Assembly: GCA_044892525.1 (NCBI GenBank)
Contig: CM097887.1
Span: 13,330,001 to 13,394,000, forward strand
Origin: Schmidtea polychroa
Taxonomy: Eukaryota
DNA length: 64,000 nt
Direction of reading: 5' to 3'
In this document: positions 1 to 64,000 of the stretch, piece after piece
How the letters are laid out: each line of letters begins with the position of its first letter
Position numbering within the stretch: position 1 is the first letter of the stretch
Program-made: the position numbers and the translations under genes
Notes under the pieces: generated by a model
Seen by the model: only the letters and a program-made list of their open reading frames with translations
Told to the model about the DNA's origin: nothing
Database searches by the model: none

Positions 1-137
1 TAAATGTGTTAATCACAAAACACATTTGGTAACTTTATTATTTTGTCAATATTTTTTATATATGTCACTTATAGCAAGGAAGTCCTACTAGAAATAAGGA
101 AAAATTAAGTCCAACCTATTCCGAAGATAAGCGTTCA

Positions 138-629
138 TTGAAATTTTTCAACAACACAGTTGAAGATTTTATAAATAATCATGATACTTACAGTGATAAG
201 CAAATCATAAATATTTTAAAAATTTTCAAACATTCCTCTATTGAATATTTGATTGATTTATTTAATTATGATAAATGCATTTTGAAGTTATCTAGTTATT
301 TAATGTATTTAGAAAAAACAGTGGTAAACAACGATTCACTGAATGAATACTTTTGGAGTTGCATGTATTTAAGGTTGAAACCGGGATATAGTAGATTGAT
401 TTATGAATGGATAGCAAAAGCCGACTTGATTGAAAATAAGCTAACGAAAAAACTGAACGATGTTAAGAAAAGGTATTTAACTTGTTCAATTTGTAAAGAA
501 AATCAAGTTTCGGTTTTGTATTTACCGTGTGGTTACGTAATTGTTTGTTCTAAGTGTCACGAGAAGAATGTTCGCAATCGTCAAGCCTGTTTAATACTGA
601 TTAATGAATATCATACTATATACATGTAA
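138..629 (+). CDS. ORF with C-terminal IAP-type RING finger, partly degenerate (possible pseudogene or viral-type accessory gene)
   Basis: C-terminus CSIC..VLYLPCGY.IVCSKC..ACLIL..TIYM follows the IAP/MDM2-type C3HC4 RING spacing, but His is Tyr and the last Cys pair is incomplete; ORF track start is TTG. Confidence 0.55.
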   Translation: MKFFNNTVEDFINNHDTYSDKQIINILKIFKHSSIEYLIDLFNYDKCILKLSSYLMYLEKTVVNNDSLNEYFWSCMYLRLKPGYSRLIYEWIAKADLIENKLTKKLNDVKKRYLTCSICKENQVSVLYLPCGYVIVCSKCHEKNVRNRQACLILINEYHTIYM

Positions 630-1653
630 GTTCTCAATACAAATCAATACAATATCAAAGTCAAATGAATTATTAACAGACATAATGACGGTACTATAAT
701 GTATGAAATTTTCAAACATTGAATAATACGAAATCAGCTTGGTAATTAATTATATTGGGCGCAACTACCAAATGTTGATGATATGATGAAGGGAATTGTA
801 TTTATAATATTATTTTTAGATTATTCAGAATGAAATATACCCATGAGTTCATCAAAATGGAAAAAGATCTTCGCAAGAACCATGAAGATGCTGGATGTAT
901 TGGTTATTATTTTTTCGGAAATAAATGTTTTAATTTGTTTATATAAATTTATTGTTTTATTGTAATACTTTTTGATTAAAACATATTCATTTTGTTTTAA
1001 TATTTGTATTAATTTTTTTATATAGTGCTATTTATATATATGGAAATTTACAATTATATATAAAATTATATTTACAATTATTATAAATCATAATGATGCT
1101 TTTCTTCTGTTCATTGATTCTTCTCAGATATTACTGCCATAATCATCTTCGACAAAATGTAAAGATAATATTTCTAGTGTCTTTGTTAATCATGCCCATT
1201 TATTGCTAAGTCACTTGTATTGCAAATTTATTAGTCATACAATTATATTATTTTTTCATAATATTATTATTTTTATTTTTATTATTATGATTATTTAACA
1301 ATACCATATAGCAAATTTTTAGGCAATTTAGTGAAAAGTACATGGTTATTTTAAATATATAGCAATTTCTTAAGTAAAATATTTCCAGATAAATTTAAAA
1401 ATTTAGTTAGAAATCCATGGTTTTTGGCTGTACCATTTAATTAAAATATTCTTGGATTCATAACAAATTTTTTTATATAGTTGATAGTAATACCAATTAT
1501 CTCAATTATTTAACTAGAAACATAAATGAATTCTTAGGTAATATAGTATTTTTTAGTTAATTTATAAATATTATCTGACATTTTGATGTATCAATGCAAT
1601 ATACAACAAATTAATCAATAAAAACCATAGCATATTGTAAGTTTTTATATATA

Positions 1654-4237
1654 CAGGTAACCCTCGATTAACACGGTAGTTTGGTTCCAAGAATTCTCCG
1701 TGCTAATTAAAATCGTGTTAATCGAGACTAACAATTAATACAATTCATGGGGTTTGGTTCCAAAAAATTTAAAAAATTATTTATGTTTTTGATAGTTTTT
1801 ATTATTTTCATGCATCCAGTACAAAAAAAGAAGATTGAAATACAAATAGACTTGAAATCAAAAAATAACAAAAAATAGTAAAATAAATTCAATTATTTTG
1901 CATAAATTAATTCATTTTGCATAAATATCAAAATAAAAATATGGCATAATTTAAATTGGCCATAGATAAGGTTAACAAATTCCATCATAATCACTTTCAA
2001 CTTCATCATCACTCTCAAAATCTCTGAAAAAATGTGTAATGTGTGGCTGATTCATTTTTACTGGTGCTTCTTCATCACTTGAATAATTTTCTGACACTTC
2101 ATTAGTCGCTTGTGGTTTCTGGATTATGGTTATAAAATCAGTGAGAAGAGCCTGTTTTTGATTTTTTTTAAGTTCTTTCTCGACTTCTCGGTAAGGAGCT
2201 AAGCATTTTTCTATCTCGCGTTGAATTTTCAGACTACGGTCCATTGACGGATCATTGGCAAGGAAATGGTTTTCTAATTTTTTAGCCATCTCAAATCCTT
2301 CTCTTAATGATTTGAGTGTGAAGTTTTGCTCTGCGGCATCAGTCTCAGTATCAGTGTCTGAACTTGGTAAATCCGTATAAGTTTCGTTGACCATCACCAC
2401 TAACTCCTCGTCTCCCAAATTTGGTTCGGCTAGCAATTCTTCCACATCCTGAATGGCGAAATCTTTAAATCCTTCTCCGTCTAAGGTATGAGCTAAATCG
2501 ACAATAGCACGATATTCATCCACCACTGGTTGAATTCTATTATTAAGTAGAACCACTTCAGGCCATATAGGTTTCCAGCTACCGTTTAATGTGGAAGGTC
2601 GTAATTCCTCTACAGCCAAAGCAACTATTTTTACACAGTCCAAAAAATTGTAAAGTTCTTCCATACTTGACTGACGGTTAAGCTTGAATCTGAGTCCATT
2701 TCATCTAAAATTTTTTTAAACGTTCGCCTGATGTAGTATGCCTTAAATGTTGATATAACACCCTGATCTAAGGGTTGGGTTAATGACGTTGTATTAGGTG
2801 GGAAAAAAACGACCTTGATATTAGGATGACTTAGCTCTTGAGGATGTCCAGTAGCATTATCCAATAACAATAAAACCTTAAAATTAAGATTTTTCCGAAG
2901 CATGTACTTCTCTACTTCAGAAACAAAGCAATTCAGAAACCAGTCCTTAAATAGGCTAGCAGTTATCCAAGCTTTTTTATTTGAACGCCAATGCACGGGT
3001 AATTTTGTTTTGTCAAGAGATTTCATTGCTCTTGGATTTAATGATCGATGAATAAAAAGTGGTTTAGTCATGAAATCTCCAGATGCATTGCTACAAAACA
3101 GTAATGTTATGCGATCTTTAGCAGCTTTAAATCCACGAGCAGTTTTTTCGCTTTTTGCGATATAAGTGCGTTTTGGCATTTTTTTCCAACACAAGCCAGT
3201 TTCATCTCCATTAAAAACTTGATCAGCATGATAGCCGTGTTCCTCTATAATTTTGGCCAGTTCTTTTGGAAATACTTTAGCAGCAGCCTCGTCAGCAGAT
3301 GCGGTTTCTCCTTGAAGCTTCACATTGTGTAAAGAAAATCGTTTCTTAAAATTTTCAAACCAGCCCTTACTTCCTGAAAATTCACGAATTGGGGTCTGTT
3401 GTTCAAACGATTGTTGGGAAGTTGATGGTTGACTAGGTAAAGCTGGCGCTGGTCTGGTTTCTTTTAGATGGTTAAAAATTTTAACAGCCTTATACCTGAT
3501 AACATTTCCATCTAACGGCATTCGCTTTTGCGTATTGTCCTCTATCCAAATCATTAAAGCTTTTTCCATCATTTCCATAATAACGTCTCGAGCATGAGAT
3601 GTTTTCTTTGCACTTATGGAAGATGCAGCTGCAACGCTTTTCCTTATTTTTTCTTCATTTTTTTTTATAGTTCGTATAGTTGCTTCATTGAATCCAAAAG
3701 CTTTGGCAACTAAAGTTGATCCTTCACCTTTTCTTAAACGATCTAAAATTTCAACTTTTTGACCAAGAGATATTGCATTTCTTTTTAATTTTGTTTTGGT
3801 TGCTTTCGGCATGACGGGCTAGTTTTCTAGAAATTTATGAATTTTACAATAGAATATTAATTAAGAAAAAATCTTACAAATTCGCTGTTGTTAAACTTAA
3901 TATGTATAGTCCACGACCACTAAAAAATCTTGCTTGAATAAAATTTGAAATGGGAATTATAAAGAATTAAACAAAATTAAACTTTTAAATAAAATTAATC
4001 ACTTTTATTTATTAAAAATCAATTTTTTTTTTAAAAATTACTTCTTTTCACTACAAGAAATCAGTAATGTATGAATTTTGAAACCGTGTTAATTAAGGGT
4101 TTTCATCAATTTTGAAACCGTGTAAAATCAAAACCGTGCTAAAAAATATCGTGTTAGACAAGGGTGTGCCGCAATATTTTAACCGTGTTAAAGCGAAATC
4201 GTGTTATTCAAGTACCGTGTTAATCGAGGGTTACCTG
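1654..4237 (-). mobile_element. Tigger/pogo (Tc1/mariner superfamily) DNA transposon, full length, 2584 bp
   Basis: Perfect 25-bp TIRs CAGGTAACCCTCGATTAACACGGTA at 1654 and ending 4237, TA on both flanks; subterminal ACCGTG repeats at 4080-4220. Confidence 0.95.
1972..3812 (-). pseudogene. Tigger-type transposase (CENP-B HTH + DDE) split by one frameshift
   Basis: ORFs 2631..3812 and 1972..2664 overlap; motifs LGQKVEIL, FSGSKGWFENFKKR, FNGDETGL, LLLDNATGH, QPLDQG; an extra T in a T6 run near 2645 shifts TILDCVK to TIFWTV*. Confidence 0.9.
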
Positions 4238-4240
4238 TAG

Positions 4241-6295
4241 TCTGAATTTATCCGACAATATATTTTGTCCCCCTATGTGTATTTGTCGTAAGGGTACTGC
4301 TTACATTCAACATGTCGCAAGGGTACTGCTTACATTCAACATGTCGCAAGGGTATATAAATTAAAGCACATGTATATTAGTTAAAAATTCTTAGGTAATT
4401 TAGTGAGAAATGGATGATCATAGATATCAGAAATTCGTGAATATTTTGAATGTAACTTACCGAATTCTCATTTCGAGCGACTAATTTATTGGTTAACTTT
4501 GTCATGTTTAGTCATTTAAAATAATATTTAGCAAAAGGTAAGATATGAATATTTAGTATTTCATAGGTAATTTATTCATGTAATGTTCATTACAATAGTT
4601 AATATAACTTCGTGGGAAATGCATATTCATTAATAACAACATATATTCATTGATAATTTTGGTAGAAAGTCTTTATCATTTGGAGTAAATTTCTATCTTT
4701 GTTTGAGGCAAAAGGAGTCATAATAGAAACATGATCATTTAGTTATCATTTTACAAATGAAGGTGCTTATTAGTTAGAAATATAGGGTTACAATTCTTTT
4801 CTAATTTATTGAGATGATCATTGGGTGTAATATATCTTTGTGAGAAATACATGCTTAACATTATTAAATAGGGATTTTGAGTAACCTTTTACCAAAAAAG
4901 CGATATTTTGTGCGAATAATTTAAGAATATTGGTTAATTTTCTCTTTTTTAGTCAGTTAAAATAATATTTAACAAAGGTAATTTAGTAAAATATCATTGA
5001 AAGATTTATCCATCCGATAACAATATTCCTTCAATAGATTTTACCCTTAATATTCAACCGATTTAATTTCTAGAAATCTAATTAAAATCATAAAATATTT
5101 TCAATAAAGATCAATTTTCTTTAGCTGTTGTCGATTTCCAACTTTTAAGTCAATATTTCTCAATATTTCCCCACAATGAATAAAATAACTTCTTAAATAA
5201 AATAATTTAATAACCTTTGATATCATTCTCAATTAATTCTAAAGATTTCAAATATTTCATTGTCAAAACCAAGTAAATTGATCATTAACCCTAAACGACT
5301 TAATAAAACAATGGTTAATTAATAAAAATTGGTTCTAAAACATAAATTACTGTGCAATAACATTCATCACAACCTAATAAACCTCTAAAACGATATAATT
5401 TCACAGGAACAATTATTAATTCACAGTTAAATACTGACTATGTCCCTTTGATATTTTATCAATAAGAACATTGTCGATTTAAATAGAGATTTCAAACATT
5501 TCCACCTTAACCGATCCCTCACTAAATATTTCTACCCCTTTAAATACTCCCCTTTAAAAATCATATATTACCATCTTAACTAAACCTTCACTAAATCCAA
5601 CCGACTTTAATATATCAATTCTCTTAAAATCCATAGAAAATTCTTCAAAATATGAATTTTATTTAATTGTTATAGACATCCTTCCATTGAAATAATTTAG
5701 TATCTAAATTCATATAGTAAGAGCTCACTAAAAGATCAAAATTCACTAAAATCAATATTTTCTATAAATATTTCACCACATTTACCATCAAATACCTAAC
5801 TAGAGATGAAATATATTGATTCTTCATCGATTCAGCCAATTATATAGCAATTATAACCGTGATATATCTTTCAAAATCACAAATTTCAGTATATTTTACA
5901 ATAATTTTTACAAAAATTAAATAATAATCACTTGATTATTGTAAAAACTCTAATTATTAACCTAACTGTCATTAAAAATAATTTTTATTTAAAATTAAAT
6001 TTAAAAACAAGTCAATAAAATATAGCAAATTATCCAGAAATTAATTAAATTTGTCTTAGAATTTAAATTAGACCTTAAATTTTCAATTATTCACAAAAAG
6101 GTTAGTAATAATGTTAGTAAAATCCCGCTAACTCTAAAAATTACCAATGAATTTAATGCTAAATAATAACCAAATATTTGCCTAAATAAAAACATTAAAA
6201 CACACCAGTACCTTTACGACCAGTACCCTTTCGAGCAGTACCATTTGTGAACAGTACCCATAGAGGGAGAAAATATCTTGTAGGATAAACTCAGA
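4241..6295. mobile_element. Putative non-autonomous TIR element (~2 kb)
   Basis: ~37-bp imperfect inverted ends (TCTGAATTTATCCGACAATATATTTTGTCCCCCTATG vs reverse complement of CATAGAGGGAGAAAATATCTTGTAGGATAAACTCAGA); subterminal GGGTACTGC/CAGTACCC repeats; related end sequences recur at 6475-6508 and 8340-8390 next to N-gaps. Confidence 0.45.
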
Positions 6296-6654
6296 GTATA
6301 TATTTATATAATAAAACGAATTAGCAATAACTCCATCAAATTAAATCAGCCAAATTAACACAAATTTTGATAAAAAATCTTATTCTAAAATGGTAAGAAG
6401 CGTAAAGTCGAAAGATAATTTTAATAACACTCGAGATAAATTAACAATATTATTCTTTGCAACCTGTTGAGTGTGAGCAGTACCCATAGGGGGACAAAAT
6501 ATTTTGTCNNNNNNNNNNNNNNNNNNNNNNNNNNNNNNNNNNNNNNNNNNNNNNNNNNNNNNNNNNNNNNNNNNNNNNNNNNNNNNNNNNNNNNNNNNNN
6601 NNNNNNNNNNNNNNNNNNNNNNNNNNNNNNNNNNNNNNNNNNNNNNNNNNNNNT

Positions 6655-7014
6655 TTTGAAAATAATTTTGAAAATGATAATAATAATATTTTATAAATAA
6701 ACTAAGAATTTTGAAGAAAATAATGATGAAAATATTGAAAATCGTGAAAATTATGAAAATGTTAAAAATCATGAAAATATAGAAAATGATGAAAATGTTC
6801 CTGAAAATGTTGAAAATCGTGAAAATATGGAAAATAATGAAACTTTGAAAATGATGAAAATATTGAAAATGATGAAAACGTTAAAAATTATGAAAATGTT
6901 CCTGAAAATAATCATCAAATATTGAAAATCGTAAATTGATGCAGAAATTAAGTTTTATGAATATTTAAGTAAACAATAATAAAACATCGAAAATAAAATA
7001 ATGAGAACTTCGCA

Positions 7015-7078
<64 letters not shown>

Positions 7079-7306
7079 TTGATAAAAACTTAAAAACTAA
7101 TTTGAAAAATAATACTTTGAATAATATTCGATGAAAAAATCCTGAAATAATCATGAAAATGTAGAAAATTATTAAAATAATCATGCAAATGATGAAAATG
7201 TTGAAAATCATGTAATTGACGTAGAAATTATAAATATTTTATAAATATTTAAGTAAATAATAATAATGAAACTTCTAAATTAAAATAATAATTAGAACTT
7301 TCCAAA

Positions 7307-7337
<31 letters not shown>

Positions 7338-7610
7338 AATTCTTTGAAAATAATTCTTTAAAAATAATACTTTGAAAAATATTTGATGAAAATGTTCCTG
7401 AAATAATCATGAAAATGCTGAAAATCGTGAAAATGTTGAAAATCATGAAAATGCTGAAAATCATGAAAATGTTGAAAATCGCGAAAATATTGAAAATGTA
7501 GGAAATTATGAAAATAATGAAAATTATTAAAATATTCATGCAAATGATGAAAATATTCATGCAAATGATGAAAATGTTGAAAATCATGAAATTGACGTAG
7601 AAATTAAGTT
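6655..7610. repeat. 9-bp GAAAAT-nnn minisatellite in ~3 higher-order units plus (AAT)n microsatellite
   Basis: Repeated GAAAATCAT/GAAAATGTT/GAAAATGAT units; pure (AAT)n at ~7016-7078. Confidence 0.85.
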
Positions 7611-7759
7611 NNNNNNNNNNNNNNNNNNNNNNNNNNNNNNNNNNNNNNNNNNNNNNNNNNNNNNNNNNNNNNNNNNNNNNNNNNNNNNNNNNNNNNNNNN
7701 NNNNNNNNNNNNNNNNNNNNNNNNNNNNNNNNNNNNNNNNNNNNGAGGGCGTTAATATC

Positions 7760-8240
7760 TTTCCCAATAATAATGATAAATTAAATAATTACATAATCGA
7801 TAATTTAAACAAACGTAATCTATAATTAAAACAAAAAATAATATAATCAACGATTTAAACAAAATGAAATTATTATGTAATTGATAATTAAAACAAAATA
7901 AATAATATAATCAACGATTTAAACAAAATTAAATTATTACATAATCGATAATTTAAACAAACGTAATCGATAATTAAAACAAAAAATAATATAATCAACG
8001 ATTTAAACAAAATGAAATTATTATGTAATTGATAATTAAAACAAAAAATATTATTATATAATGAACGATTTAAACAAAATTAAATTATTAAGTAATCGAT
8101 AATTAAAACAAAAATAAAAATATTATTATATAATCAACGATTTAAACAAAATTAAATTATTAAGTAATTGATAATTAAAACAAAAATAAAAATATTATCA
8201 TATAATCAACGATTTAAAGAAAATTATTATTATTACGCAA
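7760..8240. repeat. ~60-bp tandem repeat related to the Maverick TIR internal repeat
   Basis: Units like AAATTATTA(C/A)(A/G)TAATCGATAATTAAAACAAAA match the repeat at 48090-48170 in the complete Maverick TIR. Confidence 0.7.
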
Positions 8241-8734
8241 TATTTTGAAAAATAATGATATGACCTTGAAAATAATAATATTTTGAAAAATAATAATATG
8301 ACCTTAAAAAAATAAAATAATCGAATGCGAGTTGTTGAGCGTGAGCAGTACCTTTGTGAGCATTACCCATGGGGGACAGAATATTTTGTCNNNNNNNNNN
8401 NNNNNNNNNNNNNNNNNNNNNNNNNNNNNNNNNNNNNNNNNNNNNNNNNNNNNNNNNNNNNNNNNNNNNNNNNNNNNNNNNNNNNNNNNNNNNNNNNNNN
8501 NNNNNNNNNNNNNNNNNNNNNNNNNNNNNNNNNNNNNNNNNNNNNNNNNNNNNNNNNNNNNNNAATCATAATAACAAGATATATGGCTCATTCGAAAGGT
8601 CTTGGATTGAGCTTTAAAATGAGCTATCGGTGAATAATTTTCGTTGGCGGGAACTTTGAAAAAATTAATAAAAAAATAATTATATTTTTTAAAAATAATA
8701 ATAAAAATAATAATATTTTTTAAAAATAATAATA

Positions 8735-9079
8735 TGACCTTGATGAATCATCGCGATGACTCATGTGACCTTGGGAATGACCTTGGATGAGTCATGCGAC
8801 CTTGAAAATGACCTTGATGAGTCATAGGGTGACTCAGGCGACCTTGAGAATGACCTTGACGAGTCATGGTCTTTGTTTAAATGACCTTGGGAATTTTGAT
8901 GTGTCATAGTATGAGTCATATGGCCTTGAAAATGACCTTGATGAGTCATCGTATGAGTCATATGACCTTGAAAATGACCTTGATGAGTCATGGCCTTTGT
9001 TTGAATGACCTTGAAAATAAAAATTTAACCTTGAAAAAAAATTTTAAAAAATTTCCCTGTCGGGGGGTGGGGGGGTACT
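8735..9079. repeat. TGACCTTG / TGAGTCA motif array ending in an A-tract, G-tract and TACT (probable terminus of a related Maverick)
   Basis: About ten TGACCTTG and about eight TGAGTCA/TGACTCA motifs, then GGGGGGTGGGGGGGTACT; similar architecture to the right TIR of the complete element. Confidence 0.55.
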
Positions 9080-9353
9080 GTGCTAGAGGTGCCCTGTGCC
9101 AGCGGTGCCCAATCCATCCACTCTTTACATTTGTTTTGTCTCGAGATTTTGATTTGAATCAAAGTCAATTACCACAACAAGGAAATTTAAAATTTAATAA
9201 ATCACTCGAGGAATCGGTTTATGTAATAGTATACGAAGTTTTCGAAAGAGAATTACAAATTACTGCAAGTCGATCAGTATTGTTTTGAAAGTATTTCAAA
9301 CATTATTGGTTTAAAATGAAGTAAACAATAGAAACAAATTATTATGGAGTAAG

Positions 9354-9723
9354 TTTTTAATTACTAATTAATTTTATTTGATTAGTTTTATTCAGGTTAA
9401 TTAAATTTGGAAATGTTGTTGGGGAATCAGTTTACTGGATTATTCCAATTAGATAAATCCCCTACCTGAACGTAAACCAAGCTATAGTCGTCAATACTCA
9501 ATCATCAAATCTTAGTGGAGAACATTAGATTGCAATATATGTGAAACCGGATAAAATACATATTTTTGATCCGATGGGATATTATTATTCAGATATAATG
9601 ATAACAAAACTACAAACAATTGGTAAACCCCTTCTGTATAATAAAATTCGTTACTAAAATCTAATGACTAAAACATGTGGTCAACATTGCCTTGCATGGT
9701 TAAATTCAATGTTATATGTATAA
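9354..9723 (+). pseudogene. Maverick cysteine protease pseudogene
   Basis: Matches 40477-40858; EHW became EH* and YQN became Y*N; ATGGA|GTAAGT donor retained. Confidence 0.8.
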
Positions 9724-10310
9724 ACGATGTAGTTATATAAATGTTATTAGTAAAAATGTCTTGTTATTTTATTGACTTTGTTGGTTATAATGATCATGCT
9801 GGTGGCATAATTAATAAAGAATTATGTATTATGAATGTAAATAATATTTTACGCCCAAAGTATTGGTTATTTAATGATTTACCATTTTGAGCTGGACATG
9901 AAAATTCAGATCGATTGGAATGGTATGAAGGTGAAGATTCGTTTTGTCCAACATGTATATTGAAGATACAAGTGGAATTTTCTATATCACTGATCTAGAT
10001 TTGAAGTTTTGAAGAATTATTTCCCAAATTTAAGATTAATAAAATATTCAATCCAATTATCAGAATATTTTCCTGATAATATCTTGTGTCCTTTCCGTGA
10101 TCATTCTAATTGTGCTTACAAAAATTGTTTAATTGCTGTGTTAGATTATTTAAAAAATTAATAAATTTTTGATTAAAAATTTTATTATTAATTTTGTTAT
10201 TACCATATGCATTGCGAGTGCAGTTTAAATGCATGAATAATCATGTTCTTTTAGTTTGTGTGAAATTTTTATTTTGCAATGTGTGTAAATTTTGCTTCCT
10301 AATGTGTATG

Positions 10311-11320
10311 TGTTAGGTTCGATGGGTATGTATTCGAACTAACACAAAACTTTTATCTGACTGCAAAAATTTATAACGCGTGTAGGTAAATAAATAACAA
10401 ATATGATTTAAATATTTATTAAAAGTAAATTATATTTTTACACAATTGTTGATATTACAAAAACAACCTAGCTGCTTCTTAAAGGACAGAAAACGGTTAT
10501 ACAAACCGCCCTAAAGAGTATTACTAAGAATCAAGGCTGGCCCTAAATGCGCCAACAGCCCGATATAGGTGAACGGAAAAGAGATAGGGAAGTTTACCTA
10601 ATTTTAACGCGATAGAGTCAACCAAGAAATCGGTTAACCCTTTAAATTATATCTGAAACGAGACAGCTACAAAAAGGATAAGTGGTGACGTTACAATCCC
10701 CCTTAATATAATTTAAGTAATTGAATATATTTATATGTATATATATTTTAAATCAAGAAATACTAACTAATTATTTAATTCAAACAAAGGCGAGATAAAC
10801 CACAGATTGGTTGACGAACTTGCCACAAATATATATATATTCTCCTTTCTTCTTTAATTAATACTCCAATGGATATTGGAGTTTAGATATAGTATTGATG
10901 AGGCAAAAATTCCAAGATAATTGTTAAACTTTTTCCACAATCGATAGTTGAATATCAAATTAGTATTGAATGTCGAATCAAACTTGAATGTCAAATCAGA
11001 TAAATACTGTTCCTTTCCACTATTCTTGATCTTTTCTGTCGTGTCCTATTTTTCTCCGTCCCTGAACTCAACTTTTCAACTGGTATTTATATTTATTTAT
11101 TTATTTTAATCTAATTATTTAATTACTATTTTTATTATATATTTTTAAACAATTACTATTTTTGTTACAATTCTATTTTTAGTAATTGTTTATTACTATT
11201 TATATTTTAATTCTAATTTTAGTAATTATTTTCTATTTTAGGTAATTTTTAAATACTAATTTTAATTAATTATTAATTAATTCTACAAATTTTGATTCCG
11301 GTTCCTACTGAACCCCAACA
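10311..11320. mobile_element. ~1-kb insertion with TG...CA ends (solo LTR or Ginger-like non-autonomous element) inside the decayed Maverick
   Basis: Starts TGTTAGGTTC, ends GAACCCCAACA; absent from the homologous site of the complete element (CTTCCTAATGTGTGAAAAG); flanks TGTATG/TGTGTG resemble an imperfect 6-bp TSD. Confidence 0.65.
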
Positions 11321-11442
11321 TGTGTGAAAAGTATTTCACAGTGCGTGTGTCCAAATTACATATTACGCAATTTATGATAAATAAAGGAATTTTTTAGGAT
11401 TTTTCATCACTTTTATATACCTAAAATTTTAAATTGAACAAA

Positions 11443-11784
11443 ATGTATAGAAATATTCAAGAAAAACAAAACGGGAACGGTCTCAAGAATGGTAAGATTT
11501 ATTTATTTATTTGTCATTATTATTGATATAATTTACAGCACTTAATCAAATTTTCAACAAAAGCTCTAACACTAACACTGGAAACATGACAAATGGTATT
11601 TCATTATTATTATTAAATTTATAATAATTTATTCTTTTTAGATTTTATTATAAACAACATGAATGGATTCAGCATAAATGGAAGAAACGTGAACGAATCA
11701 ATTACAAATAATAATAATGATGGTATCAATTTGATTGCATACAGTAATGCATATGGAAAAAATGGTTGCAAAATGCCAAAATGA
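11443..11784 (+). pseudogene. Second copy of the three-exon Asn-rich Maverick gene (exons 11443-11491, 11539-11595, 11642-11784)
   Basis: GT-AG introns of 47 and 46 bp at the same positions as in the complete element; frame preserved; AGA-to-TGA stop near the C-terminus. Confidence 0.7.
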
Positions 11785-12279
11785 AAAGTTAAATGAAAGA
11801 TTTTATTTTTATTTAAAGTTTTTTTAATGATTTTATAAGTTTTTATTAAAGTATTTATTAATGTTTTTTTATTTTAATAATTATTATTTTAGTTTTATTA
11901 AAACTTTAAATACAATAATTAAAATATATTACTTTGAATAATAATAGTTTGAACTGTTACGATTCAGGTTAAATTTATTTTTATCATGAACTTATTTTGA
12001 TTTTGTATTAAGTATGTTTAAACTATTATATAATAGGTTGAATATAGTTACAATCAAATCAATTTACCTTTTTGATAAAAATATANNNNNNNNNNNNNNN
12101 NNNNNNNNNNNNNNNNNNNNNNNNNNNNNNNNNNNNNNNNNNNNNNNNNNNNNNNNNNNNNNNNNNNNNNNNNNNNNNNNNNNNNNNNNNNNNNNNNNNN
12201 NNNNNNNNNNNNNCATTCAGGCTCAAAATATCAAAATTACTGTAATAGTTCTTTACATGATGATTGCGATTTCATAATG

Positions 12280-15200
12280 GAAAAAATATTACAAGCATAG
12301 CCATTATCATACCATATTTTTTATTTGCCCTGTTTGTATGACCCCCGAGACTGTAGAAGACATCGAGTTTTATCATAAACATAGGGATCATTTAACTCAG
12401 TATAATTTACCGAAAAAGACCTAATTAAATTATTAAAAATAATATTCGCGATACCAATAAACCCACTATAAATCATAATAATGCTACTACAAGTACTAAT
12501 AATAATAATAAAGTTCCCAATAATAATAATATACCTAATGTAAATAATAATAATAAAAGAAAAATTAATTTACCTAATCTAAAATCCTCTAAATTTGTTA
12601 AAAAGATCTTATCGTTATTTCAGACTCTGATGATGAGGTCATGCCTTTGATAGGTAACNNNNNNNNNNNNNNNNNNNNNNNNNNNNNNNNNNNNNNNNNN
12701 NNNNNNNNNNNNNNNNNNNNNNNNNNNNNNNNNNNNNNNNNNNNNNNNNNNNNNNNNNNNNNNNNNNNNNNNNNNNNNNNNNNNNNNNNNNNNNNNNNNN
12801 NNNNNNNNNNNNNNNNNNNNNAAGTCATTATTAATCAACAAGGTGGTTCACTTGAACCTGAAACCATATTCGATTTAAATAAAACACATGCAGAAGTTAA
12901 AGTAGATGTTTCATCCTTAAATTTGAAAACAGTTTTGAGTCTTATTCAGTTAATAAATGAATTAAATAAAGTTTCATCCTAGATGGGTTCAATAAAAATT
13001 CAATTTTGTTTGAAAGTGGAATTTGAAAAAGATGACGAATTTCAATCATTCGTTATTTCAAATTCTGCTAGACCCGTGACTGATACCTTCTTAGAATTAT
13101 TTGGGGGACAAACAATTAACTTAATTTTGTTAGAAGGTTCTGACACATACCATTACGTAGGTGTTACTAATCTTGATAGACTTTTGAATTGAAACAATTC
13201 TAGTGTAACTGCTGTTAGGATTTGTAGTAAATGGTGTCCGAGATGCTTAAATGGTTTTCGAAATCCTATTTCTTTCATGAGACAAAAGGGTTTGTGTGAT
13301 AAAAATCAGTTAGGGACCACTCTCTTCACATTACCCGAAGATAAATATCTTAGTTTTACAAATTAGTCAAAGATTGTCACTCCTTCATTTGTTTTTTATG
13401 TCGACCTTGAGGCAATTTTGCCTAAAAATAATAACTGCCATCAAAAACATTTACCAATCTCGGCTGGTTTTGTTTTTATAAATAATTTTACAGGGGATAA
13501 ATTTTATAAAAGTTTTATAGGATTGGATTGTGTTAAACAGTTTCTTCATGAACTTGAAGAAATTGGGAAGCAAATAGTGGTTCCATATTTTGAAACAGGA
13601 TATAAGAAAATGATGTTTTTAATAGTATTGACAAAATAAACTTTTCTTCGGCTGTAAATTGTCATTTGTGTAAGAAAACTTTAGTAAATCCAGTAAGAGA
13701 TCATGGTCATTTTTCGGGTAAATATTTAGGTGCAGCTTGCTTAACTTGTAATCTTTCTCGAAGAATTAGACCGGTTTTACCAGTTATTTTTCATAATTTG
13801 AGAGGATATGATCTCCATCATATATCAAATTTGGCTTAGGTAAATTTAAATCATGGAATATTAATTGTATTCCTATAACTAGTGAAAAGATTAAGTTTAT
13901 ATGCAAGAATTGATAGATTAACCATAAAATTTATCGACTCTAGCCAATTTATTAACGATTCTATAAGAAATGCTGTACAAACATTAACGACATTTCCATT
14001 GACTAATTCTGAAGTTAATGGGGTAATTGTTAATAGTAAGGGCATATTCCCATATGATTTTGCAACTAGTCTAGAAGTACTTCAGGGAACTCCCCAATTA
14101 CCACCAATTTGGGATGGTGTTACTGAAGTAGACTATGATATGGCTCAGCGCATTTGGGATGAACATAATTGTAATTCGCTTTTGGATTAAATGATGGTTT
14201 ATTTAAAAATGTCTTTTTATTTGCAGATTATTTCCAACAGTTTAGAGCAAAATCAATAGCTCATAACAGATTGGAACCCTTAAACCTTTTAGGTATTCCT
14301 GGTATGTCATGAAACTCTGCACTCATGACTTTAGATCATCCAATTGAGTTGATTCAAGACATGGAGATTTATAATTTCTTTGAGGGTGGGATTCGAGGGG
14401 ATTAACATTTGTTAATAACATTACGTAAAATCAGATGAAAAGACAGAGTTGCTCTATATAGATATTAACAACCTATATGGTTGGGCACTTAGCCAGAAAC
14501 TACCAGATGGTAATTTTAAGTGGATTAATGATGAAATAAAATTAAATAAAATTTATGAAGATTGTATGAATGTTGACTTGGAATTACTCACATTCGGTTA
14601 TACTGTTGAAGTCTATTTGGAAATTCCAGAATCGATTCATAATAAGCTTGACGATTTCTCTGTTGCAGCTGAAAAGATGCGTGCTCCAGGATCCAAAGTG
14701 GAGAAATTGATGCTTACGCACTATCCCAAAAAGAATTATGTAGTTCATTGAAGACTTCTCCACCTTTATCTAAATATTAGGGTAAAAGTCACTAAAATTC
14801 ATCGCGCTATACAATTCGAACAATCATCAATATTTAAAAATTATATGGATACTAACACAAAACTTAGGGCTTCAGAACACACTAGATAAAAATTATTTTA
14901 AATTATTAAACAACAGTCTATAGGGTAAGACTGTCGAAAACCTAAAGAAACGAATTTATTTAAGACTTTGCAATTCAGCCCAAAAAGTTTTAACATATTG
15001 TTCTAAACCTAATTTCAAAAGGACTACTAAAATCGATGACGACTTAGTATCTGTTCTATTAAGAAAAGATTTAATATGTTTAAATAGACCAAGTTATATT
15101 AGTCAATCAGTTTTGGATTTATCAAAACTTCGTATGAACCAAATTCAGTACATTGATTTAGAAAAATATCGTATAGAATTTAATTGTAAAATTAATATAG

Positions 15201-15790
15201 TTACTGGGGATACAGATTCCTTTTCTTGGAAATTAAAAATTGCAAATTAAATTTTCTTTTACCAGCAATGATAAGGGATAATTTATTAGATACCTCTAAT
15301 TATGGGCCAACACATTCATTATATTCAAAAAACCTTGACTCTGTAATCGGGAAATTTAAAGATGAGAGCAAGGATATGACGAATGATTATTTTTAAGACC
15401 AAAATGTTATAGCATGAAGGGTATTAAGGGATGTATGAAAGCGAAAGGGGTCACAATGAAAGATACTGGACTAACCATCAATCGTATCTGAATTGTTATA
15501 ATAATAATGAGATTTATGCGGTATCCCAATTTAGGATGAGTAAAAACCATCAACTTTTCAGTATTAAAAATAATAAGAGGGCTCTAACTAATGCTGACGA
15601 TAAACGCAATTGGGTAATTAAAAATAAAAGTTATGTATGGTCATTATAGAGGAAGTGGTATGGTTATGGCTGATGATTCTGATGAAGAAATGTTGCTGCC
15701 CATAGTTGATCCAGATGAAGATTTGTAATATCATCCTCATTTTCCGAATGATGATGATGATGGTTATCAATTAATAAATTTTATGATATA
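12280..15790 (+). pseudogene. Protein-primed PolB pseudogene of the decayed Maverick
   Basis: Fragments 13418, 13882, 14449 etc. match PolB (YIDINNLYGWAL); a ~0.47-kb deletion at ~13095 removes the NDECF region. Confidence 0.9.
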
Positions 15791-16053
15791 AAAAATTTGT
15801 TTTTACTCTTTTTTTAAGTGTTACATAAATTTTTATTTTGTTAGTGTTACTTGTGATAGTACACCATTTTTATGTTACTTTTAATAGTACACTATTTTTA
15901 ATATCACTAGTTAGTAAGAAACAAGTCCAATTAAAAAATTAACTATTATTTTTGGAAGCCCTTTGAAGGTTATTGACCCATCATATACCTTCGAGGTAAT
16001 GACCATCATATTTACCTCTCAAATACCTCTTGTTTGATATATATGTTACAGTG

Positions 16054-16565
16054 AATTTGTATTACCAGTGAGAATATATTTTCACTAACGTTTCAGTGAA
16101 TTCATATCCGAATACGTTTTCACCAGTGGAAATATATTTCTACTGGTGAAAATATAACTTCACTAGCAAGTTTTAGTGAATGTGTATTCTACCCTAACCT
16201 ATAATTGAATGTCAGTTTGACAGTTGCGTGTTTTTTTGTTTTCATTTGTGTCAACCGCTCCAGTTATTACTAGTCTGTAGACTGCCGAGTTAAAAAGTTA
16301 AAAACATTGAATGATATATTAATTTATTTTGAACTTACACATTAAATCTAATTACATATTTAGAAAAATTAAAAAACTTTTTTGCAGCTAGTTGAAAGAA
16401 GGGCGACACATCGACACTTAGGGCCAAATATTTCCACGCGGCGATTTCTCGCTTGTCAATGAATACAAACTCACTAAATGTAACCAGTGAATTTATATCT
16501 TCATTGTTAGATATACATTCACTGACCGACTTAGCGAAAATATATTCTCACTGGTAATACAAATT
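16054..16565. mobile_element. MITE-like element with ~35-bp inverted ends
   Basis: AATTTGTATTACCAGTGAGAATATATTTTC(A/G)CTAA inverted at both ends, no ORF. Confidence 0.6.
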
Positions 16566-17259
16566 TTTTGACCTTTTGAAGGTTATTGACCCACCATATT
16601 ATTGTTTAATTAATGTATTGNNNNNNNNNNNNNNNNNNNNNNNNNNNNNNNNNNNNNNNNNNNNNNNNNNNNNNNNNNNNNNNNNNNNNNNNNNNNNNNN
16701 NNNNNNNNNNNNNNNNNNNNNNNNNNNNNNNNNNNNNNNNNNNNNNNNNNNNNNNNNNNNNNNNNNNNNNNNNATTCACATTATAAAGACATGTTCCAAT
16801 CATGCACATGTCACGTGTAATTTAACAAAGATGTCTTTATGTGAGTAACAAAGACATTATTTGTTACTATGTGAGTAATCGATGACTCATCATTTTAGAA
16901 CAAAGCATGGAGTATGTGTGCGTATATTTCCCTATCCTATCGGTATTCTGATTGGATATGTTACATATACGTTACATATGCTTTGTAATTCATTTTTCAA
17001 AATGCTCGTGGATCGATAAGTAAATTTTAATTATTATGTTTTCTAGGAATTATGAAACCAATTTATGAAATTTTGTTATGAATTATGAAACCAATTTTTA
17101 TGAAACCGATTTATGAATTATGAAACCAATTTATGAAATATGAACCCAATTTTTATGAAGAAATGGGTGTTTTTATTATTATTATTATTCTGTAACGACA
17201 TATTATCGGATACTATAATTTTTGATTTACCAAAAAAAAGAAGTAATTGTTCTAAAAAA

Positions 17260-17580
17260 TAGATGAGTCGTGTGATGAGTCATTGTCTTTGTTAGAAAAA
17301 TAAATGATGCATGGTTTTTGTTCTAAAAAGGATGAGCCCCCACTTAAACGATGAGTCATTTTCTTTGTTTAAAAAATGATTATTCATCGTCTTTGTTAAG
17401 AAATGATGAGTCACATGTCCTTCAAAAATCATCGGATCAAAAATGTTACTAAAAAATCCAAAAAAAATATGTCTGTCACTAAAATTAGATGAGTCGTCGA
17501 CGAGTCATATGACCTAATTACTAAAAATAGAATGATCTTGATCTAGTTACTGAAAGTAAAATGACCTTGATGAGTCATCG
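17260..17580. repeat. Degenerate GATGAGTCA / ATGACCT motif array (Maverick-terminal-like)
   Basis: Repeated GATGAGTC units ending ATGACCTTGATGAGTCATCG, the same unit as at 8735-9015. Confidence 0.5.
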
Positions 17581-19776
17581 GGAGATTGCAAAAAATGACA
17601 ATCACTCTACTTACATATTCACCTTCCTTATACTCAAACCTCTGGAGAAATGACAAATGATCATAATCTAACATTACCATTAAAACTCTCATAGGCAAAA
17701 AACGAAAGCTTTTCATTAAACTGTAAAGAAAACTATCTAGTAACAATTATGTTGAATTATTGGAGTTAATTTGTTGTAATTGCAACTGGTACGATTTATT
17801 GCGATTATTAAATAAAGGTTTCTCTTGTCCGGGATTGGTAATTTGTGAATTAATAAAACACGCTTTGGAGTCATAGTGAAAATTTAAATTTACAAATATT
17901 ACAAACACATTGAAGAAGTCGTTGCGGCATACAGTCGAACTAAAATCCTGGTGTTCCTTCGTGCAATGCCGCATCTGTCTTACTCATAATTTGAGACACA
18001 CTATCTTAAATAAACTTTGAAATGATTAAATTTATTTTATGAAAGTGAACTATGTATTAAATGTCGCGGTATCCAACGTCGTGGGATTATATGTCGTTGG
18101 GATTATTTGTCGTAGGGATTTCTTGACGTAAGGAATAAATGTCACGTATTAAAAGTTGTGGATTTGATATACCTAGCCGCTGAACAATTCAGCTCTGCCA
18201 GTGCTTGGCAAGTTTTCAGAACCCCAAGCAGGTTCTCAAACTGTCATCACTTAGACTAGTTGTCTAGTTCAGCTTAATCGGTCGTTTTCCTTGGTAGTGA
18301 CTATGGTGTACTCCAATTTATTTATTTTTTATTCAAAATCGGGAACAACAAAAGAAAATGTAGAACCACAACGGAATGGACATCAATGAATTATAATAAA
18401 CCGAGCAAGCTCCATGTAGCCGCCGCAGTGTACCTAAATATAATAAATTTTTTGATCAATGTTTTTATTGTTATCAATTGTGATATTTTCCATTAGCGCG
18501 ATTTATATGGACTGTGGATGAGGTATGAATGTTATTATTATGTTGAGTGAATTTGGGTTATTTAATAATGTGTTGATACACCCAAACGCAGTTGATAAGC
18601 GCCTTATGCACTTTATTAGACCCCAATGGGCTCCATCGCAGACAACCAAAAATTATGTGTCAAAAACATGGGCTGATGTTTGGTACATCATGGAGTTTGC
18701 TGAGACGATCATATATACATAAAAAAATTTCTTTATATACATTAAAAATTGATCAATTTAGGCAACTTTGCTTTCGTATTAAATTCAAATTACTTGAAAT
18801 TAATTAGTAAATGAGCTATTCGGGAACATCGGGCAGGGATCTCCCTTTATTTTATTCTTTAATTAAGTCAGTAGTTTGTTTATTTCCGAATGAATAACTC
18901 TAGTTTTATATCAACCTAAACTTTTAATTTTAAATTTAGATTAATTTTATAAAAAAAAATTTTATATGAGAATTTTAACATTTTTGTGTTTTTAAAATTA
19001 AATTAATTTTTGTATGATTAAACAAAATGTTTTTTTTTAAATTACTTTATGATACAGTATTAATATGATTATTAGATAATTTGGTTAAATATTATTATTT
19101 TCATTTGGTTGTGATTAATACGATTCCTAGCCTGAAGAAAACTGCTAAACGGTCGCAATATATAGCAATGTTATATTTTAATATACTTGGCGATTTTCGA
19201 TTAGTTTTATATTATAAACTTAATACTAAACTTTTGAATGCAGTTTATATCAAGATGAACCATCTAATGCTAATGATAGGTTACTTATTTTGTAAATTGC
19301 ATGAGTGGGGTGTATTACTGGAAAGTGGGAATGGTTAAAAAATTGGATGGACCTATCCCATAGTCAGATTCATGTGTTCCAGTTTTGTCACGCACTCTTA
19401 ATAATTATGCATCTGGATTGGAATTGCTACGGGTGGTTTTTGAGTAATTGGAATTATTTTCAAGACTACAGAATATAATGTGATTTATGGCGCTACATCA
19501 GCCTTTCCACAAGTTTTGAGATTGTAAAGTAATTAAGATTATTCCTACAGTCTCTGGGCTATAGATAGGTATTTAATTGGGTTAAGTTGCGTAAACCACC
19601 GACAATTAAAAAATTAAAATGTACATTTTTAATAAATTTAGTAATATAAAAATATTAAATTATCAATTTATCGATAGGTCTACTGTTTGCCGATACCACT
19701 TAATTGGAGTTTAGCAAAATCCTGCAGATCGGTAACCGATCCAAAAGTCGGCTAAGTCTATATATATATATATATA

Positions 19777-20990
19777 CAGTAGATTTCGCTTATAGAGAAC
19801 TTGCATAAAGAGAACAAAATCGGTTAAAGAGAATTTTTTGGTTTAAAAACGGCATTTACCCCAATTTTTCAGTGTAAATGTTCTCTTTAACCGATCATCG
19901 GTTAAAGAGAACATTTTTTTTATTTTGGGTTTATTTTTTTCGAAAAACAGTTTATTTTAGACAGTAAACATATTATTTAATTATTTTTGTTTTAAAAAGG
20001 TAATTGATTAAATGGTAACCTGATTAAAGGTTATTTGATTAATTGAAAATATTATTTTACTTAAAAATTTTAGGCCATAATGAAATCAAGTTCTAGGACA
20101 ATTCTAACACTCAAACAGAAATTTGAAATCATAGCACTTTTTGAGAAAGGAGAAAGCCAAGCATCATTGGCCAGAAAATATAAAATATCACCTTCATCAA
20201 TATCAAACATTTGTCACAAGAAAAGGGAAGAAATACTTGAGGCCTACAGTTTCATCCAAGAAACTGAAACAATCTTTTCATGATGATTTAGATATTCAGT
20301 TAAGGGATTGGTATTTGCTGCAACGATCCAAAAAGATTCCCATTAACAGTGTATTACTTATTGAAAAAGCTGATCAAATTGCCAAATACCTAAAGATTCA
20401 AGATTTTACTTGCACAATGAGTTGGATCCAACGTTTTAAAACTCGGCATTCTCTTGTTTTCGGATCTATTTCTGGAGAAGCTGGTGATGTAAATAATGAG
20501 TTGGTGGCGTCGTGACTTAAAAATGAGTGGCCGGAAATTAGGAAAGGTTATGGTAACAAAGATATTTTTAATGCAGACGAAACGGGATTATTTTACAGGC
20601 TTTTACCAAATAAAACAATTAAGGTTAAAGGAGAAAGGTGCGTTGGAGGTCAGTTATCTAAGGATAGGATAACTTTGTTATTTTGTGCAAGTATGGAAGG
20701 TGAAAAATTGCCTTCATTAATAATTGGAAAATCAAAAAATCCCCGATGTTTTAAAAATGTTGATATTACTTCCCTAAATTATAAAAACAATCAGAATGCA
20801 TGGATGACGTCAATACTTTTTTCAAATTGGATTGTGTCATGGGATTCTAAATTAAGAAGTATTGGAAGAAATATTATTTTATTAGTAGATAATTGTTCTT
20901 CCCATCCTCCGTTAGGTCAATCTTTAACAAATATTGATCTAATTTTTATGCCTCCAAATACCACAAGTAAGTTACAGCCTTTAGAGTTAT
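19777..20990 (+). pseudogene. 3'-truncated Tigger/pogo transposon with disrupted transposase
   Basis: TA-CAGTAGATTTCGCTTATAGAG left end; fragments LTLKQKFEII (HTH), SWIQRFKTRH, IFNADETGLFY, LLVDNCSSH, QPL; stops and frameshifts; no right TIR found. Confidence 0.8.
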
Positions 20991-21009
20991 CAAGTTGTAA
21001 ACAAAAACT

Positions 21010-21400
21010 CCAATTCCAACTCCAATTATTAACTAAATTTTCAAATCCATTATAAAAGTAGAAATCAAGTTCAAACCCAATTGTAAGTCAAGGATTGAGC
21101 TCTGTTACTAGAACAAGAATAAAGTTAAAAATAAAGTCTCCAATACCAACTGTTAACTAAATATCCAAATCCCTTATAGAAGTAGAAATAGTTCAAACCT
21201 AATTGTAAGTCAAGGATTGAGCTATGTTATTAGAACAAGGATAAAGTTGAAAATAAAGTCTACAATACCAACTGTTAATTAAATATCCAAATCCCTTATA
21301 AAAGTAAAAGTCAAGTTCAGACCCAATTACAAGCCAAGGATAGAGTTCGGATACGATAACAAAAGTCAAAGTTGAAATAATCGAACACAGTATTAATACT
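21010..21400. repeat. ~125-bp tandem repeat, about 3 diverged units
   Basis: Recurring AACTAAAT..CCAAATCCCTTATA..AGTTCAAACC..AATTGTAAGTCAAGGATTGAGC. Confidence 0.7.
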
Positions 21401-23692
21401 AAAGAAGATTTGAATTCAAGCTAATCTATTTTAAACTGCAAGCTTCCAATCCTATCTCTAGGCAAAGGACCAGATCCAAATCCTAGTCAAACTATTTCCG
21501 AACTCAAGGTTTTAGAATTTTTATTTTTGAATAAAAGTTTTTGTCATAATCTATATTATTGTTAGTTATTATTTTTATTTTTTATTCATTATACAGCACT
21601 CACCCCGATTGTCCCAATACATTTTTATCGGTGACTCTTTCGGGCTCAACAATTTTCTTATCAAACACACACTTAACACATATCTTTGTTTATTTCGTGT
21701 TATACTTGCATTTATTAATTATTTTAATTTACTTTTATGTTACTAGATTTTCGCGCAATGCTCGCTCATTTTCCGTGTTTACTTTGTGGTTTTCTACATG
21801 TTTTGAATTTAAATCCATTTGAGACTATGTTTGCATGTTATATTTAACACATTTCGGTGTAAATTTCAAGGTTGCTTTGGGTCAAAATGAGTTTTTGCCT
21901 AACGATAAAGATATTATAAAAAATTGAAAATTATATATTCTGTAGAAATAACAATCTTATGCATAAAATGTTGATTAATTACAATTTTTTAATTAATAAT
22001 ATTCGTATACAATATTATTGCATTCTACTTGAATTATTAAAGGATAGTAAAGATATTTAGTAGGAAGGTATGCTAGGGGTGATTGGCATTTTCCATTTTG
22101 TGTAATGGGTTAGCAATATTCTTATTAATCAAATTCCTACCATAATACGATAGGCAAACAACAGTGGTGAGCAATTGAAACGAGTCAAAAAAGACAACCT
22201 CTAAAAGTTACATTGACAACAAACAAACGGTTTAAAAATTTTAACCCATAATATAAAGAAACACGTGTCATAATAACACTACATATAGTTATTCTTTTTA
22301 TGACGTATCAGTATTTCTGATGACTTTTAAATGACTTCTAAAATTAGTAATTTATTTATACATTTAGTAATTATTTAAAATAAAATTTTTTATATAAATC
22401 CTTGAATTTTAGTTTTGGGGCGGAAAAATTAATCAATTTGCAGAAAAATATTTAGTAGGAATAAAATTATATTTAATTCGTGACACGAAACTAAGACAGA
22501 GAAGTAAAAATTAGAAAAGGGGAAAATGTGCTTGAAATTTTATTCCTACAGTGAAAACCAGATAGAAAATATCGTTTTCAATTGAGAAAGCTGAAGAAAA
22601 ATCCCTCATTTATTTAACGGTTAATAATTTTAGATGAGAAAACGAATTACGTGAAAATATACAGCAGGAAGTGTTCAAAAGAAACTTTAGTCACGGTCGA
22701 ATCACGGGGCATTAAAATTATTTTTTGAGATATTTATCATTCTCATTTTTAAAAAAGTAATTTGTAAATTTGAAGTTTTTTCTGTGTCTGAATTTGTTTT
22801 ATCATTAAATATGTTTCTAAGAATATTTCTAAAATGAAAATTAAATACTCTATTAATTTGCCTAAGGTCAAAGCTTCACAGTTAAGTCGATTAAATAAAC
22901 AATCGACATTTAATTTTCAAATTGAATAAAGATTATAATCTATAATAAGTGTTCTATTTTAAATAAGTCAGATGTAACTGGTGTCTACGCTGAAAATCAG
23001 AGTATCAGTACCGTCTCAAAAGCAACCAAATCTTTGATAGAATTGTTGAGGTACCACTCGGTTGACTACTCTACATTAGTGGCTGGCCTAAGGGTTGATT
23101 GTCCATCTCGCATAGAATTCGTTTTTACCTTTTCAACTCGGAGAGGAACCCCACATAACTTACCCTCCAACATAGTGCCCGTGAATTACTTCACGTTGGT
23201 ACTGCACTATGCAGGCGAGACGCCAGCAAGCAGGTGAGCTTCTGCCTTAAAACTACTCCTTGCTGAGGCCTCGACTTTCCACACCTGACTGCCGATGGAA
23301 GGACTTACGTCTAACAACACTATCAGACCCTTCGCTCGGTATTACGCCGGATGCAAATTGACGGATACTCCCCAAAATGAGCAAACTTTCATATATTTAA
23401 ATATCGTTACTAATTCCTTACAAAGAAGACATCATAACAAAAGGAAAAATAAAAATGTATTATCCCAACAATTACTCAGATGACTACATACTACAAGTGT
23501 ATTTACATAAGGAAGGAGGAGACACACATGGATTGTAGTTCATAAGATCTGTCGAATATCTCACTGTGGGACCTCATTTTTCCCATTCGGTGACTGCTAA
23601 GAGCTCTTCCAAGTCGAAGAATTCGGAGGCATTCTCCTCCCAGGTCACACCAGCGGCGGAGATGATTCGCCCTGGGACCCCGACTGTCAAAT

Positions 23693-24313
23693 CTACGACT
23701 GTAGGATGAGTATTATCGCTGACTGGGTTGTCCGTTGGAGTTTTACTCGGCTTAGCAGATGTTCGCTCACGTTGCCTTTTCTTACGCTCGGCACGCGATA
23801 GCTGTTTGCGTTTAGGTTTTCCGGCAGTTGAGACATGCTTGATGTTGATGCACTAACGGTCGGCGCCTTGCTAGAACCCATAAATATGACGCCTGACCGT
23901 TTGGGAGAAAGTTCCGTTTCGACACACTTCAGACAAGGTCTCTTGACGGGAGGTGACGATTTTGAAGAAACATCGTGATGGGGTGGAAAAAGGTTGTCGG
24001 CTTCTTTAATGGGAATTTGGACAATCTTTCGTGTGGTGGCTGCCTGGAGATAGACTTTATGCAGCGCTTCGGACTGCTCTTTGATCAGACTTCTTTGGGC
24101 ACGGCTCTCAGAGATTAGAGCGTCCCGACAGTGCTCGATGCGATACAGCTTTTTCCGTGTTTCTTTCATCTGAGTAGGGCTAAACCAAGTGCCCTCCAAC
24201 TCATCTATCTTCCTTTTATACCGCCCGATCTGGGCTTGCAGATCTTTGATAATTGCATTTTTGTCCGAGCAAGAGAAGCAAGGACGCAAAGTGGGTTTAG
24301 TCGATGGCAACAT
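23693..24313 (-). CDS. Hypothetical 206-aa ORF in a GC-richer island (coiled-coil-like; possibly a retroelement accessory ORF)
   Basis: Open for 206 codons with markedly higher GC than flanks; no recognisable family motif; TTG start. Confidence 0.3.
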   Translation of the reverse strand: MLPSTKPTLRPCFSCSDKNAIIKDLQAQIGRYKRKIDELEGTWFSPTQMKETRKKLYRIEHCRDALISESRAQRSLIKEQSEALHKVYLQAATTRKIVQIPIKEADNLFPPHHDVSSKSSPPVKRPCLKCVETELSPKRSGVIFMGSSKAPTVSASTSSMSQLPENLNANSYRVPSVRKGNVSEHLLSRVKLQRTTQSAIILILQS

Positions 24314-24852
24314 TTTGAATAGCTAAACAGAAGGAACCATGATTACTACCATATATTATATTCACGAAATCGTTGTTAGAGTGTGGGGTGGGTTACTATC
24401 GGACATTCGATGATAACTCGTTTGGAATAGATGAGAGAAAAGAAAAGACCTTCCCCTAGATTAAGGTATTAGTAAAATAATCGTTTTCCCAGGAAAATTA
24501 CTGGTCTTACTATATATATCATTGCATTGCCGGATACATACTGGTTATCAAAATCCTGAATTAATTGATTGATTGCTATCTTAATTTCTCTAAAGTTTTC
24601 CAAACTAGTTATTACTACCGACCCCTTAATATACAGTACCGCATATTACCCCAAATTAATCGTTCCCGAAACATACCTGAATATCGTTCGCTACCTTTGA
24701 GTACAGTTTAAAAATACCTTTGATTAGCAAACTAAGTTTTTTCATTATCAAAATGTGCGCAATTATCAATAAGACCAGGGGTCTCAAACACGCGGCCCGC
24801 AACGAAAAAACATAGTTTTGTAATTTAACCAAACTTATTTAACAATTAAAAT

Positions 24853-26950
24853 TTAAGGAGTTTCTTGGGTATTTGCAACTATTATCGAAAATTTATTAAA
24901 GAATACGCAAAGAAGGCAAGAGCTTTAGAGAGTATATGTGGTAAATATAGCGACAAAATAATATGGAATGAAAATTGTGAGCAGGCTTTTGAGAATATGA
25001 AGTTGGCATTAATAACCGCACCGATTTTGGTATTTCCTGATTTTAAGAAAGAATTCATACTGGATACGGATGCAAGTTTCGATACAATCGGCGCAGTCTT
25101 ATCACAGAAGAATGACATGGGATATGAGCAAGTTATCGCTTATGGCTCACATGCGATGAATGACCACGAAAGAGGCTATTGTATTACAAGAAAAGAACTC
25201 CTGGGAATATATTATTTTTGTCGGCATTTCAATCACTATTTATATGGAAAAAGATTTATACTACGTACAGATCATAAAGCAATAACATTTATGCTAACCA
25301 CGAAGAGGCCAATTACAGCTCAATTCCAGACCTGGATAAACTATTTAAGTAGCCTTGATATAAAAATGGAATTTAGAAAGGGTACACTACATACTAACGC
25401 AGACATGTTATCGAGGAAAACGTGTGGCACATGTGTACAATGTCTTATGGAACACGATAATCCTAAAATGGGAAGAATGAAAACCAGAATGTTAAATATA
25501 ATGACTGAAGACAAAGGAGAGGAATGGCAAACGAATAGTGATGAAATAGAGGAGATTAAAAATAAAATAAGAATGCAAACGAGTGGAAGGTTTATAATAG
25601 AGGATAATATTATTTATACCAAAGATAAAAGAATATGGATACCAGAGAGCAAAAGAAGAGAAATGATTAACAAAACACATCTATTACTGTGCCATGCTGG
25701 AGTTGACAAAGTTATCAAATACATACAAAACAATTTCGATATGAGAGATCTAATAAAGGAAGTAAAAACGACAATATCAAATTGCGAATCGTGCCAAAAA
25801 GTTAAAGTTGTAACTACAAAGATGAAAGAGAAACCAAAAGTACTTGAAGCATCCGAACCCTTCGAGAAAATATATATGGACATATGTGGCCCAATGAAAG
25901 AAAGATTTAACAGGAAAAGATACATTTGCGCAATAATCGACCATTACAGCAAATACATCTCGTTAACAGCTATAAATAAACAGGATGAAGAGACAATTGG
26001 GAAGATATTGTTAAACAACTGGATTCTAAAATTTGGGGCACCCAAAGAACTACATGTAGATTGCGGGAAAACATTCGAAGCTAATAGCATAAAGAATATA
26101 AGCAAAAATGCAGGGTTCGAGATAGTGTATTCGAGTCCATATCATCATAATACGAATGGTATAATCGAAAGAAAATTCCGGACAATAAGAGATTTTATTA
26201 ATGCATCGCTGAAAGACGGAAATACAAAAGACTGGGCAGACCTTATCCCAGATATAGAATATACACTCAACGCAACCATTCAAAAAACAGCGGGAGTAAG
26301 CCCAGCTGAAATTATTTTTGGTAGGAAGATTGATAGATCAAAATGGTATAATGATAGTAGAATCAACAGGAACGATATCGCATTGAAAATGGAAAGTAAA
26401 AGACAAAATGAGGAAACAACAACTGCAAGGAGGTTGGATATTGGAGACAAAGTGTTAATCAAACGAGAAATACGAAACAAGGATCAAGATAGATATGAAG
26501 GACCATACACGGTAACAAAACGAATACACGATCGCAGTTATATGCTGAGAGCTAAAGTGGGAAGTCTTTAATCAGGAATATTGAAAAGATTAAAGAATTT
26601 AAAGAAGGGGGATGAAAGGGTAGAATTCACGTTTAAGTTAAAACTGGATATTGCTAATGAACATTTAAATTGTATATATCAGATTACATAAATTTTTATA
26701 TAAATATTTAAATTAATAAATTAAAGTAAGTTTAAAATATAAAAATAACTAAAAATATATTAAATATTAAAATAAATTAAACCAGCATTGAAATCAGCAT
26801 CAAAATTAAAATAATAAAAAAGCCTCGAACAGATTGTTTGAATATTACAAAAAAGCGCAGTTTTGTGAATAAAATAAATTTAGTAATTTTATTTGTTTAA
26901 TTTATTAATTATGGAGATTGAGAATGAATTTGACGTTGTTGCGGCTAACA
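24853..26950 (+). mobile_element. 5'-truncated Ty3/Gypsy LTR retrotransposon (pol 3' half, PPT, 3' LTR 26613-26950)
   Basis: Begins mid-RT (LRSFLGICNYYRKF); PPT AAAGAAGGGGGA at ~26601-26612; LTR TG...CA of 338 bp with AATAAA. Confidence 0.85.
24865..26571 (+). CDS. Gypsy pol fragment: RT connection, RNase H, integrase
   Basis: RNase H LDTDAS, E in KELL, TDH, NADMLSR; integrase HHCC, YMDI, HVDCGKTF, IIERKFRT and GPY motif. Confidence 0.9.
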   Translation: MGICNYYRKFIKEYAKKARALESICGKYSDKIIWNENCEQAFENMKLALITAPILVFPDFKKEFILDTDASFDTIGAVLSQKNDMGYEQVIAYGSHAMNDHERGYCITRKELLGIYYFCRHFNHYLYGKRFILRTDHKAITFMLTTKRPITAQFQTWINYLSSLDIKMEFRKGTLHTNADMLSRKTCGTCVQCLMEHDNPKMGRMKTRMLNIMTEDKGEEWQTNSDEIEEIKNKIRMQTSGRFIIEDNIIYTKDKRIWIPESKRREMINKTHLLLCHAGVDKVIKYIQNNFDMRDLIKEVKTTISNCESCQKVKVVTTKMKEKPKVLEASEPFEKIYMDICGPMKERFNRKRYICAIIDHYSKYISLTAINKQDEETIGKILLNNWILKFGAPKELHVDCGKTFEANSIKNISKNAGFEIVYSSPYHHNTNGIIERKFRTIRDFINASLKDGNTKDWADLIPDIEYTLNATIQKTAGVSPAEIIFGRKIDRSKWYNDSRINRNDIALKMESKRQNEETTTARRLDIGDKVLIKREIRNKDQDRYEGPYTVTKRIHDRSYMLRAKVGSL

Positions 26951-27003
26951 ATTAGCAAACTAAGTTTTTTCATTATCAAAATGTGCGCAATTATCAATTA
27001 GAC

Positions 27004-27360
27004 CAGGGGTCTCAAACACGCGGCCCGCAACGAAAAAACATAGTTTTGTAATTTAACCAAACTTATTTAACAATTAAAATCATAATTGGAGGTATAAATT
27101 AAAACTTATCTTTTTAATTATTTTTATTTATACATATGACGTTATACATATTATACATATTATACATATTATTATTATTATTATTATTCTTAATAATAAA
27201 AAAATGTTTTTTAGTTTTGTTGAGTTTTTAATTAAATAAATATTAACGTCGGAGTTTCAGACTCCACATGTTCTGAAAAACAATTATTTATGTTGCGGCC
27301 CGCCGGCTCATAATACTAGTCTAATGCGGCCCGCAGGCCAGTTTGAGTTTGAAACCCCTT
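27004..27360. mobile_element. hAT (Charlie/SPIN-like) MITE, 357 bp
   Basis: CAGGGGTCTCAAAC...GTTTGAAACCCCTT ends, internal GCGGCCCGC motifs, perfect 8-bp TSD AATTAGAC. Confidence 0.85.
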
Positions 27361-30299
27361 AATTAGACTGACACCAATTATTAGTTTAAAAATATTTTTA
27401 ATTCTTATTGAGAATATCTTGAATTTTTATCTCCGGTATTTGTAAGATTTTAAGAAAAGATTCGTTATAGAATTCCGTTAACGATTCTGATGGTTAGTAG
27501 CTTATTCAATCAATATTTCTCTAAGGTTAGCTATGATATTAGAGTTAAGATCGTAATAGTTATCTATGATATTTCATAGAACAAGGTTCAGGACCATTTG
27601 TAACGCTCAGGCTTAAAAATCCCGATTCTATTATTAGCGCTTGGTTTAAGTTTTCCATCGTTGGTTAGCATGTCCTGATTATCCCTAATTAATTTAGCAA
27701 GTCCGTTATCGTCTAAATTATTTAATTATACTTGTCTACAATTATTCAATTAGTAATTATGTTACCCTTTAAATTATTTAATTCAAATCATAATTGTCTG
27801 TAATTATTAATTTAGCCATTCTGTTATCATTTAAATTAATTCATTCAAAATTTCTTAATGAGTAGCTTATGTGATTTTACTGCATGCGGTTATCTCTCAT
27901 TGATCGCGTTACAACACCAAATCTAAGAGAGCTATCATCTGCTACACATGGAGCTACTATGACGGTTAATCGATGTCCCTTCGTTATCAGTCATTATGTT
28001 AGAATCTATGCCAGATACGTCATGTGGAATACGGATTACTGTGGTTAGCCATGCATTCACTGTGTCATTCTTATACACCATCGTGTGCATTTCTCAGCCA
28101 CCATGTGATTATTCACATTCATCACAATGGATTTTTCTCATCGTCGCATGCAACAGTAATCAACTGGAGTTTTATCACTATCTCGGGGTGAACACAAATC
28201 TTTCAATGTTCTATCGTCATCGATTACGTTCGACTGTTTGCAACATTGGAATTTTGATCTTTACGATTCAAGTTGCCTTAGCATTTTATTGATAAAAATT
28301 GATCGCGTTGCCTAGACAAACCTATTAGCATTCTATTCTCGTCTATTGATCCTCAAGCAGCTTAGAAGGAAAATTGGATTTTATTACTGATGTTCGGATT
28401 TTCCTTAACACAGGATATCTTACGCGATGGGAGAACTATACTACAAATATTCATTGTTTTATAATGTATTGAATAAAATCTATTGCCATTATGGTTTTAC
28501 GTTTTTACTTTATTTTTGATAAATGTCATTTACGTATCATAAATTTTAAATGTCCTAAGATGAATCTGAAAACCTCGAACCCGTCTTATTAGTGAACCAA
28601 TGAATATGAATGAAGAATTTGATAAGATGTTAGAGTCAAAATTCAAACGGATTACGACTATACTATTGAGGTTTAGACTCAGGATCGTATGGTTCCTCAC
28701 GAAAGTAATTGGCGATATAAGATCGTTGTAGATGTAGCATTCACCTCAATCACTGTAGAATTTGTGTTCATTATAGATTTAGAGCCACTACTATAAACCA
28801 CTTTTCATCATTCAAATCAAATTTTAAGTCAATCTTCAGCGATTGGACCCGTGAGGAAACCCCCACATTTCGGCCCAATCAAGCTGCGTGATTGAAAAAC
28901 CTCATGTCCACCGGCGGAGCTCCCGAAGGCACCTCACACCATGACATGAAGTTTCTCAACTCCACGTTACTCGCATCGAACTTTAATATATCTTATATTA
29001 ACTCATAAAATTCTGAACTCATAAAATCAATCATAAAAATTGCTGAAAATGAAATCATTTATTATTCTCCATTACATTTACACGTTAAATCATTATCATA
29101 GTTAAAACTTTAAATGGAACCAAATGAAGAGAGTTAAACTAAGTTGTTTAATTTCTAATATTTAACATTACTTTTAACTTTTGAAAAATAATAAGTAAAT
29201 AAACAAATGAAATACTCCTTACTATTGTATCGAATTGTTTAGGCTGAATCGAAAATTCTCACTGTGTCCGTTAAATGAATTGTCTAATTCGGAATTAGTC
29301 GTCCCGTGTGCTTGTTGATGAGTACGCTGTAGTCGGTTTTGTTCTCCGGTGAGTTGTCGTTGTTCACTAGTGTATTTCCTGATTGAATATCTTGACTTAT
29401 CGTGTTGGATCTATAGTAGGTTGAAATTAACATTCAACAAATTTTGAATTCGGCTTACCTATAGTAGGTTGAAATTAACATTAACTTAAGTGAGTTCTAC
29501 ATTTCCTTATATAGTAATTTGGCGTTTATGCGGACCAATCAAAATTGAGTACCGCTTATTTTAATTAATTTAATTTCTTTTTCCTGTTTTTGATTATATC
29601 TTCTTGCTTTTCTTATTTCTATTATATTTTTTTTATTTATTCTTTTAATTTCTTCAATACTTATTACGTTTTACATTATTTTGTCTGTTAATCTATTTCC
29701 TATTTTTAATTTTCTTATTTTGTTTTAATTCTTGTTTTCTAATTCTTGTTTCTTTTATATTTTTTCCTATTTTATTCTTAATTTATTTATTTTATTTTTC
29801 TTTCCTTAACCTCTTGCTCATCTTATTTTCCTAATATTTAACATTTTTATTTTTCGATTCAGCCCAACAGAATGCTTGTCGAAATCATGCCAAAATATGA
29901 TGACTTTAAACATTCATCGATACGATGGACGAGGGTCAATTGAGGCTAAAACTGATTATTGACAAATGGTTAGCGGCTGATTAATACACTCGATGTATAA
30001 CTAGTTGTTGGAGCGAAAATATTGTGAAAGATACCGAAACTACCCATGCAAAAGACAAGAAATAATTTTTAAATACTTTCCCAATTTACAAATCAATTAT
30101 CGATAAAATCAAAGATTTGGTACTTCTAACATCAAATTTCACATGGGCTTCACACAGTTAATTCAACATTAAATACAGATATTTGGAGGGCCAGTAATGC
30201 AAGAAACAATATAGCTACGCATTGTGACGTCTTCTTCAATTATTAACGAATGAAATATTTATTCCAAGGTTAGAAGCTCAGATCTTTTAGTACAGGTAA

Positions 30300-30990
30300 C
30301 CATATTAGTAATGGTATATCGGTTTAGTAAATTGATCAGTTTGATTGCTATCAAAGGTAATAGCAACTTTCAAGACAATACTTAACAGCTAGATTTACAG
30401 ATTTGGTAAACCAAGGAGCATACTAACAAACATAGCCCAGAACTTTGAAAGAAAGTAATTAAGGGAAAGACTAAAGAAATTTGATATCAAACAGGAATTT
30501 AAATGACCTTATCAGCACCAATCGAACCGTTTATCTGAATGTACTATAAGAACAGTAAGATACCTTATTACAGAGACAGTGATTGCATGTAAAGAAAAAC
30601 TGGTATGAACTGTTACCTAGAATAGAAATTAGCAATAACAGCTGTCGATCGAATGCAACGGGTTTATCTCCTTTTAAGATAATTTATAAATGAAATGTAA
30701 ATTTAAATTCTAATCTGAAATACACAGATTTAGAAAGAAAGTAATTGATGCAAGATACAAGATATAACTCTGCTAAAGCGGTAGACAAATTGAGAGTTAT
30801 GAATAAGGCAAAAGGAGATACGTAAGATTTTTTCAAAGGAAAGATCCACAGAAAAGACACAATGATGTATAATGCAATACGAAAGCCCATAAAAAATTAT
30901 CAAATACCTTTCACCGCATCAAGTTGAACTAAATTCCAAAGATGGGACAAAAAAGGCTGATCGAATCGCAAAAGAAGTGGGAAGGAAAAA
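30300..30990 (+). pseudogene. Degenerate Gypsy integrase relic
   Basis: Interrupted translation RFSKLISLI, RFGKPRSILT, YQHQSN..SE.TIRTV, TGLSPF; purine tract AGAAGTGGGAAGG downstream. Confidence 0.5.
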
Positions 30991-33397
30991 TGTTTATTTA
31001 TCGATTATGTAAATAATAAGTTTGTTTAAATATTCGTTATTCAATTTTAAATTTCAATAAAGATTATAATGGATAATATGTTCTGTTTTATGGTAATTAA
31101 TTAAAAGAATTTACATAAAACTGGGCAATTTCGCCACACAGCAAGAACTGTTTGTAAGCTACACTCTGCCCATTGTGGTTCACACACACGACTAATCGCA
31201 TTTTTTCGCTTTTTTATACATTATTTATAAAAATATAATTTATATAATAAATATATTAAAATGATAAATTAATATGAGTTGCTAAAAGTTAAATTACAAT
31301 TTTAAGATATCTTTGTAAAAATTGGATTGCAACACCAGATTTTCTTACATTACATTAGCTTAGCCGGACAAAATGCAATTAAATGATGTTTTTAAATAAT
31401 TATTCCAATTTCCAAAGGTTTTTATCAAATTCACTTGAAAAGGGTAGTGCCGAAAATTCGTGAATATCAAAAACGAACTTAATTATATTAATTATAGTAA
31501 GATATATACAATTAACGGTAATATTTCCCAGCTGCAAAAGATCTATAAAATAATACATAGTTCGTAAAGCTCGATTTGTTAAAAAATAACCAAACCACTT
31601 AATTTCGGTATTTATGATTATGGAAATTTTACAGCTTCAATCAAATATTTTCTAATTTTTTATTTCTAATTTGATTTGTTAAGAAATTTGTTCAACTATT
31701 CTAACGCAAGAAAATCTAAAATGCAAAGGCATTAATAGTTCAAAGTTCATTTTACAAAATCTAACAAATCAGACATTGGTCGATTCTTTTTTGCTAATCT
31801 ATAAAATAAATATTTTTGTAGTTATCAAAATTTCATTTCCTCTTACTTTATCGATTGATTTTGAAATAATTTTTGGTATGTGACAACGAAAACAACATCT
31901 TTTTTTTTAAATTAATTTTTTAATTAATAATCATTCATATTGCGTTTGGAAAAAAGGATTTTCAACGTTTTAGCAATCCGATAAACGATTACTTTTTTGT
32001 CCTCAAATCGACACGTCATTTTTTTTCACTTTCAAGTTCAGTGACATGAGTTTTAACTTTTTTCTTAACTTTTCCAATAAAGTTTAATAAATCTGACTGC
32101 CTTTACATTTTTAATGGGTAAATTTATTATGCAATTATAAAAAATAAATTGCTAAACATACATATTAGGATACGTGTATGCGTAAATCATCTTAATAGGC
32201 GAAATTTGCTTGACTGGGATTTTAAATCGTTCTGTACTCTGTATGATACAGAGAGACCAGTAACTTGCTCTCTAGCATTCCGTCTCATAATCGAATCTGT
32301 TTCCTGAAGTACAACTCTGAACTTGATTTATCCTTAAGATTTAAAACTTCAAACTTATCAATTTTAGAGTTTCTTTTGAATTAATTTGATACATGTAGAA
32401 TTCAGAGTTACTGTAATGTTCTTAAATTATTCATAAATGTGCAAAATGTTGTGAACATTTGAATTTTGAATGTTTTTAAATAGTTTGAGTGCTAAATTGA
32501 AGGTATGTGGATTGTTGTTGTTTTCAAAAGTATAAAATAGTTAAACTAATAATCTAAATAAAGCTGATTTAAGAATTTTTGAAAATATTTCTTTAAAAAG
32601 TTTCAAACTGAAAAATAATCGATTATTTAAATAAAATTTACATTTTTTAAAATTAATAGAAATGTTGTAATTTGTTTATTAAATTTATTTTTAGTTTTTC
32701 TATCATATTTGATAATGAAAGTAAAACTTGAAAATATATTGTGAAATGTATATTTGAGTGGTGTTTTTAATGAAAAAAATCATTGCTATATTTATTTAAT
32801 TATGTATGGATAATATTAATTATATTCTTTTTTATTTCTAAGTAAGGGTACGTGACGTCTGTCCATTTCGTTTAGCGTATGTCGCGCTTGAAAATGATAT
32901 AAAGAGACTATATAGCGATAATTTACCATAGTAAATTATCGCTATACAAATATTGAACAAAAACAAAAAAATCGATAAGAAGAATTAGAAATTCAAAGAT
33001 AAGAAAACAGAAAAACAGAATATTTACAGTCGGAAGTCCTGCTAAGCACCTATTAAAAAGCCATTCACAAGATTACTACAAAAGAAAAGGAAAACATATA
33101 ACTCTACTAGTTAATATATCAGTACAATATTTTAAAAATCGGGAACTTCAAAGTTAAAGAAAGAGGTCGTATGATAGATATATTTTTGACGCTAAGCAAA
33201 TTCATCCAAAAATTAATCGAAGAAATTTCAAGCTCAAGATTCTTTATCGAATCCTTCACCTCTATTATATAAATAAATTCGCTATTTGCGTTGGATCTTC
33301 GCAGTCAACTGTTCTGCAAATTCTGATATCATATCTATTTTCTGCAAGTAGGTAGTTATGTGCACTCTAGATCCATGTGCACTCTAGATCCAGATAC

Positions 33398-33437
<40 letters not shown>

Positions 33438-33994
33438 AAACCCCCCCCTACTTTTTTTTTTTTTTTTTTAATTTTTTAAAAGACCCCCCCCCCCATATTT
33501 TTTTTTTAAATTTAAATTTTTGTTTTAATTATCGATTACGTAATAATTTTATTTTTTGTTTTAATCATCGATTACGTAATAATTTAAAATTTTTTTAAAA
33601 CATCGATTACGTCATTGATTTTAATTTTTTATAAGAATTTTTTATGTCATTATACTTGAAATTTAATTCTCTGTTAAATGAGACTATGATGTAATCAAAA
33701 TTCTGAAATTTCATTTTTAGTACACGATTTTTAAATTTACACATCTTTTTAAACAAATTGAGATATTTTCACTCAAACAATATATAGATAGAATTTTAAT
33801 CTCTATAAAATGACATCAATATTTACTTCAAATTCATAATCATAACACCTTAAACAATGTATTTTTCAGCCAACTTTTACATACACACATATTTTCAACT
33901 TTTAAAAAATACAAATTAATCATCTATACTTAACTCATAGTAAATAATTATATTAAAAGACATATTAAAAGATGTATTAAAAACTAAACATTTA

Positions 33995-34468
33995 TTAAAA
34001 TCCCAGAGAAATTCGAGCACTATCTAATTTCCAAATCGGTGATATGACATCTTTCTCATCCATTTTATATCCCTGTATTGAAATATTTACAAACCAGCTT
34101 TCACCATCTTTATATTCAATTTCTTCAAAGGCATCATGAAAACGAGAATTTCGATTGTTGATGATTATATTTCCATTGCAACTTAGATTCTTATTGATTT
34201 TCCCCAACACTTTATTTACTGCAACAACATCTTCTTTTGTTATATGAGCAATGAAACTTGAATATTGCGACTTGATCAATTTGACTGCATTTGAGAATTT
34301 ATATGGAATTTCGTCTACCAAGAAATATATCTTATGGTTATGATACATTTGTACTGGTTTCACATCATTCTTGGCATGCTTCGTCTCAGTTATTTTCTTA
34401 ATTGGGCTTGTTTCTTTCAATAAATTAGAAAATGTTTTCTCACCAAAAACGTTCTTCTTGGATTGCAT
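33995..34468 (-). CDS. 157-aa TIR-encoded protein, left copy (unknown function)
   Basis: Translation identical to 47214..47687; ATG start, upstream TATA box, AATAAA overlapping the stop. Confidence 0.8.
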   Translation of the reverse strand: MQSKKNVFGEKTFSNLLKETSPIKKITETKHAKNDVKPVQMYHNHKIYFLVDEIPYKFSNAVKLIKSQYSSFIAHITKEDVVAVNKVLGKINKNLSCNGNIIINNRNSRFHDAFEEIEYKDGESWFVNISIQGYKMDEKDVISPIWKLDSARISLGF

Positions 34469-34505
34469 TTTTTAAAAATAATGACTATGATGTCATTTTA
34501 TCTCT

Positions 34506-34513
34506 CTTTTATA
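34506..34513 (-). promoter_or_regulatory. TATA box (TATAAAAG) of the left TIR gene
   Basis: Consensus TATAWAAR ~40 nt upstream of the ATG. Confidence 0.6.
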
Positions 34514-34826
34514 CTTGTGTATAACCAATCAAATGAATGCATTTGTATTGCAAACAACATGCATGTGTCATTGACCTTCGTGTGTGACCTTTGTATGTGA
34601 CCTTTACATTTGTGACCTTTGTATGTGAGTCATACATGGTTTGCATATGTATTGCAGATGTATTGCAAATTAGTTAATTAAAACGTGTACTAATTAGTGT
34701 GATATTAAAAATATTATACTAATACATGTAACATAAAAATACTATAACAACATAAAAATAGTGTACTATCACAAGTAACAATATAAAAATTTTGTAACGA
34801 TTAAAAATAGAATGAAAACAAATTTT

Positions 34827-37800
34827 TTATATCATAAAATTTATTAATTGACAACCATCATCATTTGGAAAATGAGGATGATATTGCAAATCTTCATCTG
34901 GATCAACTATGGGCAGCAACATTTCTTCATCAGAATCATCAGCCATAACCATACCACCCCCCCTATAATGACCATACGCATAACTTTTATTTTTAAGTAC
35001 CCAATTGCGCTTATCGTCAGCATTAGTTAAAGCCCTCTTATTATTTTTAATACTGAAAAGTTGATGGTTTTTACTCGTTATCCTAAATTGTGGTACTGTA
35101 TAAATCTCATTATTATTATAACAATTCAGATACGACTGATGAGTTAGTCCAGTATCTTTCATTGTGACCCCCTTCGCTTTCATACATCCCTTACTACCCT
35201 TCATGCTATAACATTTTGGTCTTAAAAATATCCATTCATCATATCCAAGACCTTTGCTTTCATCTTTAAATTTCCCTATTACAGAGTCAAGGTTTTTTGA
35301 ATATAATGAATGTGTTGGCTCGTAATTAGAGGTATCTAATAAATTATCCCTTATCATTGCGGGTAAAAGAGAATTTAATTTGCAATTTTTAATTTCCAAA
35401 AAGAACGAATCTGTATCCCCAGCAACTATATTAATTTTACAATTAAATTCTATACGATATTTTTCTAAATCAATGTACTGAAGTTGGTACATACGAAGTT
35501 TTGATAAATCCAAAACTGATTGACCAATATAACTTGGTCTATTTAAACATATTAAATCTTTTCTTAATAGAACAGATATTAAGTCGTCATCGATTTTAGT
35601 AGTCCTTTTGAAATTAGGTTTAGAACAATATGTTAATACCTTTTGGGCTGAATTGCAAAGTCTTAAATTAATTCGTTTCTTTAGGTTTTCGACAGTCTTA
35701 CCGTATAGACTGTTGTTTAATAGTTTAAAATAATTTTTATCTAATGTGTTTGTTGATGATGCCCTAAGTTGTGTGTTAGTATCTATATAATTTTTAAATA
35801 TTGATGACTGTTCAAATTGTATAGCGCGATGAATTTTAGTGACCTTTACCCCAATATTTAGATAAAGCTGGAGAAGTCTCCAATGAACTACATAATTCTT
35901 TTTAGGATAGTGGGTAAGCATCAACTTCTCCACTTTGGATCCTGGTGCACAGATCTTTTCAGCTGCAACAGGGAAATCGTCAAGCTTATCATGAATCGAT
36001 TCTGGAATTTCCAAATCGACTTCAACAGTATAACCGAATGTGAGTAATTCCAAGTCAACATTCATACAATCATCCAAAATCTTATTTAATTTTATTTCAT
36101 CGTTAATCCACTTAAAATTACCATCTGGTAGTTTCTGGCTAAGTGCCCAACCATATAGGTTGTTAATATCTATATAGAGCAACTCTGTGTTTTCATCTGA
36201 TTTTACGTAATGTTTATTAACAAATGTTAATCCCCCTCGAATCCCACCCTCAAAGAAATTATAAATCTCCATGTCTTGGATCAACTCAATTGGATGATCT
36301 AAAGTCATGAGTGCAGAGTTCCATGACATACCGGGAATGCCTAAAAAGTTTAAGGGTTCCAATCTGTTATGAGCTATTGATTTTGCTCTAAACTGTTGGA
36401 AATAGTCCGCAAGTAAAAAGACATCTAATTTTAAATATATCATCATGTAATCCAAAAGTGAATTACAATTATGGTCATCCCAAATGCGCTGAGCCATATC
36501 ATATTCTACTTCAGTAACACCATCCCAAATTGGAGGTAATTGGGGAGTTCCCTGAAGCACTTCTAAACTAGTTGCAAAATCATATGGGAATATGCCTTTA
36601 CTATTAACAATTACTCCGTTAAATTCAGAATTAGTCAATGGAAATGTAGTTAATGTTTGTACAGCATTTTTTAAGGAATCGTTAATAAATTGACAAGAAT
36701 CGATAAATTTTATAGTTAATCCATCAATTCTTGCATATAAACTTAAAAATTTTTCACTAGTTATAGGAATACAATTAATATTCCATGATTTAAATTTACC
36801 TAAGCCAAATTTGAGAATATGATGGAGATCATATCCTCTCAAATTATGAAAAATAACTGGTAAAACCGGTCTAATTCTTCGAGAAAGATTACAAGTTGAG
36901 CAAGCTGCACCTAAATATTTACCCGAAAAATGGTCATGATCTCTTACTGGATTTACTAAAGTTTTCTTACACAAATGACAATTTACAGCCGAAGAAAAGT
37001 TTATTTTGTCAATACTACTAAAAAACATCATTTTCCTATATCGTGTTTCAAAATATGGAGCCACTATTTGCTTACCAATTTCTTCAAGTTCATGAAGAAA
37101 CTGTTCAACACAATCCAATCCTATAAAACTTTTATAAAATTTATCCCCTGTAAAATTATTTATAAAAACAAAACCAGCTGAGATTGGTAAATGTTTTTGA
37201 TAGTATTTATTATCTTTAGGTAAAATTGCCTCAAAGTCGGCATAAATAACAAATGGAGGAGTGACAATCTTTGACCAATTTGTAAAACTAAGATATTTAT
37301 CTTCGGGTAATGTAAAGAGAGTGGTCCCTAACTGATTTTTATCACACAAACCCTTGTGTCTCATGAAAGAATTAGGATTTCGAAAACCATTTAAGCATCT
37401 CGAACACCATTTACTACAAATCCTAACAGCAGTTACACTAGAATCGTTACAATTCAAAAGTCTATCAAGATTAGTAACACCTATGTAATGATGTGTCAAA
37501 ATCTTCTAACAAAATTAAATTAATTGTTGTCCCCCCAATAACTTTAGATCGATAAATTATGTCAACATAAGGATGTTTCATAACTTCTTCAGTATTCTTA
37601 ACATCATTTAATATATTTTCGTTATAAGTTAAAACATTTATCGATAAACCAGGGTTTTGGGATTCAAATTTAGAAATATTACAAAGGCGCATAGGGAGAT
37701 CTGCAGGATCGAATTTTAATTCCGAAGTATTATAATTATATGGCTTAGATCTATTGGTACTAATACTATTATATTTCAAAATAGATAAAATACTATATAG

Positions 37801-38303
37801 GAAGCATTCATCATTTGTATTTTTAACATTAACAGTACATTTTTTATTTAATAATGTTTCTGGTGTAGGAATATATCCACGGCCAGTTAATCTGGATATT
37901 TGCGAATATTTTGTTATTATAAAACTAATATATTCAATTTTATGTATAACCCAGTTGCTTCCCTTTTCGTTAACTTTAATTATTTTTTCATTTAATAAAT
38001 CAATACCATCTTCTAAGAAGGTATCACTCATGGGTCTAGCAGAATTTGAAATAACGAATGATTGAAATTCGTCATCTTTTACAAATTCCACTTTCAAACA
38101 AAATTGAATTTTTATTGAACCCATCTCGGATGAAACTTTATTTAATTCATTTATTAACTGAGTAGGGATCGAAACTGTTTTTAAATTTAAGGATGAAACA
38201 TCCATTTTAACTTCTGCGTGTGTTTTATTTAAATCGAATATGGTTTCAGGTTCAAGTGAACCACCTTGTTGATTAATAATGACTTCTGTAGAAGTTGATG
38301 TAA

Positions 38304-38369
<66 letters not shown>

Positions 38370-38742
38370 AAAGTGAATAAGAGTTAACTATCAAAGGCAT
38401 GACCTCATCATCAGAGTCTGAAATAACGATAAGATCTTTTTTAACAAATTTAGAGGGTTTTAGATTAGGTAAATTAATTTTTCTTTTATTATTTACATTA
38501 GGCTTATTATTATTATTATTAGTACTTGTAGTATCATTATTATGATTTATAGCGGGATTATAGGTATTGGAAATATTATTTTTTAATAAATTAATAAGGT
38601 CTTTTTTCTTTAAATTATACTGAGTTAAATGATCCCTATGTTGATGATAAAACTCCATGTATGTTACAGTCTCGGGGTTCATACAAACAGGGCAAATAAA
38701 AAAGATGGTATGATTATGGCTATGTTTGTAATATTTTTCCAT
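34827..38742 (-). CDS. polB: Protein-primed family B DNA polymerase (N-terminal/TP region, OTU-like protease, exonuclease with EndoVII-like Zn finger, polymerase), interrupted by a 2-nt frameshift at ~37490
   Basis: YIDINNLYGWAL, KLLNNSLYGK, AGDTDSF, CHLC..RDHDH..G..C..CN; ORFs 34827..37499 and 37471..39000 join to ~1305 aa from the ATG at 38742 if 2 nt are restored; the true start could lie in the N-gap. Confidence 0.93.
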
Positions 38743-39325
38743 TATGAAATCACAATCATCATGTAATGAACTATTACAATAATTTTGNNNNNNNNNNNNN
38801 NNNNNNNNNNNNNNNNNNNNNNNNNNNNNNNNNNNNNNNNNNNNNNNNNNNNNNNNNNNNNNNNNNNNNNNNNNNNNNNNNNNNNNNNNNNNNNNNNNNN
38901 NNNNNNNNNNNNNNNNNNNNNNNNNNNNNNNNNNNNNNNNNNNNNNNNNNNNNNNNNNNNNNNNNNNNNNNNNNNNNNNNNNNNNNNATATTTTTATCAA
39001 AAAGGTAATTTTACTTAAATATATTTAACCTATTACATAATAGTTTAAACATACTTAATGCAAAATATATTTACCCTATTACGTAATAGTTTAAACATAA
39101 TCAATACAAAATATATTTAACCTATTATATAATAGGTTAAATATATTTTCAATCAAAATAAATTATTGATAAAAATAAATTTAACTTGTTACATAATATT
39201 TCATTATTATTATTATTATTCAAAGTACTATATTATAATTATTGTATTTAAAGTATTAATTATTATTAAAATAAAAACATTAATAAATCTTTTAATAAAA
39301 CCTTATAAAAATTCATTAAAAATCT

Positions 39326-39704
39326 TTAAATAAAAATGAAAATCTTACATGTAACTTTTCTTTTTGATATTTTGCAATCATTTTTTCCATATGCAGTACT
39401 GCGCGCAATCAAATTGTTACCATTATTATTGTTATTTGTACTTGACTCGTTCATATTTCGTCCATTTATAATGCATCCATTCATGTTGTTTATAATAAAA
39501 TCTAAAAAGAATAAATAATTATAAATTTAATAATAATAACGAAATACCATTTGGCATGTTTTCACTGTTATTGTTAGATCTTTTGTTGAAATTACGATTA
39601 AGACCTATAAATTATATCAATAATAATGACAAATAAATAAATAAATAAATCTTACCATTCTTGACACTGTTTCCGCTTTGGCTTCCTTGATTATTTCTTG
39701 ACAT
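39326..39704 (-). CDS. Three-exon, 93-aa Asn-rich protein (exons 39704-39656, 39604-39548, 39501-39326), not in the ORF track
   Basis: ATG, then GTAAG..TTATAG (51 bp) and GTATTT..TTTTAG (46 bp) introns give a continuous frame MSRNNQGSQSGNSVKNGLNRNFNKRSNNNSENMPNDFIINN...; same structure in the second copy at 11443. Confidence 0.7.
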
Positions 39705-40024
39705 TTTGTTGAGTTTAAAATTTTAGGTATATAAAAAAGTGATGGTATATTTTTAAACATTGCTTTATATATCATAAATTGTGTAATATGTATTCACCCA
39801 ATAGAAATTGAGAGTATTACATGCACACGCACTATGAAATATAATTTACACACAATGTGAAATACTTTTCACACATTAGGAAGCAAAACTTACACACATT
39901 ACAAAATAAAAATTTAACACAAACTAAGAGAACATGATTAATCATGCATTTAAACTGCAATCTTAATGCATATGAGTAATAATAACAAAATTAATAATAA
40001 TATAATTTTTAATCAAAAACTTTA

Positions 40025-40444
40025 TTAATTTTTTAAATAATCTAACACAGCAATTAAACAATTTTTGTAAGCACAATTAGAATGATCACGGTAAGGACAC
40101 AAGATATTATCAGGAAAATATTCTGATAATTGGATTGAATATTTTATTAATCTTAAATTTGGGAAATAATTTTTCAAAACTGTAAGTTTATCTTGATCAG
40201 TGACATAGAAAATTCCACTTGTATCTTCTACATCTCTCAATATACATGTTGGACAAAACGAATCTTCACCTTCATACCATTCCAATCGATCTGAATTTTC
40301 ACGTCCAGCCCAAAATGGTAAATCATTAAATAACCAATACTTTGGGCGTAAAATATTATTTACATTCATAATACATAATTCTTTAATAATTATTCCACCA
40401 GCATAATCATTATAACCTACAAAGTCAATAAAATAACAAGACAT
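40025..40444 (-). CDS. DEDD-fold / Maelstrom-like small protein, probably catalytically atypical
   Basis: N-terminal IDFVGY...IIKELCI and C-terminal CPYRDH..CAYKN; homologous pseudogene at ~9756-10160. Confidence 0.55.
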   Translation of the reverse strand: MSCYFIDFVGYNDYAGGIIIKELCIMNVNNILRPKYWLFNDLPFWAGRENSDRLEWYEGEDSFCPTCILRDVEDTSGIFYVTDQDKLTVLKNYFPNLRLIKYSIQLSEYFPDNILCPYRDHSNCAYKNCLIAVLDYLKN

Positions 40445-40476
40445 TTTTATTAATAAGATTTATTAAACTACATCGT

Positions 40477-40858
40477 TTATACATATAACATTGAATTTAG
40501 CCATGCAAGGCAATGTTGACCACATGTTTGAGTCATTGGATTTTGATAACGAATTTTATTATACAGAAGGGGTTTACCAACTGTTTGTAGTTTTGTTATC
40601 ATTATATCTGGATAATAATATCCCATCGGATCAAAAACATGTATTTTATCAGGTTTCACATATATTGCAATCCAATGTTCTCCTTCAAGATTTGATGATT
40701 GAGTATTGACGACTATAGCTTGGTTTGCGTTCAGATAGGGGATTTTATCTAATGGGAATACTCCAGTAAACTGATTCCCCAACAACATTTTTCCAATTCG
40801 ATTAACCTGAATAGAACTAATCAAATAAAATTAATTATTAATTAAAAACTTACTCCAT
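40477..40858 (-). CDS. Adenain-like cysteine protease (Maverick PRO) with a short 5' intron
   Basis: GVFPLD, GEHW, FDPMG, QNP..QTCGQHC catalytic motifs; ATG GA|GTAAGT...GATTAG|T TCT gives MDSIQVNRIGK (37-bp intron), or ATG 40874 with a 47-bp intron gives METIYYGVNRIGK. Confidence 0.9.
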
Positions 40859-40923
40859 AATAAATTGTTTCCATTGTTTAATTCATTTATACTACGTTTA
40901 AACCAATACAGTTTGAAATACTT

Positions 40924-42147
40924 TCAAACCAATACTGATCGACTTGCAGTAATTTGTAATTCTCTTTCGAAAACTCCGTATACTATTACATAAACCGATT
41001 CCTCGAGTGATTTATTAAACTTTACACTCAATTTTAAATTTCCTTGTTGTGGTAATTGACTTTGATTCAAATCAAAATCTGGAGACAAAACAAATGTAAA
41101 GAATGGATATTTATCTTTAAAATCTTCAAGTGTAATCCCACAGTTCATGTTTTTATCCAAATACCCCAGATTTCTCACAATACTTTGCATATACGTTGTA
41201 GTATAATCATTTGTGTCAAAGTTTTGTGTATATGTTTCTCGATAGTCATTATTTTTGGCTAAAGTGATTGATGTAATATCCAAATGTTTAAAGATTGAGC
41301 TGGATTCCTTATATGTTCCCTTAAATTGAGATTCAGTTTGAAATGCCACTAAAACGAAATTTGGTAATCTTTTGTCAATAAATAATTGTTCCTTGTAAAA
41401 TGACGATGAACCTTTACTGATTGTAAAGTCGACAGTTTCTTTACTTCTAATTGGATATATAGCATTTTTAGAATTTAACCCTATTTGATGCCCTGCTAAA
41501 ACTGATGGTTCAACTCGAACTCTGCGAATCATTAATTTTGCTTCCAATACCTTTATCTTTGGTTCATCTGTTAGCGAATGTATACTGAATGATGATGGGT
41601 TTCTTTTCAGTGTTACATTAACATTAACTCCTGGAAGTAAATATTTTGGTTGATCCATAAAATCTATTTGCAATGACGAACATAGGGAAACTAATTTAGA
41701 ACCGGCAATTAATGCTGTTCTTTCCTTATCAGATGGAATGTAACCCATAGGAGCCAGACAAATGTTTTTACTATCTCCATTATAATTTAAAATAGTTTCA
41801 ATTAAAGCTTTTTGTGTATATCTTCCGTTTCCACCTTCAATCTTTTGACTATTGAGTCCAACAATAACATCACTAAAAAGTGTATGGAACAAGTAATTGT
41901 TAGCTTTTGCATCTGAAGTAACCGGTAATTCCTTTCCATTATTATTTGTAACCTTTAATTTAATGTAGAGTAATGTATCATTCAAATCGAGATATTCAGT
42001 ATGAGAACCAGTTATTTTGAATTCAATATCGCTTTTATTATCAACAATTGAATTAAAGGGGAATACGTCTTCAAATGTCGCATATTCTATAACCGCCTGA
42101 GGAGTCGGTCGATCAAAAATACATAATTCAGTTTTTCCACAAATCAT
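40924..42147 (-). CDS. Major capsid protein (double jelly-roll, Maverick PY/hexon-like)
   Basis: KTELCIFDRPTPQ..IE, IEFKITG..EYLDLNDT, PFFTFVLSPD match the Maverick MCP pattern; position next to PRO. Confidence 0.88.
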   Translation of the reverse strand: MICGKTELCIFDRPTPQAVIEYATFEDVFPFNSIVDNKSDIEFKITGSHTEYLDLNDTLLYIKLKVTNNNGKELPVTSDAKANNYLFHTLFSDVIVGLNSQKIEGGNGRYTQKALIETILNYNGDSKNICLAPMGYIPSDKERTALIAGSKLVSLCSSLQIDFMDQPKYLLPGVNVNVTLKRNPSSFSIHSLTDEPKIKVLEAKLMIRRVRVEPSVLAGHQIGLNSKNAIYPIRSKETVDFTISKGSSSFYKEQLFIDKRLPNFVLVAFQTESQFKGTYKESSSIFKHLDITSITLAKNNDYRETYTQNFDTNDYTTTYMQSIVRNLGYLDKNMNCGITLEDFKDKYPFFTFVLSPDFDLNQSQLPQQGNLKLSVKFNKSLEESVYVIVYGVFERELQITASRSVLV

Positions 42148-42530
42148 TTTTCGAATATAGTTCCACGTCCTGTCATTCGTTTGTTTATATACCTTCGATG
42201 TTTTCTTCGCTTAGGCTGTGGTTCAGACTCTTCAGATTCTGATGCTTCATTTGATCCCATTACATTTGGTAATGAAGAAATCACATCTGGTAATGCCTCT
42301 TTGAATTCAGATATGGCATTGGATTTTAAAGATGGTAATATTTTTGCATTATTCATTATTACATCTTTAGCTGTTTTCATACCAAAATTTCCTATACGTT
42401 TAAGAATAGGAAGAGCAAACCGACCAATAGTTTTTAACCATCCGGATCCATATTGTTTGCCAACAAAATATGGTAATTCGCCACCAGTTTGACTATTGGC
42501 ATAAAGAGAAACTATATCAGGATTAGACAT
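42144..42530 (-). CDS. 128-aa putative virion core / membrane-lytic protein (adenovirus pVI-like layout)
   Basis: QTGG and QYGSG motifs, amphipathic segment WLKTIGRFALPILKRIG, basic NLS-like PKRRKHRR, C-terminal MTGRG. Confidence 0.65.
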   Translation of the reverse strand: MSNPDIVSLYANSQTGGELPYFVGKQYGSGWLKTIGRFALPILKRIGNFGMKTAKDVIMNNAKILPSLKSNAISEFKEALPDVISSLPNVMGSNEASESEESEPQPKRRKHRRYINKRMTGRGTIFEK

Positions 42531-43539
42531 CTTGTTTTCTAAAATGTAAAGTTACGTGTGTTTTTGAATCGTTTGCAAATCGGATTAAATTTCCGCTATC
42601 ATCGCGTATATTAATTTCTATATTGTTTATACATGTTCTCCCAACTGGTAAATACATAGGATTTTCTATTTGTATTTGCACAACTTCATCTTGCTCATAT
42701 TTCTTAATCCACACCGCTTTCAGAAGAGGTACCAGTGAATCACCAACATTTATCGGATCAATAATATCGCTATAGATGAACATTTGTTGATGATGATTAA
42801 ATATTTTTCCTTTACGAACTCCACCAAATTGTTTGTCATTATATAATTGTTTTTGTAATCCAAATGTGTTGACCAAGTTTTTATCAAATATAACTTCTTT
42901 AATGTTTTCACCGAGACTGAATTTGAAGACATTTTCATTCAGTTCAACAGACTTGAAAATATGGGGGCAATTACTTGTTAAATAGTTGGTTAAATCTTCA
43001 AGCTTCTTTATGTATAAATCATCAGTAAATGTGAAAACTGAATCTTGTAAACAATTGTACGTTAACTTCATTCTAATTACATTATTCATAATGCCATCAA
43101 CATACGGCGGAATTACAATTTGAAATGTATCAGTGTGACTTATAATTGTTGGTTCAGGAACTCCTAATCTTTTTACGCTTGCATCTTCAAATGTTATCTC
43201 GAATGGATGGTAATCGCAACAAATATTTAAAACTCCCTTGGTAATATACATGTAACAATCATTATTTAATTCTTTTATTGTCGTTTCATCATCTTCGGGT
43301 TCAATAACATAAAAGCTGCTAACTGATTTCGATGCAATTTCTTTATATTCAATCTTAGAATTACTGTAAAATGGAAATGTATTGTACACAAATGTGTAAT
43401 CAAGCAAAGCAACTTCCCACATGTCATGCAGGTAAATGGGATTTTGTAACTCAACGATAAATTTACTAGCCTCATTATTCGGATGAATTAATGGACAGCT
43501 ATTGCTTGGTAAAATAGTGAAAAAATTGTTTCTATTCAT
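42523..43539 (-). CDS. Minor capsid protein (penton, Maverick PX)
   Basis: FFTILPSNS..HPNN..F.V.L...WEVAL; C-terminal FIYSDII.P..VGD..PLL, YLPV, IEINIRD, LHFR. Confidence 0.88.
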   Translation of the reverse strand: MNRNNFFTILPSNSCPLIHPNNEASKFIVELQNPIYLHDMWEVALLDYTFVYNTFPFYSNSKIEYKEIASKSVSSFYVIEPEDDETTIKELNNDCYMYITKGVLNICCDYHPFEITFEDASVKRLGVPEPTIISHTDTFQIVIPPYVDGIMNNVIRMKLTYNCLQDSVFTFTDDLYIKKLEDLTNYLTSNCPHIFKSVELNENVFKFSLGENIKEVIFDKNLVNTFGLQKQLYNDKQFGGVRKGKIFNHHQQMFIYSDIIDPINVGDSLVPLLKAVWIKKYEQDEVVQIQIENPMYLPVGRTCINNIEINIRDDSGNLIRFANDSKTHVTLHFRKQDV

Positions 43540-44555
43540 TCAATTTGAGATGCTGATATCCAAGTTGGGTTTTGATATCCATGCCATTTGACGTAATATT
43601 GTTTATCCTTACCTTTATATTTTGATTTAAGAATTTTTTCAATTCTAAAGACAGATGGTGTCGGAATAACTTGCAGTTCCTGTTCGTAAAATTTACCCTG
43701 GATTTCATTATTATCAATATCTTTAATAACATACATAACGGGACTCTGTTTCGTATTAATCTTCGATATTTGAAAGACTTCGTCACTCCAGTTGTTGTCA
43801 AAATTTTTAATGAATGGTGAAGCCGATATTTTACTTATTCTAACATGATCACCAACTTTATATTTAGGTTTCTTAATTTTTGTTACATCTTGTTGTGATA
43901 ATAATATTTTCATACTATTTTTAGATGTTACATCAATCGGTCTCATACCCTTTAGACCTCCATGTTCGGAATGATTGTAACTATGAATTATTTTCGGTAA
44001 AACATTTATCCAAGTTTTGTTACCTTGATGTACAAAATATTTTTTCAATCGATCTCTTAATGTTCTATTAAACCTTTCCACATGAGCAGCTTTGAATTGT
44101 GAAAAAACAGAGTAATGATTTATTCCCTTTAGATTTTCTTTAACTTTGCTATTATAAAATTCTTTACCCAAATCAGTTTGTAAATTATCTGGTTTACCAT
44201 TTTTAAACATTGTTTTTATTGCAACAGCCATTTCACTAGCAGATTTGGTTTTCAATGGTATAGCTCGAGCAAATCTACTAAAGACATCAATACATGTCAA
44301 AATATATTTGTAACCCTTATTAATTTTAGAAAATGGAATCATTTCCATTAAGTCCATTTGCCATAAATCATTAATACCATATGTTTTATATGCTCTTGTG
44401 GGAAACCGTTTCAACATTGGCTTGTTTAAATTGTATGCCAGTTGACTCGACAACCATTTTTGAGTCTCCTTTTTTGATTTGGGTACTTTTTTCTTTAACT
44501 TTTCGACTCCACCGAAACCGGCTGGATCTTTTGGGTTTGTCCATATCTTCTCCAT
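43536..44555 (-). CDS. Retroviral-type (rve) integrase with C-terminal chromodomain
   Basis: WQMDL, LQTDLGKEF, HVERFNRTL DDE triad; FRIEKIL...YYVKWHGY..PTWI chromodomain. Confidence 0.95.
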   Translation of the reverse strand: MEKIWTNPKDPAGFGGVEKLKKKVPKSKKETQKWLSSQLAYNLNKPMLKRFPTRAYKTYGINDLWQMDLMEMIPFSKINKGYKYILTCIDVFSRFARAIPLKTKSASEMAVAIKTMFKNGKPDNLQTDLGKEFYNSKVKENLKGINHYSVFSQFKAAHVERFNRTLRDRLKKYFVHQGNKTWINVLPKIIHSYNHSEHGGLKGMRPIDVTSKNSMKILLSQQDVTKIKKPKYKVGDHVRISKISASPFIKNFDNNWSDEVFQISKINTKQSPVMYVIKDIDNNEIQGKFYEQELQVIPTPSVFRIEKILKSKYKGKDKQYYVKWHGYQNPTWISASQIE

Positions 44556-44653
44556 TACAACACGATGATTTAAAATTTAGAATAAGGTTTGGTAAATGTC
44601 CCATAGGTAATTGACCCATTGTTTATGATGATGATATTAAAATAATTCAACGT

Positions 44654-44986
44654 TTATGAAGGCTCACCTAATAAACCAGATCCACCTAATAAAGATAATG
44701 CGATTGGTATCAAAGCTGATATAAACCCCCCTTTCTGTTTGTATATAATTTTTCGCATTATACGTTTATTTTTTGTATTTACTAACGATAAAAGTGATTT
44801 TTTATGGTTTTGCAATACAAGTTTTTTCGCTTTACTAATGTCAACATTGCCACGCACAACATTAACAATAATTTCAAGCAAATCGTCCACAACAAATTGT
44901 GGGAATGATTGTAAAATACTTGTTCTTTTCATGAGTGGTGCTTTTATCAATGCATTAAAATATGGTATACTACGTTGTAATTTCAT
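44654..44986 (-). CDS. 110-aa conserved Maverick small protein with QKGGF motif and hydrophobic tail
   Basis: LLEII.NVVRGNV..HKKSL..QKGGFISALIPIAL resembles the small ORF common upstream of Maverick integrases. Confidence 0.7.
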   Translation of the reverse strand: MKLQRSIPYFNALIKAPLMKRTSILQSFPQFVVDDLLEIIVNVVRGNVDISKAKKLVLQNHKKSLLSLVNTKNKRIMRKIIYKQKGGFISALIPIALSLLGGSGLLGEPS

Positions 44987-45019
44987 TATTGAAATTTATT
45001 TTTTATCGTTTAACTTTGT

Positions 45020-45190
45020 TTATAATTTAATCCATTTTTTAGGTGTTTTGATTGATCTTTTCTTCAACGTTTTCTTTACAGATTTCTTTACTATCTTTTT
45101 TATAGATTTCTTTACATGTTTCTTTACACGTTTCTTCTTCACTTTGACTAATTGATTATCATGTTTAATTAAAACTTTCTTGAACCCCAT
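45020..45190 (-). CDS. 56-aa Lys-rich basic protein (histone-H1/protamine-like), below the ORF-track cutoff
   Basis: MGFKKVLIKHDNQLVKVKKKRVKKHVKKSIKKIVKKSVKKTLKKRSIKTPKKWIKL*: 23 Lys, 2 Arg, 1 Asp; fills the gap between ATPase and the 110-aa gene on the same strand. Confidence 0.75.
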   Translation of the reverse strand: MGFKKVLIKHDNQLVKVKKKRVKKHVKKSIKKIVKKSVKKTLKKRSIKTPKKWIKL

Positions 45191-45214
45191 TTTTTATTAT
45201 AATAGATTCATAAT

Positions 45215-45838
45215 TTAATTTTGTTTATAAACTGTTACACCATCTTTATTAAAAATATCTGTCCTAATACGTACATCATCCATGCATTGCTGAGTAAAAT
45301 CAAAGAATAAATATCCATGGGGTATTTTGGTTGCATCTTGAAATGATTCAATTAGAAAGTTACGATTGTTTGGATATGCTTGTCTTGCAATGAAATCAAT
45401 AACAGTTGCATCCCTCGGATTTTTGAAAATAACAAGATATTGAACATTCAAGTTCCGAGTTCGATGACTCCCACCCTGATGAAACAGATTTTGTGTTATA
45501 AAAATAACTGTTACACCATGATGTCGAGATATTTTTGTAAATAAATTATTAAAATCTTTTTCTTTGTTAGCTTCTTGATATAAATCATCAATAATAATTA
45601 CATCACCCTGTTGTAATCTAGATGACCAGTTTTTATCAAATCCTTTTATTATTGTCATTTTTAATTTACAGAATTGTTCTTGCGTCAAACCATGTTCGTC
45701 ATCAGCACCCCTATGCCAATATATTTTATTGAATTTTGACTTGAACATTTTTGATTGTAATAATTTACAAACAAATAAAGTTTTACCACTACCGCTTGGA
45801 CCTACAATTTGATAAACAGCATCATTTCTTAATTCCAT
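45215..45838 (-). CDS. A32/FtsK-HerA-like genome-packaging ATPase
   Basis: Walker A GPSGSGKT, Walker B IIIDD, SRH..VTVIFITQNLF. Confidence 0.93.
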   Translation of the reverse strand: MELRNDAVYQIVGPSGSGKTLFVCKLLQSKMFKSKFNKIYWHRGADDEHGLTQEQFCKLKMTIIKGFDKNWSSRLQQGDVIIIDDLYQEANKEKDFNNLFTKISRHHGVTVIFITQNLFHQGGSHRTRNLNVQYLVIFKNPRDATVIDFIARQAYPNNRNFLIESFQDATKIPHGYLFFDFTQQCMDDVRIRTDIFNKDGVTVYKQN

Positions 45839-45923
45839 TTTAAAAAATTAGTTATATATATTAATATTGTTTATATTTGTTTTAATTCATCAGTTTACTT
45901 GATGAAAAATTATTTGAAAAAAT

Positions 45924-46388
45924 ATGATTAGTAATATAAATTATAAAGGTAGATTTGATGTATCTCATATGGAATTTCCAAAAGGTAAACCACAACAAAT
46001 TGTTGACAGAAGCGGTAAACATTCAATAATATTTTTCAAGTCAGGTAAATGTCGAATAATGGGATGTAAAAAATCGATCAAAGTTGAAGATTTAAAATAT
46101 GAAATCAAGGATTTACAAATTCAATCGATTACAGTTACTGCTGATATTGAATCAAATGTTATTTTAAATGATTTATCAAAGTATATGAAATGTATTTACG
46201 AACCAGAAATATTTCCGGCATTAAGATATATAAAATACAATCCAATGTGTGTTAACATATTCAATAGTGGTAAAGTAGTTATACTCGGTATAAAGACATT
46301 GGATTATCATTTACTTGTTTATAAAATTATTAAAGATATTAAATCAGTAATTGATGACATGGAATTTTTAAAATTTTTCCTAAACTAA
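45924..46388 (+). CDS. Compact TATA-box-binding protein (TBP) homolog
   Basis: Two TBP repeats: IFFKSGKCRIMG and IQSITVTADI...YEPEIFPALRY...NIFNSGKVVILG, against canonical IFSSGKMVCTG / IQNMVGSCDV / YEPELFPGLIY / IFVSGKVVLTG. Confidence 0.88.
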   Translation: MISNINYKGRFDVSHMEFPKGKPQQIVDRSGKHSIIFFKSGKCRIMGCKKSIKVEDLKYEIKDLQIQSITVTADIESNVILNDLSKYMKCIYEPEIFPALRYIKYNPMCVNIFNSGKVVILGIKTLDYHLLVYKIIKDIKSVIDDMEFLKFFLN

Positions 46389-46499
46389 AGTTGCAATCGT
46401 CCATGCATGAATCCAATTGGTTGATGGTGTGTATCGAAATAAGTATATATATATATATATACAATAACACTTTAATCATTTATTAAGTACTAGTTGAGA

Positions 46500-46877
46500 A
46501 TGTCAAATTTAACTGTAAATGGTATATTTTGATTATTGCTTTTTATATTTATAATTTTAAATGTTTTAGAAAAAATGATACAGATTCTGATTGGGAAAAT
46601 GGGGGAATTATATCCGAATATTTTAAAGGATCTAATCTATTGGGCACCAGAGATTATTCCATTCAGAATATGGATGTCTACCGGAATAGATTTGAATGTG
46701 GTTTTGTTTGATCACTTGAGGACGTTAGAAGACGATCTTGACCCTGTTGACAGCAGCAAGCCATCAGTATGCCCATACAAATGCGAAGGATGTATTGATA
46801 GAGAGAAGAAGTATAATATATGGATATTAAGGAAAGAGTTGAGAAAAGCTCACTTTTCATTAATTGTAGATCACTAA
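46500..46877 (+). CDS. 109-aa hypothetical protein with a 48-bp 5' intron (exons 46500-46521, 46570-46877)
   Basis: ATG TCA AAT TTA ACT GTA AAT G|GTATAT...TTTTAG|AA AAA ATG joins in frame to ORF 46536..46877; YWAPE motif, CPYKCEGC, AATAAA overlapping the stop. Confidence 0.65.
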
Positions 46878-47049
46878 TAAATGTTTAGTTATTATAATAC
46901 AGTGTTTTCTAATTTTATATTGTTACTTGTGATAGTACACTATTTTTATGTTACATGTATTAGTATAATATTTTTAATATCACACTAATTAGTACACGTT
47001 TTAATTAACTAATTTGCAATACATCTGCAATACATATGCAAACCATGTA

Positions 47050-47110
47050 TGACTCACATACAAAGGTCACAAATGTAAAGGTCACATACAAAGGTCACAC
47101 ACGAAGGTCA
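47050..47110 (+). promoter_or_regulatory. Cluster of AAAGGTCA (x3), GAAGGTCA and TGACTCA motifs upstream of the TIR gene (mirrored at ~34572-34632)
   Basis: Motifs read directly from sequence; they match nuclear-receptor extended half-site and AP-1 consensus; function inferred. Confidence 0.4.
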
Positions 47111-47168
47111 ATGACACATGCATGTTGTTTGCAATACAAATGCATTCATTTGATTGGTTATACACAAG

Positions 47169-47176
47169 TATAAAAG
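47169..47176 (+). promoter_or_regulatory. TATA box (TATAAAAG) of the right TIR gene
   Basis: Consensus TATA ~40 nt upstream of ATG 47214. Confidence 0.6.
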
Positions 47177-47213
47177 AGAGATAAAATGACATCATAGTCA
47201 TTATTTTTAAAAA

Positions 47214-47687
47214 ATGCAATCCAAGAAGAACGTTTTTGGTGAGAAAACATTTTCTAATTTATTGAAAGAAACAAGCCCAATTAAGAAAATAACTGAGACG
47301 AAGCATGCCAAGAATGATGTGAAACCAGTACAAATGTATCATAACCATAAGATATATTTCTTGGTAGACGAAATTCCATATAAATTCTCAAATGCAGTCA
47401 AATTGATCAAGTCGCAATATTCAAGTTTCATTGCTCATATAACAAAAGAAGATGTTGTTGCAGTAAATAAAGTGTTGGGGAAAATCAATAAGAATCTAAG
47501 TTGCAATGGAAATATAATCATCAACAATCGAAATTCTCGTTTTCATGATGCCTTTGAAGAAATTGAATATAAAGATGGTGAAAGCTGGTTTGTAAATATT
47601 TCAATACAGGGATATAAAATGGATGAGAAAGATGTCATATCACCGATTTGGAAATTAGATAGTGCTCGAATTTCTCTGGGATTTTAA
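47214..47687 (+). CDS. 157-aa TIR-encoded protein, right copy (unknown function)
   Basis: Translation identical to 33995..34468. Confidence 0.8.
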   Translation: MQSKKNVFGEKTFSNLLKETSPIKKITETKHAKNDVKPVQMYHNHKIYFLVDEIPYKFSNAVKLIKSQYSSFIAHITKEDVVAVNKVLGKINKNLSCNGNIIINNRNSRFHDAFEEIEYKDGESWFVNISIQGYKMDEKDVISPIWKLDSARISLGF

Positions 47688-48248
47688 TAAATGTTTAGTT
47701 TTTAATACATCTTTTAATATGTCTTTTAATATAATTATTTACTATGAGTTAAGTATAGATGATTAATTTGTATTTTTTAAAAGTTGAAAATATGTGTGTA
47801 TGTAAAAGTTGGCTGAAAAATACATTGTTTAAGGTGTTATGATTATGAATTTGAAGTAAATATTGATGTCATTTTATAGAGATTAAAATTCTATCTATAT
47901 ATTGTTTGAGTGAAAATATCTCAATTTGTTTAAAAAGATGTGTAAATTTAAAAATCGTGTACTAAAAATGAAATTTCAGAATTTTGATTACATCATAGTC
48001 TCATTTAACAGAGAATTAAATTTCAAGTATAATGACATAAAAAATTCTTATAAAAAATTAAAATCAATGACGTAATCGATGTTTTAAAAAAATTTTAAAT
48101 TATTACGTAATCGATGATTAAAACAAAAAATAAAATTATTACGTAATCGATAATTAAAACAAAAATTTAAATTTAAAAAAAAAATATGGGGGGGGGGTCT
48201 TTTAAAAAATTAAAAAAAAAAAAAAAAAAAAAGTAGGGGGGGGGGTTT

Positions 48249-48287
<39 letters not shown>

Positions 48288-48782
48288 GGTATCTGGATCT
48301 AGAGTGCACATGGATCTAGAGTGCACATAACTACCTACTTCTGCAGTATTACTTATTTTTTTGATTAATAAAATTCGTAATTTTATTTAACTGTTATTTT
48401 GCACCTTTTTCTACACAACACGCACCCCGATTGTCCCGCCACATTTTTTAACGGTGATTCTATCGGGTCCTTCAGATCTCCTTACACACGCATGCACTTA
48501 CCAACAAAAATTTATAATATAATCCATATACAACACATATATAATATAATACCATCGAAACCTCCAATCATAATAATTATGTATGGATTTTGTTTATTTT
48601 ATTTATTATTATATGCCAAAATATATTTTTAAAAAGTCGAAAATTAGGTTAATTATTGGATTTTATGTTATTATTACACACCGCAACAATAGCCCAATTT
48701 GAATGTTCTGAACTATAAATCGCAAAGGTTCGTCATAAGTGGAATTAGTAATTTAATGTTTTATTATTCAAGAATTTGAGTA

Positions 48783-49960
48783 TTGAATATTTGGAGAGCT
48801 GAAAAATCAAGAACATTTGGGACACAAAAGCTTCCATCGAAGAATGACAAAGTATTAGATATCTGTAGCAGAGTGTGGTTACTTTTGGGGAGCCACGAAC
48901 TAATGCAGACAACGTTGGCCAGATATGGGGGCTTTTTAAAGTTGATCGAGCCTTACGATGAAAAAAGTAATTTTTATTTCACAAGATATACAAATTTAAT
49001 TATTTTTAATACAAATATCAATGTTATCAAGCTGAAGGAACTACTTGCCTTTGACTCAATTGAAATTTCGGACAACAAGGAGATTGCCACGGAAAGGAGC
49101 CGCTTCAGGGAAGAGAAATTTTTAAAAATGAATAAACTTTTTTAACAGTTTACAATGAGGTTTATGTTAATTTATTTTTACTCGCCACTGAGGTTATTGT
49201 GAGTACAAAATTGCTTGTAAGCTTCATTCACATCAAAATATAAAGATTTGCGGGCGTTCTATTCATCTTGTCAAGAAAACCAAAAGACTACTACTATGGG
49301 GTCCAGTATTCTTTTCAGAAACAATCAAATGATTATGTTGACCAAAACAAACCGGCATTGTTTTAGATTAGAGAAAGTTATGGTTATGATGAGGAAATTT
49401 GTAGAATGGATTTGACTGGAAGAGGGTTAACATATTATTTGATGAGAATTAAACATGATCAGAAATTTTGAAAGATGGCAGTGGGTGGACGTTAGAAATT
49501 TGTACGGGATAATCAGCTGTGTAATAATTTAATTTGTTCACAATATAAGTTTTGTAGCATGTCAAGATGTGAAAAGAAACACGGTTATTGGTTGTACAGA
49601 GATAAACCTTGAGAAAAGGAAATGTTGGCGAATGAAAATGAAAGCAATGGTGTGATGTATTTGGGAAATAGTCAAGTCAAATAATGAGATTTTGGATAAA
49701 AATCAAAGTAAACTCATTTGTGTGATCCGAGCAGCATGCTAGCAATCTATTGACGTCTGAATTAGGGTTAACGGTGAATCTAAACATATATTAGTCAGAG
49801 TGATTAATGGACATCAAAACGAAAGTGTCTTGATGGTTAAACAAAAACAGTTGCAGCGCATTATCATTGAATTTAGTTTCTAAGTAAATGAAGGAAATAA
49901 ATTGGCAGGAAAAGAGCCAATCGTTAATGAGAAAATAATGGTGGAAGTGCATCGGTATAT
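48783..49960 (+). pseudogene. Possible BEL/Pao gag-protease relic
   Basis: Broken reading RKFVRDNQLCNNL..KFCSMSRCEKKHGYWL resembles the BEL gag Cys/His cluster; heavily disrupted. Confidence 0.35.
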
Positions 49961-50200
49961 ATAACCAAATTTTAATGTGCGAGTATGTATGTGTAAGTTG
50001 ATTCAGTATACAAATTTGAATTATTTTTATTCTAGCTTATTTTGAATCCTAATTTCAATCGATTTTATTGGAGGTTTTTTATGAATTATACTTAATTTTA
50101 TTTTCTAAATTTTATATATGCTTTATTTTTAATTAGATTTGCCGTTATGATGGATATGTTCGTTTTCCAGAACATTCAATGTTGTTTTCGGGATTATTAA

Positions 50201-50507
50201 CCCTTTAGCCTCGGGCAACGTGGATATCGCGTTCCACTTTTTCAATACAATTCGGCGGGGTACAGTATTAACGCGTTGTATATAATTATTAGGATATTTA
50301 AGCTTTTTATCATTTAACAGTTGAACGCGACAATCACATTTCCCGCATTATCTACTTTAAAAGTTAATTAAAAAGCAAATTTTTTCTAAAATTTTCGTTT
50401 TTCTTTTTATATCCTTTTAATATAATTTTTATAACTTTTAATAAAAGCTGTTTAAAAAAGCCCGCGGTTCTATACAGAAAAATAAAAAAACGCCCGAGGC
50501 CATAGGG
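50201..50507. mobile_element. piggyBac MITE, 307 bp
   Basis: TTAA|CCCTTTAGCCTCGGGC ... GCCCGAGGCCATAGGG|TTAA. Confidence 0.85.
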
Positions 50508-51015
50508 TTAATATATAAATCTTATTTTCTGGCAATTTTGTGTTGTTTTTTTTTATCTTTTTAAATTTAGTTTAGTTGGTATTGTAAAGTGTTTTTAATT
50601 TAACTTCACTTTGCTGTATTCCTTGGTTTGAACATTTTAATGGGACAAGTAAGGGAAAACAGTATAAACGATTATTGGTTACTGATATACAGATTGAAAC
50701 ACCAATTTTTGGCAAAGTCATGCCTCGAAATCGGTTCAGGCAAATATTAAAATCGTTACATTTTTGTAATAATGATGAAAACGCAGATCGACTCTTTAAA
50801 ATTGAACCAGTAGTAGAATATTTTTTAAATAAATTTTATACAGTTTATAAACCAAAACTAAATCTTTCTTTGGATGAGGCAATCATACCCTACAGAGGCC
50901 AGCTAAGTTTCCGTGTTTACAACCCAGGAAAGATTAATAAATATGGCATGCTTGTCAGAATGCTTTGCGAATCTAAAAGTGGATACATAACTAACTTTAA
51001 AATCTATAGCGCTAG

Positions 51016-54000
51016 TAGGGTTGTTAATATCGGTTTTTCGAGCAATCCGATTATCGTTTGTATAAATCCGATTTTAAACCGATTATCGTTTGCACTTTGC
51101 ATAACCAAAGCTACTTACATTATTACTATTCACGCACGTGTATAGTATAATTAGTTTTATTCAAAGTTTATACCACACACAAGGAGAATATGAACTGACT
51201 GTTTATGTAAAAAGTTAAAGCATATAAGTAAATTTGTTTTCAATTTCTTCGGTAATTTTCCCTGTATATACTAAAGTATAAATCAAAATAAAACTTTCCG
51301 GTGCTGTGGCGGCCTTATTTTAAAATTAAACATAAACATATCGAAACCATAGATATCAAAAACAAAGATTCCAAAGTGTAAACATTTAAAAGTAAGTACT
51401 AAATTCGATTTTATTTTTAAATATCAGACAAGTCCTGGTTCATATTCAAAAAAACCAAAGATTCTGCATGATCTGGAAGGAGCCGGTTACGAAGCTTGGT
51501 TATCAGACGTCCAGTGGCCGAAAATAATCGTTCCGATTGCACTGAGGTTGCAGGAATGCATAAGAACTTCCGGGCAAGAATAGCTGTTTTGGGGAAAAGT
51601 TTCATATTATGTTTCCACCACTCCAGGGCTGTTTCACTTGAGTTTGTCGACCATGATGATTTGACGTAATATTCAAAGTCGGATTCCTCTGGCGCCTGTT
51701 GTGCTGCACTATCACCAAGGAGAAACATAACTGCATCATGATTTGGTCGTGATCTTTTAGTTGGTGGGATCATGTTATCTTCATCCCGACTCGTCTTCGG
51801 CTGTTCGGGGCAATCTGGCAGCTGTCTGATGAGATGACGGACATTTTCATACGCCAGCTTTTTGAAATCGTCCGGAAATCCAGGAAGATGCTTATACATC
51901 GGATCGAGAATTGATGCAACAACGCATTCGTTTTTTGCTGTTTCATTATTTTCTAATCCAAAACGACGTGAAATATTCTTAGCAAGATCTCTCTTAAATT
52001 CACCCATAATGTCAGAATCTTCTTCTTTAATGGTTAAATGATTTTTCACGAGTCCCCATAACATGGGAAAAACACAAGAGGCTGATGGCTGGCTTTCGGC
52101 TGACATGACGGACGTCACGATCTGCCACGCTTTTAAAACAGGGAGCAATTCAGTCATCAGTTGCCAATAATCGTCCTTCATGCCCAACGTTTTGGCATCG
52201 TTCAATTTCACCACGTTTTTGTCGCTCAATACTGCAACTACTGGCCATCTCAGTTCTACTAGTCGTTCAAACATGTCATAGACGCTGTTCCAACGAGTCT
52301 TACAGTGCCGAATAAGTTTTAGTGGCGTTTTATCCTTGTCCATGGACAACTGTCTTTTCAGGAGCTCCCCCGTTGCCATTGGGCTATGTGAGAAATGTCC
52401 GACTAGTCGTGCTGCAGCTGATATACATTTGGAAATTTGATGATCCGTGACAACATGGGAGCGCATTGCATTATTGATGCAAAGTTGCAATTTATGCGCC
52501 GCACAGTGAACGTCAAACCATCCATTGAGATTGCCTGCATGATTGATGTTGGATGCACCATGCAACAATTTTTTCTTTTATTGACCATTCATCAGCTATA
52601 CTACATAGATGGTCAGCAATGACGGCTTGTGTGTGGCGTTGAGTCATCAGAATTGTTCCAAGAACAGGCGTCATCATATTCCAGTCTGTATCAATGTAGC
52701 TTGCAGTAAAACTGAGATAAGCTTCATTGGTGACACTAGTCCAGATGTCGGTAGTGATCGCAATGTCCTTGACATTTTCATGGATATATTTCGACATTTT
52801 GACCACTAAATTATTTTTCATTGCTGTTAGTCGTGCTGTCATCGTCTGACGACACGGAGGACGATATCCTGGCTCCACTATCGCCATCAATTCACGGAAG
52901 GATTTCGATTCCACGAGCGAAATTGCCAACATATTTTCGGAAATCAATCTCGCAACAGCAGCCGTAATTTTTTCCTGTTTACTACTCGGACAATTTCTTT
53001 GTGTTGTAATCAATGCAGTCAATCGTGTTTGAGTATTTGAAGATGTTGTTAATCCACCATGTTTGCTACGCAAATGTGCATGCAAACCAGTCGTAGTACC
53101 TCCACTCCTACTTATTTGCTGTGCACAGAGCTTACATTGTGCCATCGTCGCCGAAATTTTATCAAAATTGTCCCAGACGTCAGACTTATTTATACGGAAA
53201 CCCATAAATTTAAACTGATTTTGTATTGATTTAGATAATATAAAAAATGTTTATTGAATATTACGTAATATTCAAACTAAACCGCAATTTTCAATTATAT
53301 CGATTAATAACAGCTACTACGAGAGCAACTAACTGAATGAATGGAAATTATATAACAGTTTATATGTTTATAGTAGATTTGAACCATGGATTGAACTTTC
53401 CAAAATCTTGTCATAAATTAAAATCCCGAAAATCAATTTACTTCGACCTGAGCAGCCTCTTAGACATTGTCAAAAGATCAACAAACTGAATAAATTTGAG
53501 AATGGTCGTCACCCAAACTTGAAGTTTGTCCTAGTGTCCAACTCTCTTCCATATTTCAATGGGTAAACAACCAAACATTATGATTCGAGGAATGGCACAT
53601 GTCTTTCGATCTCTTTACATCTGGCTTTCATGAAGATGATGCGGTATGCAATTCAGTTTATTCTGGTTATAAGTTAAAACCAGAATAAACTTTTAACCGG
53701 TTCGCAGATGCAAGATATCAGATTGCAAAATAGACCTTCACGGACTAAACACAAAATCGCCGACCTCGGCCACATCTAGTCCCTGTCAAGGGGGTTAATA
53801 GCTAAGCTTCTGTTATGGACTGCAGTAATCAAATCTTTGGTGGCCGATTTCGGCAACAAATATCAGGTTGCCAAACAAAACCGGCAAAATGCAAATACTA
53901 AAACACACAACCACAACCTTGGCCTCAGCTGGTCCCGATTAAAAGATTTAATGGGCACAGTACCTGTCAGGGGCTGTATAAAACAAATCAGCGGTTGCCG

Positions 54001-54344
54001 ATTACGGACATCAACTGACAAATAACTGGTCAGTCGGTGAAATATGTTGGAATACTAGAGCAACCTCTTGCCGTTGTTACAGGAATGGGATAATTGAAAA
54101 GATTGACTCATGTACAAACACGTTGTAAGGAGTTTTGACGAGTTGAAAAAAACTGCCCCTTTCTGTCGGTAAAATTGAATGGATACAGTAGTAAACAATG
54201 AACAAAATTAAATTCCCGGCATTCAATTTATCTGTATAATATGTAAAAGACAAACAAAACCGATTATCGTTTTGTGAAATAAAGAAACCGATAATCGTTT
54301 TCAAAATCGAAAATCGGATTTCCGATTTTCGTTTAACAACCCTA
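51016..54344 (-). mobile_element. hAT (Ac/ZBED-like) DNA transposon, 3329 bp
   Basis: TIRs TAGGGTTGTTAA / TTAACAACCCTA; perfect 8-bp TSD AGCGCTAG. Confidence 0.95.
51417..53205 (-). pseudogene. hAT transposase with BED zinc finger, split by a frameshift near 52560
   Basis: VWDNF..AQCKLC..LHAHLRSKH, TTDIWTS, CAAHKLQL, TRWNS, WWK, CIPATSVQSERLFS; the frameshift falls at the expected xDNASN catalytic motif. Confidence 0.9.
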
Positions 54345-55449
54345 AGCGCTAGTGGACAAAAGTTGCAAAATCTCGTAAACATTCTTTTAGTTAAATATGA
54401 AAATATTTGGCACCATGTTTACATGGACAACTATTACAATAGTGTTGAATTAGCAGAGCAGTTACTTTTCAAGAAGATAAGAATTTGTGGTACAATAAGA
54501 GAAAATCGCGGGTTACTTCAAGATATAAGAAAAATTAAGTTAAGAAGAGGTCAGCATGTTTTCCGTAGAAAGATGATATTTTAATTCATATATGGAAAAA
54601 TAAAAGATATGTCAGAATGATTTCGACAATACACCAGGCAAGACTAGTAGAAACCGGTAAAATAAATCGAAAACTGGTGAAATGATAAGAAAGCCAGAAA
54701 GTATTATAGATTACAATATCTATATGAATAGTGTTGATTTGGCTAATTAATATTTGTCTTATAATCCGAATATAAGAAAAAGTATCAAATGAACAAAAAA
54801 GGCTTTCATTTGTGGTATTCAAGAAACTGAATCCAGCAAAGAAGATCAAGTTTACCTCATATTTACTACAAGTTGCTAAAGATTGGATCGAAAATCAAGA
54901 TAGTGTTTGTTCACAAATTTCTGAGGGTCCATCAAAAAGAGCCTCCTGTAAAGATCCACTAAATAGACTTTCCGGAGATATAAATACCCATAGGCTTGTG
55001 AAACTTCGTAGTTCTGGGGAGAAAAAATTTCCTCATAAACGTTGCAAAGTATGCAAAAGGATAGAAATCTGCTTCATGCGCTGTGATATAAACTATAGTG
55101 GCTCTTCTCTCTACATTGCGCCGTACATTAGCGGTATTCAACGATCGCTATGTAAACAAGGCGTGGCTTAACACCGATTGGAGTAAAAATTTTTAGCGGC
55201 CAGTAATGAGTTAAGAGTGAATTTATTAAGAAAAAGTAATAACCGAATTCTGAGTTATTACTATCGAGTTAAAATCTTTAGGGCCAGTCTTGATACTTAA
55301 AAATATCTCTTCAGGACGGTTTGAGATAACCGATCACTTTCCTTCAGAAAGCAACATACAAGTATTGTACACTACATTTTTATTCTTTGTAAATTTTGTA
55401 ATAACAATAATAAAAGTTAAAACATATCTTGTTAAATGTAATGTATATA

Positions 55450-57152
55450 CCGTAATTATCCGAATATAAGACGCATCCAATATAAGACGCATCATTAAAA
55501 ATTGACTGAATTCAAGAAAATATAAGTAACCCAAATATAAGACGCATGTATAATTATTACATTAAATTTATATTACATTAAATTTATTTTTTGTTTAAAA
55601 TTAAAATTTCAGTTACTTAAATTTAAATTTTTATTTCCCTATAATGTCTTCTAAACGCTGCAGTTATACGACAGGTTTCAAATTGAAGGTAATTGAAGCA
55701 GCCGAACGTATCGGAAATAGAGGAGCATCTAGAGAATATGGACTCAGTGAAGCTAATGTAAGGCATTGGAGAAATAATAAAAATACTTTAAAAGAGTGCA
55801 GATCCTCTACAAAGGCCCCTGGCAGAGGGAGGAAATTATTTTTTCCTGACGTGGAGAAAAAATTAGTTGAATATGTTCATGAAAGGCGATTTTCAGGTTC
55901 CTCAATATCCACTGTAGAAGTTAGATTGAAGGCTTTAGAGTTAGTCAAGGAGATGTATCCTGGTTCAATATTTAAAGCCTCGGCGCGCTGGTGCCAGCTC
56001 TTCATGAAAAGGAATGATATTTCTATAAGAAGAAGGACTTCGATTGCACAGCGACTGCCGGATGATGTAGAAAATAAGCTGCTCGACTATCAGAAATATA
56101 TAATAAATTTAAGGAAAAGGCATGAATATCCAATTAGTTGCATAGCAAATGGGGATCAGACTCCACTAAGTTTTGATATACCTTCATTTCAGACATTGGA
56201 TTTCAAAGGAGTCAAGTCCGTACCTATTAAAACTACAGGCAACGAAAAGAATCGGTTTACAGTTATGTTGGGAGCTTATGGTGACGGCAAGAAGATGCCG
56301 CCTTATGTAATTTTTAAAAGAAAATCTTTACCAAAGAACATTCATTGGCCAGCTGGTATGATTGTTAAAGCACAAGAAAATGGATGGATGAATGAGGAGT
56401 TGACTAAGGATTGGATTAAGACTATTTGGTGTAATGATAGAAAAGATGAATTTCGAAATTCAAGGAGGTTACTGGTATTAGACGCATTTAGATGCCACCG
56501 TATGCCATGCGTAAAGGAAATTTTGGCAAAAAACAAAACAGATCTTGTGATTATTCCTGGAGGGATGACCGGGCAACTCCAAGTTATGGATGTAGTTTGC
56601 AATAGGCCATTTAAACAAGAGATGCGAAAGAGATGGAATGAGTGGTTTTTTTCTGGAGCTCCATCATTTACTGCTTCTGGAAACAGACGAAAGGTTGATT
56701 TAGAAACTATTTGCAAATGGATTCAATTATCATGGGATGCAGTTAGTGAGGCAATTATTATCAAAGGATTCAAGAAATGTTGTTTGAGTAATGCTATGGA
56801 TGGATCAGAAGACGATGTTATTTGGCAGGACGATATATCTGATGTAGGGAATGAGGATGATGATATGGAAAATGAATTAATGTTTGAAGAAGTGGACGAG
56901 TCCATTGAGATTGAGAATTTGATAAAAAGTGAAGATGAAAATAATGATCTCTGTAATGAAAAAAACATTCTGTAACTAATAAAAAAATATTTTGTATTAA
57001 TTTATGCTTTATTTCCCTTGCCCATACCGGGTTTTCAGAAAGTTTGCTGAGTAGGAAAAAATATTTCCTGTTATACCCATGTATAAGACGCACCACGATT
57101 ATCATCCCCAAAAGTGATGAAAAAAAAGCGTCTTATATTCGGATAATTACGG
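55450..57152 (+). mobile_element. Intact pogo-family DNA transposon, 1703 bp
   Basis: Perfect 25-bp TIRs CCGTAATTATCCGAATATAAGACGC with TA flanks; internal ATATAAGACGC repeats. Confidence 0.95.
55644..56975 (+). CDS. pogo transposase (Brinker-type HTH, Tc5 HTH, DDE), 443 aa, uninterrupted
   Basis: YTTGFKLKVI, FKASARWCQLFMKR, NGDQTP, LVLDAFRCH, QVMDVVCN. Confidence 0.93.
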   Translation: MSSKRCSYTTGFKLKVIEAAERIGNRGASREYGLSEANVRHWRNNKNTLKECRSSTKAPGRGRKLFFPDVEKKLVEYVHERRFSGSSISTVEVRLKALELVKEMYPGSIFKASARWCQLFMKRNDISIRRRTSIAQRLPDDVENKLLDYQKYIINLRKRHEYPISCIANGDQTPLSFDIPSFQTLDFKGVKSVPIKTTGNEKNRFTVMLGAYGDGKKMPPYVIFKRKSLPKNIHWPAGMIVKAQENGWMNEELTKDWIKTIWCNDRKDEFRNSRRLLVLDAFRCHRMPCVKEILAKNKTDLVIIPGGMTGQLQVMDVVCNRPFKQEMRKRWNEWFFSGAPSFTASGNRRKVDLETICKWIQLSWDAVSEAIIIKGFKKCCLSNAMDGSEDDVIWQDDISDVGNEDDDMENELMFEEVDESIEIENLIKSEDENNDLCNEKNIL

Positions 57153-57749
57153 TACTTGACTATAAAGTCGTTTGAGTATAAGTTAGAAGTCGATTTTAAT
57201 TAATTTTTAGCTATCCAAATTTTTGGCTTGAGCATAAGTCGGAGATTAAAAAGACAACCAGTAACAGCATTTTTATATATTATTTGTTAATTTATTCAAA
57301 ATATTTACTACAAAAAACGAGGGGCTTCTCACCGAAAAAAGTGGGACTGAGTTCCCGGCATCGTCCTTTGAATTATATATTGAATTATTTATTATACCTA
57401 TTGGAATTACGGTTAGTGTTACCTTATATGGGCAATGGAAATTTAATTCTATTATACCTATTTAACATACGATTTATTTACCAAATTTATCTGCCCATTT
57501 GCGTTTCATTTTATATTTAATGTAATGCCTTAGTTGGATTTAAAAAAAAATTAATTAAGTTTTAGAAACGATTTAGAGTTAATTTGAAATTAACTTTTCT
57601 TTATTTCAACTTTTATTTTATTTATCAGAATAATTCGTCAATATTTATTTTAATTAATTTAATTTATATTTTAGCTACTTTACATGTTAATATCTATTGC
57701 ACTGTCGGTGTTAAGTGTCGGGGCTAGGTCATATACCTGAGTTCCACAC

Positions 57750-59300
57750 TTCCCCCTCATTGGCAATCGTTAAAAGCGGCGTAATCATCAGTTACATACA
57801 TTATTGTTTCACGGATATAATGCTCAAGATCCATTAGATTATCGAACAAGTCGACTATAACAAATATGATCCGAATTTTCCAATTCACCAACTGTGATAG
57901 ACTATGCCTTGTACTTGTTTAGAGGCGAATTGTTTTGGTTCTCAATATAAAAAATCATTTCTGTTATTCTCGCATGTTATATTGAAGTTAATTACCGGGG
58001 TTATACTACTGTGTCCTATATATTAGATAGATTTCTCTTCTGTTCTGTGCGATTGCCTAATCGTTGGAAATTCGTTTGTTACTTGGATATGATCGTGGAA
58101 ATAATCAGGGTGTATTTTGTCATTCATCGCTCTCTCTTCACGAAACGAATCTTGTTGCATCTCTCTGAAGTTACTAGCCTTTTGAATTACGATGTGGCAA
58201 TAATGGAATTTTAGTCCTCATGTTGTGATAAATTTCTCTCTCATGAAATTTTGGCTGAAATCATCATTCTAACTTGTGATAAAGAAAATATTAACTATAA
58301 TGGTTAGTGAGCTAATTATGATCTCTACCGATTGCTCTAAATGCTACAATTCACAAAATAGGGTTGCTGCCATTCATATTATTGAAATATCATTCTGGTT
58401 GTTTGTGGGATCAATTCAAAAATTATCACTAATATCATCACCCACGCAACACTCGCATCATCATTATCGCTAAACCATTATTATCATAATTTTGCTATTA
58501 ATTAGCTGGATTTAGGAGTTTGAGTAAATCTACCTACGATAATCTTTCTTGGAGTCTCGGTTGAATATATTTGGGTAAGGGCCTCTCTCAATCCTCACAA
58601 TGATATTTACTATGATTCTACTCCAACAGTTATCTTTAACTAACCTCGACCTGGTTGACGGTCTAAATATATTATTATGAGTCGACTGTTAGCATCAGTT
58701 TGTTTTAATTGAATTTGAGTTTGCAGTTGATTGTTCGCCGTTTTGGAAATTTTGGCAGGGATGACCTTATGTTGCTCATTAATTACGATGTTGGGTTGTA
58801 AATGTGGTTTAGGCGTATCGATTGTAATTATTTCTTAGTAATTTGTGGCTTTTCAACACTAGTTTTATTACTTACATAGACTTTTATTCGTAGTTACTCG
58901 TGACTTCTTGCAGTGTTATTCGAATTTAAGAATACTGAGATTAATTGTCGTTTCCTTCGGCACACTCGACTTCGGGAAAATGAACGTTTAGTGTAATATT
59001 TAGTAGAATTAAATGTTGAGTTTGGGCATATTGTAATTAACATACTCTATAAGTCATTTAACTAAAGTTGTTCGATTTCCCGGCCGACTCGACACGGTAC
59101 GACGAACCCTAGTGTTATGTATGATCGCATCTATATCCGAACCAAAAGCCAGTTGTAGCCGCAGACACTTAATTATGTTCAGTTTAAACCAAACATAGTT
59201 TCATCAACTACGTTCAGCACCACGAAGTATTTTTAGTCGGAAACACTACACTGAATACACATCACAGCCAACCGCCACTCCGGGTTATGATATGATTTTG
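57750..59300 (-). pseudogene. Possible highly degenerate LTR-retrotransposon relic
   Basis: Minus-strand purine tract GAGGGGAAGTG followed by TG at ~57750, and a knuckle-like GHPC fragment near 58770; no intact motif series. Confidence 0.3.
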
Positions 59301-61379
59301 ACTTGTATAATAATGATGTAGTGTTTTCTGTTATTTTTGTTTACTTGATGTTTCTTATGTTTTATTTTAAGTACACTTAATGATGTGTGTTATGTGTCGA
59401 TGCATTCCGTCACAATCTTAACTTAGGGTCTAAAATTCAGTTCTAGCCCAACAACATTAATAACTTATGAATAAAGGTTTTCATAAAAATTTGTCATATT
59501 TTATATATGCTGGTGTAAATTAATTTTTAACAAGTTATATTTCTAAAAAGACACGACAGACTTTACGGCATTTTTACTTAAGAAATTAAAAATAGTAAAA
59601 AATCAAGAGTGCAAAAAATGTTTTTATAGCTTTGTTATTTTCATGTTTATTTATAGAAGAAATTTTCTTTTAACCTTAAGGTAACGCAGCTTTATTTTCT
59701 ATTAAATCGATTAATTTTTAATTCAGTAGACGCGTCCTTTAAATGAATTATGAAAATGTAATAAATAATTAAATTAAAACCAATGACTAGATTAATCTAT
59801 ATTTGTTGACCTTGACATATTTTTAATAACGTGATAACTTTGAAAATTTATTCATATCAAAGTGCTTCAAAGTCCTAACTACATACTACTATTATTATTC
59901 TATATCCTATCTATTATATTAATATTTATTCATTAATTATATTTTGCATTCAGATCATATTGGGGTTAAATAAAAAAATATTGGGGGTAAATAAAAAAGT
60001 TGAGACGCTGATTAGAAGATTTTTTTATATATGTTTCTATTACTAATTCCTTTTCACTACATAATATTAATCGGTATAGTAAAACGAATTGGTGCGATGC
60101 TGGTGTGAGAATGGTAAAATGATTACAACGATGTGGTGTTGAAATTGCAGTTATAAAACCAAACGTTATTCTGAAATATATTAAATTTATGGGAGGCTTT
60201 GATCGTGATCTACATACTGTTTTTTGCGGAAATCGTTGAAGTGCTCTACAAAATTTTTTTAATTCTTGTTTGATTTTTTACAAATTTTTATTAAAAATAC
60301 TGTCGGGTAGCTGTCCATTACCCATACTAAAAAAATCTTCGGGTGCAAAGTTAAAAGTGATAAATAGATCTTTGAAATATATTAATAGTTTTTCCTCATC
60401 TAGTCAGGCAACCGCAATGAAAAAACTTGCTAAATATATTTTGTATTTAAAATATGTAGGAAAATATTGTCACTGTTATTGCCATACCATGAAAAATCAT
60501 TATATTAACGATGTCATTATTATACGGTGTATAGTAAAATTAAAAAAAACAATAGGTGAAAGATCTACTAATGAAAAGCAGAATATGTACCATTCACTTT
60601 TACTTAAATATGCATCAAGTTTTCGATAACTCGTTTCCACATAAAAGGTAATTTAGGTATGCCACTTTCCCAAAACAACCACAAAGGCAAAATATACTTG
60701 TTTTGAAGGGAAATATCTCTTCTACTCATATAACCCTGACTTGATAAATAGAAAACAAGATATATACCGGTATTCCCATCTATCGACCAAATAATGAATT
60801 ACTTTTTTCCCCAAAATTATATATGGGATAAATAATAAACAACGATAGTAGATGGATATGTCCCATCCACACCACTACCCCCGTGGAGAAATTTTTTTTA
60901 AACTCGGAATTTTATAACGAACAAAAAATTATATAGTCCATATATAGAAAAAATGCATAGTTTCCATGGAAAATGAGCTCCAAAGACTCAAACTTCAACA
61001 TCAAATGCCATAATTTAACATCATTCATATATTATCAAACATAGAAAATCTTATATTATAGAAATAAATTCATATTCTTCAACACATGGTGGGACAATGA
61101 ACAAAAGCTTTAATAAAATACTTAGAAAAATATTTTTAAAAATATGAAAGTACTTTAAAGTGAAGGTCAAACCACTTGACTTAGAAAAAATTTTGAAAAA
61201 TAAAAATGCCTGGATAAATGTGAAAAATTTAAGGTCACAACACTGAAAATTTTTATAAAAAAATACTTGGAAAAAATCAACAAATTTTCTAGAAAAAATC
61301 ACATGGATTATTTACAAAAAATTTCCAAATCACAAATTCACCAAAATAAATTTCCCAAAATTTAAAAAAGTCCCAAAAA

Positions 61380-63570
61380 TAAATTTCCCAAATTTTAAAA
61401 AGCCTTTCAATATCCGAATTTATACACTCATGCAATATAGATTCAAGATTATTATAAACCCAAGTAAAATCGGCATACTGAAGTTTTTGGCTAAGAGCCC
61501 AAACATACAAATTATTAATATCAATATATAATAATTCTGTATTCTCCGAAGTTGAAACATGATGCTTGTTAACAAATGTCAAACCACCTCGTATTCCTCC
61601 CTTATAAAAATTGAATGTTATAGAAATTCAGAGGTTCAAGACCATTGTAAGCAATGGCCTTTGCACGGAATTGTTGGAAATAATCAGCCAAGAGAAATAC
61701 ATCTAATTTAAGATAAGTTAACATGTAGTCCAAAAGATTATTAAAATTCTGCCGAGTCCAAATTTGTTGGGCAGTAGCATATTCATCAACCGTAACACCT
61801 TCACAAATTGGTGGCAATTCAAGTGTAGATTCTAGAATTTCTAATGAAGTAGCAAAATTATAAGGGAAAATGCCTTTACAAGTCATAATAAAATCTTCAA
61901 AAGCAGATGATGTCAAAGGAAGATCCGACAGAGTTTTTACAGCCTTTGCCAAAGAACAATTAACAAATTGCAATTTTTGATATAAGAGATTAATATTATA
62001 AAATTTTTCAGTGCTAGTATGGTCCATATGGATAATATTCAACACCCACGATAGAAAATTTCAAAACACAATCAGTACCAATGAAATTATATTATGATTT
62101 TGTATTTGTGTAGTTGTTAATTAGTAAAAGGCCTGTGGATATTAGATAATGTATTTAATGATGTATTACATCTTTAGTAAAACCGATTCGAAATCGGCAT
62201 AAATTACAAATGGTGGGGTATTAGTTTTCGCAAAATTTTCGAATTGCAAGTTTTTATTTGTAGGAAGAGTGTAAAGAGTCATTCCTATCTGCTTTTTACT
62301 ACACAATGCAACATGTCTATCAAAAGCATGTTGTAATCAAAATCCATTAAGGCAATGAGGGCACCAATTAACTCTTATTCTTATCGAGCAATCTATATTA
62401 GGATGACATTTCATTAAACGTTGCAAGTTGATAATGGCCGTATAATGATAGTTATCACCATCTTCAAGAAGTAGCAAGTACACAGGTATGCTATCAATAA
62501 CTTGGGATCTATGTATAATATCAAGGTGAGGATGATGTGGCACATAAGCATCATCAGTATTACTGTCATTGTCTATAATAATTACATGTTTGTATGAAAA
62601 TACACTTATAGCAAGGTTTAGATGAAGATTTTTTTCCTCAAATTTCAATATGTTACACATTGTCATGGGACAATCAGTTATAGGGTCATAATTAATCTCA
62701 TTCAAGAAACCGGTATACTTGCTCACTCTATTCCAATGATTTCTAATTTGATCATGTTTTAATACAGCAGGTACAATATATAAAAAGCACATATTTTGTG
62801 TATTCTTAATGTTTACTATTGCAGTTTTATTATACTACGATGTTGGTGTTGGTATATATGAATGGCCAGATAAGCGAATAATTGGATAATATTTTGTCAA
62901 GATAAACCCAATTTCTTTAATTTTATTTATTCTCCACCCACTACCGAGATGTGTAAATTTATCTATTTTTTCGTTTAATTTTTGTGACCCTTTAATCAAA
63001 AAATCATCCGAGAAAACAAGTGCTGTATTTGAAAAATAGTTGTACTTAATTTCTCCATCTTTTTCAAATTGGATAAAAACTGTAAATTTTTTTTACAGAC
63101 CCCATCTTGCTTATTTCTAATGCAAGACGGTCCTTAATTTTATCGGTTAAAGATATTTGAATCAATTGATGCTAAGAAACATCCAATCGTAGATTTTTTC
63201 GAGCACCTTGAAACTCGATAGTTATAATAGGATCATCGTCTACATGTAAAGATCCTCCTACTTGATTAATAGGAATACGAGGGGAATCAGCAACATCGGC
63301 TTCATCGTCACTTATAATTATAATCTCTTTTTTAATAATTTTAGTTGCGACAACTTCATTTTTATTTTCTGCAGACCTTTTATTGTTATTATTAATTATT
63401 TTAAGATTTTGCCTATCTTTTTTAATACTTGTAGTGGCGACAACATCATTTTTATTTGCTGCGTGCCTTTTATTGTTATTATTATTAATTATATTAAGAG
63501 ATTGCCTATTAAAGATTTCTTTAAAAATTTCGTTCTTATTTGATAACTGATTTAAATGTGTAGTGTTCAC
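61380..63570 (-). pseudogene. PolB pseudogene of a third, more diverged Maverick subfamily
   Basis: Fragments: IIISDDE..NQVGGSL, NIKNTQNMCFLY, LLLLEDGDNYHY, KGIFPYNFATSLE, DVFLLADYFQQFRAK, LYIDINNLY. Confidence 0.88.
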
Positions 63571-64000
63571 TATAAAACTCTTTAAAAGTAGAAGGGTTAA
63601 TAGTCTTGCATTTGGGACATATAAAATATTCGATTCCGTTGAATCTACGACCTTAATATGATGTCATTCGATCATGGCATTTGGAGTTATGGCCGATTCC
63701 AGATACACAGTATCGAGGATATAAAGAACCTGATAAATATAAAATAAACAAGTCGTAGTTATATAATATATTATTAATATTTTAGTGGCAAATTTATATT
63801 TTGAATTTATATTTCATTTTATTAACACAAACGCATAAATTATCATTTAATTGTTTAATATTGTTATCGGTGTCGCGACATTTTGACCCCAACGACATAT
63901 ATTTGATTATCTAATAAAAAAATTTAAATAAACTTTATTGATTTTAATTATTCTTAATGAAAATATTCTATTTGAACAATAAATATCCAAAAATCTTTTA

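Follow-up and report, generated by a model that had tools for sequence, protein, structure and literature searches.

The window analysed here, a 64,000-nucleotide stretch of the Schmidtea polychroa genome, contains a young, complete and recently inserted copy of a Maverick/Polinton at 33347-48339. The element spans 14,993 bp and carries TCTGCA exactly at both flanks, the perfect 6-bp target-site duplication (TSD) reported by the first-pass annotation (Table 1). Its TIRs (~1.43-1.44 kb) had been called near-identical, and indeed 1315 nt align ungapped at 99%, with further pieces of 129 nt and 40 nt; a global alignment gives 1401 identities in 1408 columns, six of the seven mismatches lying within the last 14 columns at a short indel. 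The left TIR also holds three 35-36-nt repeats and a gene for a predicted ssDNA-binding protein (SSB) with its promoter. Paralogues of the flanking repeat are uninterrupted across the insertion site in 5 of 11 loci (L146, L147, L148, L152 and L154), and L151 is also uninterrupted there, with a partial left flank. Within the element 200 letters read N, and the check for ORFs and lesions covers the rest. The copy represents one recent insertion by a multiplying Maverick/Polinton family.

Table 1. Features of the Maverick/Polinton element and its target site, in window positions
Feature	Position	Strand	Basis or remarks
Left TSD, 6 bp	33341..33346	+	End comparison
Left TIR, ~1.44 kb	33347..34788	.	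AGT-type end, 16-nt tandem pair, C/T-tract repeats
TIR gene, left copy; predicted T7 gp2.5/Enc34-type OB-fold SSB, 157 aa	33995..34468	-	CCAAT at -61, TATA at -45
pPolB long exon, from first ATG	34827..38742	-	ORF, motifs, sisters
Three 46-nt repeats, imperfect palindrome	39017..39154	.	Within predicted PolB intron 3
Predicted PolB exon 3	39349..39501	-	Asn-rich, basic motif at end, phase-1 donor
Predicted PolB exon 2	39548..39604	-	Introns 39605-39655 and 39502-39547, both phase 1
Predicted PolB exon 1	39656..39704	-	CCAAT at -98, TATA at -67
MAEL-like/DEDD-fold protein (predicted), 139 aa	40025..40444	-	Conserved Cys/His; TATAAAC at -37
Adenain-type C5 protease	40477..40858	-	PF00770, E 1.1e-4; predicted 5-nt exon 1 and 37-nt intron 40817-40853
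Major capsid protein (MCP), double jelly-roll type via homologue, 407 aa	40924..42147	-	TATAAAC at -42
Conserved ORF, 128 aa, between penton and MCP	42144..42530	-	Position of PW in the available part of PMC8097293
Minor capsid protein/penton, 338 aa	42523..43539	-	PX-type N-terminal motif
RVE integrase with C-terminal chromodomain, 339 aa	43536..44555	-	PF00665 (rve), E 1.3e-10; chromo, 8.4e-6
ORF overprinting integrase start, 77 aa	44386..44619	-	Predicted lipidated protein
Conserved ORF, 110 aa	44654..44986	-	Adenovirus pX-like C-terminus; TATAAAC at -38
Basic peptide, 56 aa, candidate core protein	45020..45190	-	TATAAAC at -39
A32/FtsK packaging ATPase, 207 aa	45215..45838	-	PF04665, 4.8e-6; TATAAAC at -37
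Mini-TBP, 154 aa	45924..46388	+	C-terminal repeat and stirrup intact, N-terminal repeat shortened
ORF, ~109 aa, C-terminal Cys	46500..46877	+	Predicted mini-exon, 48-nt phase-1 intron 46522-46569; CCAAT and TATA upstream
Right TIR	46913..48339	.	Alignment to left TIR
TIR gene, right copy; predicted SSB, identical protein	47214..47687	+	ORF, fold comparison
Right TSD, 6 bp	48340..48345	+	End comparison

Sister copies and virion genes

Among 150 scored TBP matches, 51 lie at 93-100% identity and 93 at 63-66%. Twenty sister copies were chosen by 100% TBP identity, so this sample favours young copies; the median substitution divergence is 0.037%. Both ends were found for 17 of the 20, and 15 have perfect 6-bp TSDs, all different. 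The first-pass annotation had described a young, complete element of a distinct lineage, while allowing that all copies might have decayed. They have not, as 13 of the 20 sisters keep all tested ORFs open, and the intact PolB that it proposed to look for is present as one ORF of 1303-1311 aa in 14. Membership of a distinct, multi-copy lineage is likewise supported. Purifying selection on four genes is supported by dN/dS (0.06-0.50 overall): 0.20-0.29 for MCP, 0.06-0.12 for the ATPase and 0.25-0.50 for the penton when compared with two elements from metagenomes and with three other subfamilies, and 0.16-0.34 for TBP.

The integrase, ATPase, protease and TBP all score over their Pfam cut-offs. 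Support for the double jelly-roll type of the MCP is indirect: a homologue (P0099, 62% identical) scores 0.98 (228/256 features) against a cluster in which 30% of the members carry PF21738, and PF21738 is matched by 2 of 44 MCP homologues (best E 0.039). The penton is also supported indirectly, by an N-terminal motif that agrees by eye with the PX rows in the available portion of the PMC4028283 supplement and by a fitting position relative to the MCP. In the 77-aa ORF, a Met-Gly start and an S-C-C motif are kept in relatives, and the 110-aa ORF matches Adeno_PX below the cut-off (E 0.084). The labels 'cupiennin-like' and GasderminX/PZ-like would apply to the 128-aa and 110-aa ORFs, respectively. 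The order of the whole morphogenesis module is preserved in distant loci.

The family may form virions. A less probable reading, and the strongest of the alternatives, is that the family now spreads solely as an intracellular copy-and-insert transposon which makes no infectious virions, its capsid, penton, ATPase and protease being a viral legacy or forming an intracellular particle. Numerous copies do carry internal deletions or rearrangements, as expected of trans-mobilised transposons, and according to the available text of PMC8097293 no Maverick particles had been observed by then. However, the dN/dS values of the three virion genes and the retention of morphogenesis gene order in distant loci argue against it. 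A dedicated TBP with a matching word at virion genes (see below) would be needed by a virus with a late phase and not by a plain transposon.

PolB and the accessory genes

The long exon of pPolB encodes a Zn-finger-like N-terminal part, an Asn run, a putative TP/vOTU region, an endonuclease VII insert that scores below the Pfam cut-off, and exonuclease and polymerase motifs in the expected order. PF03175, the class of alpha adintovirus PolB, gave no match for either PolB piece at E 0.1. N-terminal TP and vOTU domains are the pPolB architecture described in 10.1101/2024.03.18.585575. In this copy PolB is broken into two frames near 37470-37505, and none of the other ORFs is shorter than in sisters, in line with the earlier statements that PolB has the only visible lesion and that the morphogenesis genes and integrase are intact. 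The break is copy-specific. With PolB broken, this copy would need its sisters for replication in trans. It is unlikely that the frameshift is an assembly error and the copy whole, a reading that draws on the mere 1-7 substitutions per 9.6 kb separating this copy from most sisters, and on the 14 of 20 sisters with unbroken PolB. The breaks in other sisters differ from this one (of the 20, PolB is broken, truncated or not covered in 5 and shortened in one), and genuine lesions therefore do arise in young copies.

The gene duplicated in the TIRs was noted in the first pass, and its two copies encode an identical protein. In a VIA search of 48,161 chains the top four rows were Enc34 SSB (5odk), DUF2815 (4klk), T7 gp2.5 (1je5) and ASFV CP312R (8hw5), at Z 7.2-7.7, rmsd 2.6-4.2 and 101-128 aligned residues; the next row is at Z 6.1. 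The best Foldseek match of the model (pLDDT 86) is again Enc34 SSB (E 0.016, prob 0.99; Atlas 0.89). The Z values of these four rows, all below 8, and the Foldseek E of 0.016 weigh against the assignment. A T7-type OB-fold SSB is predicted, with the same fold arrangement as these proteins over 101-128 residues. It shares 9-12% identity with them and, in contrast to them, is encoded by two identical copies within TIRs and has a basic, disordered N-terminus. An acidic C-terminal tail is a feature of T7 gp2.5-type SSBs; it is absent from this family, which ends a few residues past the last strand. The SSB would coat the displaced strand in protein-primed replication.

A DEDD/MAEL-like gene had also been proposed, and the fold comparison agrees. 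The Maelstrom MAEL domain ranks first both in Foldseek (E 8e-4) and in VIA (Z 10.2, rmsd 3.3, 137 aligned), and the DEDD-type fold extends along the full length of the protein (PDB 9nhs, 9nhc, 5af0 and 4ybg), although MAEL has about 250 residues against 139 here. Ordinary DEDDh nucleases lie within 1 Z of MAEL, so Z gives no separation. A conserved Glu and a Cys/His cluster are present, which we take as the Zn cluster defining the MAEL-domain motif. Unlike in a DEDDh exonuclease, the four acidic catalytic residues are not all kept: motif I is variable at its second acidic position (Val here), and no later Asp is conserved. The protein is thus predicted to be a DEDD-fold Zn protein. It lacks the helix pair of its metagenome relatives, and its gene occurs in one of the three other subfamilies sampled. 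The 'H1-like' peptide of the first-pass annotation exists as a basic peptide; its relation to H1 is not supported. Linker histone H1 has a globular winged-helix domain and a Lys/Ala/Pro tail, and the 56-aa peptide, with 45% Lys+Arg and 2% Ala+Pro, has no H1 features.

The shortened TBP and the TATAAAC word

The TBP homolog seen in the first pass is clear (PF00352, E 2.7e-15; 56.4 bits against a cut-off of 22.9). It has 88 homologues, 40 of 60 metagenome loci adjoin other Maverick genes, and the shortened TBP is lineage-wide in these Mavericks. Compared with cellular and archaeal TBP (PDB 2z8u, 1mp9 and 1qn3), it shares the C-terminal repeat with the YEPE.FP stirrup and both Phe, and the strands of the N-terminal repeat with one Phe; that repeat is about 25-30 aa shorter and lacks the first stirrup motif. 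None of 60 mini-TBP rows has this motif, and none carries two. A standard TBP has two complete repeats and four Phe that intercalate; here only three of these positions can be mapped. They are F38, F97 and F113, kept in 59-60 of 60 rows, F18 being conserved apart from these. Of the 60 rows, 59 retain E93-P94-E95, and the strands that face the DNA hardly vary. A quick tree splits mini-TBP from two-stirrup TBPs by a branch of 0.97 (SH-aLRT 99). Because the N-terminal repeat is shortened and has no first stirrup, mini-TBP may bend DNA abnormally.

TATAAAC occurs 11 times in the element, five times at 37-42 nt upstream of an ATG (such windows make up 1.8% of positions). The five genes (ATPase, basic peptide, 110-aa ORF, MCP and MAEL-like) have packaging, capsid and accessory roles. 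In de-duplicated relatives the word precedes the ATPase in 12/14, the 110-aa ORF in 9/9, MCP in 7/10 and the MAEL-like gene in 7/10, where 0.1-0.2 are expected from 2-mer block shuffles, the relatives not being independent and some sites lying within coding ends. No same-strand gene lies upstream of the ATPase, and its TATAAAC is therefore not a poly(A) signal. The word is weak or absent upstream of the penton (2/9) and the 128-aa ORF (1/8), and only near-matches precede the integrase and protease. Upstream of TBP genes it is found in 0 of 40, with canonical TATA in 19 (2.1 expected by the same shuffles) and CCAAT in 14 (4.2 expected). The MAEL-like and protease genes also have CCAAT upstream; the TBP gene of this copy has none within 150 nt. 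The early class is drawn from the TBP relatives and three genes of this copy, with three usable SSB upstream regions.

We put the probability that mini-TBP and TATAAAC form an early/late switch like that of the herpesvirus TBP mimics at roughly 0.6, going by sequence. In a first step, promoters of host type would serve the replication genes and mini-TBP; in a second, mini-TBP would read TATAAAC and turn on the packaging and capsid genes, and particles would be made. TBP stirrup residues contact TFIIB, and mini-TBP, acting late, would recruit host TFIIB by its retained acidic stirrup. Under this reading mini-TBP should prefer TATAAAC to both TATAAAAG and random AT-rich DNA. The TATAAA core is still present in TATAAAC, and host TBP may therefore read this word too; host TBP may be able to bind C at position 7, a point for which we found no paper. 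It is rather improbable that host TBP reads every promoter of the element while mini-TBP is a decoy or competitor that shifts transcription toward the element by titrating TFIIB or a TBP regulator, or by obstructing host TATA promoters. Retention of the TFIIB-side stirrup beside a reduced N-terminal repeat would suit a decoy. A pure decoy needs neither near-invariant intercalating Phe and DNA-facing strands nor the fixation of TATAAAC, in place of the host consensus, at four gene classes and its avoidance at TBP. The 'transcription-modulating module' of the first-pass annotation is plausible as TBP plus promoter word. Its other members drop out: the gene in the TIRs is predicted to act in replication, the spliced one probably belongs to PolB, and nothing in the basic peptide points to H1.

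Predicted introns and relation to known elements

Introns in PolB and protease are predicted from conserved phase and register. Splice signals are present, as the first pass had proposed; its main 'spliced gene' most likely belongs to PolB as its 5' end, instead of being an accessory gene of its own, and the long exon likely starts slightly upstream of its first ATG (38742). That the N-rich exons (39349-39704) make up a small gene of their own, whose end lies just within the third intron, with PolB starting at that ATG, is the least likely of the alternatives: read-through beyond the third donor does stop within a few codons to give a complete ~93-aa frame, and the exons cannot be aligned between subfamilies, but a phase-matching acceptor lies 56-62 nt upstream of the PolB ATG in 5/5 loci of three other subfamilies (7-nt window background 6%) and 50-70 nt from it in 17/17 sister stretches containing the PolB start, and the frame between is open, conserved and Cys/His-rich. 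Intron retention could allow a separate N-rich product to coexist with spliced PolB. With these predicted introns, PolB, the protease and the ~109-aa ORF would depend on splicing by the host, so transcription would be nuclear and under Pol II. Intact vertebrate Mavericks, in contrast, are described as intron-free in PMC8097293.

With animal Mavericks/Polintons (adintoviruses) the element shares TIRs, a 6-bp TSD, a length of ~15 kb, pPolB, RVE integrase, A32 ATPase, adenain, DJR MCP and a penton one gene from the MCP. Table S1 of PMC4028283 lists two Polintons from planarians, 14.9 and 15.9 kb long. What sets the element apart is a lineage-conserved TBP gene with a conserved TATAAAC word, and TIRs of 1.4 kb that each hold a copy of a protein gene. 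The annotation had allowed that the gene set might already be described, and this is true in part. Published maps of adintoviruses already bear MAEL and SSDBP labels (PMC8502044, Suppl. Fig. S2), and 10.1101/2025.02.07.637071 describes mael-linked polintons; novelty of the MAEL-like and SSB genes is not supported. We found no published description of TBP in animal Mavericks, and the available text of PMC8502044 has TBP only in figure legends on MELD viruses and related elements, in a non-animal section. Precedent for a late switch comes from the TBP mimic of beta/gammaherpesviruses, in the form of KSHV ORF24 and its TATT late promoters (PMC12529657). In both proposals a viral protein of TBP fold reads a TATA-like but non-canonical word in front of virion genes, with host-type promoters at early genes. 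ORF24 is large and binds Pol II itself inside a multi-protein viral complex, whereas mini-TBP is a lone 154-aa true sequence homologue of TBP with a TFIIB-side stirrup; the likeness is a functional analogy, not membership.

This TBP bears on how Mavericks control their genes and on whether they make particles, and the TBP/TATAAAC pair is a small system of one protein and one 7-nt word. The predicted T7-type SSB would fill a gap in the machinery of protein-primed strand-displacement replication, and the conserved core-gene introns, if real, would indicate long nuclear residence. At a little under even odds, a widespread 15-kb animal Maverick lineage would consist of DNA viruses of the nucleus whose switch for late transcription is the smallest known from any virus: one TBP of 154 aa, reading a word of its own and connecting to host TFIIB/Pol II, a solution reached independently of the herpesvirus mimics. 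In that case this genome would hold at least a dozen coding-complete, spreading copies. The family is very young and abundant, and its natural activity should be observable; if this picture is true, an early/late cascade and particle formation would be observable in those copies.

The element and its copies

The element belongs to the Maverick/Polinton kind. It is 14,993 bp long and flanked on both sides by 6-bp copies of the target site. Its TIRs, about 1.43 kb each, align over an ungapped stretch of 1315 nt (99%), with further pairs of 129 nt at the termini and 40 nt on the inner side. They differ by the lengths of homopolymers, by a single substitution and, at the inner edge, by a short indel. 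The perfect 6-bp TSD and near-identical TIRs described in the first-pass annotation are thus borne out. The insertion site is a genomic repeat, and both flanks are directly continuous in 5/11 paralogous loci. A joint omitting the whole element in the compared sequence sets X3 and X5 was discarded as an empty allele, since paralogues of the flanking repeat yield an identical join.

Integrase with a chromodomain, an A32-type ATPase, a C5 protease and TBP all scored above the Pfam cut-off. An endonuclease VII insert in PolB scored below it, and PHROGs and NCBIfam gave nothing further beyond TBP, ATPase and endonuclease VII. The MCP assignment is indirect, through a homologue of 62% identity with PF21738, the double jelly-roll family, among its neighbours in the Atlas, and the penton N-terminus, compared by eye, resembles Polinton PX rows; PDB sequence searches with PolB and with an MCP profile returned no match. 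With synonymous sites near saturation, dN/dS is 0.20-0.29 for MCP, 0.06-0.12 for ATPase and 0.25-0.50 for penton, and such purifying selection would be compatible with a particle stage without showing one. A 56-aa peptide once called H1-like proved to be 45% Lys+Arg with only 2% Ala+Pro, and is better regarded as a candidate core protein than as an H1. A 77-aa ORF overprints the integrase start and keeps Met-Gly and S-C-C in 7/13 related loci examined, a conservation that suggests a lipidated protein. In the element, 200 letters are N.

A TBP search of the genome (G000) produced 4171 candidates, 150 of which were scored: 51 are 93-100% identical (the copy in the window included), 6 are at 79-90% and 93 at 63-66%. 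Twenty of the 22 other 100% matches were taken as sisters, two on small contigs being left out. In this sample, which is biased to young copies, the median substitution divergence from the window's copy is 0.037% (17/20 at 0.11% or less, three at 0.67-0.98%), and a perfect 6-bp TSD flanks 15 of the 17 sisters whose two ends were located, no two being alike, as the youth claimed for the element would have it in a multi-copy family. The proposed search for sisters with intact PolB was also successful. A single ORF of 1303-1311 aa is present in 14/20, and the split of PolB into two frames is therefore specific to the window's copy, where it is either a real lesion or an assembly error. All tested ORFs are full-length in 13/20 sisters. 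Six copies of the 63-66% class represent three further subfamilies with unchanged gene order; TBP occurs in 6/6 and the TIR gene in 5/6, and one of the subfamilies has the MAEL-like gene.

Throughout G000, pairs of TIR-gene copies stand at very unequal spacings (about 0.7 to 28 kb), a sign of numerous derivatives whose ends are intact and whose interior has been deleted or expanded. In locus L061, which falls in a 65%-TBP element, the PolB of the subfamily copy adjoins or contains a second, different Maverick type with a PLA2-like ORF, its own ATPase, capsid-like ORFs and a 39% integrase. The metagenome relative L090 has two tandem penton genes and an E2-motif ORF, presumably ubiquitin-conjugating (E2)-like. 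The window itself also holds a decayed, rearranged Maverick of the same family (MCP end, protease, MAEL-like gene, PolB), the decayed PolB of a more distant one, and host transposons with Pfam matches to piggyBac-like DDE (PF13843) and hAT (PF05699); further transposon ORFs, we assume, resemble Ty3/Gypsy pol and Tigger/pogo transposases.

Coordinates of features in the window and, where a contig or locus is named, elsewhere
Feature	Position	Remark
Element	33347-48339	
PolB split	near 37470-37505	
46-nt repeats	39017-39154	three
Asn-rich exons	39656-39704, 39548-39604, 39349-39501	each ends in phase 1
Predicted PolB introns 1 and 2	39605-39655, 39502-39547	third runs from 39349 to the PolB exon
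Predicted protease intron	40817-40853	37 nt
Predicted intron, ~109-aa ORF	46522-46569	48 nt
TATAAAC, ATPase	45875	
TATAAAC, basic peptide	45229	
TATAAAC, 110-aa ORF	45024	
TATAAAC, MCP	42189	
TATAAAC, MAEL-like	40481	
Decayed same-family Maverick	9116-15876	87-95% identical
Decayed distant PolB	61400-63089	44-64% protein identity
Host transposons	50720-51145, 51417-53250, 23696-26568, 55605-56972, 1975-3818	
Second Maverick type	L061:716-5764	on G000:C2
E2-motif ORF, tandem pentons	L090:222-719 and 5616-7687	metagenome
ORF between TBP and ATPase	L120:1710-2171	metagenome
TFIIB-family matches	G000:C1:23.8-24.2 Mb, C3:38.2-39.1 Mb	two clusters

Predicted introns

Spliced genes had been proposed at first pass. 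Splice signals are indeed present, but the main case, the Asn-rich exons, is most likely the 5' end of PolB. Three other subfamilies have short exons with similar donors at the same place, in sequences that cannot be aligned. At 5/5 loci of these subfamilies an acceptor in matching phase lies 56-62 nt upstream of the first PolB ATG (background 6%), and an open, conserved Cys/His-rich frame runs between the two. The same test was positive in 17/17 sister stretches containing the PolB start, the window's copy being unreadable there. It is this result in both sets that argues for the PolB assignment. Three 46-nt repeats, an imperfect palindrome, lie inside predicted PolB intron 3; TTACGTAAT-type cores similar to theirs also occur in 35-36-nt repeats of the TIRs.

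In the protease, a 37-nt intron is predicted after five coding bases, common to 4/5 subfamily and 2 metagenome loci. In the spliced register residue 10 is Gly, the same as in 6 intronless relatives, and with this fit a 21-nt exon plus 47-nt intron was dropped. An ORF of ~109 aa has a 48-nt predicted intron at a shared position. Contigs of the compared sets X1 (guessed to be RNA), X6, X2, X3 and X5 run DNA-like through the predicted introns and are uninformative on splicing or expression; a loose end with a T-run in X6, where the genome itself has an A-tract, was disregarded. Intact vertebrate Mavericks are described as intron-free (PMC8097293), in contrast to the introns predicted in PolB and protease of the element, and dinoflagellate polinton-like elements have introner-type introns (excerpts of PMC11957031).

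The TIR gene and the MAEL-like gene

The gene duplicated in the TIRs is predicted to encode a replication protein with the fold of an ssDNA-binding protein (SSB). Its alignment comprised 21 rows from neighbouring genes in fetched loci, and the AlphaFold2 model has a pLDDT of 86. Among 48,161 chains, the four best matches were Enc34 SSB, DUF2815, T7 gp2.5 and ASFV CP312R (Z 7.2-7.7, rmsd 2.6-4.2, 101-128 aligned; next chain 6.1); a Z below 8 is moderate, and the four nonetheless all belong to one family. Foldseek also ranked Enc34 SSB best (E 0.016) and Atlas concurred at 0.89; a large protein search gave no sequence homologue. The gene has a dN/dS of 0.15 and was found in 20/60 metagenome loci, mostly adjoining TBP.

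The MAEL-like protein (model pLDDT 85) best matches Maelstrom (Foldseek E 8e-4; VIA Z 10.2, rmsd 3.3, 137 aligned), with DEDDh nucleases tying; in the alignment the Cys/His residues are invariant and the DEDD set is variable. Our guess is that it may counter piRNA silencing. Planarian Polintons are targeted by piRNA (passages of PMC8532177), and MAEL genes in polintons are already published in the sources covered. Two adintovirus maps bear 'SSDBP' labels, which may correspond to the TIR gene; with this and MAEL both in print in one supplementary figure (PMC8502044 Suppl. Fig. S2), the novelty claimed for such cargo falls, as it is already known in kind.

Mini-TBP and its candidate promoter word

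The element's 154-aa TBP (mini-TBP) has 88 homologues of similar length. Among metagenome TBP loci, whose contigs are mostly short, another Maverick gene is on the same contig in 40/60, and TBP is therefore a gene of the lineage rather than one captured locally in recent times. An intact C-terminal repeat (E93-P94-E95 in 59/60 rows, F97 and F113 in 60/60) follows an N-terminal repeat that is shortened, keeping F38 in 59/60 rows and missing the first stirrup motif. Compared with five relatives, TBP has a dN/dS of 0.16-0.34. A quick tree built from 127 rows has a long branch (0.97, SH-aLRT 99) setting six two-stirrup TBPs apart from the short forms, which are a large, diverse set. None of 46 pattern matches to TBP in viral_contigs was confirmed as a relative. 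In the metagenome relative L120, a C-terminal ORF that we take to be RING/IAP-like sits between TBP and ATPase.

The element contains TATAAAC 11 times. Five occurrences lie 37-42 nt upstream of ATGs, and a sixth is 101 nt upstream of a 128-aa ORF. In a de-duplicated set of relatives, counted 25-60 nt upstream with 0.1-0.4 expected, the word precedes ATPase in 12/14, the 110-aa ORF in 9/9, MCP in 7/10 and the MAEL-like gene in 7/10, as against penton in 2/9, the 128-aa ORF in 1/8 and TBP in 0/40; these relatives are non-independent, and coding ends run into several of the sites. The site before ATPase, however, is intergenic, and since no gene on the same strand lies upstream of it, a promoter is favoured over a poly(A) signal. 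TBP genes have a canonical TATA upstream in 19/40 (2.1 expected) and CCAAT in 14/40 (4.2 expected). In the window's copy, CCAAT and TATA precede the SSB gene, PolB exon 1 and the ~109-aa ORF, CCAAT also stands upstream of the MAEL-like and protease genes, and TBP has a TATA-like stretch at -71 without CCAAT.

Neither a lineage-wide mini-TBP with its own word nor introns in core Maverick genes were found in the open-access literature searched; in the sections of PMC8502044 covered, the only mentions of TBP are in legends to figures on non-animal elements. Observed anatomy, copy structure, homologies and motif positions, together with the predicted SSB fold, MAEL fold and introns, lead us to propose the following scheme. 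Host Pol II would first transcribe SSB, PolB and TBP via ordinary promoters, and PolB and SSB would replicate the linear genome starting at its ends. Mini-TBP would then read TATAAAC and bring in host TFIIB for packaging and capsid expression, and integrase would insert new copies, making the 6-bp duplications. The window's copy, with PolB broken, would depend on its sisters. The nearest working analogy may be the herpesvirus TBP mimic, as presented in parts of PMC12529657.

Coding of host TFIIB is split over separate exons. G000 also contains thirteen clustered TFIIB-family matches with intronless-looking frames of 301-310 aa, possibly a TFIIB-like gene expansion, which, if so, would be interesting alongside a mobile TBP.

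Follow-up and report, generated by a model that had tools for sequence, protein, structure and literature searches.

Gene content of the element

The window (the whole 64,000-nucleotide stretch of Schmidtea polychroa DNA analysed here) harbours a 14,993-bp Polinton/Maverick at 33347..48339, with the termini AGTAGG..CCTACT and the 6-bp target-site duplication TCTGCA on its flanks (33341-33346 and 48340-48345; Table 1). Long terminal inverted repeats (TIRs; a TIR arm of 1315 nt at 99%), AG..CT termini and a 6-bp duplication, by which Polintons/Mavericks are recognized, are all present, as are a retroviral-like integrase (rve, E 1.3e-10, plus a chromodomain), a packaging ATPase (Pox_A32, E 4.8e-6) and an adenain-like cysteine protease (PF00770, Peptidase_C5, E 1.7e-4). 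In these traits, its 15-kb size, pPolB and a candidate double-jelly-roll-like capsid protein, the element resembles animal Polintons/Mavericks (adintoviruses, polintoviruses); unlike these, it also carries a TBP-like gene. The major capsid protein has an Atlas feature score of 0.98 to DJR-like clusters, with a recognition value of 2099, under the tool's mark of 2300; a Pfam search of the element gave no match for the capsid or penton protein. The ORF at 42523-43539 is presumably the penton gene, judging from a motif and the gene order, and another ORF is putatively PW-like.

The patterns of Exo I-III and Pol A-C each occur once and in order in pPolB, which is 50-60% identical to its relatives; a PF03175 search returned no match and a PDB sequence search nothing meaningful. 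A frameshift near 37490 splits the N-terminal part of pPolB from the exonuclease/polymerase part in this copy; an intron at the break between the two ORFs was rejected, because the coding sequence continues in another frame. The window further contains a decayed inverted copy and a remnant of a second Polinton family. No intron-bearing host gene was identified in the Pfam-searched window, and the gap between two hAT ORFs (52466-52513), considered as a host intron, is a frameshift.

Table 1. Features of the Polinton/Maverick and related sequences in the window
Feature	Position	Strand	Details
Decayed inverted copy	9116..15876	+	83-95% identical by block
Left TIR	33347..34755		157-aa ORF, 33995-34468 (-)
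pPolB, exonuclease and polymerase part	34827..37470	-	Exo I-III, Pol A-C motifs
pPolB, N-terminal part	37471..38787	-	Asn-rich, with a Cys/His zinc-finger-like motif; open as far as the N gap
Predicted third intron	38788..39348	-	donor 39348 (GTAAGA), acceptor in N gap 38788-38987; putative link
Asn-rich exon 3	39349..39501	-	153 nt to phase-1 donor at 39348; unspliced stop at 39326-39328
Asn-rich intron	39547-39502	-	46 nt, phase 1, GTATTT..TTTTAG
Asn-rich exon 2	39548..39604	-	57 nt
Asn-rich intron	39655-39605	-	51 nt, phase 1, GTAAGA..TTATAG
Asn-rich exon 1	39656..39704	-	49 nt, ATG at 39704; probable first pPolB exon
TATATAA box	39765..39771	-	ends 60 nt before ATG 39704
Core module	40025..45838	-	139-aa ORF to packaging ATPase; 5' ends tested, without intron
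139-aa ORF	in core module	-	
Protease exon 2	40477..40816	-	adenain-like cysteine protease
Protease intron	40853-40817	-	37 nt, phase 2, GTAAGT..GATTAG; alternative acceptor 40807 (47 nt)
Protease exon 1	40854..40858	-	ATG plus two bases
Less likely alternative protease model	40807..40874	-	ATG 40874, 21-nt exon, 47-nt intron to acceptor 40807
TATAAA box	40886..40891	-	ends 27 nt before protease ATG
Major capsid	40924-42147	-	
128-aa ORF	in core module	-	
Penton-like	42523-43539	-	presumed label
Integrase	43536-44555	-	
PW-like ORF	in core module	-	presumed label
Small basic ORF	in core module	-	
Packaging ATPase	45215-45838	-	
TBP-like gene	45924..46388	+	PF00352, E 2.7e-15
Putative exon 1, 109-aa gene	46500..46521	+	22 nt
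Putative intron, 109-aa gene	46522-46569	+	48 nt, phase 1, GTATAT..TTTTAG; unconfirmed
Exon 2/100-aa ORF	46570..46877	+	ATG 46575
Right TIR	46927..48339		157-aa ORF, 47214-47687 (+)
Second Polinton family remnant	63550..63760	-	pyrimidine-rich acceptor, AG at 63731-63730, before zinc-finger exon

Candidate mini-introns

The initial annotation listed four GT-AG segments of 37-51 nt, and all four are present in the window (51, 46, 37 and 48 nt). Their GC content is 11-12%, lower than the 23-39% measured for neighbouring exons, and they follow the U2-type consensus (GT donor RAG-like, AG acceptor with a T-rich tract), the donor of 39547-39502 being weak (0.3 bits). As had been claimed, the splice sites survive in the decayed copy, which retains both GT and AG at the three introns that it covers (9349-9385, 11492-11538 and 11596-11641); the second of these is now 47 nt long and ends in CAG.

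A splice score trained solely on 18 introns of relatives was applied to every GT..AG pair with a span of 33-58 nt within the element; of these 1,428 pairs, the four segments rank 3rd, 4th, 7th and 10th. The first two ranks share one antisense donor within Asn-coding pPolB DNA and represent a false positive; the pair 38469-38522 (+) was rejected as an intron because it lies opposite Asn codons, in antisense. The initial list lacked a fifth strong donor, that at 39348 (rank 6). Compared with 30 block shuffles, donors scoring at least 20 number three versus a mean of 0.27 (maximum 2), those scoring at least 18 number five versus 0.63 (maximum 5, so that at least one shuffle equalled the observed count) and those scoring at least 15 number seven versus 2.2 (maximum 6). 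Because shuffles and the false positive reach comparable scores, splice motifs alone constitute only moderate evidence, and the strong support for introns in these sequences is comparative.

No run recorded as RNA contains the stretch. Contigs of four of the 12 listed sequencing runs were placed on 38988-46926. Run X1, whose RNA label is only a guess, has depth in 29 of 30 bins, intergenic DNA included (run X6, 4 of 30); one of its contigs (40047-40860) is ungapped and contains the protease intron, extending just 7 letters past it, and another (39549-40013) has the 51-nt segment in place. X1 is read as DNA and counts neither for nor against splicing. None of the 15 joints listed, out of a set with 79 more, falls at the four introns.

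A conserved intron in the protease gene

Conservation across copies had been proposed as a check, and relatives do share the protease intron. Among 79 metagenome loci, the best 16 were examined for this intron and six others served as outgroups. A phase-2 intron of 37-43 nt after codon 1 lies at the same position in 12 of these 16 closest loci, which amount to eight lineages at 90% protease identity; the other four have a plain ATG directly at the intron position. The intron-bearing loci share the form ATG-NN/GT..AG/T, with an intron GC content of 7-22%, and their proteases are 47-99% identical in pairwise comparisons. When the upstream DNA is shuffled, such an ATG-NN-GT arises with a probability of 0.013-0.041 per locus (nine loci). 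Intron lengths cover all three classes modulo 3, and the interiors of nine aligned introns align poorly beyond the splice sites, with no conserved interior motif among them, as expected of spliced introns and not of coding DNA. Removal of the segment restores the homologous frame, and its position is kept as length and interior vary, which is the behaviour of a U2 intron. Thus, the protease intron is well supported by these comparisons, its position after the first codon being shown to be common to distant relatives, and we consider it very likely that it is spliced.

The initial annotation gave the acceptor as 40817 or 40807. The former is the conserved one; the latter is less likely, and the corresponding 47-nt intron was rejected as the main form; its ATG (40874) lies just 11 nt past the TATAAA box and is lost in the decayed copy.

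A contrasting reading takes the segments for AT-rich spacers or 5' leaders, with translation starting at the downstream ATGs, 40788 in the protease gene (in frame, residue 12 in the spliced numbering) and 46575 in the 109-aa gene. The surroundings of both ATGs are A-rich, as they are at other start codons of the element, and AT-rich DNA does yield high-scoring false GT..AG pairs, an objection that is fair for 46522-46569, where it has about an even chance of being right. For the protease, by contrast, position, phase and size are conserved in 12 of 16 relatives, most of which offer no alternative start: there is no Met in exon 2 ahead of the catalytic His in nine of the 12 (a downstream Met occurs at residue 9 in L016 and at residue 29 in L014 and L024) and none in the unspliced upstream frame in 11 of 12, L018 having an open upstream Met. 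Of the 13 protease genes with the intron, 12 have an ATAAAC/TATAAA box 25-29 nt upstream of the ATG; in the window, this promoter-like element ends 27 nt from ATG 40858 versus 97 nt from 40788. Furthermore, the predicted structure of an intronless relative's protease, which has the adenain fold and matches adenovirus proteinase (E 1.8e-6), contains a helix predicted with confidence at residues 3-17; were translation to begin at 40788, most of this helix would be missing. Taken over both genes, the spacer reading is very unlikely.

The introns might also be insertions into integrated dead copies, introner-like or random. In dinoflagellate Maverick-like elements, introner insertion is described as mostly secondary (PMC11957031), and the pPolB of the window is frameshifted. 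Against this, the protease introns align poorly with each other, unlike members of one young repeat family, and the same intron position in nine lineages, with identity down to 47%, requires inheritance through replicating elements. For the protease intron, dead-copy insertion is already contradicted by these comparisons, and as a general account it is highly improbable.

In the protease tree, the intron-bearing genes are not resolved as one clade (deep supports 26-72, one outgroup misplaced), and the intronless L017 groups with the window protease and L016 (support 72); the tree does not establish that the intron arose only once. Scans of viral contigs yielded eight distant protease loci of 32-34% identity and no matches for the window capsid or polymerase. 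A scan of prokaryote genomes gave four loci, and the one examined, L088, is intronless.

Asn-rich exons as a probable leader of pPolB

The two introns of the Asn-rich gene are probably real and, judging from the decayed copy, quite likely to be spliced. In that copy, the Asn-rich exons are free of indels over 259 nt and their frame stays open through 80 codons, as against seven indels in 257 nt downstream; at A/T sites, the introns are better conserved than the exons (2/82 vs 20/181, Fisher p 0.017). The exons have no homologue outside the window, and exon 3 matches the decayed copy only.

The initial annotation treated these exons as a gene in its own right, which is probably wrong: we regard it as reasonably likely that they form a spliced 5' leader of pPolB, the link being hidden by the assembly gap. 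In the decayed copy, an acceptor-like TTCAG (12216-12220, phase 1) precedes the pPolB zinc-finger exon, and the acceptor in the second family has the same phase and alignment column. This column is a conserved Cys, present in six of six ATG-started relatives, and the flanking bases fit a Cys codon. The recurrence of this signal in two families of the window, together with a phase-1 donor at 39348 that fits it, all leader introns being phase 1, speaks against a separate gene. The latter would encode 93 aa if unspliced at its 3' end, or a slightly longer, stop-terminated product if a nearer AG at 39302 were used (47-nt third intron), and pPolB would be expressed from a separate promoter and ATG, situated in the N gap beyond the 46-nt repeats (39017-39165) that lie inside the predicted third intron. 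This arrangement is the less probable one, for all that both copies have an ATTAAA after the stop at 39326, that an ATG-started pPolB is immediately preceded by two direct repeats and a TATA box in L009, that four relatives with a pPolB 5' end (L009, L013, L019 and L020) have an ATG beside the zinc finger and no leader, and that the donor corresponding to 39348 is lost in the decayed copy, with a stop a few codons before.

L009 and L013 carry five and four mini-introns (41-46 nt), respectively, in the 5' part of pPolB, with open exons, so that introns are not confined to late genes. Late-gene regulation, initially suggested as the role of the 5' introns, is not supported as a general rule, given these polymerase introns and the finding that an upstream ATG-exon followed by an AT-rich intron occurs at none of nine other core ORF starts of the element, including capsid, penton and ATPase.

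The 109-aa gene

The case of 46522-46569 is evenly balanced between splicing and its alternative. The segment is in frame with one stop, and the downstream ATG 46575 is usable. No homologue of the 100-aa ORF that starts there was found outside the window.

Comparison with known systems

Intact vertebrate Mavericks and the core genes of nematode Mavericks are stated to be intronless, in agreement with the initial remark that Polinton genes are usually so described. Intronless core ORFs, a property outside the formal definition, are not what we find here, on account of the protease intron seen in comparison with relatives. Our literature search retrieved no prior report of this intron, although spliced Polinton genes may be annotated in sources beyond its reach (Repbase Reports, the majority of subscription journals, supplements of any kind). 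Nematode Mavericks do carry spliceosomal introns in cargo genes (wasp proteases, krma kinases), but these are captured host genes, whereas here the intron resides in the element's own maturation protease and, in relatives, in the polymerase. The adenovirus polymerase and pTP have a tiny upstream coding exon. The spliced E2B polymerase and L3-23K protease mRNAs of adenovirus derive from long polycistronic precursors, whereas the window gene has its own promoter-like box and one presumably host-sized mini-intron inside its coding start. Adenovirus protease, of a related fold, is produced from alternatively spliced mRNAs (PMC7851563). Introners of dinoflagellate Maverick/Polinton-like proviruses also are introns within such elements, but they are repeated mobile insertions, mostly post-integration (PMC11957031), unlike the AT-rich introns of 37-51 nt in the window, of which the protease one is positionally inherited. 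Introns of cryptophyte PLVs (PMC12220804) likewise lie inside Polinton-like elements, but are self-splicing group I introns of 309-376 nt. Among flatworm introns, the microintrons of Opisthorchis felineus peak at 37 bp, cluster and prefer 5' positions, resembling the window introns in size and place; other flatworms have microintrons as well (PMC6530080). The short-intron peak of Schmidtea mediterranea is given as 45-85 bp (PMC13594981), above the 37 nt of the protease intron.

Proposed splicing-dependent expression and its implications

We propose, as a likely scenario, a lineage of Polintons/Mavericks that is transcribed by host Pol II and has acquired spliceosomal mini-introns near some 5' ends. 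Transcription would start about 25-30 nt past the TATAAA/ATAAAC box, just ahead of the ATG, and the host spliceosome would remove the 37-nt intron by intron definition, joining the ATG to the protease frame. Intron retention stops translation within two codons (a 1-2-aa peptide) in all 13 protease genes (12 relatives plus the window), so that protease output would hinge on splicing; apparently, the lineage requires the splicing machinery of its host for this enzyme. In the polymerase gene, two mini-introns and a longer third one would join the Asn-rich exons to the zinc-finger exon.

Retention might serve as a timing switch, with the intron kept early as a two-codon dead end and spliced late, once capsids form. 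The immediate stop in 13 of 13 genes, the presence of such an intron solely in the protease among the structural-module genes tested and its persistence over eight divergent lineages plus that of the window are in line with this idea, which is nonetheless unlikely: any phase-2 GTRA donor produces the stop automatically, the intron is absent from four of 16 relatives (one possibly nested among intron-bearing ones), and the interior holds no conserved motif. Cap-proximal introns generally aid nuclear export of transcripts and escape from silencing, and introns are hard to lose; most likely, one of these would explain the persistence of the introns, rather than a dedicated late-gene switch.

More tentatively, an entire Polinton clade could be splicing-dependent, with a 37-43-nt intron gating the maturation protease and clusters of mini-introns being gained in the 5' part of the polymerase gene. 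If so, introns this short would be spliced only in hosts with very short introns, providing a host-range filter and, in orphan Polinton contigs, a readable tag of the host, while the timing of virion maturation could be set by regulated retention. Intron size is a testable clue to host range.

The inherited protease intron indicates that the transcripts of at least one Polinton lineage are processed by the host spliceosome, which argues that Pol II transcribes the virion module in the nucleus. The patchy pPolB introns among relatives offer a compact system for studying how a DNA virus gains and loses introns. Such introns also break with the treatment of Polinton core genes as intronless and their annotation by ORF finding: where a protease or polymerase is recorded as 'missing' or 'truncated', the gene may be intact but spliced, and intact elements are under-counted. 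The initial warning that ORF-only annotation misses such genes proved apt, as ORF-based calling visibly mis-starts this protease family; by a rough rule applied to 120 protease calls, 27 are extended (a few of them wrongly classed) and 20 start late.

Candidate mini-introns in the element

By the features tested, the element is a Polinton/Maverick, and what is new about it is its gene structure, which appears from the sequence to include mini-introns. The four short GT-AG segments reported in the initial annotation were all located (table; GC 11-12%), and the accompanying statement that the decayed copy retains their splice sites also held, GT and AG both being intact at all three segments covered there; the interpretation given with them is supported in part. 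An intron score derived from 18 introns in relatives and applied to the 1,428 candidate GT..AG pairs in the element ranked the four segments 3, 4, 7 and 10. At the top score level, three donors were observed versus a mean of 0.27 and a maximum of 2 in 30 block shuffles, a clear excess; at a lower level, the excess was modest (five donors versus a mean of 0.63 and a maximum of 5 in 30 block shuffles). Given this modest excess, and because the highest-scoring donor in the element is an antisense artefact, motifs alone would not settle whether the segments are introns. An upstream ATG-exon followed by an AT-rich intron of this kind was found at none of nine other core ORF starts tested in the element.

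Features of the Polinton/Maverick and its surroundings (window positions)
Feature	Position (strand)	Length	Remarks
Polinton/Maverick	33347-48339	14,993 bp	termini AGTAGG..CCTACT; TCTGCA target-site duplication
Decayed inverted copy	9116-15876		
Remnant of second Polinton family	about 61400-64000
Asn-rich gene, first candidate intron	39655-39605 (-)	51 nt
Asn-rich gene, second candidate intron	39547-39502 (-)	46 nt
Fifth strong GT..AG candidate	39348-39302 (-)	47 nt	rank 6 of 1,428
Protease candidate intron	40853-40817 (-)	37 nt
Candidate intron of 109-aa gene	46522-46569 (+)	48 nt
N gap	38788-38987
46-nt repeats	39017-39165		three to four, palindromic cores, shortly before the N gap
pPolB break	37470-37500 (-)		frameshift near 37490
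TBP-like gene	45924-46388 (+)		head-to-head with the ATPase
Basic ORF	~45020-45190 (-)	56 aa	25 Lys/Arg; between PW-like gene and ATPase
ORF within each terminal inverted repeat	33995-34468, 47214-47687	157 aa	weak homologue in L019 (28%)
RING-finger ORF (PF13920)	303-629 (+)		outside the element

A predicted intron at the protease start

The position of the protease intron is shared by 12 of the best 16 of 79 metagenome loci, which carry a codon-1 intron (ATG and two further bases, then GT, AT-rich DNA and AG; 37-43 nt) at the exact homologous place. The remaining four have a plain ATG there, as does L088 (JANOGQ010000345.1), a locus from the prokaryote-genome scan. Its Polinton-type protease gene lies on a contig of 12.7 kb that is assigned to a bacterial MAG, most likely because of contamination during binning. 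The 12 intron-bearing loci represent eight lineages at 90% protease identity, and identities between intron-bearing proteases are as low as 47%. By chance, an ATG-NN-GT of this kind would be expected at 1-4% per locus. Intron lengths span all three classes modulo 3, and the interiors align poorly. Nine of the 12 relatives lack any Met ahead of the catalytic His, and 11 lack an upstream Met in the unspliced frame. As counter-evidence, the window copy and L016 have an early downstream Met, and L018 an open upstream Met. In the protease tree, the intronless L017 groups beside the window and L016 (support 72); this tree is too weak to establish a single origin of the putative intron. In L016 (7832-7866) and L021 (2771-2825), high-scoring mini-intron candidates also occur in the stretch that separates the protease from the neighbouring ORF.

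An ATAAAC/TATAAA box lies 25-29 nt ahead of the ATG in 12 of 13 intron-bearing protease genes. Applied to the window, this spacing points to ATG 40858 and acceptor 40817 as the predicted arrangement. The pairing of ATG 40874 with acceptor 40807 is disfavoured, being only 11 nt from the box and having lost its ATG in the decayed copy; ATG 40788, 97 nt from the box, is likewise disfavoured. The predicted structure of the intronless relative P0035 (pLDDT 92) has an adenain fold with a helix at residues 3-17, most of which a start at 40788 would delete.

Among database homologues of the protease, many intronless ones begin with a Met 17-19 residues ahead of the G-V-F-P strand, and the closest ones have F/Y/I/L-rich N-terminal extensions or late starts, the outcome to be expected when ORFs are called through an AT-rich intron. 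By a rough rule, 120 homologues comprised 52 canonical, 27 extended (a few wrongly so classed), 20 late-starting and 21 other starts, in keeping with the earlier suggestion that ORF-only annotation misses such genes.

Sequence comparison shows the position, phase and conservation of the protease intron and, upon its retention, a stop. Pol II would initiate just ahead of the protease ATG, the host spliceosome would remove the mini-intron through intron definition, and protease synthesis would depend on splicing. Upon retention, translation ends after one or two codons in all 13 protease genes; that the intron serves as a timed maturation switch is nonetheless unlikely, because any phase-2 GTRA donor would produce such a stop and four of the 16 relatives do without the intron. 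The introns more probably persist because cap-proximal introns may aid expression or export, or because they are lost slowly.

Asn-rich exons and a putative pPolB leader

The Asn-rich gene consists of exons of 49, 57 and 153 nt, apparently joined by phase-1 introns. Between the window and the decayed copy, the exons show no indels in 259 nt, with a frame open for 80 codons and 25 non-synonymous versus six synonymous codon changes, and the DNA downstream shows seven indels in 257 nt. One intron carries a 4-nt deletion between copies, tolerable only with splicing. Changes at A/T sites affect 2/82 intron versus 20/181 exon positions (p 0.017), the introns being better conserved. Such a pattern would be expected if the introns are functional and the peptide encoded around them is of low complexity and changes fast. 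Across 39349-39704 versus 11443-11794, divergence is ~20% in exons 1-2, mostly non-synonymous, versus 3-7% in other coding regions, and the introns are ~97% identical.

At the end of exon 3 lies a strong donor in phase 1, 39348, missing from the list in the initial annotation. This donor likely starts a longer intron into pPolB, the DNA polymerase of the element, and a near acceptor at 39302 could give a short alternative product. Both the decayed copy and, as a separate case, the second family have an acceptor-like signal in phase 1 just ahead of the zinc-finger exon of pPolB, in the column where 6/6 ATG-started relatives have Cys; the flanking bases are compatible with Cys. Because of this donor and the signal at the conserved-Cys column, the Asn-rich exons probably represent a pPolB leader, i.e. 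spliced 5′ exons feeding into the zinc-finger exon. Against this reading, the window's own acceptor position falls within the N gap, donor 39348 is gone from the decayed copy, where a stop lies just ahead of its site, a leader is absent from four relatives, and the 46-nt repeats preceding the gap resemble those ahead of L009's own pPolB promoter. At the corresponding point the decayed copy, too, runs into an N gap.

The 109-aa gene

The 48-nt segment of the 109-aa gene scores well and joins ATG 46500 in frame; its length is divisible by three, it contains just one stop, and ATG 46575 has a normal start context. Neither ATG has a recognisable TATA-like box ahead of it, and no homologue or second copy of the gene was found. 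Whether the segment is a real intron is, on these features, evenly balanced.

Mini-introns in relatives and in other systems

The 5′ part of pPolB contains five predicted mini-introns in L009 (1687-2243, +) and four in L013 (1580-1993, +), of 41-46 nt with open exons; the L019 and L020 polymerases are single ORFs. The first of these mini-introns splits the zinc-finger motif, at a site uninterrupted in the pPolB of the window. In L017 (2543-3170, -), three high-scoring candidates of 40-45 nt lie in a zinc-finger gene, and the protease is intronless. This gene is related to the pPolB N-terminus, and L020 has a similar stand-alone zinc-finger ORF (6745-7422). Across the lineage, candidate introns thus have a patchy distribution with a 5′ bias and occur in a replication gene too, so that the late-gene role initially proposed for 5′ introns fits poorly as a late-gene-only role.

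Two penton-like genes in tandem were seen in L018 (158-1827) and L019 (5616-7687). L019 222-719 is presumably a ubiquitin-conjugating-enzyme-like ORF, judging by its motif, and L016 110-1263, at a contig end beside Polinton genes, holds what we take to be MraY-like and dual-specificity-phosphatase-like ORFs; this stretch may be a misassembly.

According to PMC6530080, liver-fluke microintrons peak at 37 bp and cluster at the 5′ end, and other flatworms have microintrons too; the element's intron sizes and 5′ bias fit these. The 45-85 bp short introns of Schmidtea mediterranea (PMC13594981) are a poorer fit to the 37-nt protease intron. Other sources describe intact vertebrate Mavericks without introns (PMC8097293, citing Kapitonov and Jurka 2006), intronless nematode Maverick core genes with introns placed in cargo (Widen et al. 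preprint), mostly secondary introners in dinoflagellate elements (PMC11957031) and group I introns in cryptophyte PLVs (PMC12220804). Term searches of PMC10748475, PMC8502044, PMC3671162, PMC6431247 and the Halocafeteria preprint found no mention of spliced core genes. The literature searched, which excluded Repbase Reports, subscription papers and supplements, yielded no report of a spliceosomal intron conserved in any core gene of Polintons.

Gene content and setting

The element has inverted repeats of ~1.4 kb each and encodes an rve integrase with a chromodomain, an A32-like ATPase, an adenain-like protease and a TBP-like protein; a capsid-like ORF is a weak match by the search tool's own mark. 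All six catalytic motif patterns were found in pPolB, which in the window copy is frameshifted and runs at its 5′ end into the N gap. An endonuclease VII-like stretch lies inside its C-terminal ORF (E 0.0012, under the Pfam cut-off). The TBP-like gene has homologues in L019, L021 and L023; no TATAAAC/TATAAA-type box was found before it, and such a box lies ~27-39 nt before several other element genes. The 56-aa basic ORF is possibly a DNA-condensing core protein, and L011 and L019 have similar ORFs at the corresponding site. Besides the RING-finger ORF, the flanks of the element hold remnants of pogo/Tc5, hAT, piggyBac-like and gypsy-type elements. Assembled contigs from two sequencing runs, X2 and X5, aligned to 38988-46926 number 832-936, with near-identical long contigs at depth ~130-330 and some variant contigs at ~17-25, as if numerous young copies existed alongside numerous diverged ones.

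Follow-up and report, generated by a model that had tools for sequence, protein, structure and literature searches.

Mavericks/Polintons are regarded as polymerase-less viruses or transposons of the nucleus, and the control of their expression is, to our knowledge, undescribed. The window analysed here, a 64,000-nt stretch of DNA, contains one such element that encodes a TATA-binding protein (TBP).

For Mavericks/Polintons the criterion is long terminal inverted repeats (TIRs) together with a 5-6-bp target-site duplication (TSD), and here the TIRs extend over 1.44 kb at 98% identity between copies of TCTGCA. A preliminary description of the locus had reported an intact 154-aa TBP ORF within a TSD-bounded element, and the ORF, its Pfam match and the TCTGCA duplication bear this out. 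The features of the element are as follows.

33347..48339: Maverick/Polinton element, 14,993 bp, defined by the TIR pair and TSD, with hallmark genes within
33341..33346: TCTGCA, left copy of the 6-bp target-site duplication, seen in the sequence itself
48340..48345: TCTGCA, right copy of the 6-bp target-site duplication, seen in the sequence itself
33347..34788: left TIR, ~1.44 kb, matching the right TIR at 98.2% identity in an alignment of 1448 columns
46913..48339: right TIR, pairing with the left TIR
33995..34468, minus strand: 157-aa ORF, second copy, within the left TIR (ORF list and TIR alignment)
34827..39000, minus strand: PolB polymerase gene, 33-64% identical to PF03175-carrying PolB genes in relatives including L001, L005 and L006
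40025..40444, minus strand: o139, a conserved 139-aa ORF with its own late-type motif (relatives' loci and motif scan)
40477..40824, minus strand: 115-aa ORF with an adenain-like (Peptidase_C5) N-terminal match, marginal at 21.8 bits against the Pfam cut-off of 21.3
40924..42147, minus strand: double jelly-roll major capsid protein, 407 aa (AF2 pLDDT 88.8 and Foldseek)
42144..42530, minus strand: 128-aa ORF conserved in relatives (comparison of the relatives' loci)
42523..43539, minus strand: o338, a conserved 338-aa ORF (tblastn, 23-53% identity in relatives)
43536..44555, minus strand: retrovirus-like integrase with a C-terminal chromodomain, 339 aa (Pfam rve 41.9 bits, Chromo 26 bits)
44654..44986, minus strand: 110-aa ORF resembling adenovirus protein X (mu), with a weak Adeno_PX match in the L007 homologue and syntenic in relatives
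45020..45190, minus strand: very basic ORF, 56 aa, with a late motif 39 nt upstream (translation)
45215..45838, minus strand: A32/FtsK-type packaging ATPase, 207 aa (Pfam Pox_A32, 26.7 bits)
45839..45923: divergent ATPase-TBP intergenic region, 85 bp, containing the late-type motif of the ATPase (ORF map and motif scan)
45924..46388, plus strand: minimal TBP gene, 154 aa (Pfam, phmmer, AF2, Foldseek and family alignment)
47214..47687, plus strand: 157-aa ORF within the right TIR (ORF list)

A sequence search of the PDB with the capsid gene was empty, and this gene was identified instead by its fold, the top Foldseek matches being PBCV-1 Vp54, the SGIV capsid protein and the Sputnik and mavirus major capsid proteins (E down to 5e-16). 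The ATPases that adjoin TBP in relatives are 36-90% identical to the window ATPase. The 56-aa basic ORF, whose place is occupied in L001 by an equivalent 53-aa ORF, probably encodes a DNA-condensing core protein, and the neighbouring protein-X-like ORF of the window itself matches Adeno_PX weakly (E 0.084). The Peptidase_C5-like ORF is a separate ORF in all relatives too, and Peptidase_C5 was also flagged in L088. Neither a Pfam match nor a PDB sequence match was found for o338, the position of which suggests a minor capsid (penton) protein. The 157-aa TIR ORF returned neither word-level homologues nor a Pfam family; weak homologues of it adjoin TBP in ~25 related loci. The window PolB gene is broken by one reading-frame change and has one masked N-run inside it. 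As regards the Adintoviridae, for which Starrett et al. 2021 name adenovirus-like virion accessory proteins and an animal host, the Adeno_PX match is weak and a Bcl-2 homologue occurs in L001-L004. An Rfam scan of the window found nothing, and the flanks of the element within the window carry Ty3, pogo, hAT and piggyBac genes. The suggestion that TBP forms an anti-silencing module with a MAEL-like gene gained no support: no Maelstrom domain was detected in element ORFs of at least 56 aa at E<=0.01, nor in eight ORFs at E<=5.

The TBP ORF runs from ATG to stop with no internal stop. Its product matches the Pfam TBP family (PF00352) in two stretches, the score of 56.4 bits (E 2.7e-15) exceeding the cut-off of 22.9, and phmmer retrieved 35 TBP chains from the PDB, the best of them archaeal (E 2e-15). 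The family profile reached the TBPs of the PDB with E down to 5e-21 and scored archaeal TBPs at 78-74 bits and eukaryotic ones at 70-56, giant-virus TBPs being more distant; an exact-sequence look-up of the window TBP gave no identical record. Modelling with AF2 from a 54-sequence alignment gave a pLDDT of 96.1 and a pTM of 0.85. Every one of the 44 Foldseek matches of the model in the PDB at E<1e-3 is a TBP (TM 0.6-0.69, probability 1.0); the alignments cover the whole 170-180-aa TBP cores, and several of the matches are complexes with DNA or TFIIB. The TBP fold expected from the preliminary description was thus recovered by structure prediction, and a saddle of two pseudo-symmetric β-sheet halves is present in the model. 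The Foldseek rmsd is ~5 Å, and the modelled repeat 1, without strand S2 and both helices, might make for a compromised saddle. Together these data support the view that the product of this Maverick ORF is a true TBP-fold protein in stripped-down form.

Repeat 1 comprises residues 1-48 and is followed by a linker (49-61) and repeat 2 (62-154). DSSP of the model assigns only strands to repeat 1 (2-10, 25-28, 34-38 and 42-48) and no helix, whereas nothing is missing from repeat 2, in which H1' and a long H2' accompany the acidic stirrup. The full S1-H1-S2-S3-S4-S5-H2 set is therefore found in repeat 2 only; repeat 1 is without H1 and H2, and in the model strand S2 is probably missing from it as well. 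The stretch from S1 to the conserved Pro is 13 residues shorter in repeat 1 (22) than in repeat 2 (35), and the inter-repeat segment has ~19 residues against ~31 in canonical TBP (~12 shorter). These lengths agree with the ~13-residue deficits described beforehand for repeat 1 and the linker, although repeat 1 is not merely shorter but in the model has neither H1 nor H2. At the sequence level, either canonical TBP repeat finds its match solely in the C-terminal half of the family profile. The internal repeats equate P23 with P98, F38 with F113 and G47 with G122 (local hhalign, E 6e-6); the local alignment alone was significant, a global hhalign of the N-half against the C-half being meaningless. 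An ungapped phmmer alignment of repeat 1 with a microsporidian TBP was also set aside, its 'SGK' register contradicting both the family conservation and the model.

Residue conservation was counted in an alignment of 54 family members. Three kinking Phe are kept (F38 in 53/54, F97 and F113 in 54/54), as is the acidic stirrup (E93 in 52/54, P94 in at least 90%, E95 in 53/54), which aligns with the archaeal and eukaryotic 'YEPE'. Both had been read from the window sequence at the outset, and across the family they prove near-invariant. In cellular TBP this C-terminal stirrup contacts TFIIB/TFB, and on the evidence of the alignment it is retained in Maverick TBP. At the site of repeat 1 homologous to F97 the protein has K22 (K/R in 48/54). 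The family also conserves a fourth aromatic, F18 (F/Y in 53/54), which precedes K22 by four residues at a non-homologous position and might substitute for the missing Phe. Repeat 1 retains the minor-groove Asn of S1 as N4 (53/54), whereas the S1' position, Asn in the TBPs of the PDB, is Ser in 53/54, and both S5 Thr positions are hydrophobic in the family. With only three Phe by homology, Ser at S1' and hydrophobic S5 sites, canonical TATA binding is not assured. R44 and M46 of repeat 1 are also (near-)invariant. Conservation is highest on the strands and in the C-terminal stirrup, where the mean share of the commonest residue is 0.65-0.78; this share falls to 0.29 in H2' and to 0.36 in the connector 11-22.

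The family is not confined to this locus. About 90 metagenomic relatives of 130-200 aa have the same short architecture and stand beside Maverick hallmark genes, and 59 representative clusters (50% identity) were obtained at E<1e-30. Of 37 TBP-anchored loci at least 3 kb long, 31 have a TBP homologue adjoining ATPase, integrase, protease or PolB genes, as do L001-L007, and the gene is present in 4/4 capsid-anchored elements. Its placement follows four arrangements among the relatives, some far from the ATPase, and in L089 a MATH/TRAF gene lies beside a TBP remnant. The ORF is complete in 72 of 88 loci, the remainder being mostly cut by contig ends. TBP identity co-varies with that of the ATPase (rho 0.79), integrase (0.90), capsid (0.87) and PolB (0.75), and dN/dS of TBP pairs is 0.05-0.45 (dS 0.06-1.1), the L083-L087 pairs (omega ~0.9) having been left aside as distant partial matches. 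Judged by these comparisons, TBP is a long-standing gene of one Maverick/Polinton clade that is under purifying selection, syntenic and co-diverging with its neighbours, and not the recent neutral capture that the preliminary description had allowed for. In IMG/VR the sole match to the TBP alignment, L008, proved to be a canonical 182-aa TBP unrelated to the Maverick family, whose contig also encodes ribonucleotide reductase, PolB and heliorhodopsin; scanning IMG/VR with the capsid alignment found no relative.

Promoter boxes were surveyed in the TBP-bearing elements of this clade. The most strand-asymmetric 6-mers upstream of 185 element ORFs are TATAAA (80/30), ATAAAC (61/12) and TAAACA (55/17), which peak at -40 to -31. 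In virion genes (ATPase, core proteins, capsid), TATAAAC(A) precedes the ATG by 35-42 nt, an arrangement that occurs five times in the window element. The motif scan located these boxes, and a further motif of the TIRs, as follows.

45869..45875, minus strand: TATAAAC box of the ATPase gene, 37 nt before its ATG
45223..45229, minus strand: TATAAAC box of the 56-aa basic ORF, 39 nt before its ATG
45018..45024, minus strand: TATAAAC box of the protein-X-like ORF, 38 nt before its ATG
42183..42189, minus strand: TATAAAC box of the major capsid protein gene, 42 nt before its ATG
40475..40481, minus strand: TATAAAC box of the 139-aa ORF, 37 nt before its ATG
47169..47176, plus strand: TATAAAAG, 45 nt upstream of the TIR ORF ATG, with a mirror copy at 34506..34513 on the minus strand

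Five of the eight minus-strand TATAAAC sites of the window fall 37-42 nt before an ATG, compared with 0 of 20,000 random placements; the window-wide count of the motif is that expected by chance, and information resides only in its position relative to ATGs. Among the relatives' loci, TATAAAC is found at -50 to -28 of the ATPase in 15/24, of protein X in 9/13, of the capsid gene in 6/13 and of o139 in 9/16, and in the same interval it was found before none of 48 TBP, 16 integrase and 14 o338 genes. In anchored counts, position 7 of the box is C in 37/48 late promoters versus 1/28 TBP promoters. These elements have two TATA-type promoter classes, and the placement of TATAAAC(A) boxes before the virion genes, with none before the TBP gene, is a new observation. 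No well-placed TATA was found upstream of the window TBP gene. The viral promoter signal had previously been sought in TATAAAAG. This motif does occur in both TIRs, but at chance frequency (9 observed in the 64,000-nt window versus 9.5 expected) and before one TIR gene only; the actual signal is the positioned TATAAAC(A) before virion genes.

We propose on these data that, with this protein, the element supplies a promoter-recognition factor to host Pol II, most probably for use at the TATAAAC(A) late promoters, a reading to which we assign a probability of about 0.5. Mavericks of the TBP clade have no RNA polymerase of their own and depend on host Pol II. The protein appears to keep the DNA-binding β-saddle and the C-terminal 'adapter' lobe (acidic stirrup, H1' and H2'), and to have lost both helices of the N-terminal 'regulatory' lobe. 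It would bind the TATA-type promoters of the element and recruit host TFIIB and Pol II, and this recruitment could bypass the host factors for which the N-lobe is the docking site. The likeliest targets would be the TATAAAC(A) boxes of the packaging ATPase, the two core proteins, the major capsid protein and the 139-aa ORF. The TBP gene would be driven by a different TATA, never with the C, and the outcome would be a two-step early-to-late programme like that of the herpesvirus vTBPs. In crystal structures, the repeat 1 half of cellular TBP contacts the 3' half of the TATA box. Maverick TBP is thus remodelled in the half that would contact the 3' half of the box, which is where the late box departs from the canonical sequence.

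A more far-reaching version of this proposal we regard as possible and hold tentatively. The clade might run a self-contained two-tier programme on host Pol II, in which an early minimal TBP, the smallest known two-lobed TBP and one with a helix-less N-lobe, would use the invariant Arg, Met and Lys of repeat 1 to read TATAAACA ~37 nt before every virion-gene ATG, so that the capsid would be switched on independently of, and insulated from, host TBP regulators.

The protein could instead be a general booster that serves all TATA promoters of the element, and perhaps host ones, with no late specificity, as a TBP that N-lobe regulators could neither evict nor block; host TBP would be able to read the same boxes. 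In the numbering of the adenovirus late promoter, position -25 of its TATA box is presumably that of the C in TATAAAC. According to the title of PDB 1qn3, wild-type plant TBP was crystallised on the C(-25) variant of that box, and host TBP could therefore read TATAAAC itself. The booster reading would also fit the absence of the N-lobe helices in the model, the TATA-type boxes of both promoter classes, and the role of the N-lobe as the regulator interface in cellular TBP, viral TBPs being without its signature residues (PMC7221094). We nevertheless consider it unlikely, since the C at position 7, so unequally divided between late and TBP promoters (37/48 versus 1/28), suggests two recognition modes, and the invariant R44, M46 and K22 of repeat 1 go beyond the needs of a generic TATA binder. 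An effect on the host is conceivable too, with the protein titrating TFIIB or blocking host TATA boxes and so lowering host or defence transcription. A conserved TFIIB-type stirrup combined with a missing TFIIA/TAF1 docking surface on the N-lobe would suit such a decoy, yet the strong conservation of the whole concave sheet, repeat 1 included, exceeds what a TFIIB trap needs, and the dedicated, positioned promoter box of the same elements would be left unexplained. We also infer that an integrated element damaging germ-line transcription would be counter-selected, and we think a decoy improbable.

Two further accounts dispense with transcription altogether. The saddle might bend A/T-rich DNA for terminal replication initiation, integration or packaging, as the location of the gene in many loci, just internal to the TIR and adjacent to the ATPase, and the A/T-rich TIRs with their T and C tracts, would allow. 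We give little credence to this account, given that the gene position varies among four arrangements, some of them far from the ATPase, that the conserved acidic stirrup would be without an obvious role, and that no conserved TATA-like site was seen at the termini. Finally, the gene might be a decaying, functionless passenger, a host TBP fragment picked up recently. It is indeed truncated relative to cellular TBP, and the broken polymerase gene suggests that the copy in the window may itself be inert, but the same short architecture in ~90 homologues, the dN/dS values of 0.05-0.45, the co-divergence with core genes and the complete ORFs in 72/88 loci, the rest being mostly contig-end cuts, make this the faintest of prospects.

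If the protein is a promoter-recognition factor of the element, a self-encoded TBP together with a dedicated virion-gene box would constitute the first concrete handle on Maverick regulation, and the switch-on of capsid genes in endogenous Mavericks becomes testable from expression and structural data. Maverick TBP would also represent a natural deletion experiment, in which the saddle and TFIIB adapter lobe persist without the two regulatory-lobe helices; it would define a minimal functional core and bear on the evolution of lobe asymmetry. With it, virus-encoded TBPs, already described in giant viruses and herpesviruses, reach down to the smallest elements of the double jelly-roll lineage.

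Compared with cellular TBP (PF00352), Maverick TBP shares the saddle fold, the complete second repeat, the 'YEPE..FP' stirrup and the Phe pair of repeat 2, and in repeat 1 both the S1 Asn and the 'F-x-SGK' strand with its Phe. It differs in being mobile-element encoded and in its length, 154 aa against a cellular core of ~180 aa, with a repeat 1 that is without H1, H2 and probably S2. It further has Lys for the fourth Phe with an aromatic four residues upstream, Ser for the S1' Asn, and an invariant Arg and Met on the concave face of repeat 1. The cellular N-lobe is the docking surface for TFIIA, TAF1, Brf1/2, Mot1 and NC2, and giant-virus TBPs have been inferred to evade these host N-lobe regulators (PMC7221094). 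The TBPs of the giant viruses (Nucleocytoviricota), among them those of Heterosigma akashiwo virus, Terrestrivirus and mimivirids and the asfarvirus B263R-like proteins, are likewise virus-encoded with divergent N-lobes, and giant-virus TBP-like proteins were matched by Foldseek in BFVD with E down to 7e-9. They are, however, longer (190-550 aa), show 9-22% identity to Maverick TBP compared with 20-27% for cellular TBPs, and act with a virus-encoded RNA polymerase in cytoplasmic factories, whereas the Maverick has no polymerase of that kind.

The TBP mimics of herpesvirus late genes are described as reading a late-only variant TATA box and bringing in host Pol II (PMC7498053, PMC12529657). With KSHV ORF24, HCMV UL87 and EBV BcRF1, Maverick TBP shares the proposed working mode. 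There are weak fold matches to UL87/BcRF1-family proteins (E 6e-3 to 2e-2) and no sequence relationship; the mimics are large and multi-domain, bind Pol II directly and need five partner proteins, whereas the Maverick protein consists of no more than a saddle of 154 aa bearing a TFIIB-type stirrup. The preliminary description had placed TBP outside the standard Polinton gene set. In the literature searched, the one prior mention found of such a TBP is a figure label, by which TBP is not wholly uncatalogued in such elements: the Fig. 5 legend of Starrett et al. 2021 (Virus Evol 7:veaa055; bioRxiv 697771) labels a 'TBP' gene on maps of MELD viruses, which have an adintovirus-like PolB. As depicted there, the MELD viruses are PolB/integrase elements from non-animal datasets with a TBP-like gene near accessory genes such as TRAF, to which the MATH/TRAF gene of L089 is comparable. 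The paper gives the label without architecture, conservation, distribution or promoter analysis, and on the label the gene may belong to the same family. TRF2/TBPL1 and Giardia TBP are divergent TBP paralogues that redirect promoter choice (PMC4422821, PMC12209930). These proteins keep the full two-repeat α/β architecture and lose the kinking Phe. Maverick TBP is the opposite case, keeping three or four aromatics and losing the helices.

The ORF at 45924-46388 (+) runs from ATG to stop with no interruption and encodes 154 aa, as the preliminary description of an intact TATA-binding protein (TBP) gene had stated. It matches Pfam PF00352 in two stretches with 56.4 bits (curated cut-off 22.9; E 2.7e-15), and a phmmer search of the PDB returned 35 distinct TBP chains and nothing else of note. 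Proteins from Methanocaldococcus (E 2e-15) and Sulfolobus (E 9e-13) ranked highest, with microsporidian, plant, yeast and human TBPs next. A P-loop ATPase gene lies divergent to the TBP ORF, 85 bp apart.

We then evaluated the element that carries the gene. Terminal inverted repeats (TIRs) of 1.44 kb (33347-34788 and 46913-48339) are 98% identical, and a perfect 6-bp direct repeat, TCTGCA, lies on either side of the pair (33341-33346 and 48340-48345), which gives an element of 14,993 bp. Its ORFs encode an rve integrase with a chromodomain, a Pox_A32-type ATPase and one protein with a marginal adenain match. The protein-primed PolB shares 33-64% identity with PF03175-bearing genes in relatives, and a 407-aa protein, modelled at pLDDT 88.8, has as its best structural matches double jelly-roll capsid proteins (E down to 5e-16) of PBCV-1, an iridovirus, Sputnik and mavirus. 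By every testable defining feature the element is a Maverick/Polinton. In the window copy the PolB reading frame (34827-39000 (-)) has one break and one masked N-run, and its two ORF pieces were searched separately; the N-terminal third of the larger piece gives an Endonuclease_7 match below threshold (19.1 bits, cut-off 23.6; E 1.2e-3). Further small ORFs of the element, some preceded by the TATAAAC-type "late" box of virion genes, are as follows.

Small ORFs of the element
40025-40824, minus strand: a 115-aa ORF and a 139-aa ORF (o139); the adenain-like match covers the 115-aa ORF only, and o139 is separate with its own late box
45020-45190, minus strand: a 56-aa ORF, largely Lys, Arg and Val, with its own late-type box at a distance of 39 nt upstream; in the related contig L001 the matching place holds a 53-aa ORF
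47214-47687, plus strand, and 33995-34468, minus strand: a 157-aa ORF, two copies per element, wholly within the TIRs

Since the 115-aa and 139-aa ORFs are separate in all relatives too, the split is a shared gene structure and not a break in the window copy. The 56-aa basic ORF probably encodes a DNA-condensing core protein. In about 25 related loci a weak homologue of the 157-aa TIR ORF (25-36% identity) directly adjoins TBP, and neither a Pfam family nor word-level homologues were found for this ORF. It may be the gene that the preliminary description called MAEL-like, a name that found no support, as domain searches gave no Maelstrom match for any element ORF.

The TIR tips (33347-33520 and 48170-48339) carry a 17-nt unit twice in tandem, then alternating C and T runs. 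A second copy of the element family, delimited at about 9116-15916 or, more widely, about 7800-15916, is inverted, partial and more decayed, 83-96% identical in blocks with several N-runs; it extends from the polymerase as far as the beginning of the capsid gene, without integrase, ATPase or TBP, and TIR-like tandem repeats lie at 7802-8193. The window, from a eukaryotic host, is AT-rich (29.7% GC). In the flanks of the element we saw no ordinary host gene. Mobile-element remnants there (1972-3812, 24865-26571, 50675-51145, 51417-53205 and 55644-56975) are of pogo/Tc5 type (two transposases), Ty3 type (RNase H/integrase), piggyBac type (a fragment) and hAT type (a transposase that has a BED finger). 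An Rfam search of the window gave no matches.

A word-indexed search recovered 88 TBP homologues, 97-199 aa long and at best 66% identical, every one of metagenome or run-assembly origin, with complete ORFs in 72 of the 88 loci and the remainder mostly cut by contig ends. An exhaustive profile search gave 59 clusters (50% identity) at E<1e-30, and its best 150 matches were mostly single and end-to-end in proteins of 130-200 aa. Contigs L001-L004 (13.7-16.3 kb) carry PolB, capsid, integrase with chromodomain, ATPase, a Bcl-2 homologue and then TBP, as in the window arrangement, and L005, L006 and L007 have the same gene set. The TBP-anchored loci comprised 79 metagenome loci plus context contigs; at least one other Maverick hallmark gene was found in 31 of the 37 loci of at least 3 kb. 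Among the relatives compared, the TBP gene is always present despite taking at least four positions (divergent from the ATPase, upstream of it, after the protease/o139 pair, or after PolB), and a capsid-anchored search found it on 4/4 long contigs, fragmented on one. One element of the clade makes up nearly all of a 12.7-kb contig from a deposited genome assembly (GCA_031406105.1, JANOGQ010000345.1), with a TBP gene of 150 aa (39% identity) between a protease-like ORF and an o139 homologue.

Across these relatives, the identity of TBP to its window counterpart rises and falls with that of the ATPase (Spearman 0.79), integrase (0.90), capsid (0.87) and PolB (0.75), indicating co-divergence rather than repeated capture. 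The Nei-Gojobori dN/dS of the TBP gene is 0.05-0.45 (pairs with dS 0.06-1.1). Together with the homologues beside Maverick genes, these data led us to reject the gene as a passenger, and we put the probability that the lineage has here a genuine TBP-fold gene under selection at about 0.95.

Other genes adjoin TBP in some relatives. In L001-L004, four nearly identical contigs from separate ENA assemblies, a 125-aa Bcl-2-family gene (PF00452; 9398-9775 (+)), absent from the window element, lies between ATPase and TBP. A RING-finger protein gene adjoins TBP in L005 (6320-6742 (+)), and a MATH/TRAF-domain protein gene does so in contig L089 (3952-4941 (+)), where TBP is in pieces; 'TRAF' is also a label in a figure legend of Starrett et al. 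Profile scans of IMG/VR found neither the TBP nor the capsid family represented. The sole match of the TBP scan (UViG 3300020438_000074, 9803-10351 (+)) is unrelated to the Maverick family: it is an ordinary TBP of 182 aa with two repeats (124 bits), and its contig carries a ribonucleotide reductase, a family-B polymerase and a heliorhodopsin-like gene.

The protein was modelled with AlphaFold2 from a 54-sequence family alignment (pLDDT 96.1, pTM 0.85). All 44 Foldseek matches to the PDB at E<1e-3 were TBPs, aligned over their entire 170-180-aa cores with TM 0.6-0.69 and 20-27% identity; among predicted viral structures, giant-virus TBP-like proteins also matched, at lower identity than the PDB TBPs. 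In the model, repeat 2 (residues 62-154) has the complete canonical set of S1', H1', S2', stirrup, S3', S4', S5' and long H2'. Repeat 1 consists of strands 2-10, 25-28, 34-38 and 42-48 and is helix-free, with a 12-residue connector at the place of H1 and S2 and a 13-residue linker at that of H2. The preliminary description was thus right that repeat 1 and the linker are shorter, and the model adds the missing helices to this.

In sequence, each PDB TBP aligns with both its repeats to positions 59-146, the C-terminal half of the family profile; the other half is too derived for alignment on its own. Local profile-profile comparison of the two halves (E 6e-6) pairs P23 with P98, F38 with F113 and G47 with G122. 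On this register the earlier count of three retained DNA-kinking Phe out of four is correct, as is the report of a kept acidic stirrup, in which E93, P94, E95 and F97 are near-invariant. The fourth Phe position is K22 (K/R in 48/54 family sequences); F18, four residues upstream and aromatic (F/Y) in 53/54, may or may not substitute for it. On the DNA face, the S1' Asn is Ser in 53/54, the S5' Thr is Leu, and R44 and M46 never vary at sites that small or hydroxyl residues occupy in PDB TBPs. Several canonical DNA-contact residues are altered, a caveat to the function proposed below. With the commonest residue's mean share as the measure, conservation is 0.65-0.78 in strands and stirrup, 0.36 in the connector and 0.29 in H2', so that selection acts on the concave sheet and stirrup and not on the convex top.

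The preliminary description had also proposed TATAAAAG as a TATA promoter. Each TIR does contain this octamer, 45 nt ahead of the 157-aa ORF, but its 9 occurrences in the window match the 9.5 expected and give it no weight by itself. To control for composition, we took 185 non-redundant 100-nt regions upstream of element ORFs and compared each 6-mer count with that of its reverse complement in the same stretches. TATAAA (80/30), ATAAAC (61/12) and TAAACA (55/17) were in excess and peaked at -40 to -31 from the ATG. At -50 to -28, TATAAAC precedes the ATPase (15/24), protein-X-like (9/13), capsid (6/13) and o139 (9/16) genes, and no TBP gene (0/48), integrase (0/16) or o338, a conserved 338-aa ORF (0/14). 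When late-class regions are anchored on TATA, C occupies box position 7 in 37/48 and A position 8 in 39/48, with the box 35-39 nt from the ATG in 25/48. Upstream of the TBP gene, 28/48 regions have a TATA; among these, only 1/28 has C at position 7, and 14/28 have G immediately before the box. On the minus strand of the window, five of eight TATAAAC sites lie 37-42 nt before ATGs, those of the ATPase, 56-aa basic ORF, protein-X-like ORF, capsid gene and o139, a placement matched by 0/20,000 random placements. This split by gene indicates two promoter classes within the same elements, the variant box marking virion genes.

These data allow us to propose a mechanism. In crystal structures of cellular TBP the 3' half of the TATA box lies beneath the N-terminal repeat, and it is in its 3' half that the late box departs from the canonical pattern. 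The C-terminal lobe of cellular TBP is the adapter for TFIIB-type factors via the acidic stirrup, and TFIIA, TAF1, Brf1/2, Mot1/BTAF1 and NC2 dock on the N-terminal lobe (PMC7221094). As modelled, the element TBP keeps the adapter lobe and sheet, deletes the regulatory-lobe helices and re-equips the repeat-1 DNA face. Given these features and the variant 3' half of the late box, it may be a promoter-recognition factor that would assemble host TFIIB and Pol II on TATA-type promoters of the element. Its likeliest targets would be the late boxes, and transcription of its own gene would be started by host TBP.

We give such a transcriptional role roughly even odds; a decoy function of the element TBP and an anti-silencing role are more speculative possibilities. 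Specificity of the promoter-recognition factor for late boxes, suggested by sequence patterns in a clade of TBP-bearing elements, is more tentative, and a cellular TBP crystallised on a C(-25) variant box (title of PDB entry 1qn3) is a caveat to it.

A full-text literature search combining Polinton, Maverick or adintovirus with TBP or TATA yielded as its only relevant item Starrett et al. (2021), with a 'TBP' gene label in maps of MELD viruses. New here are the standing of TBP among the core genes of a Maverick clade, with which it diverges in step, a positioned promoter box specific to one gene class and, as predicted by the model, the helix-less first repeat. For giant viruses, TBPs of viral origin are already known, as is the idea of their escape from N-lobe regulators (PMC7221094). 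The closest functional parallel to the proposed mechanism is the herpesvirus late-gene TBP mimic (PMC7498053, PMC12529657).
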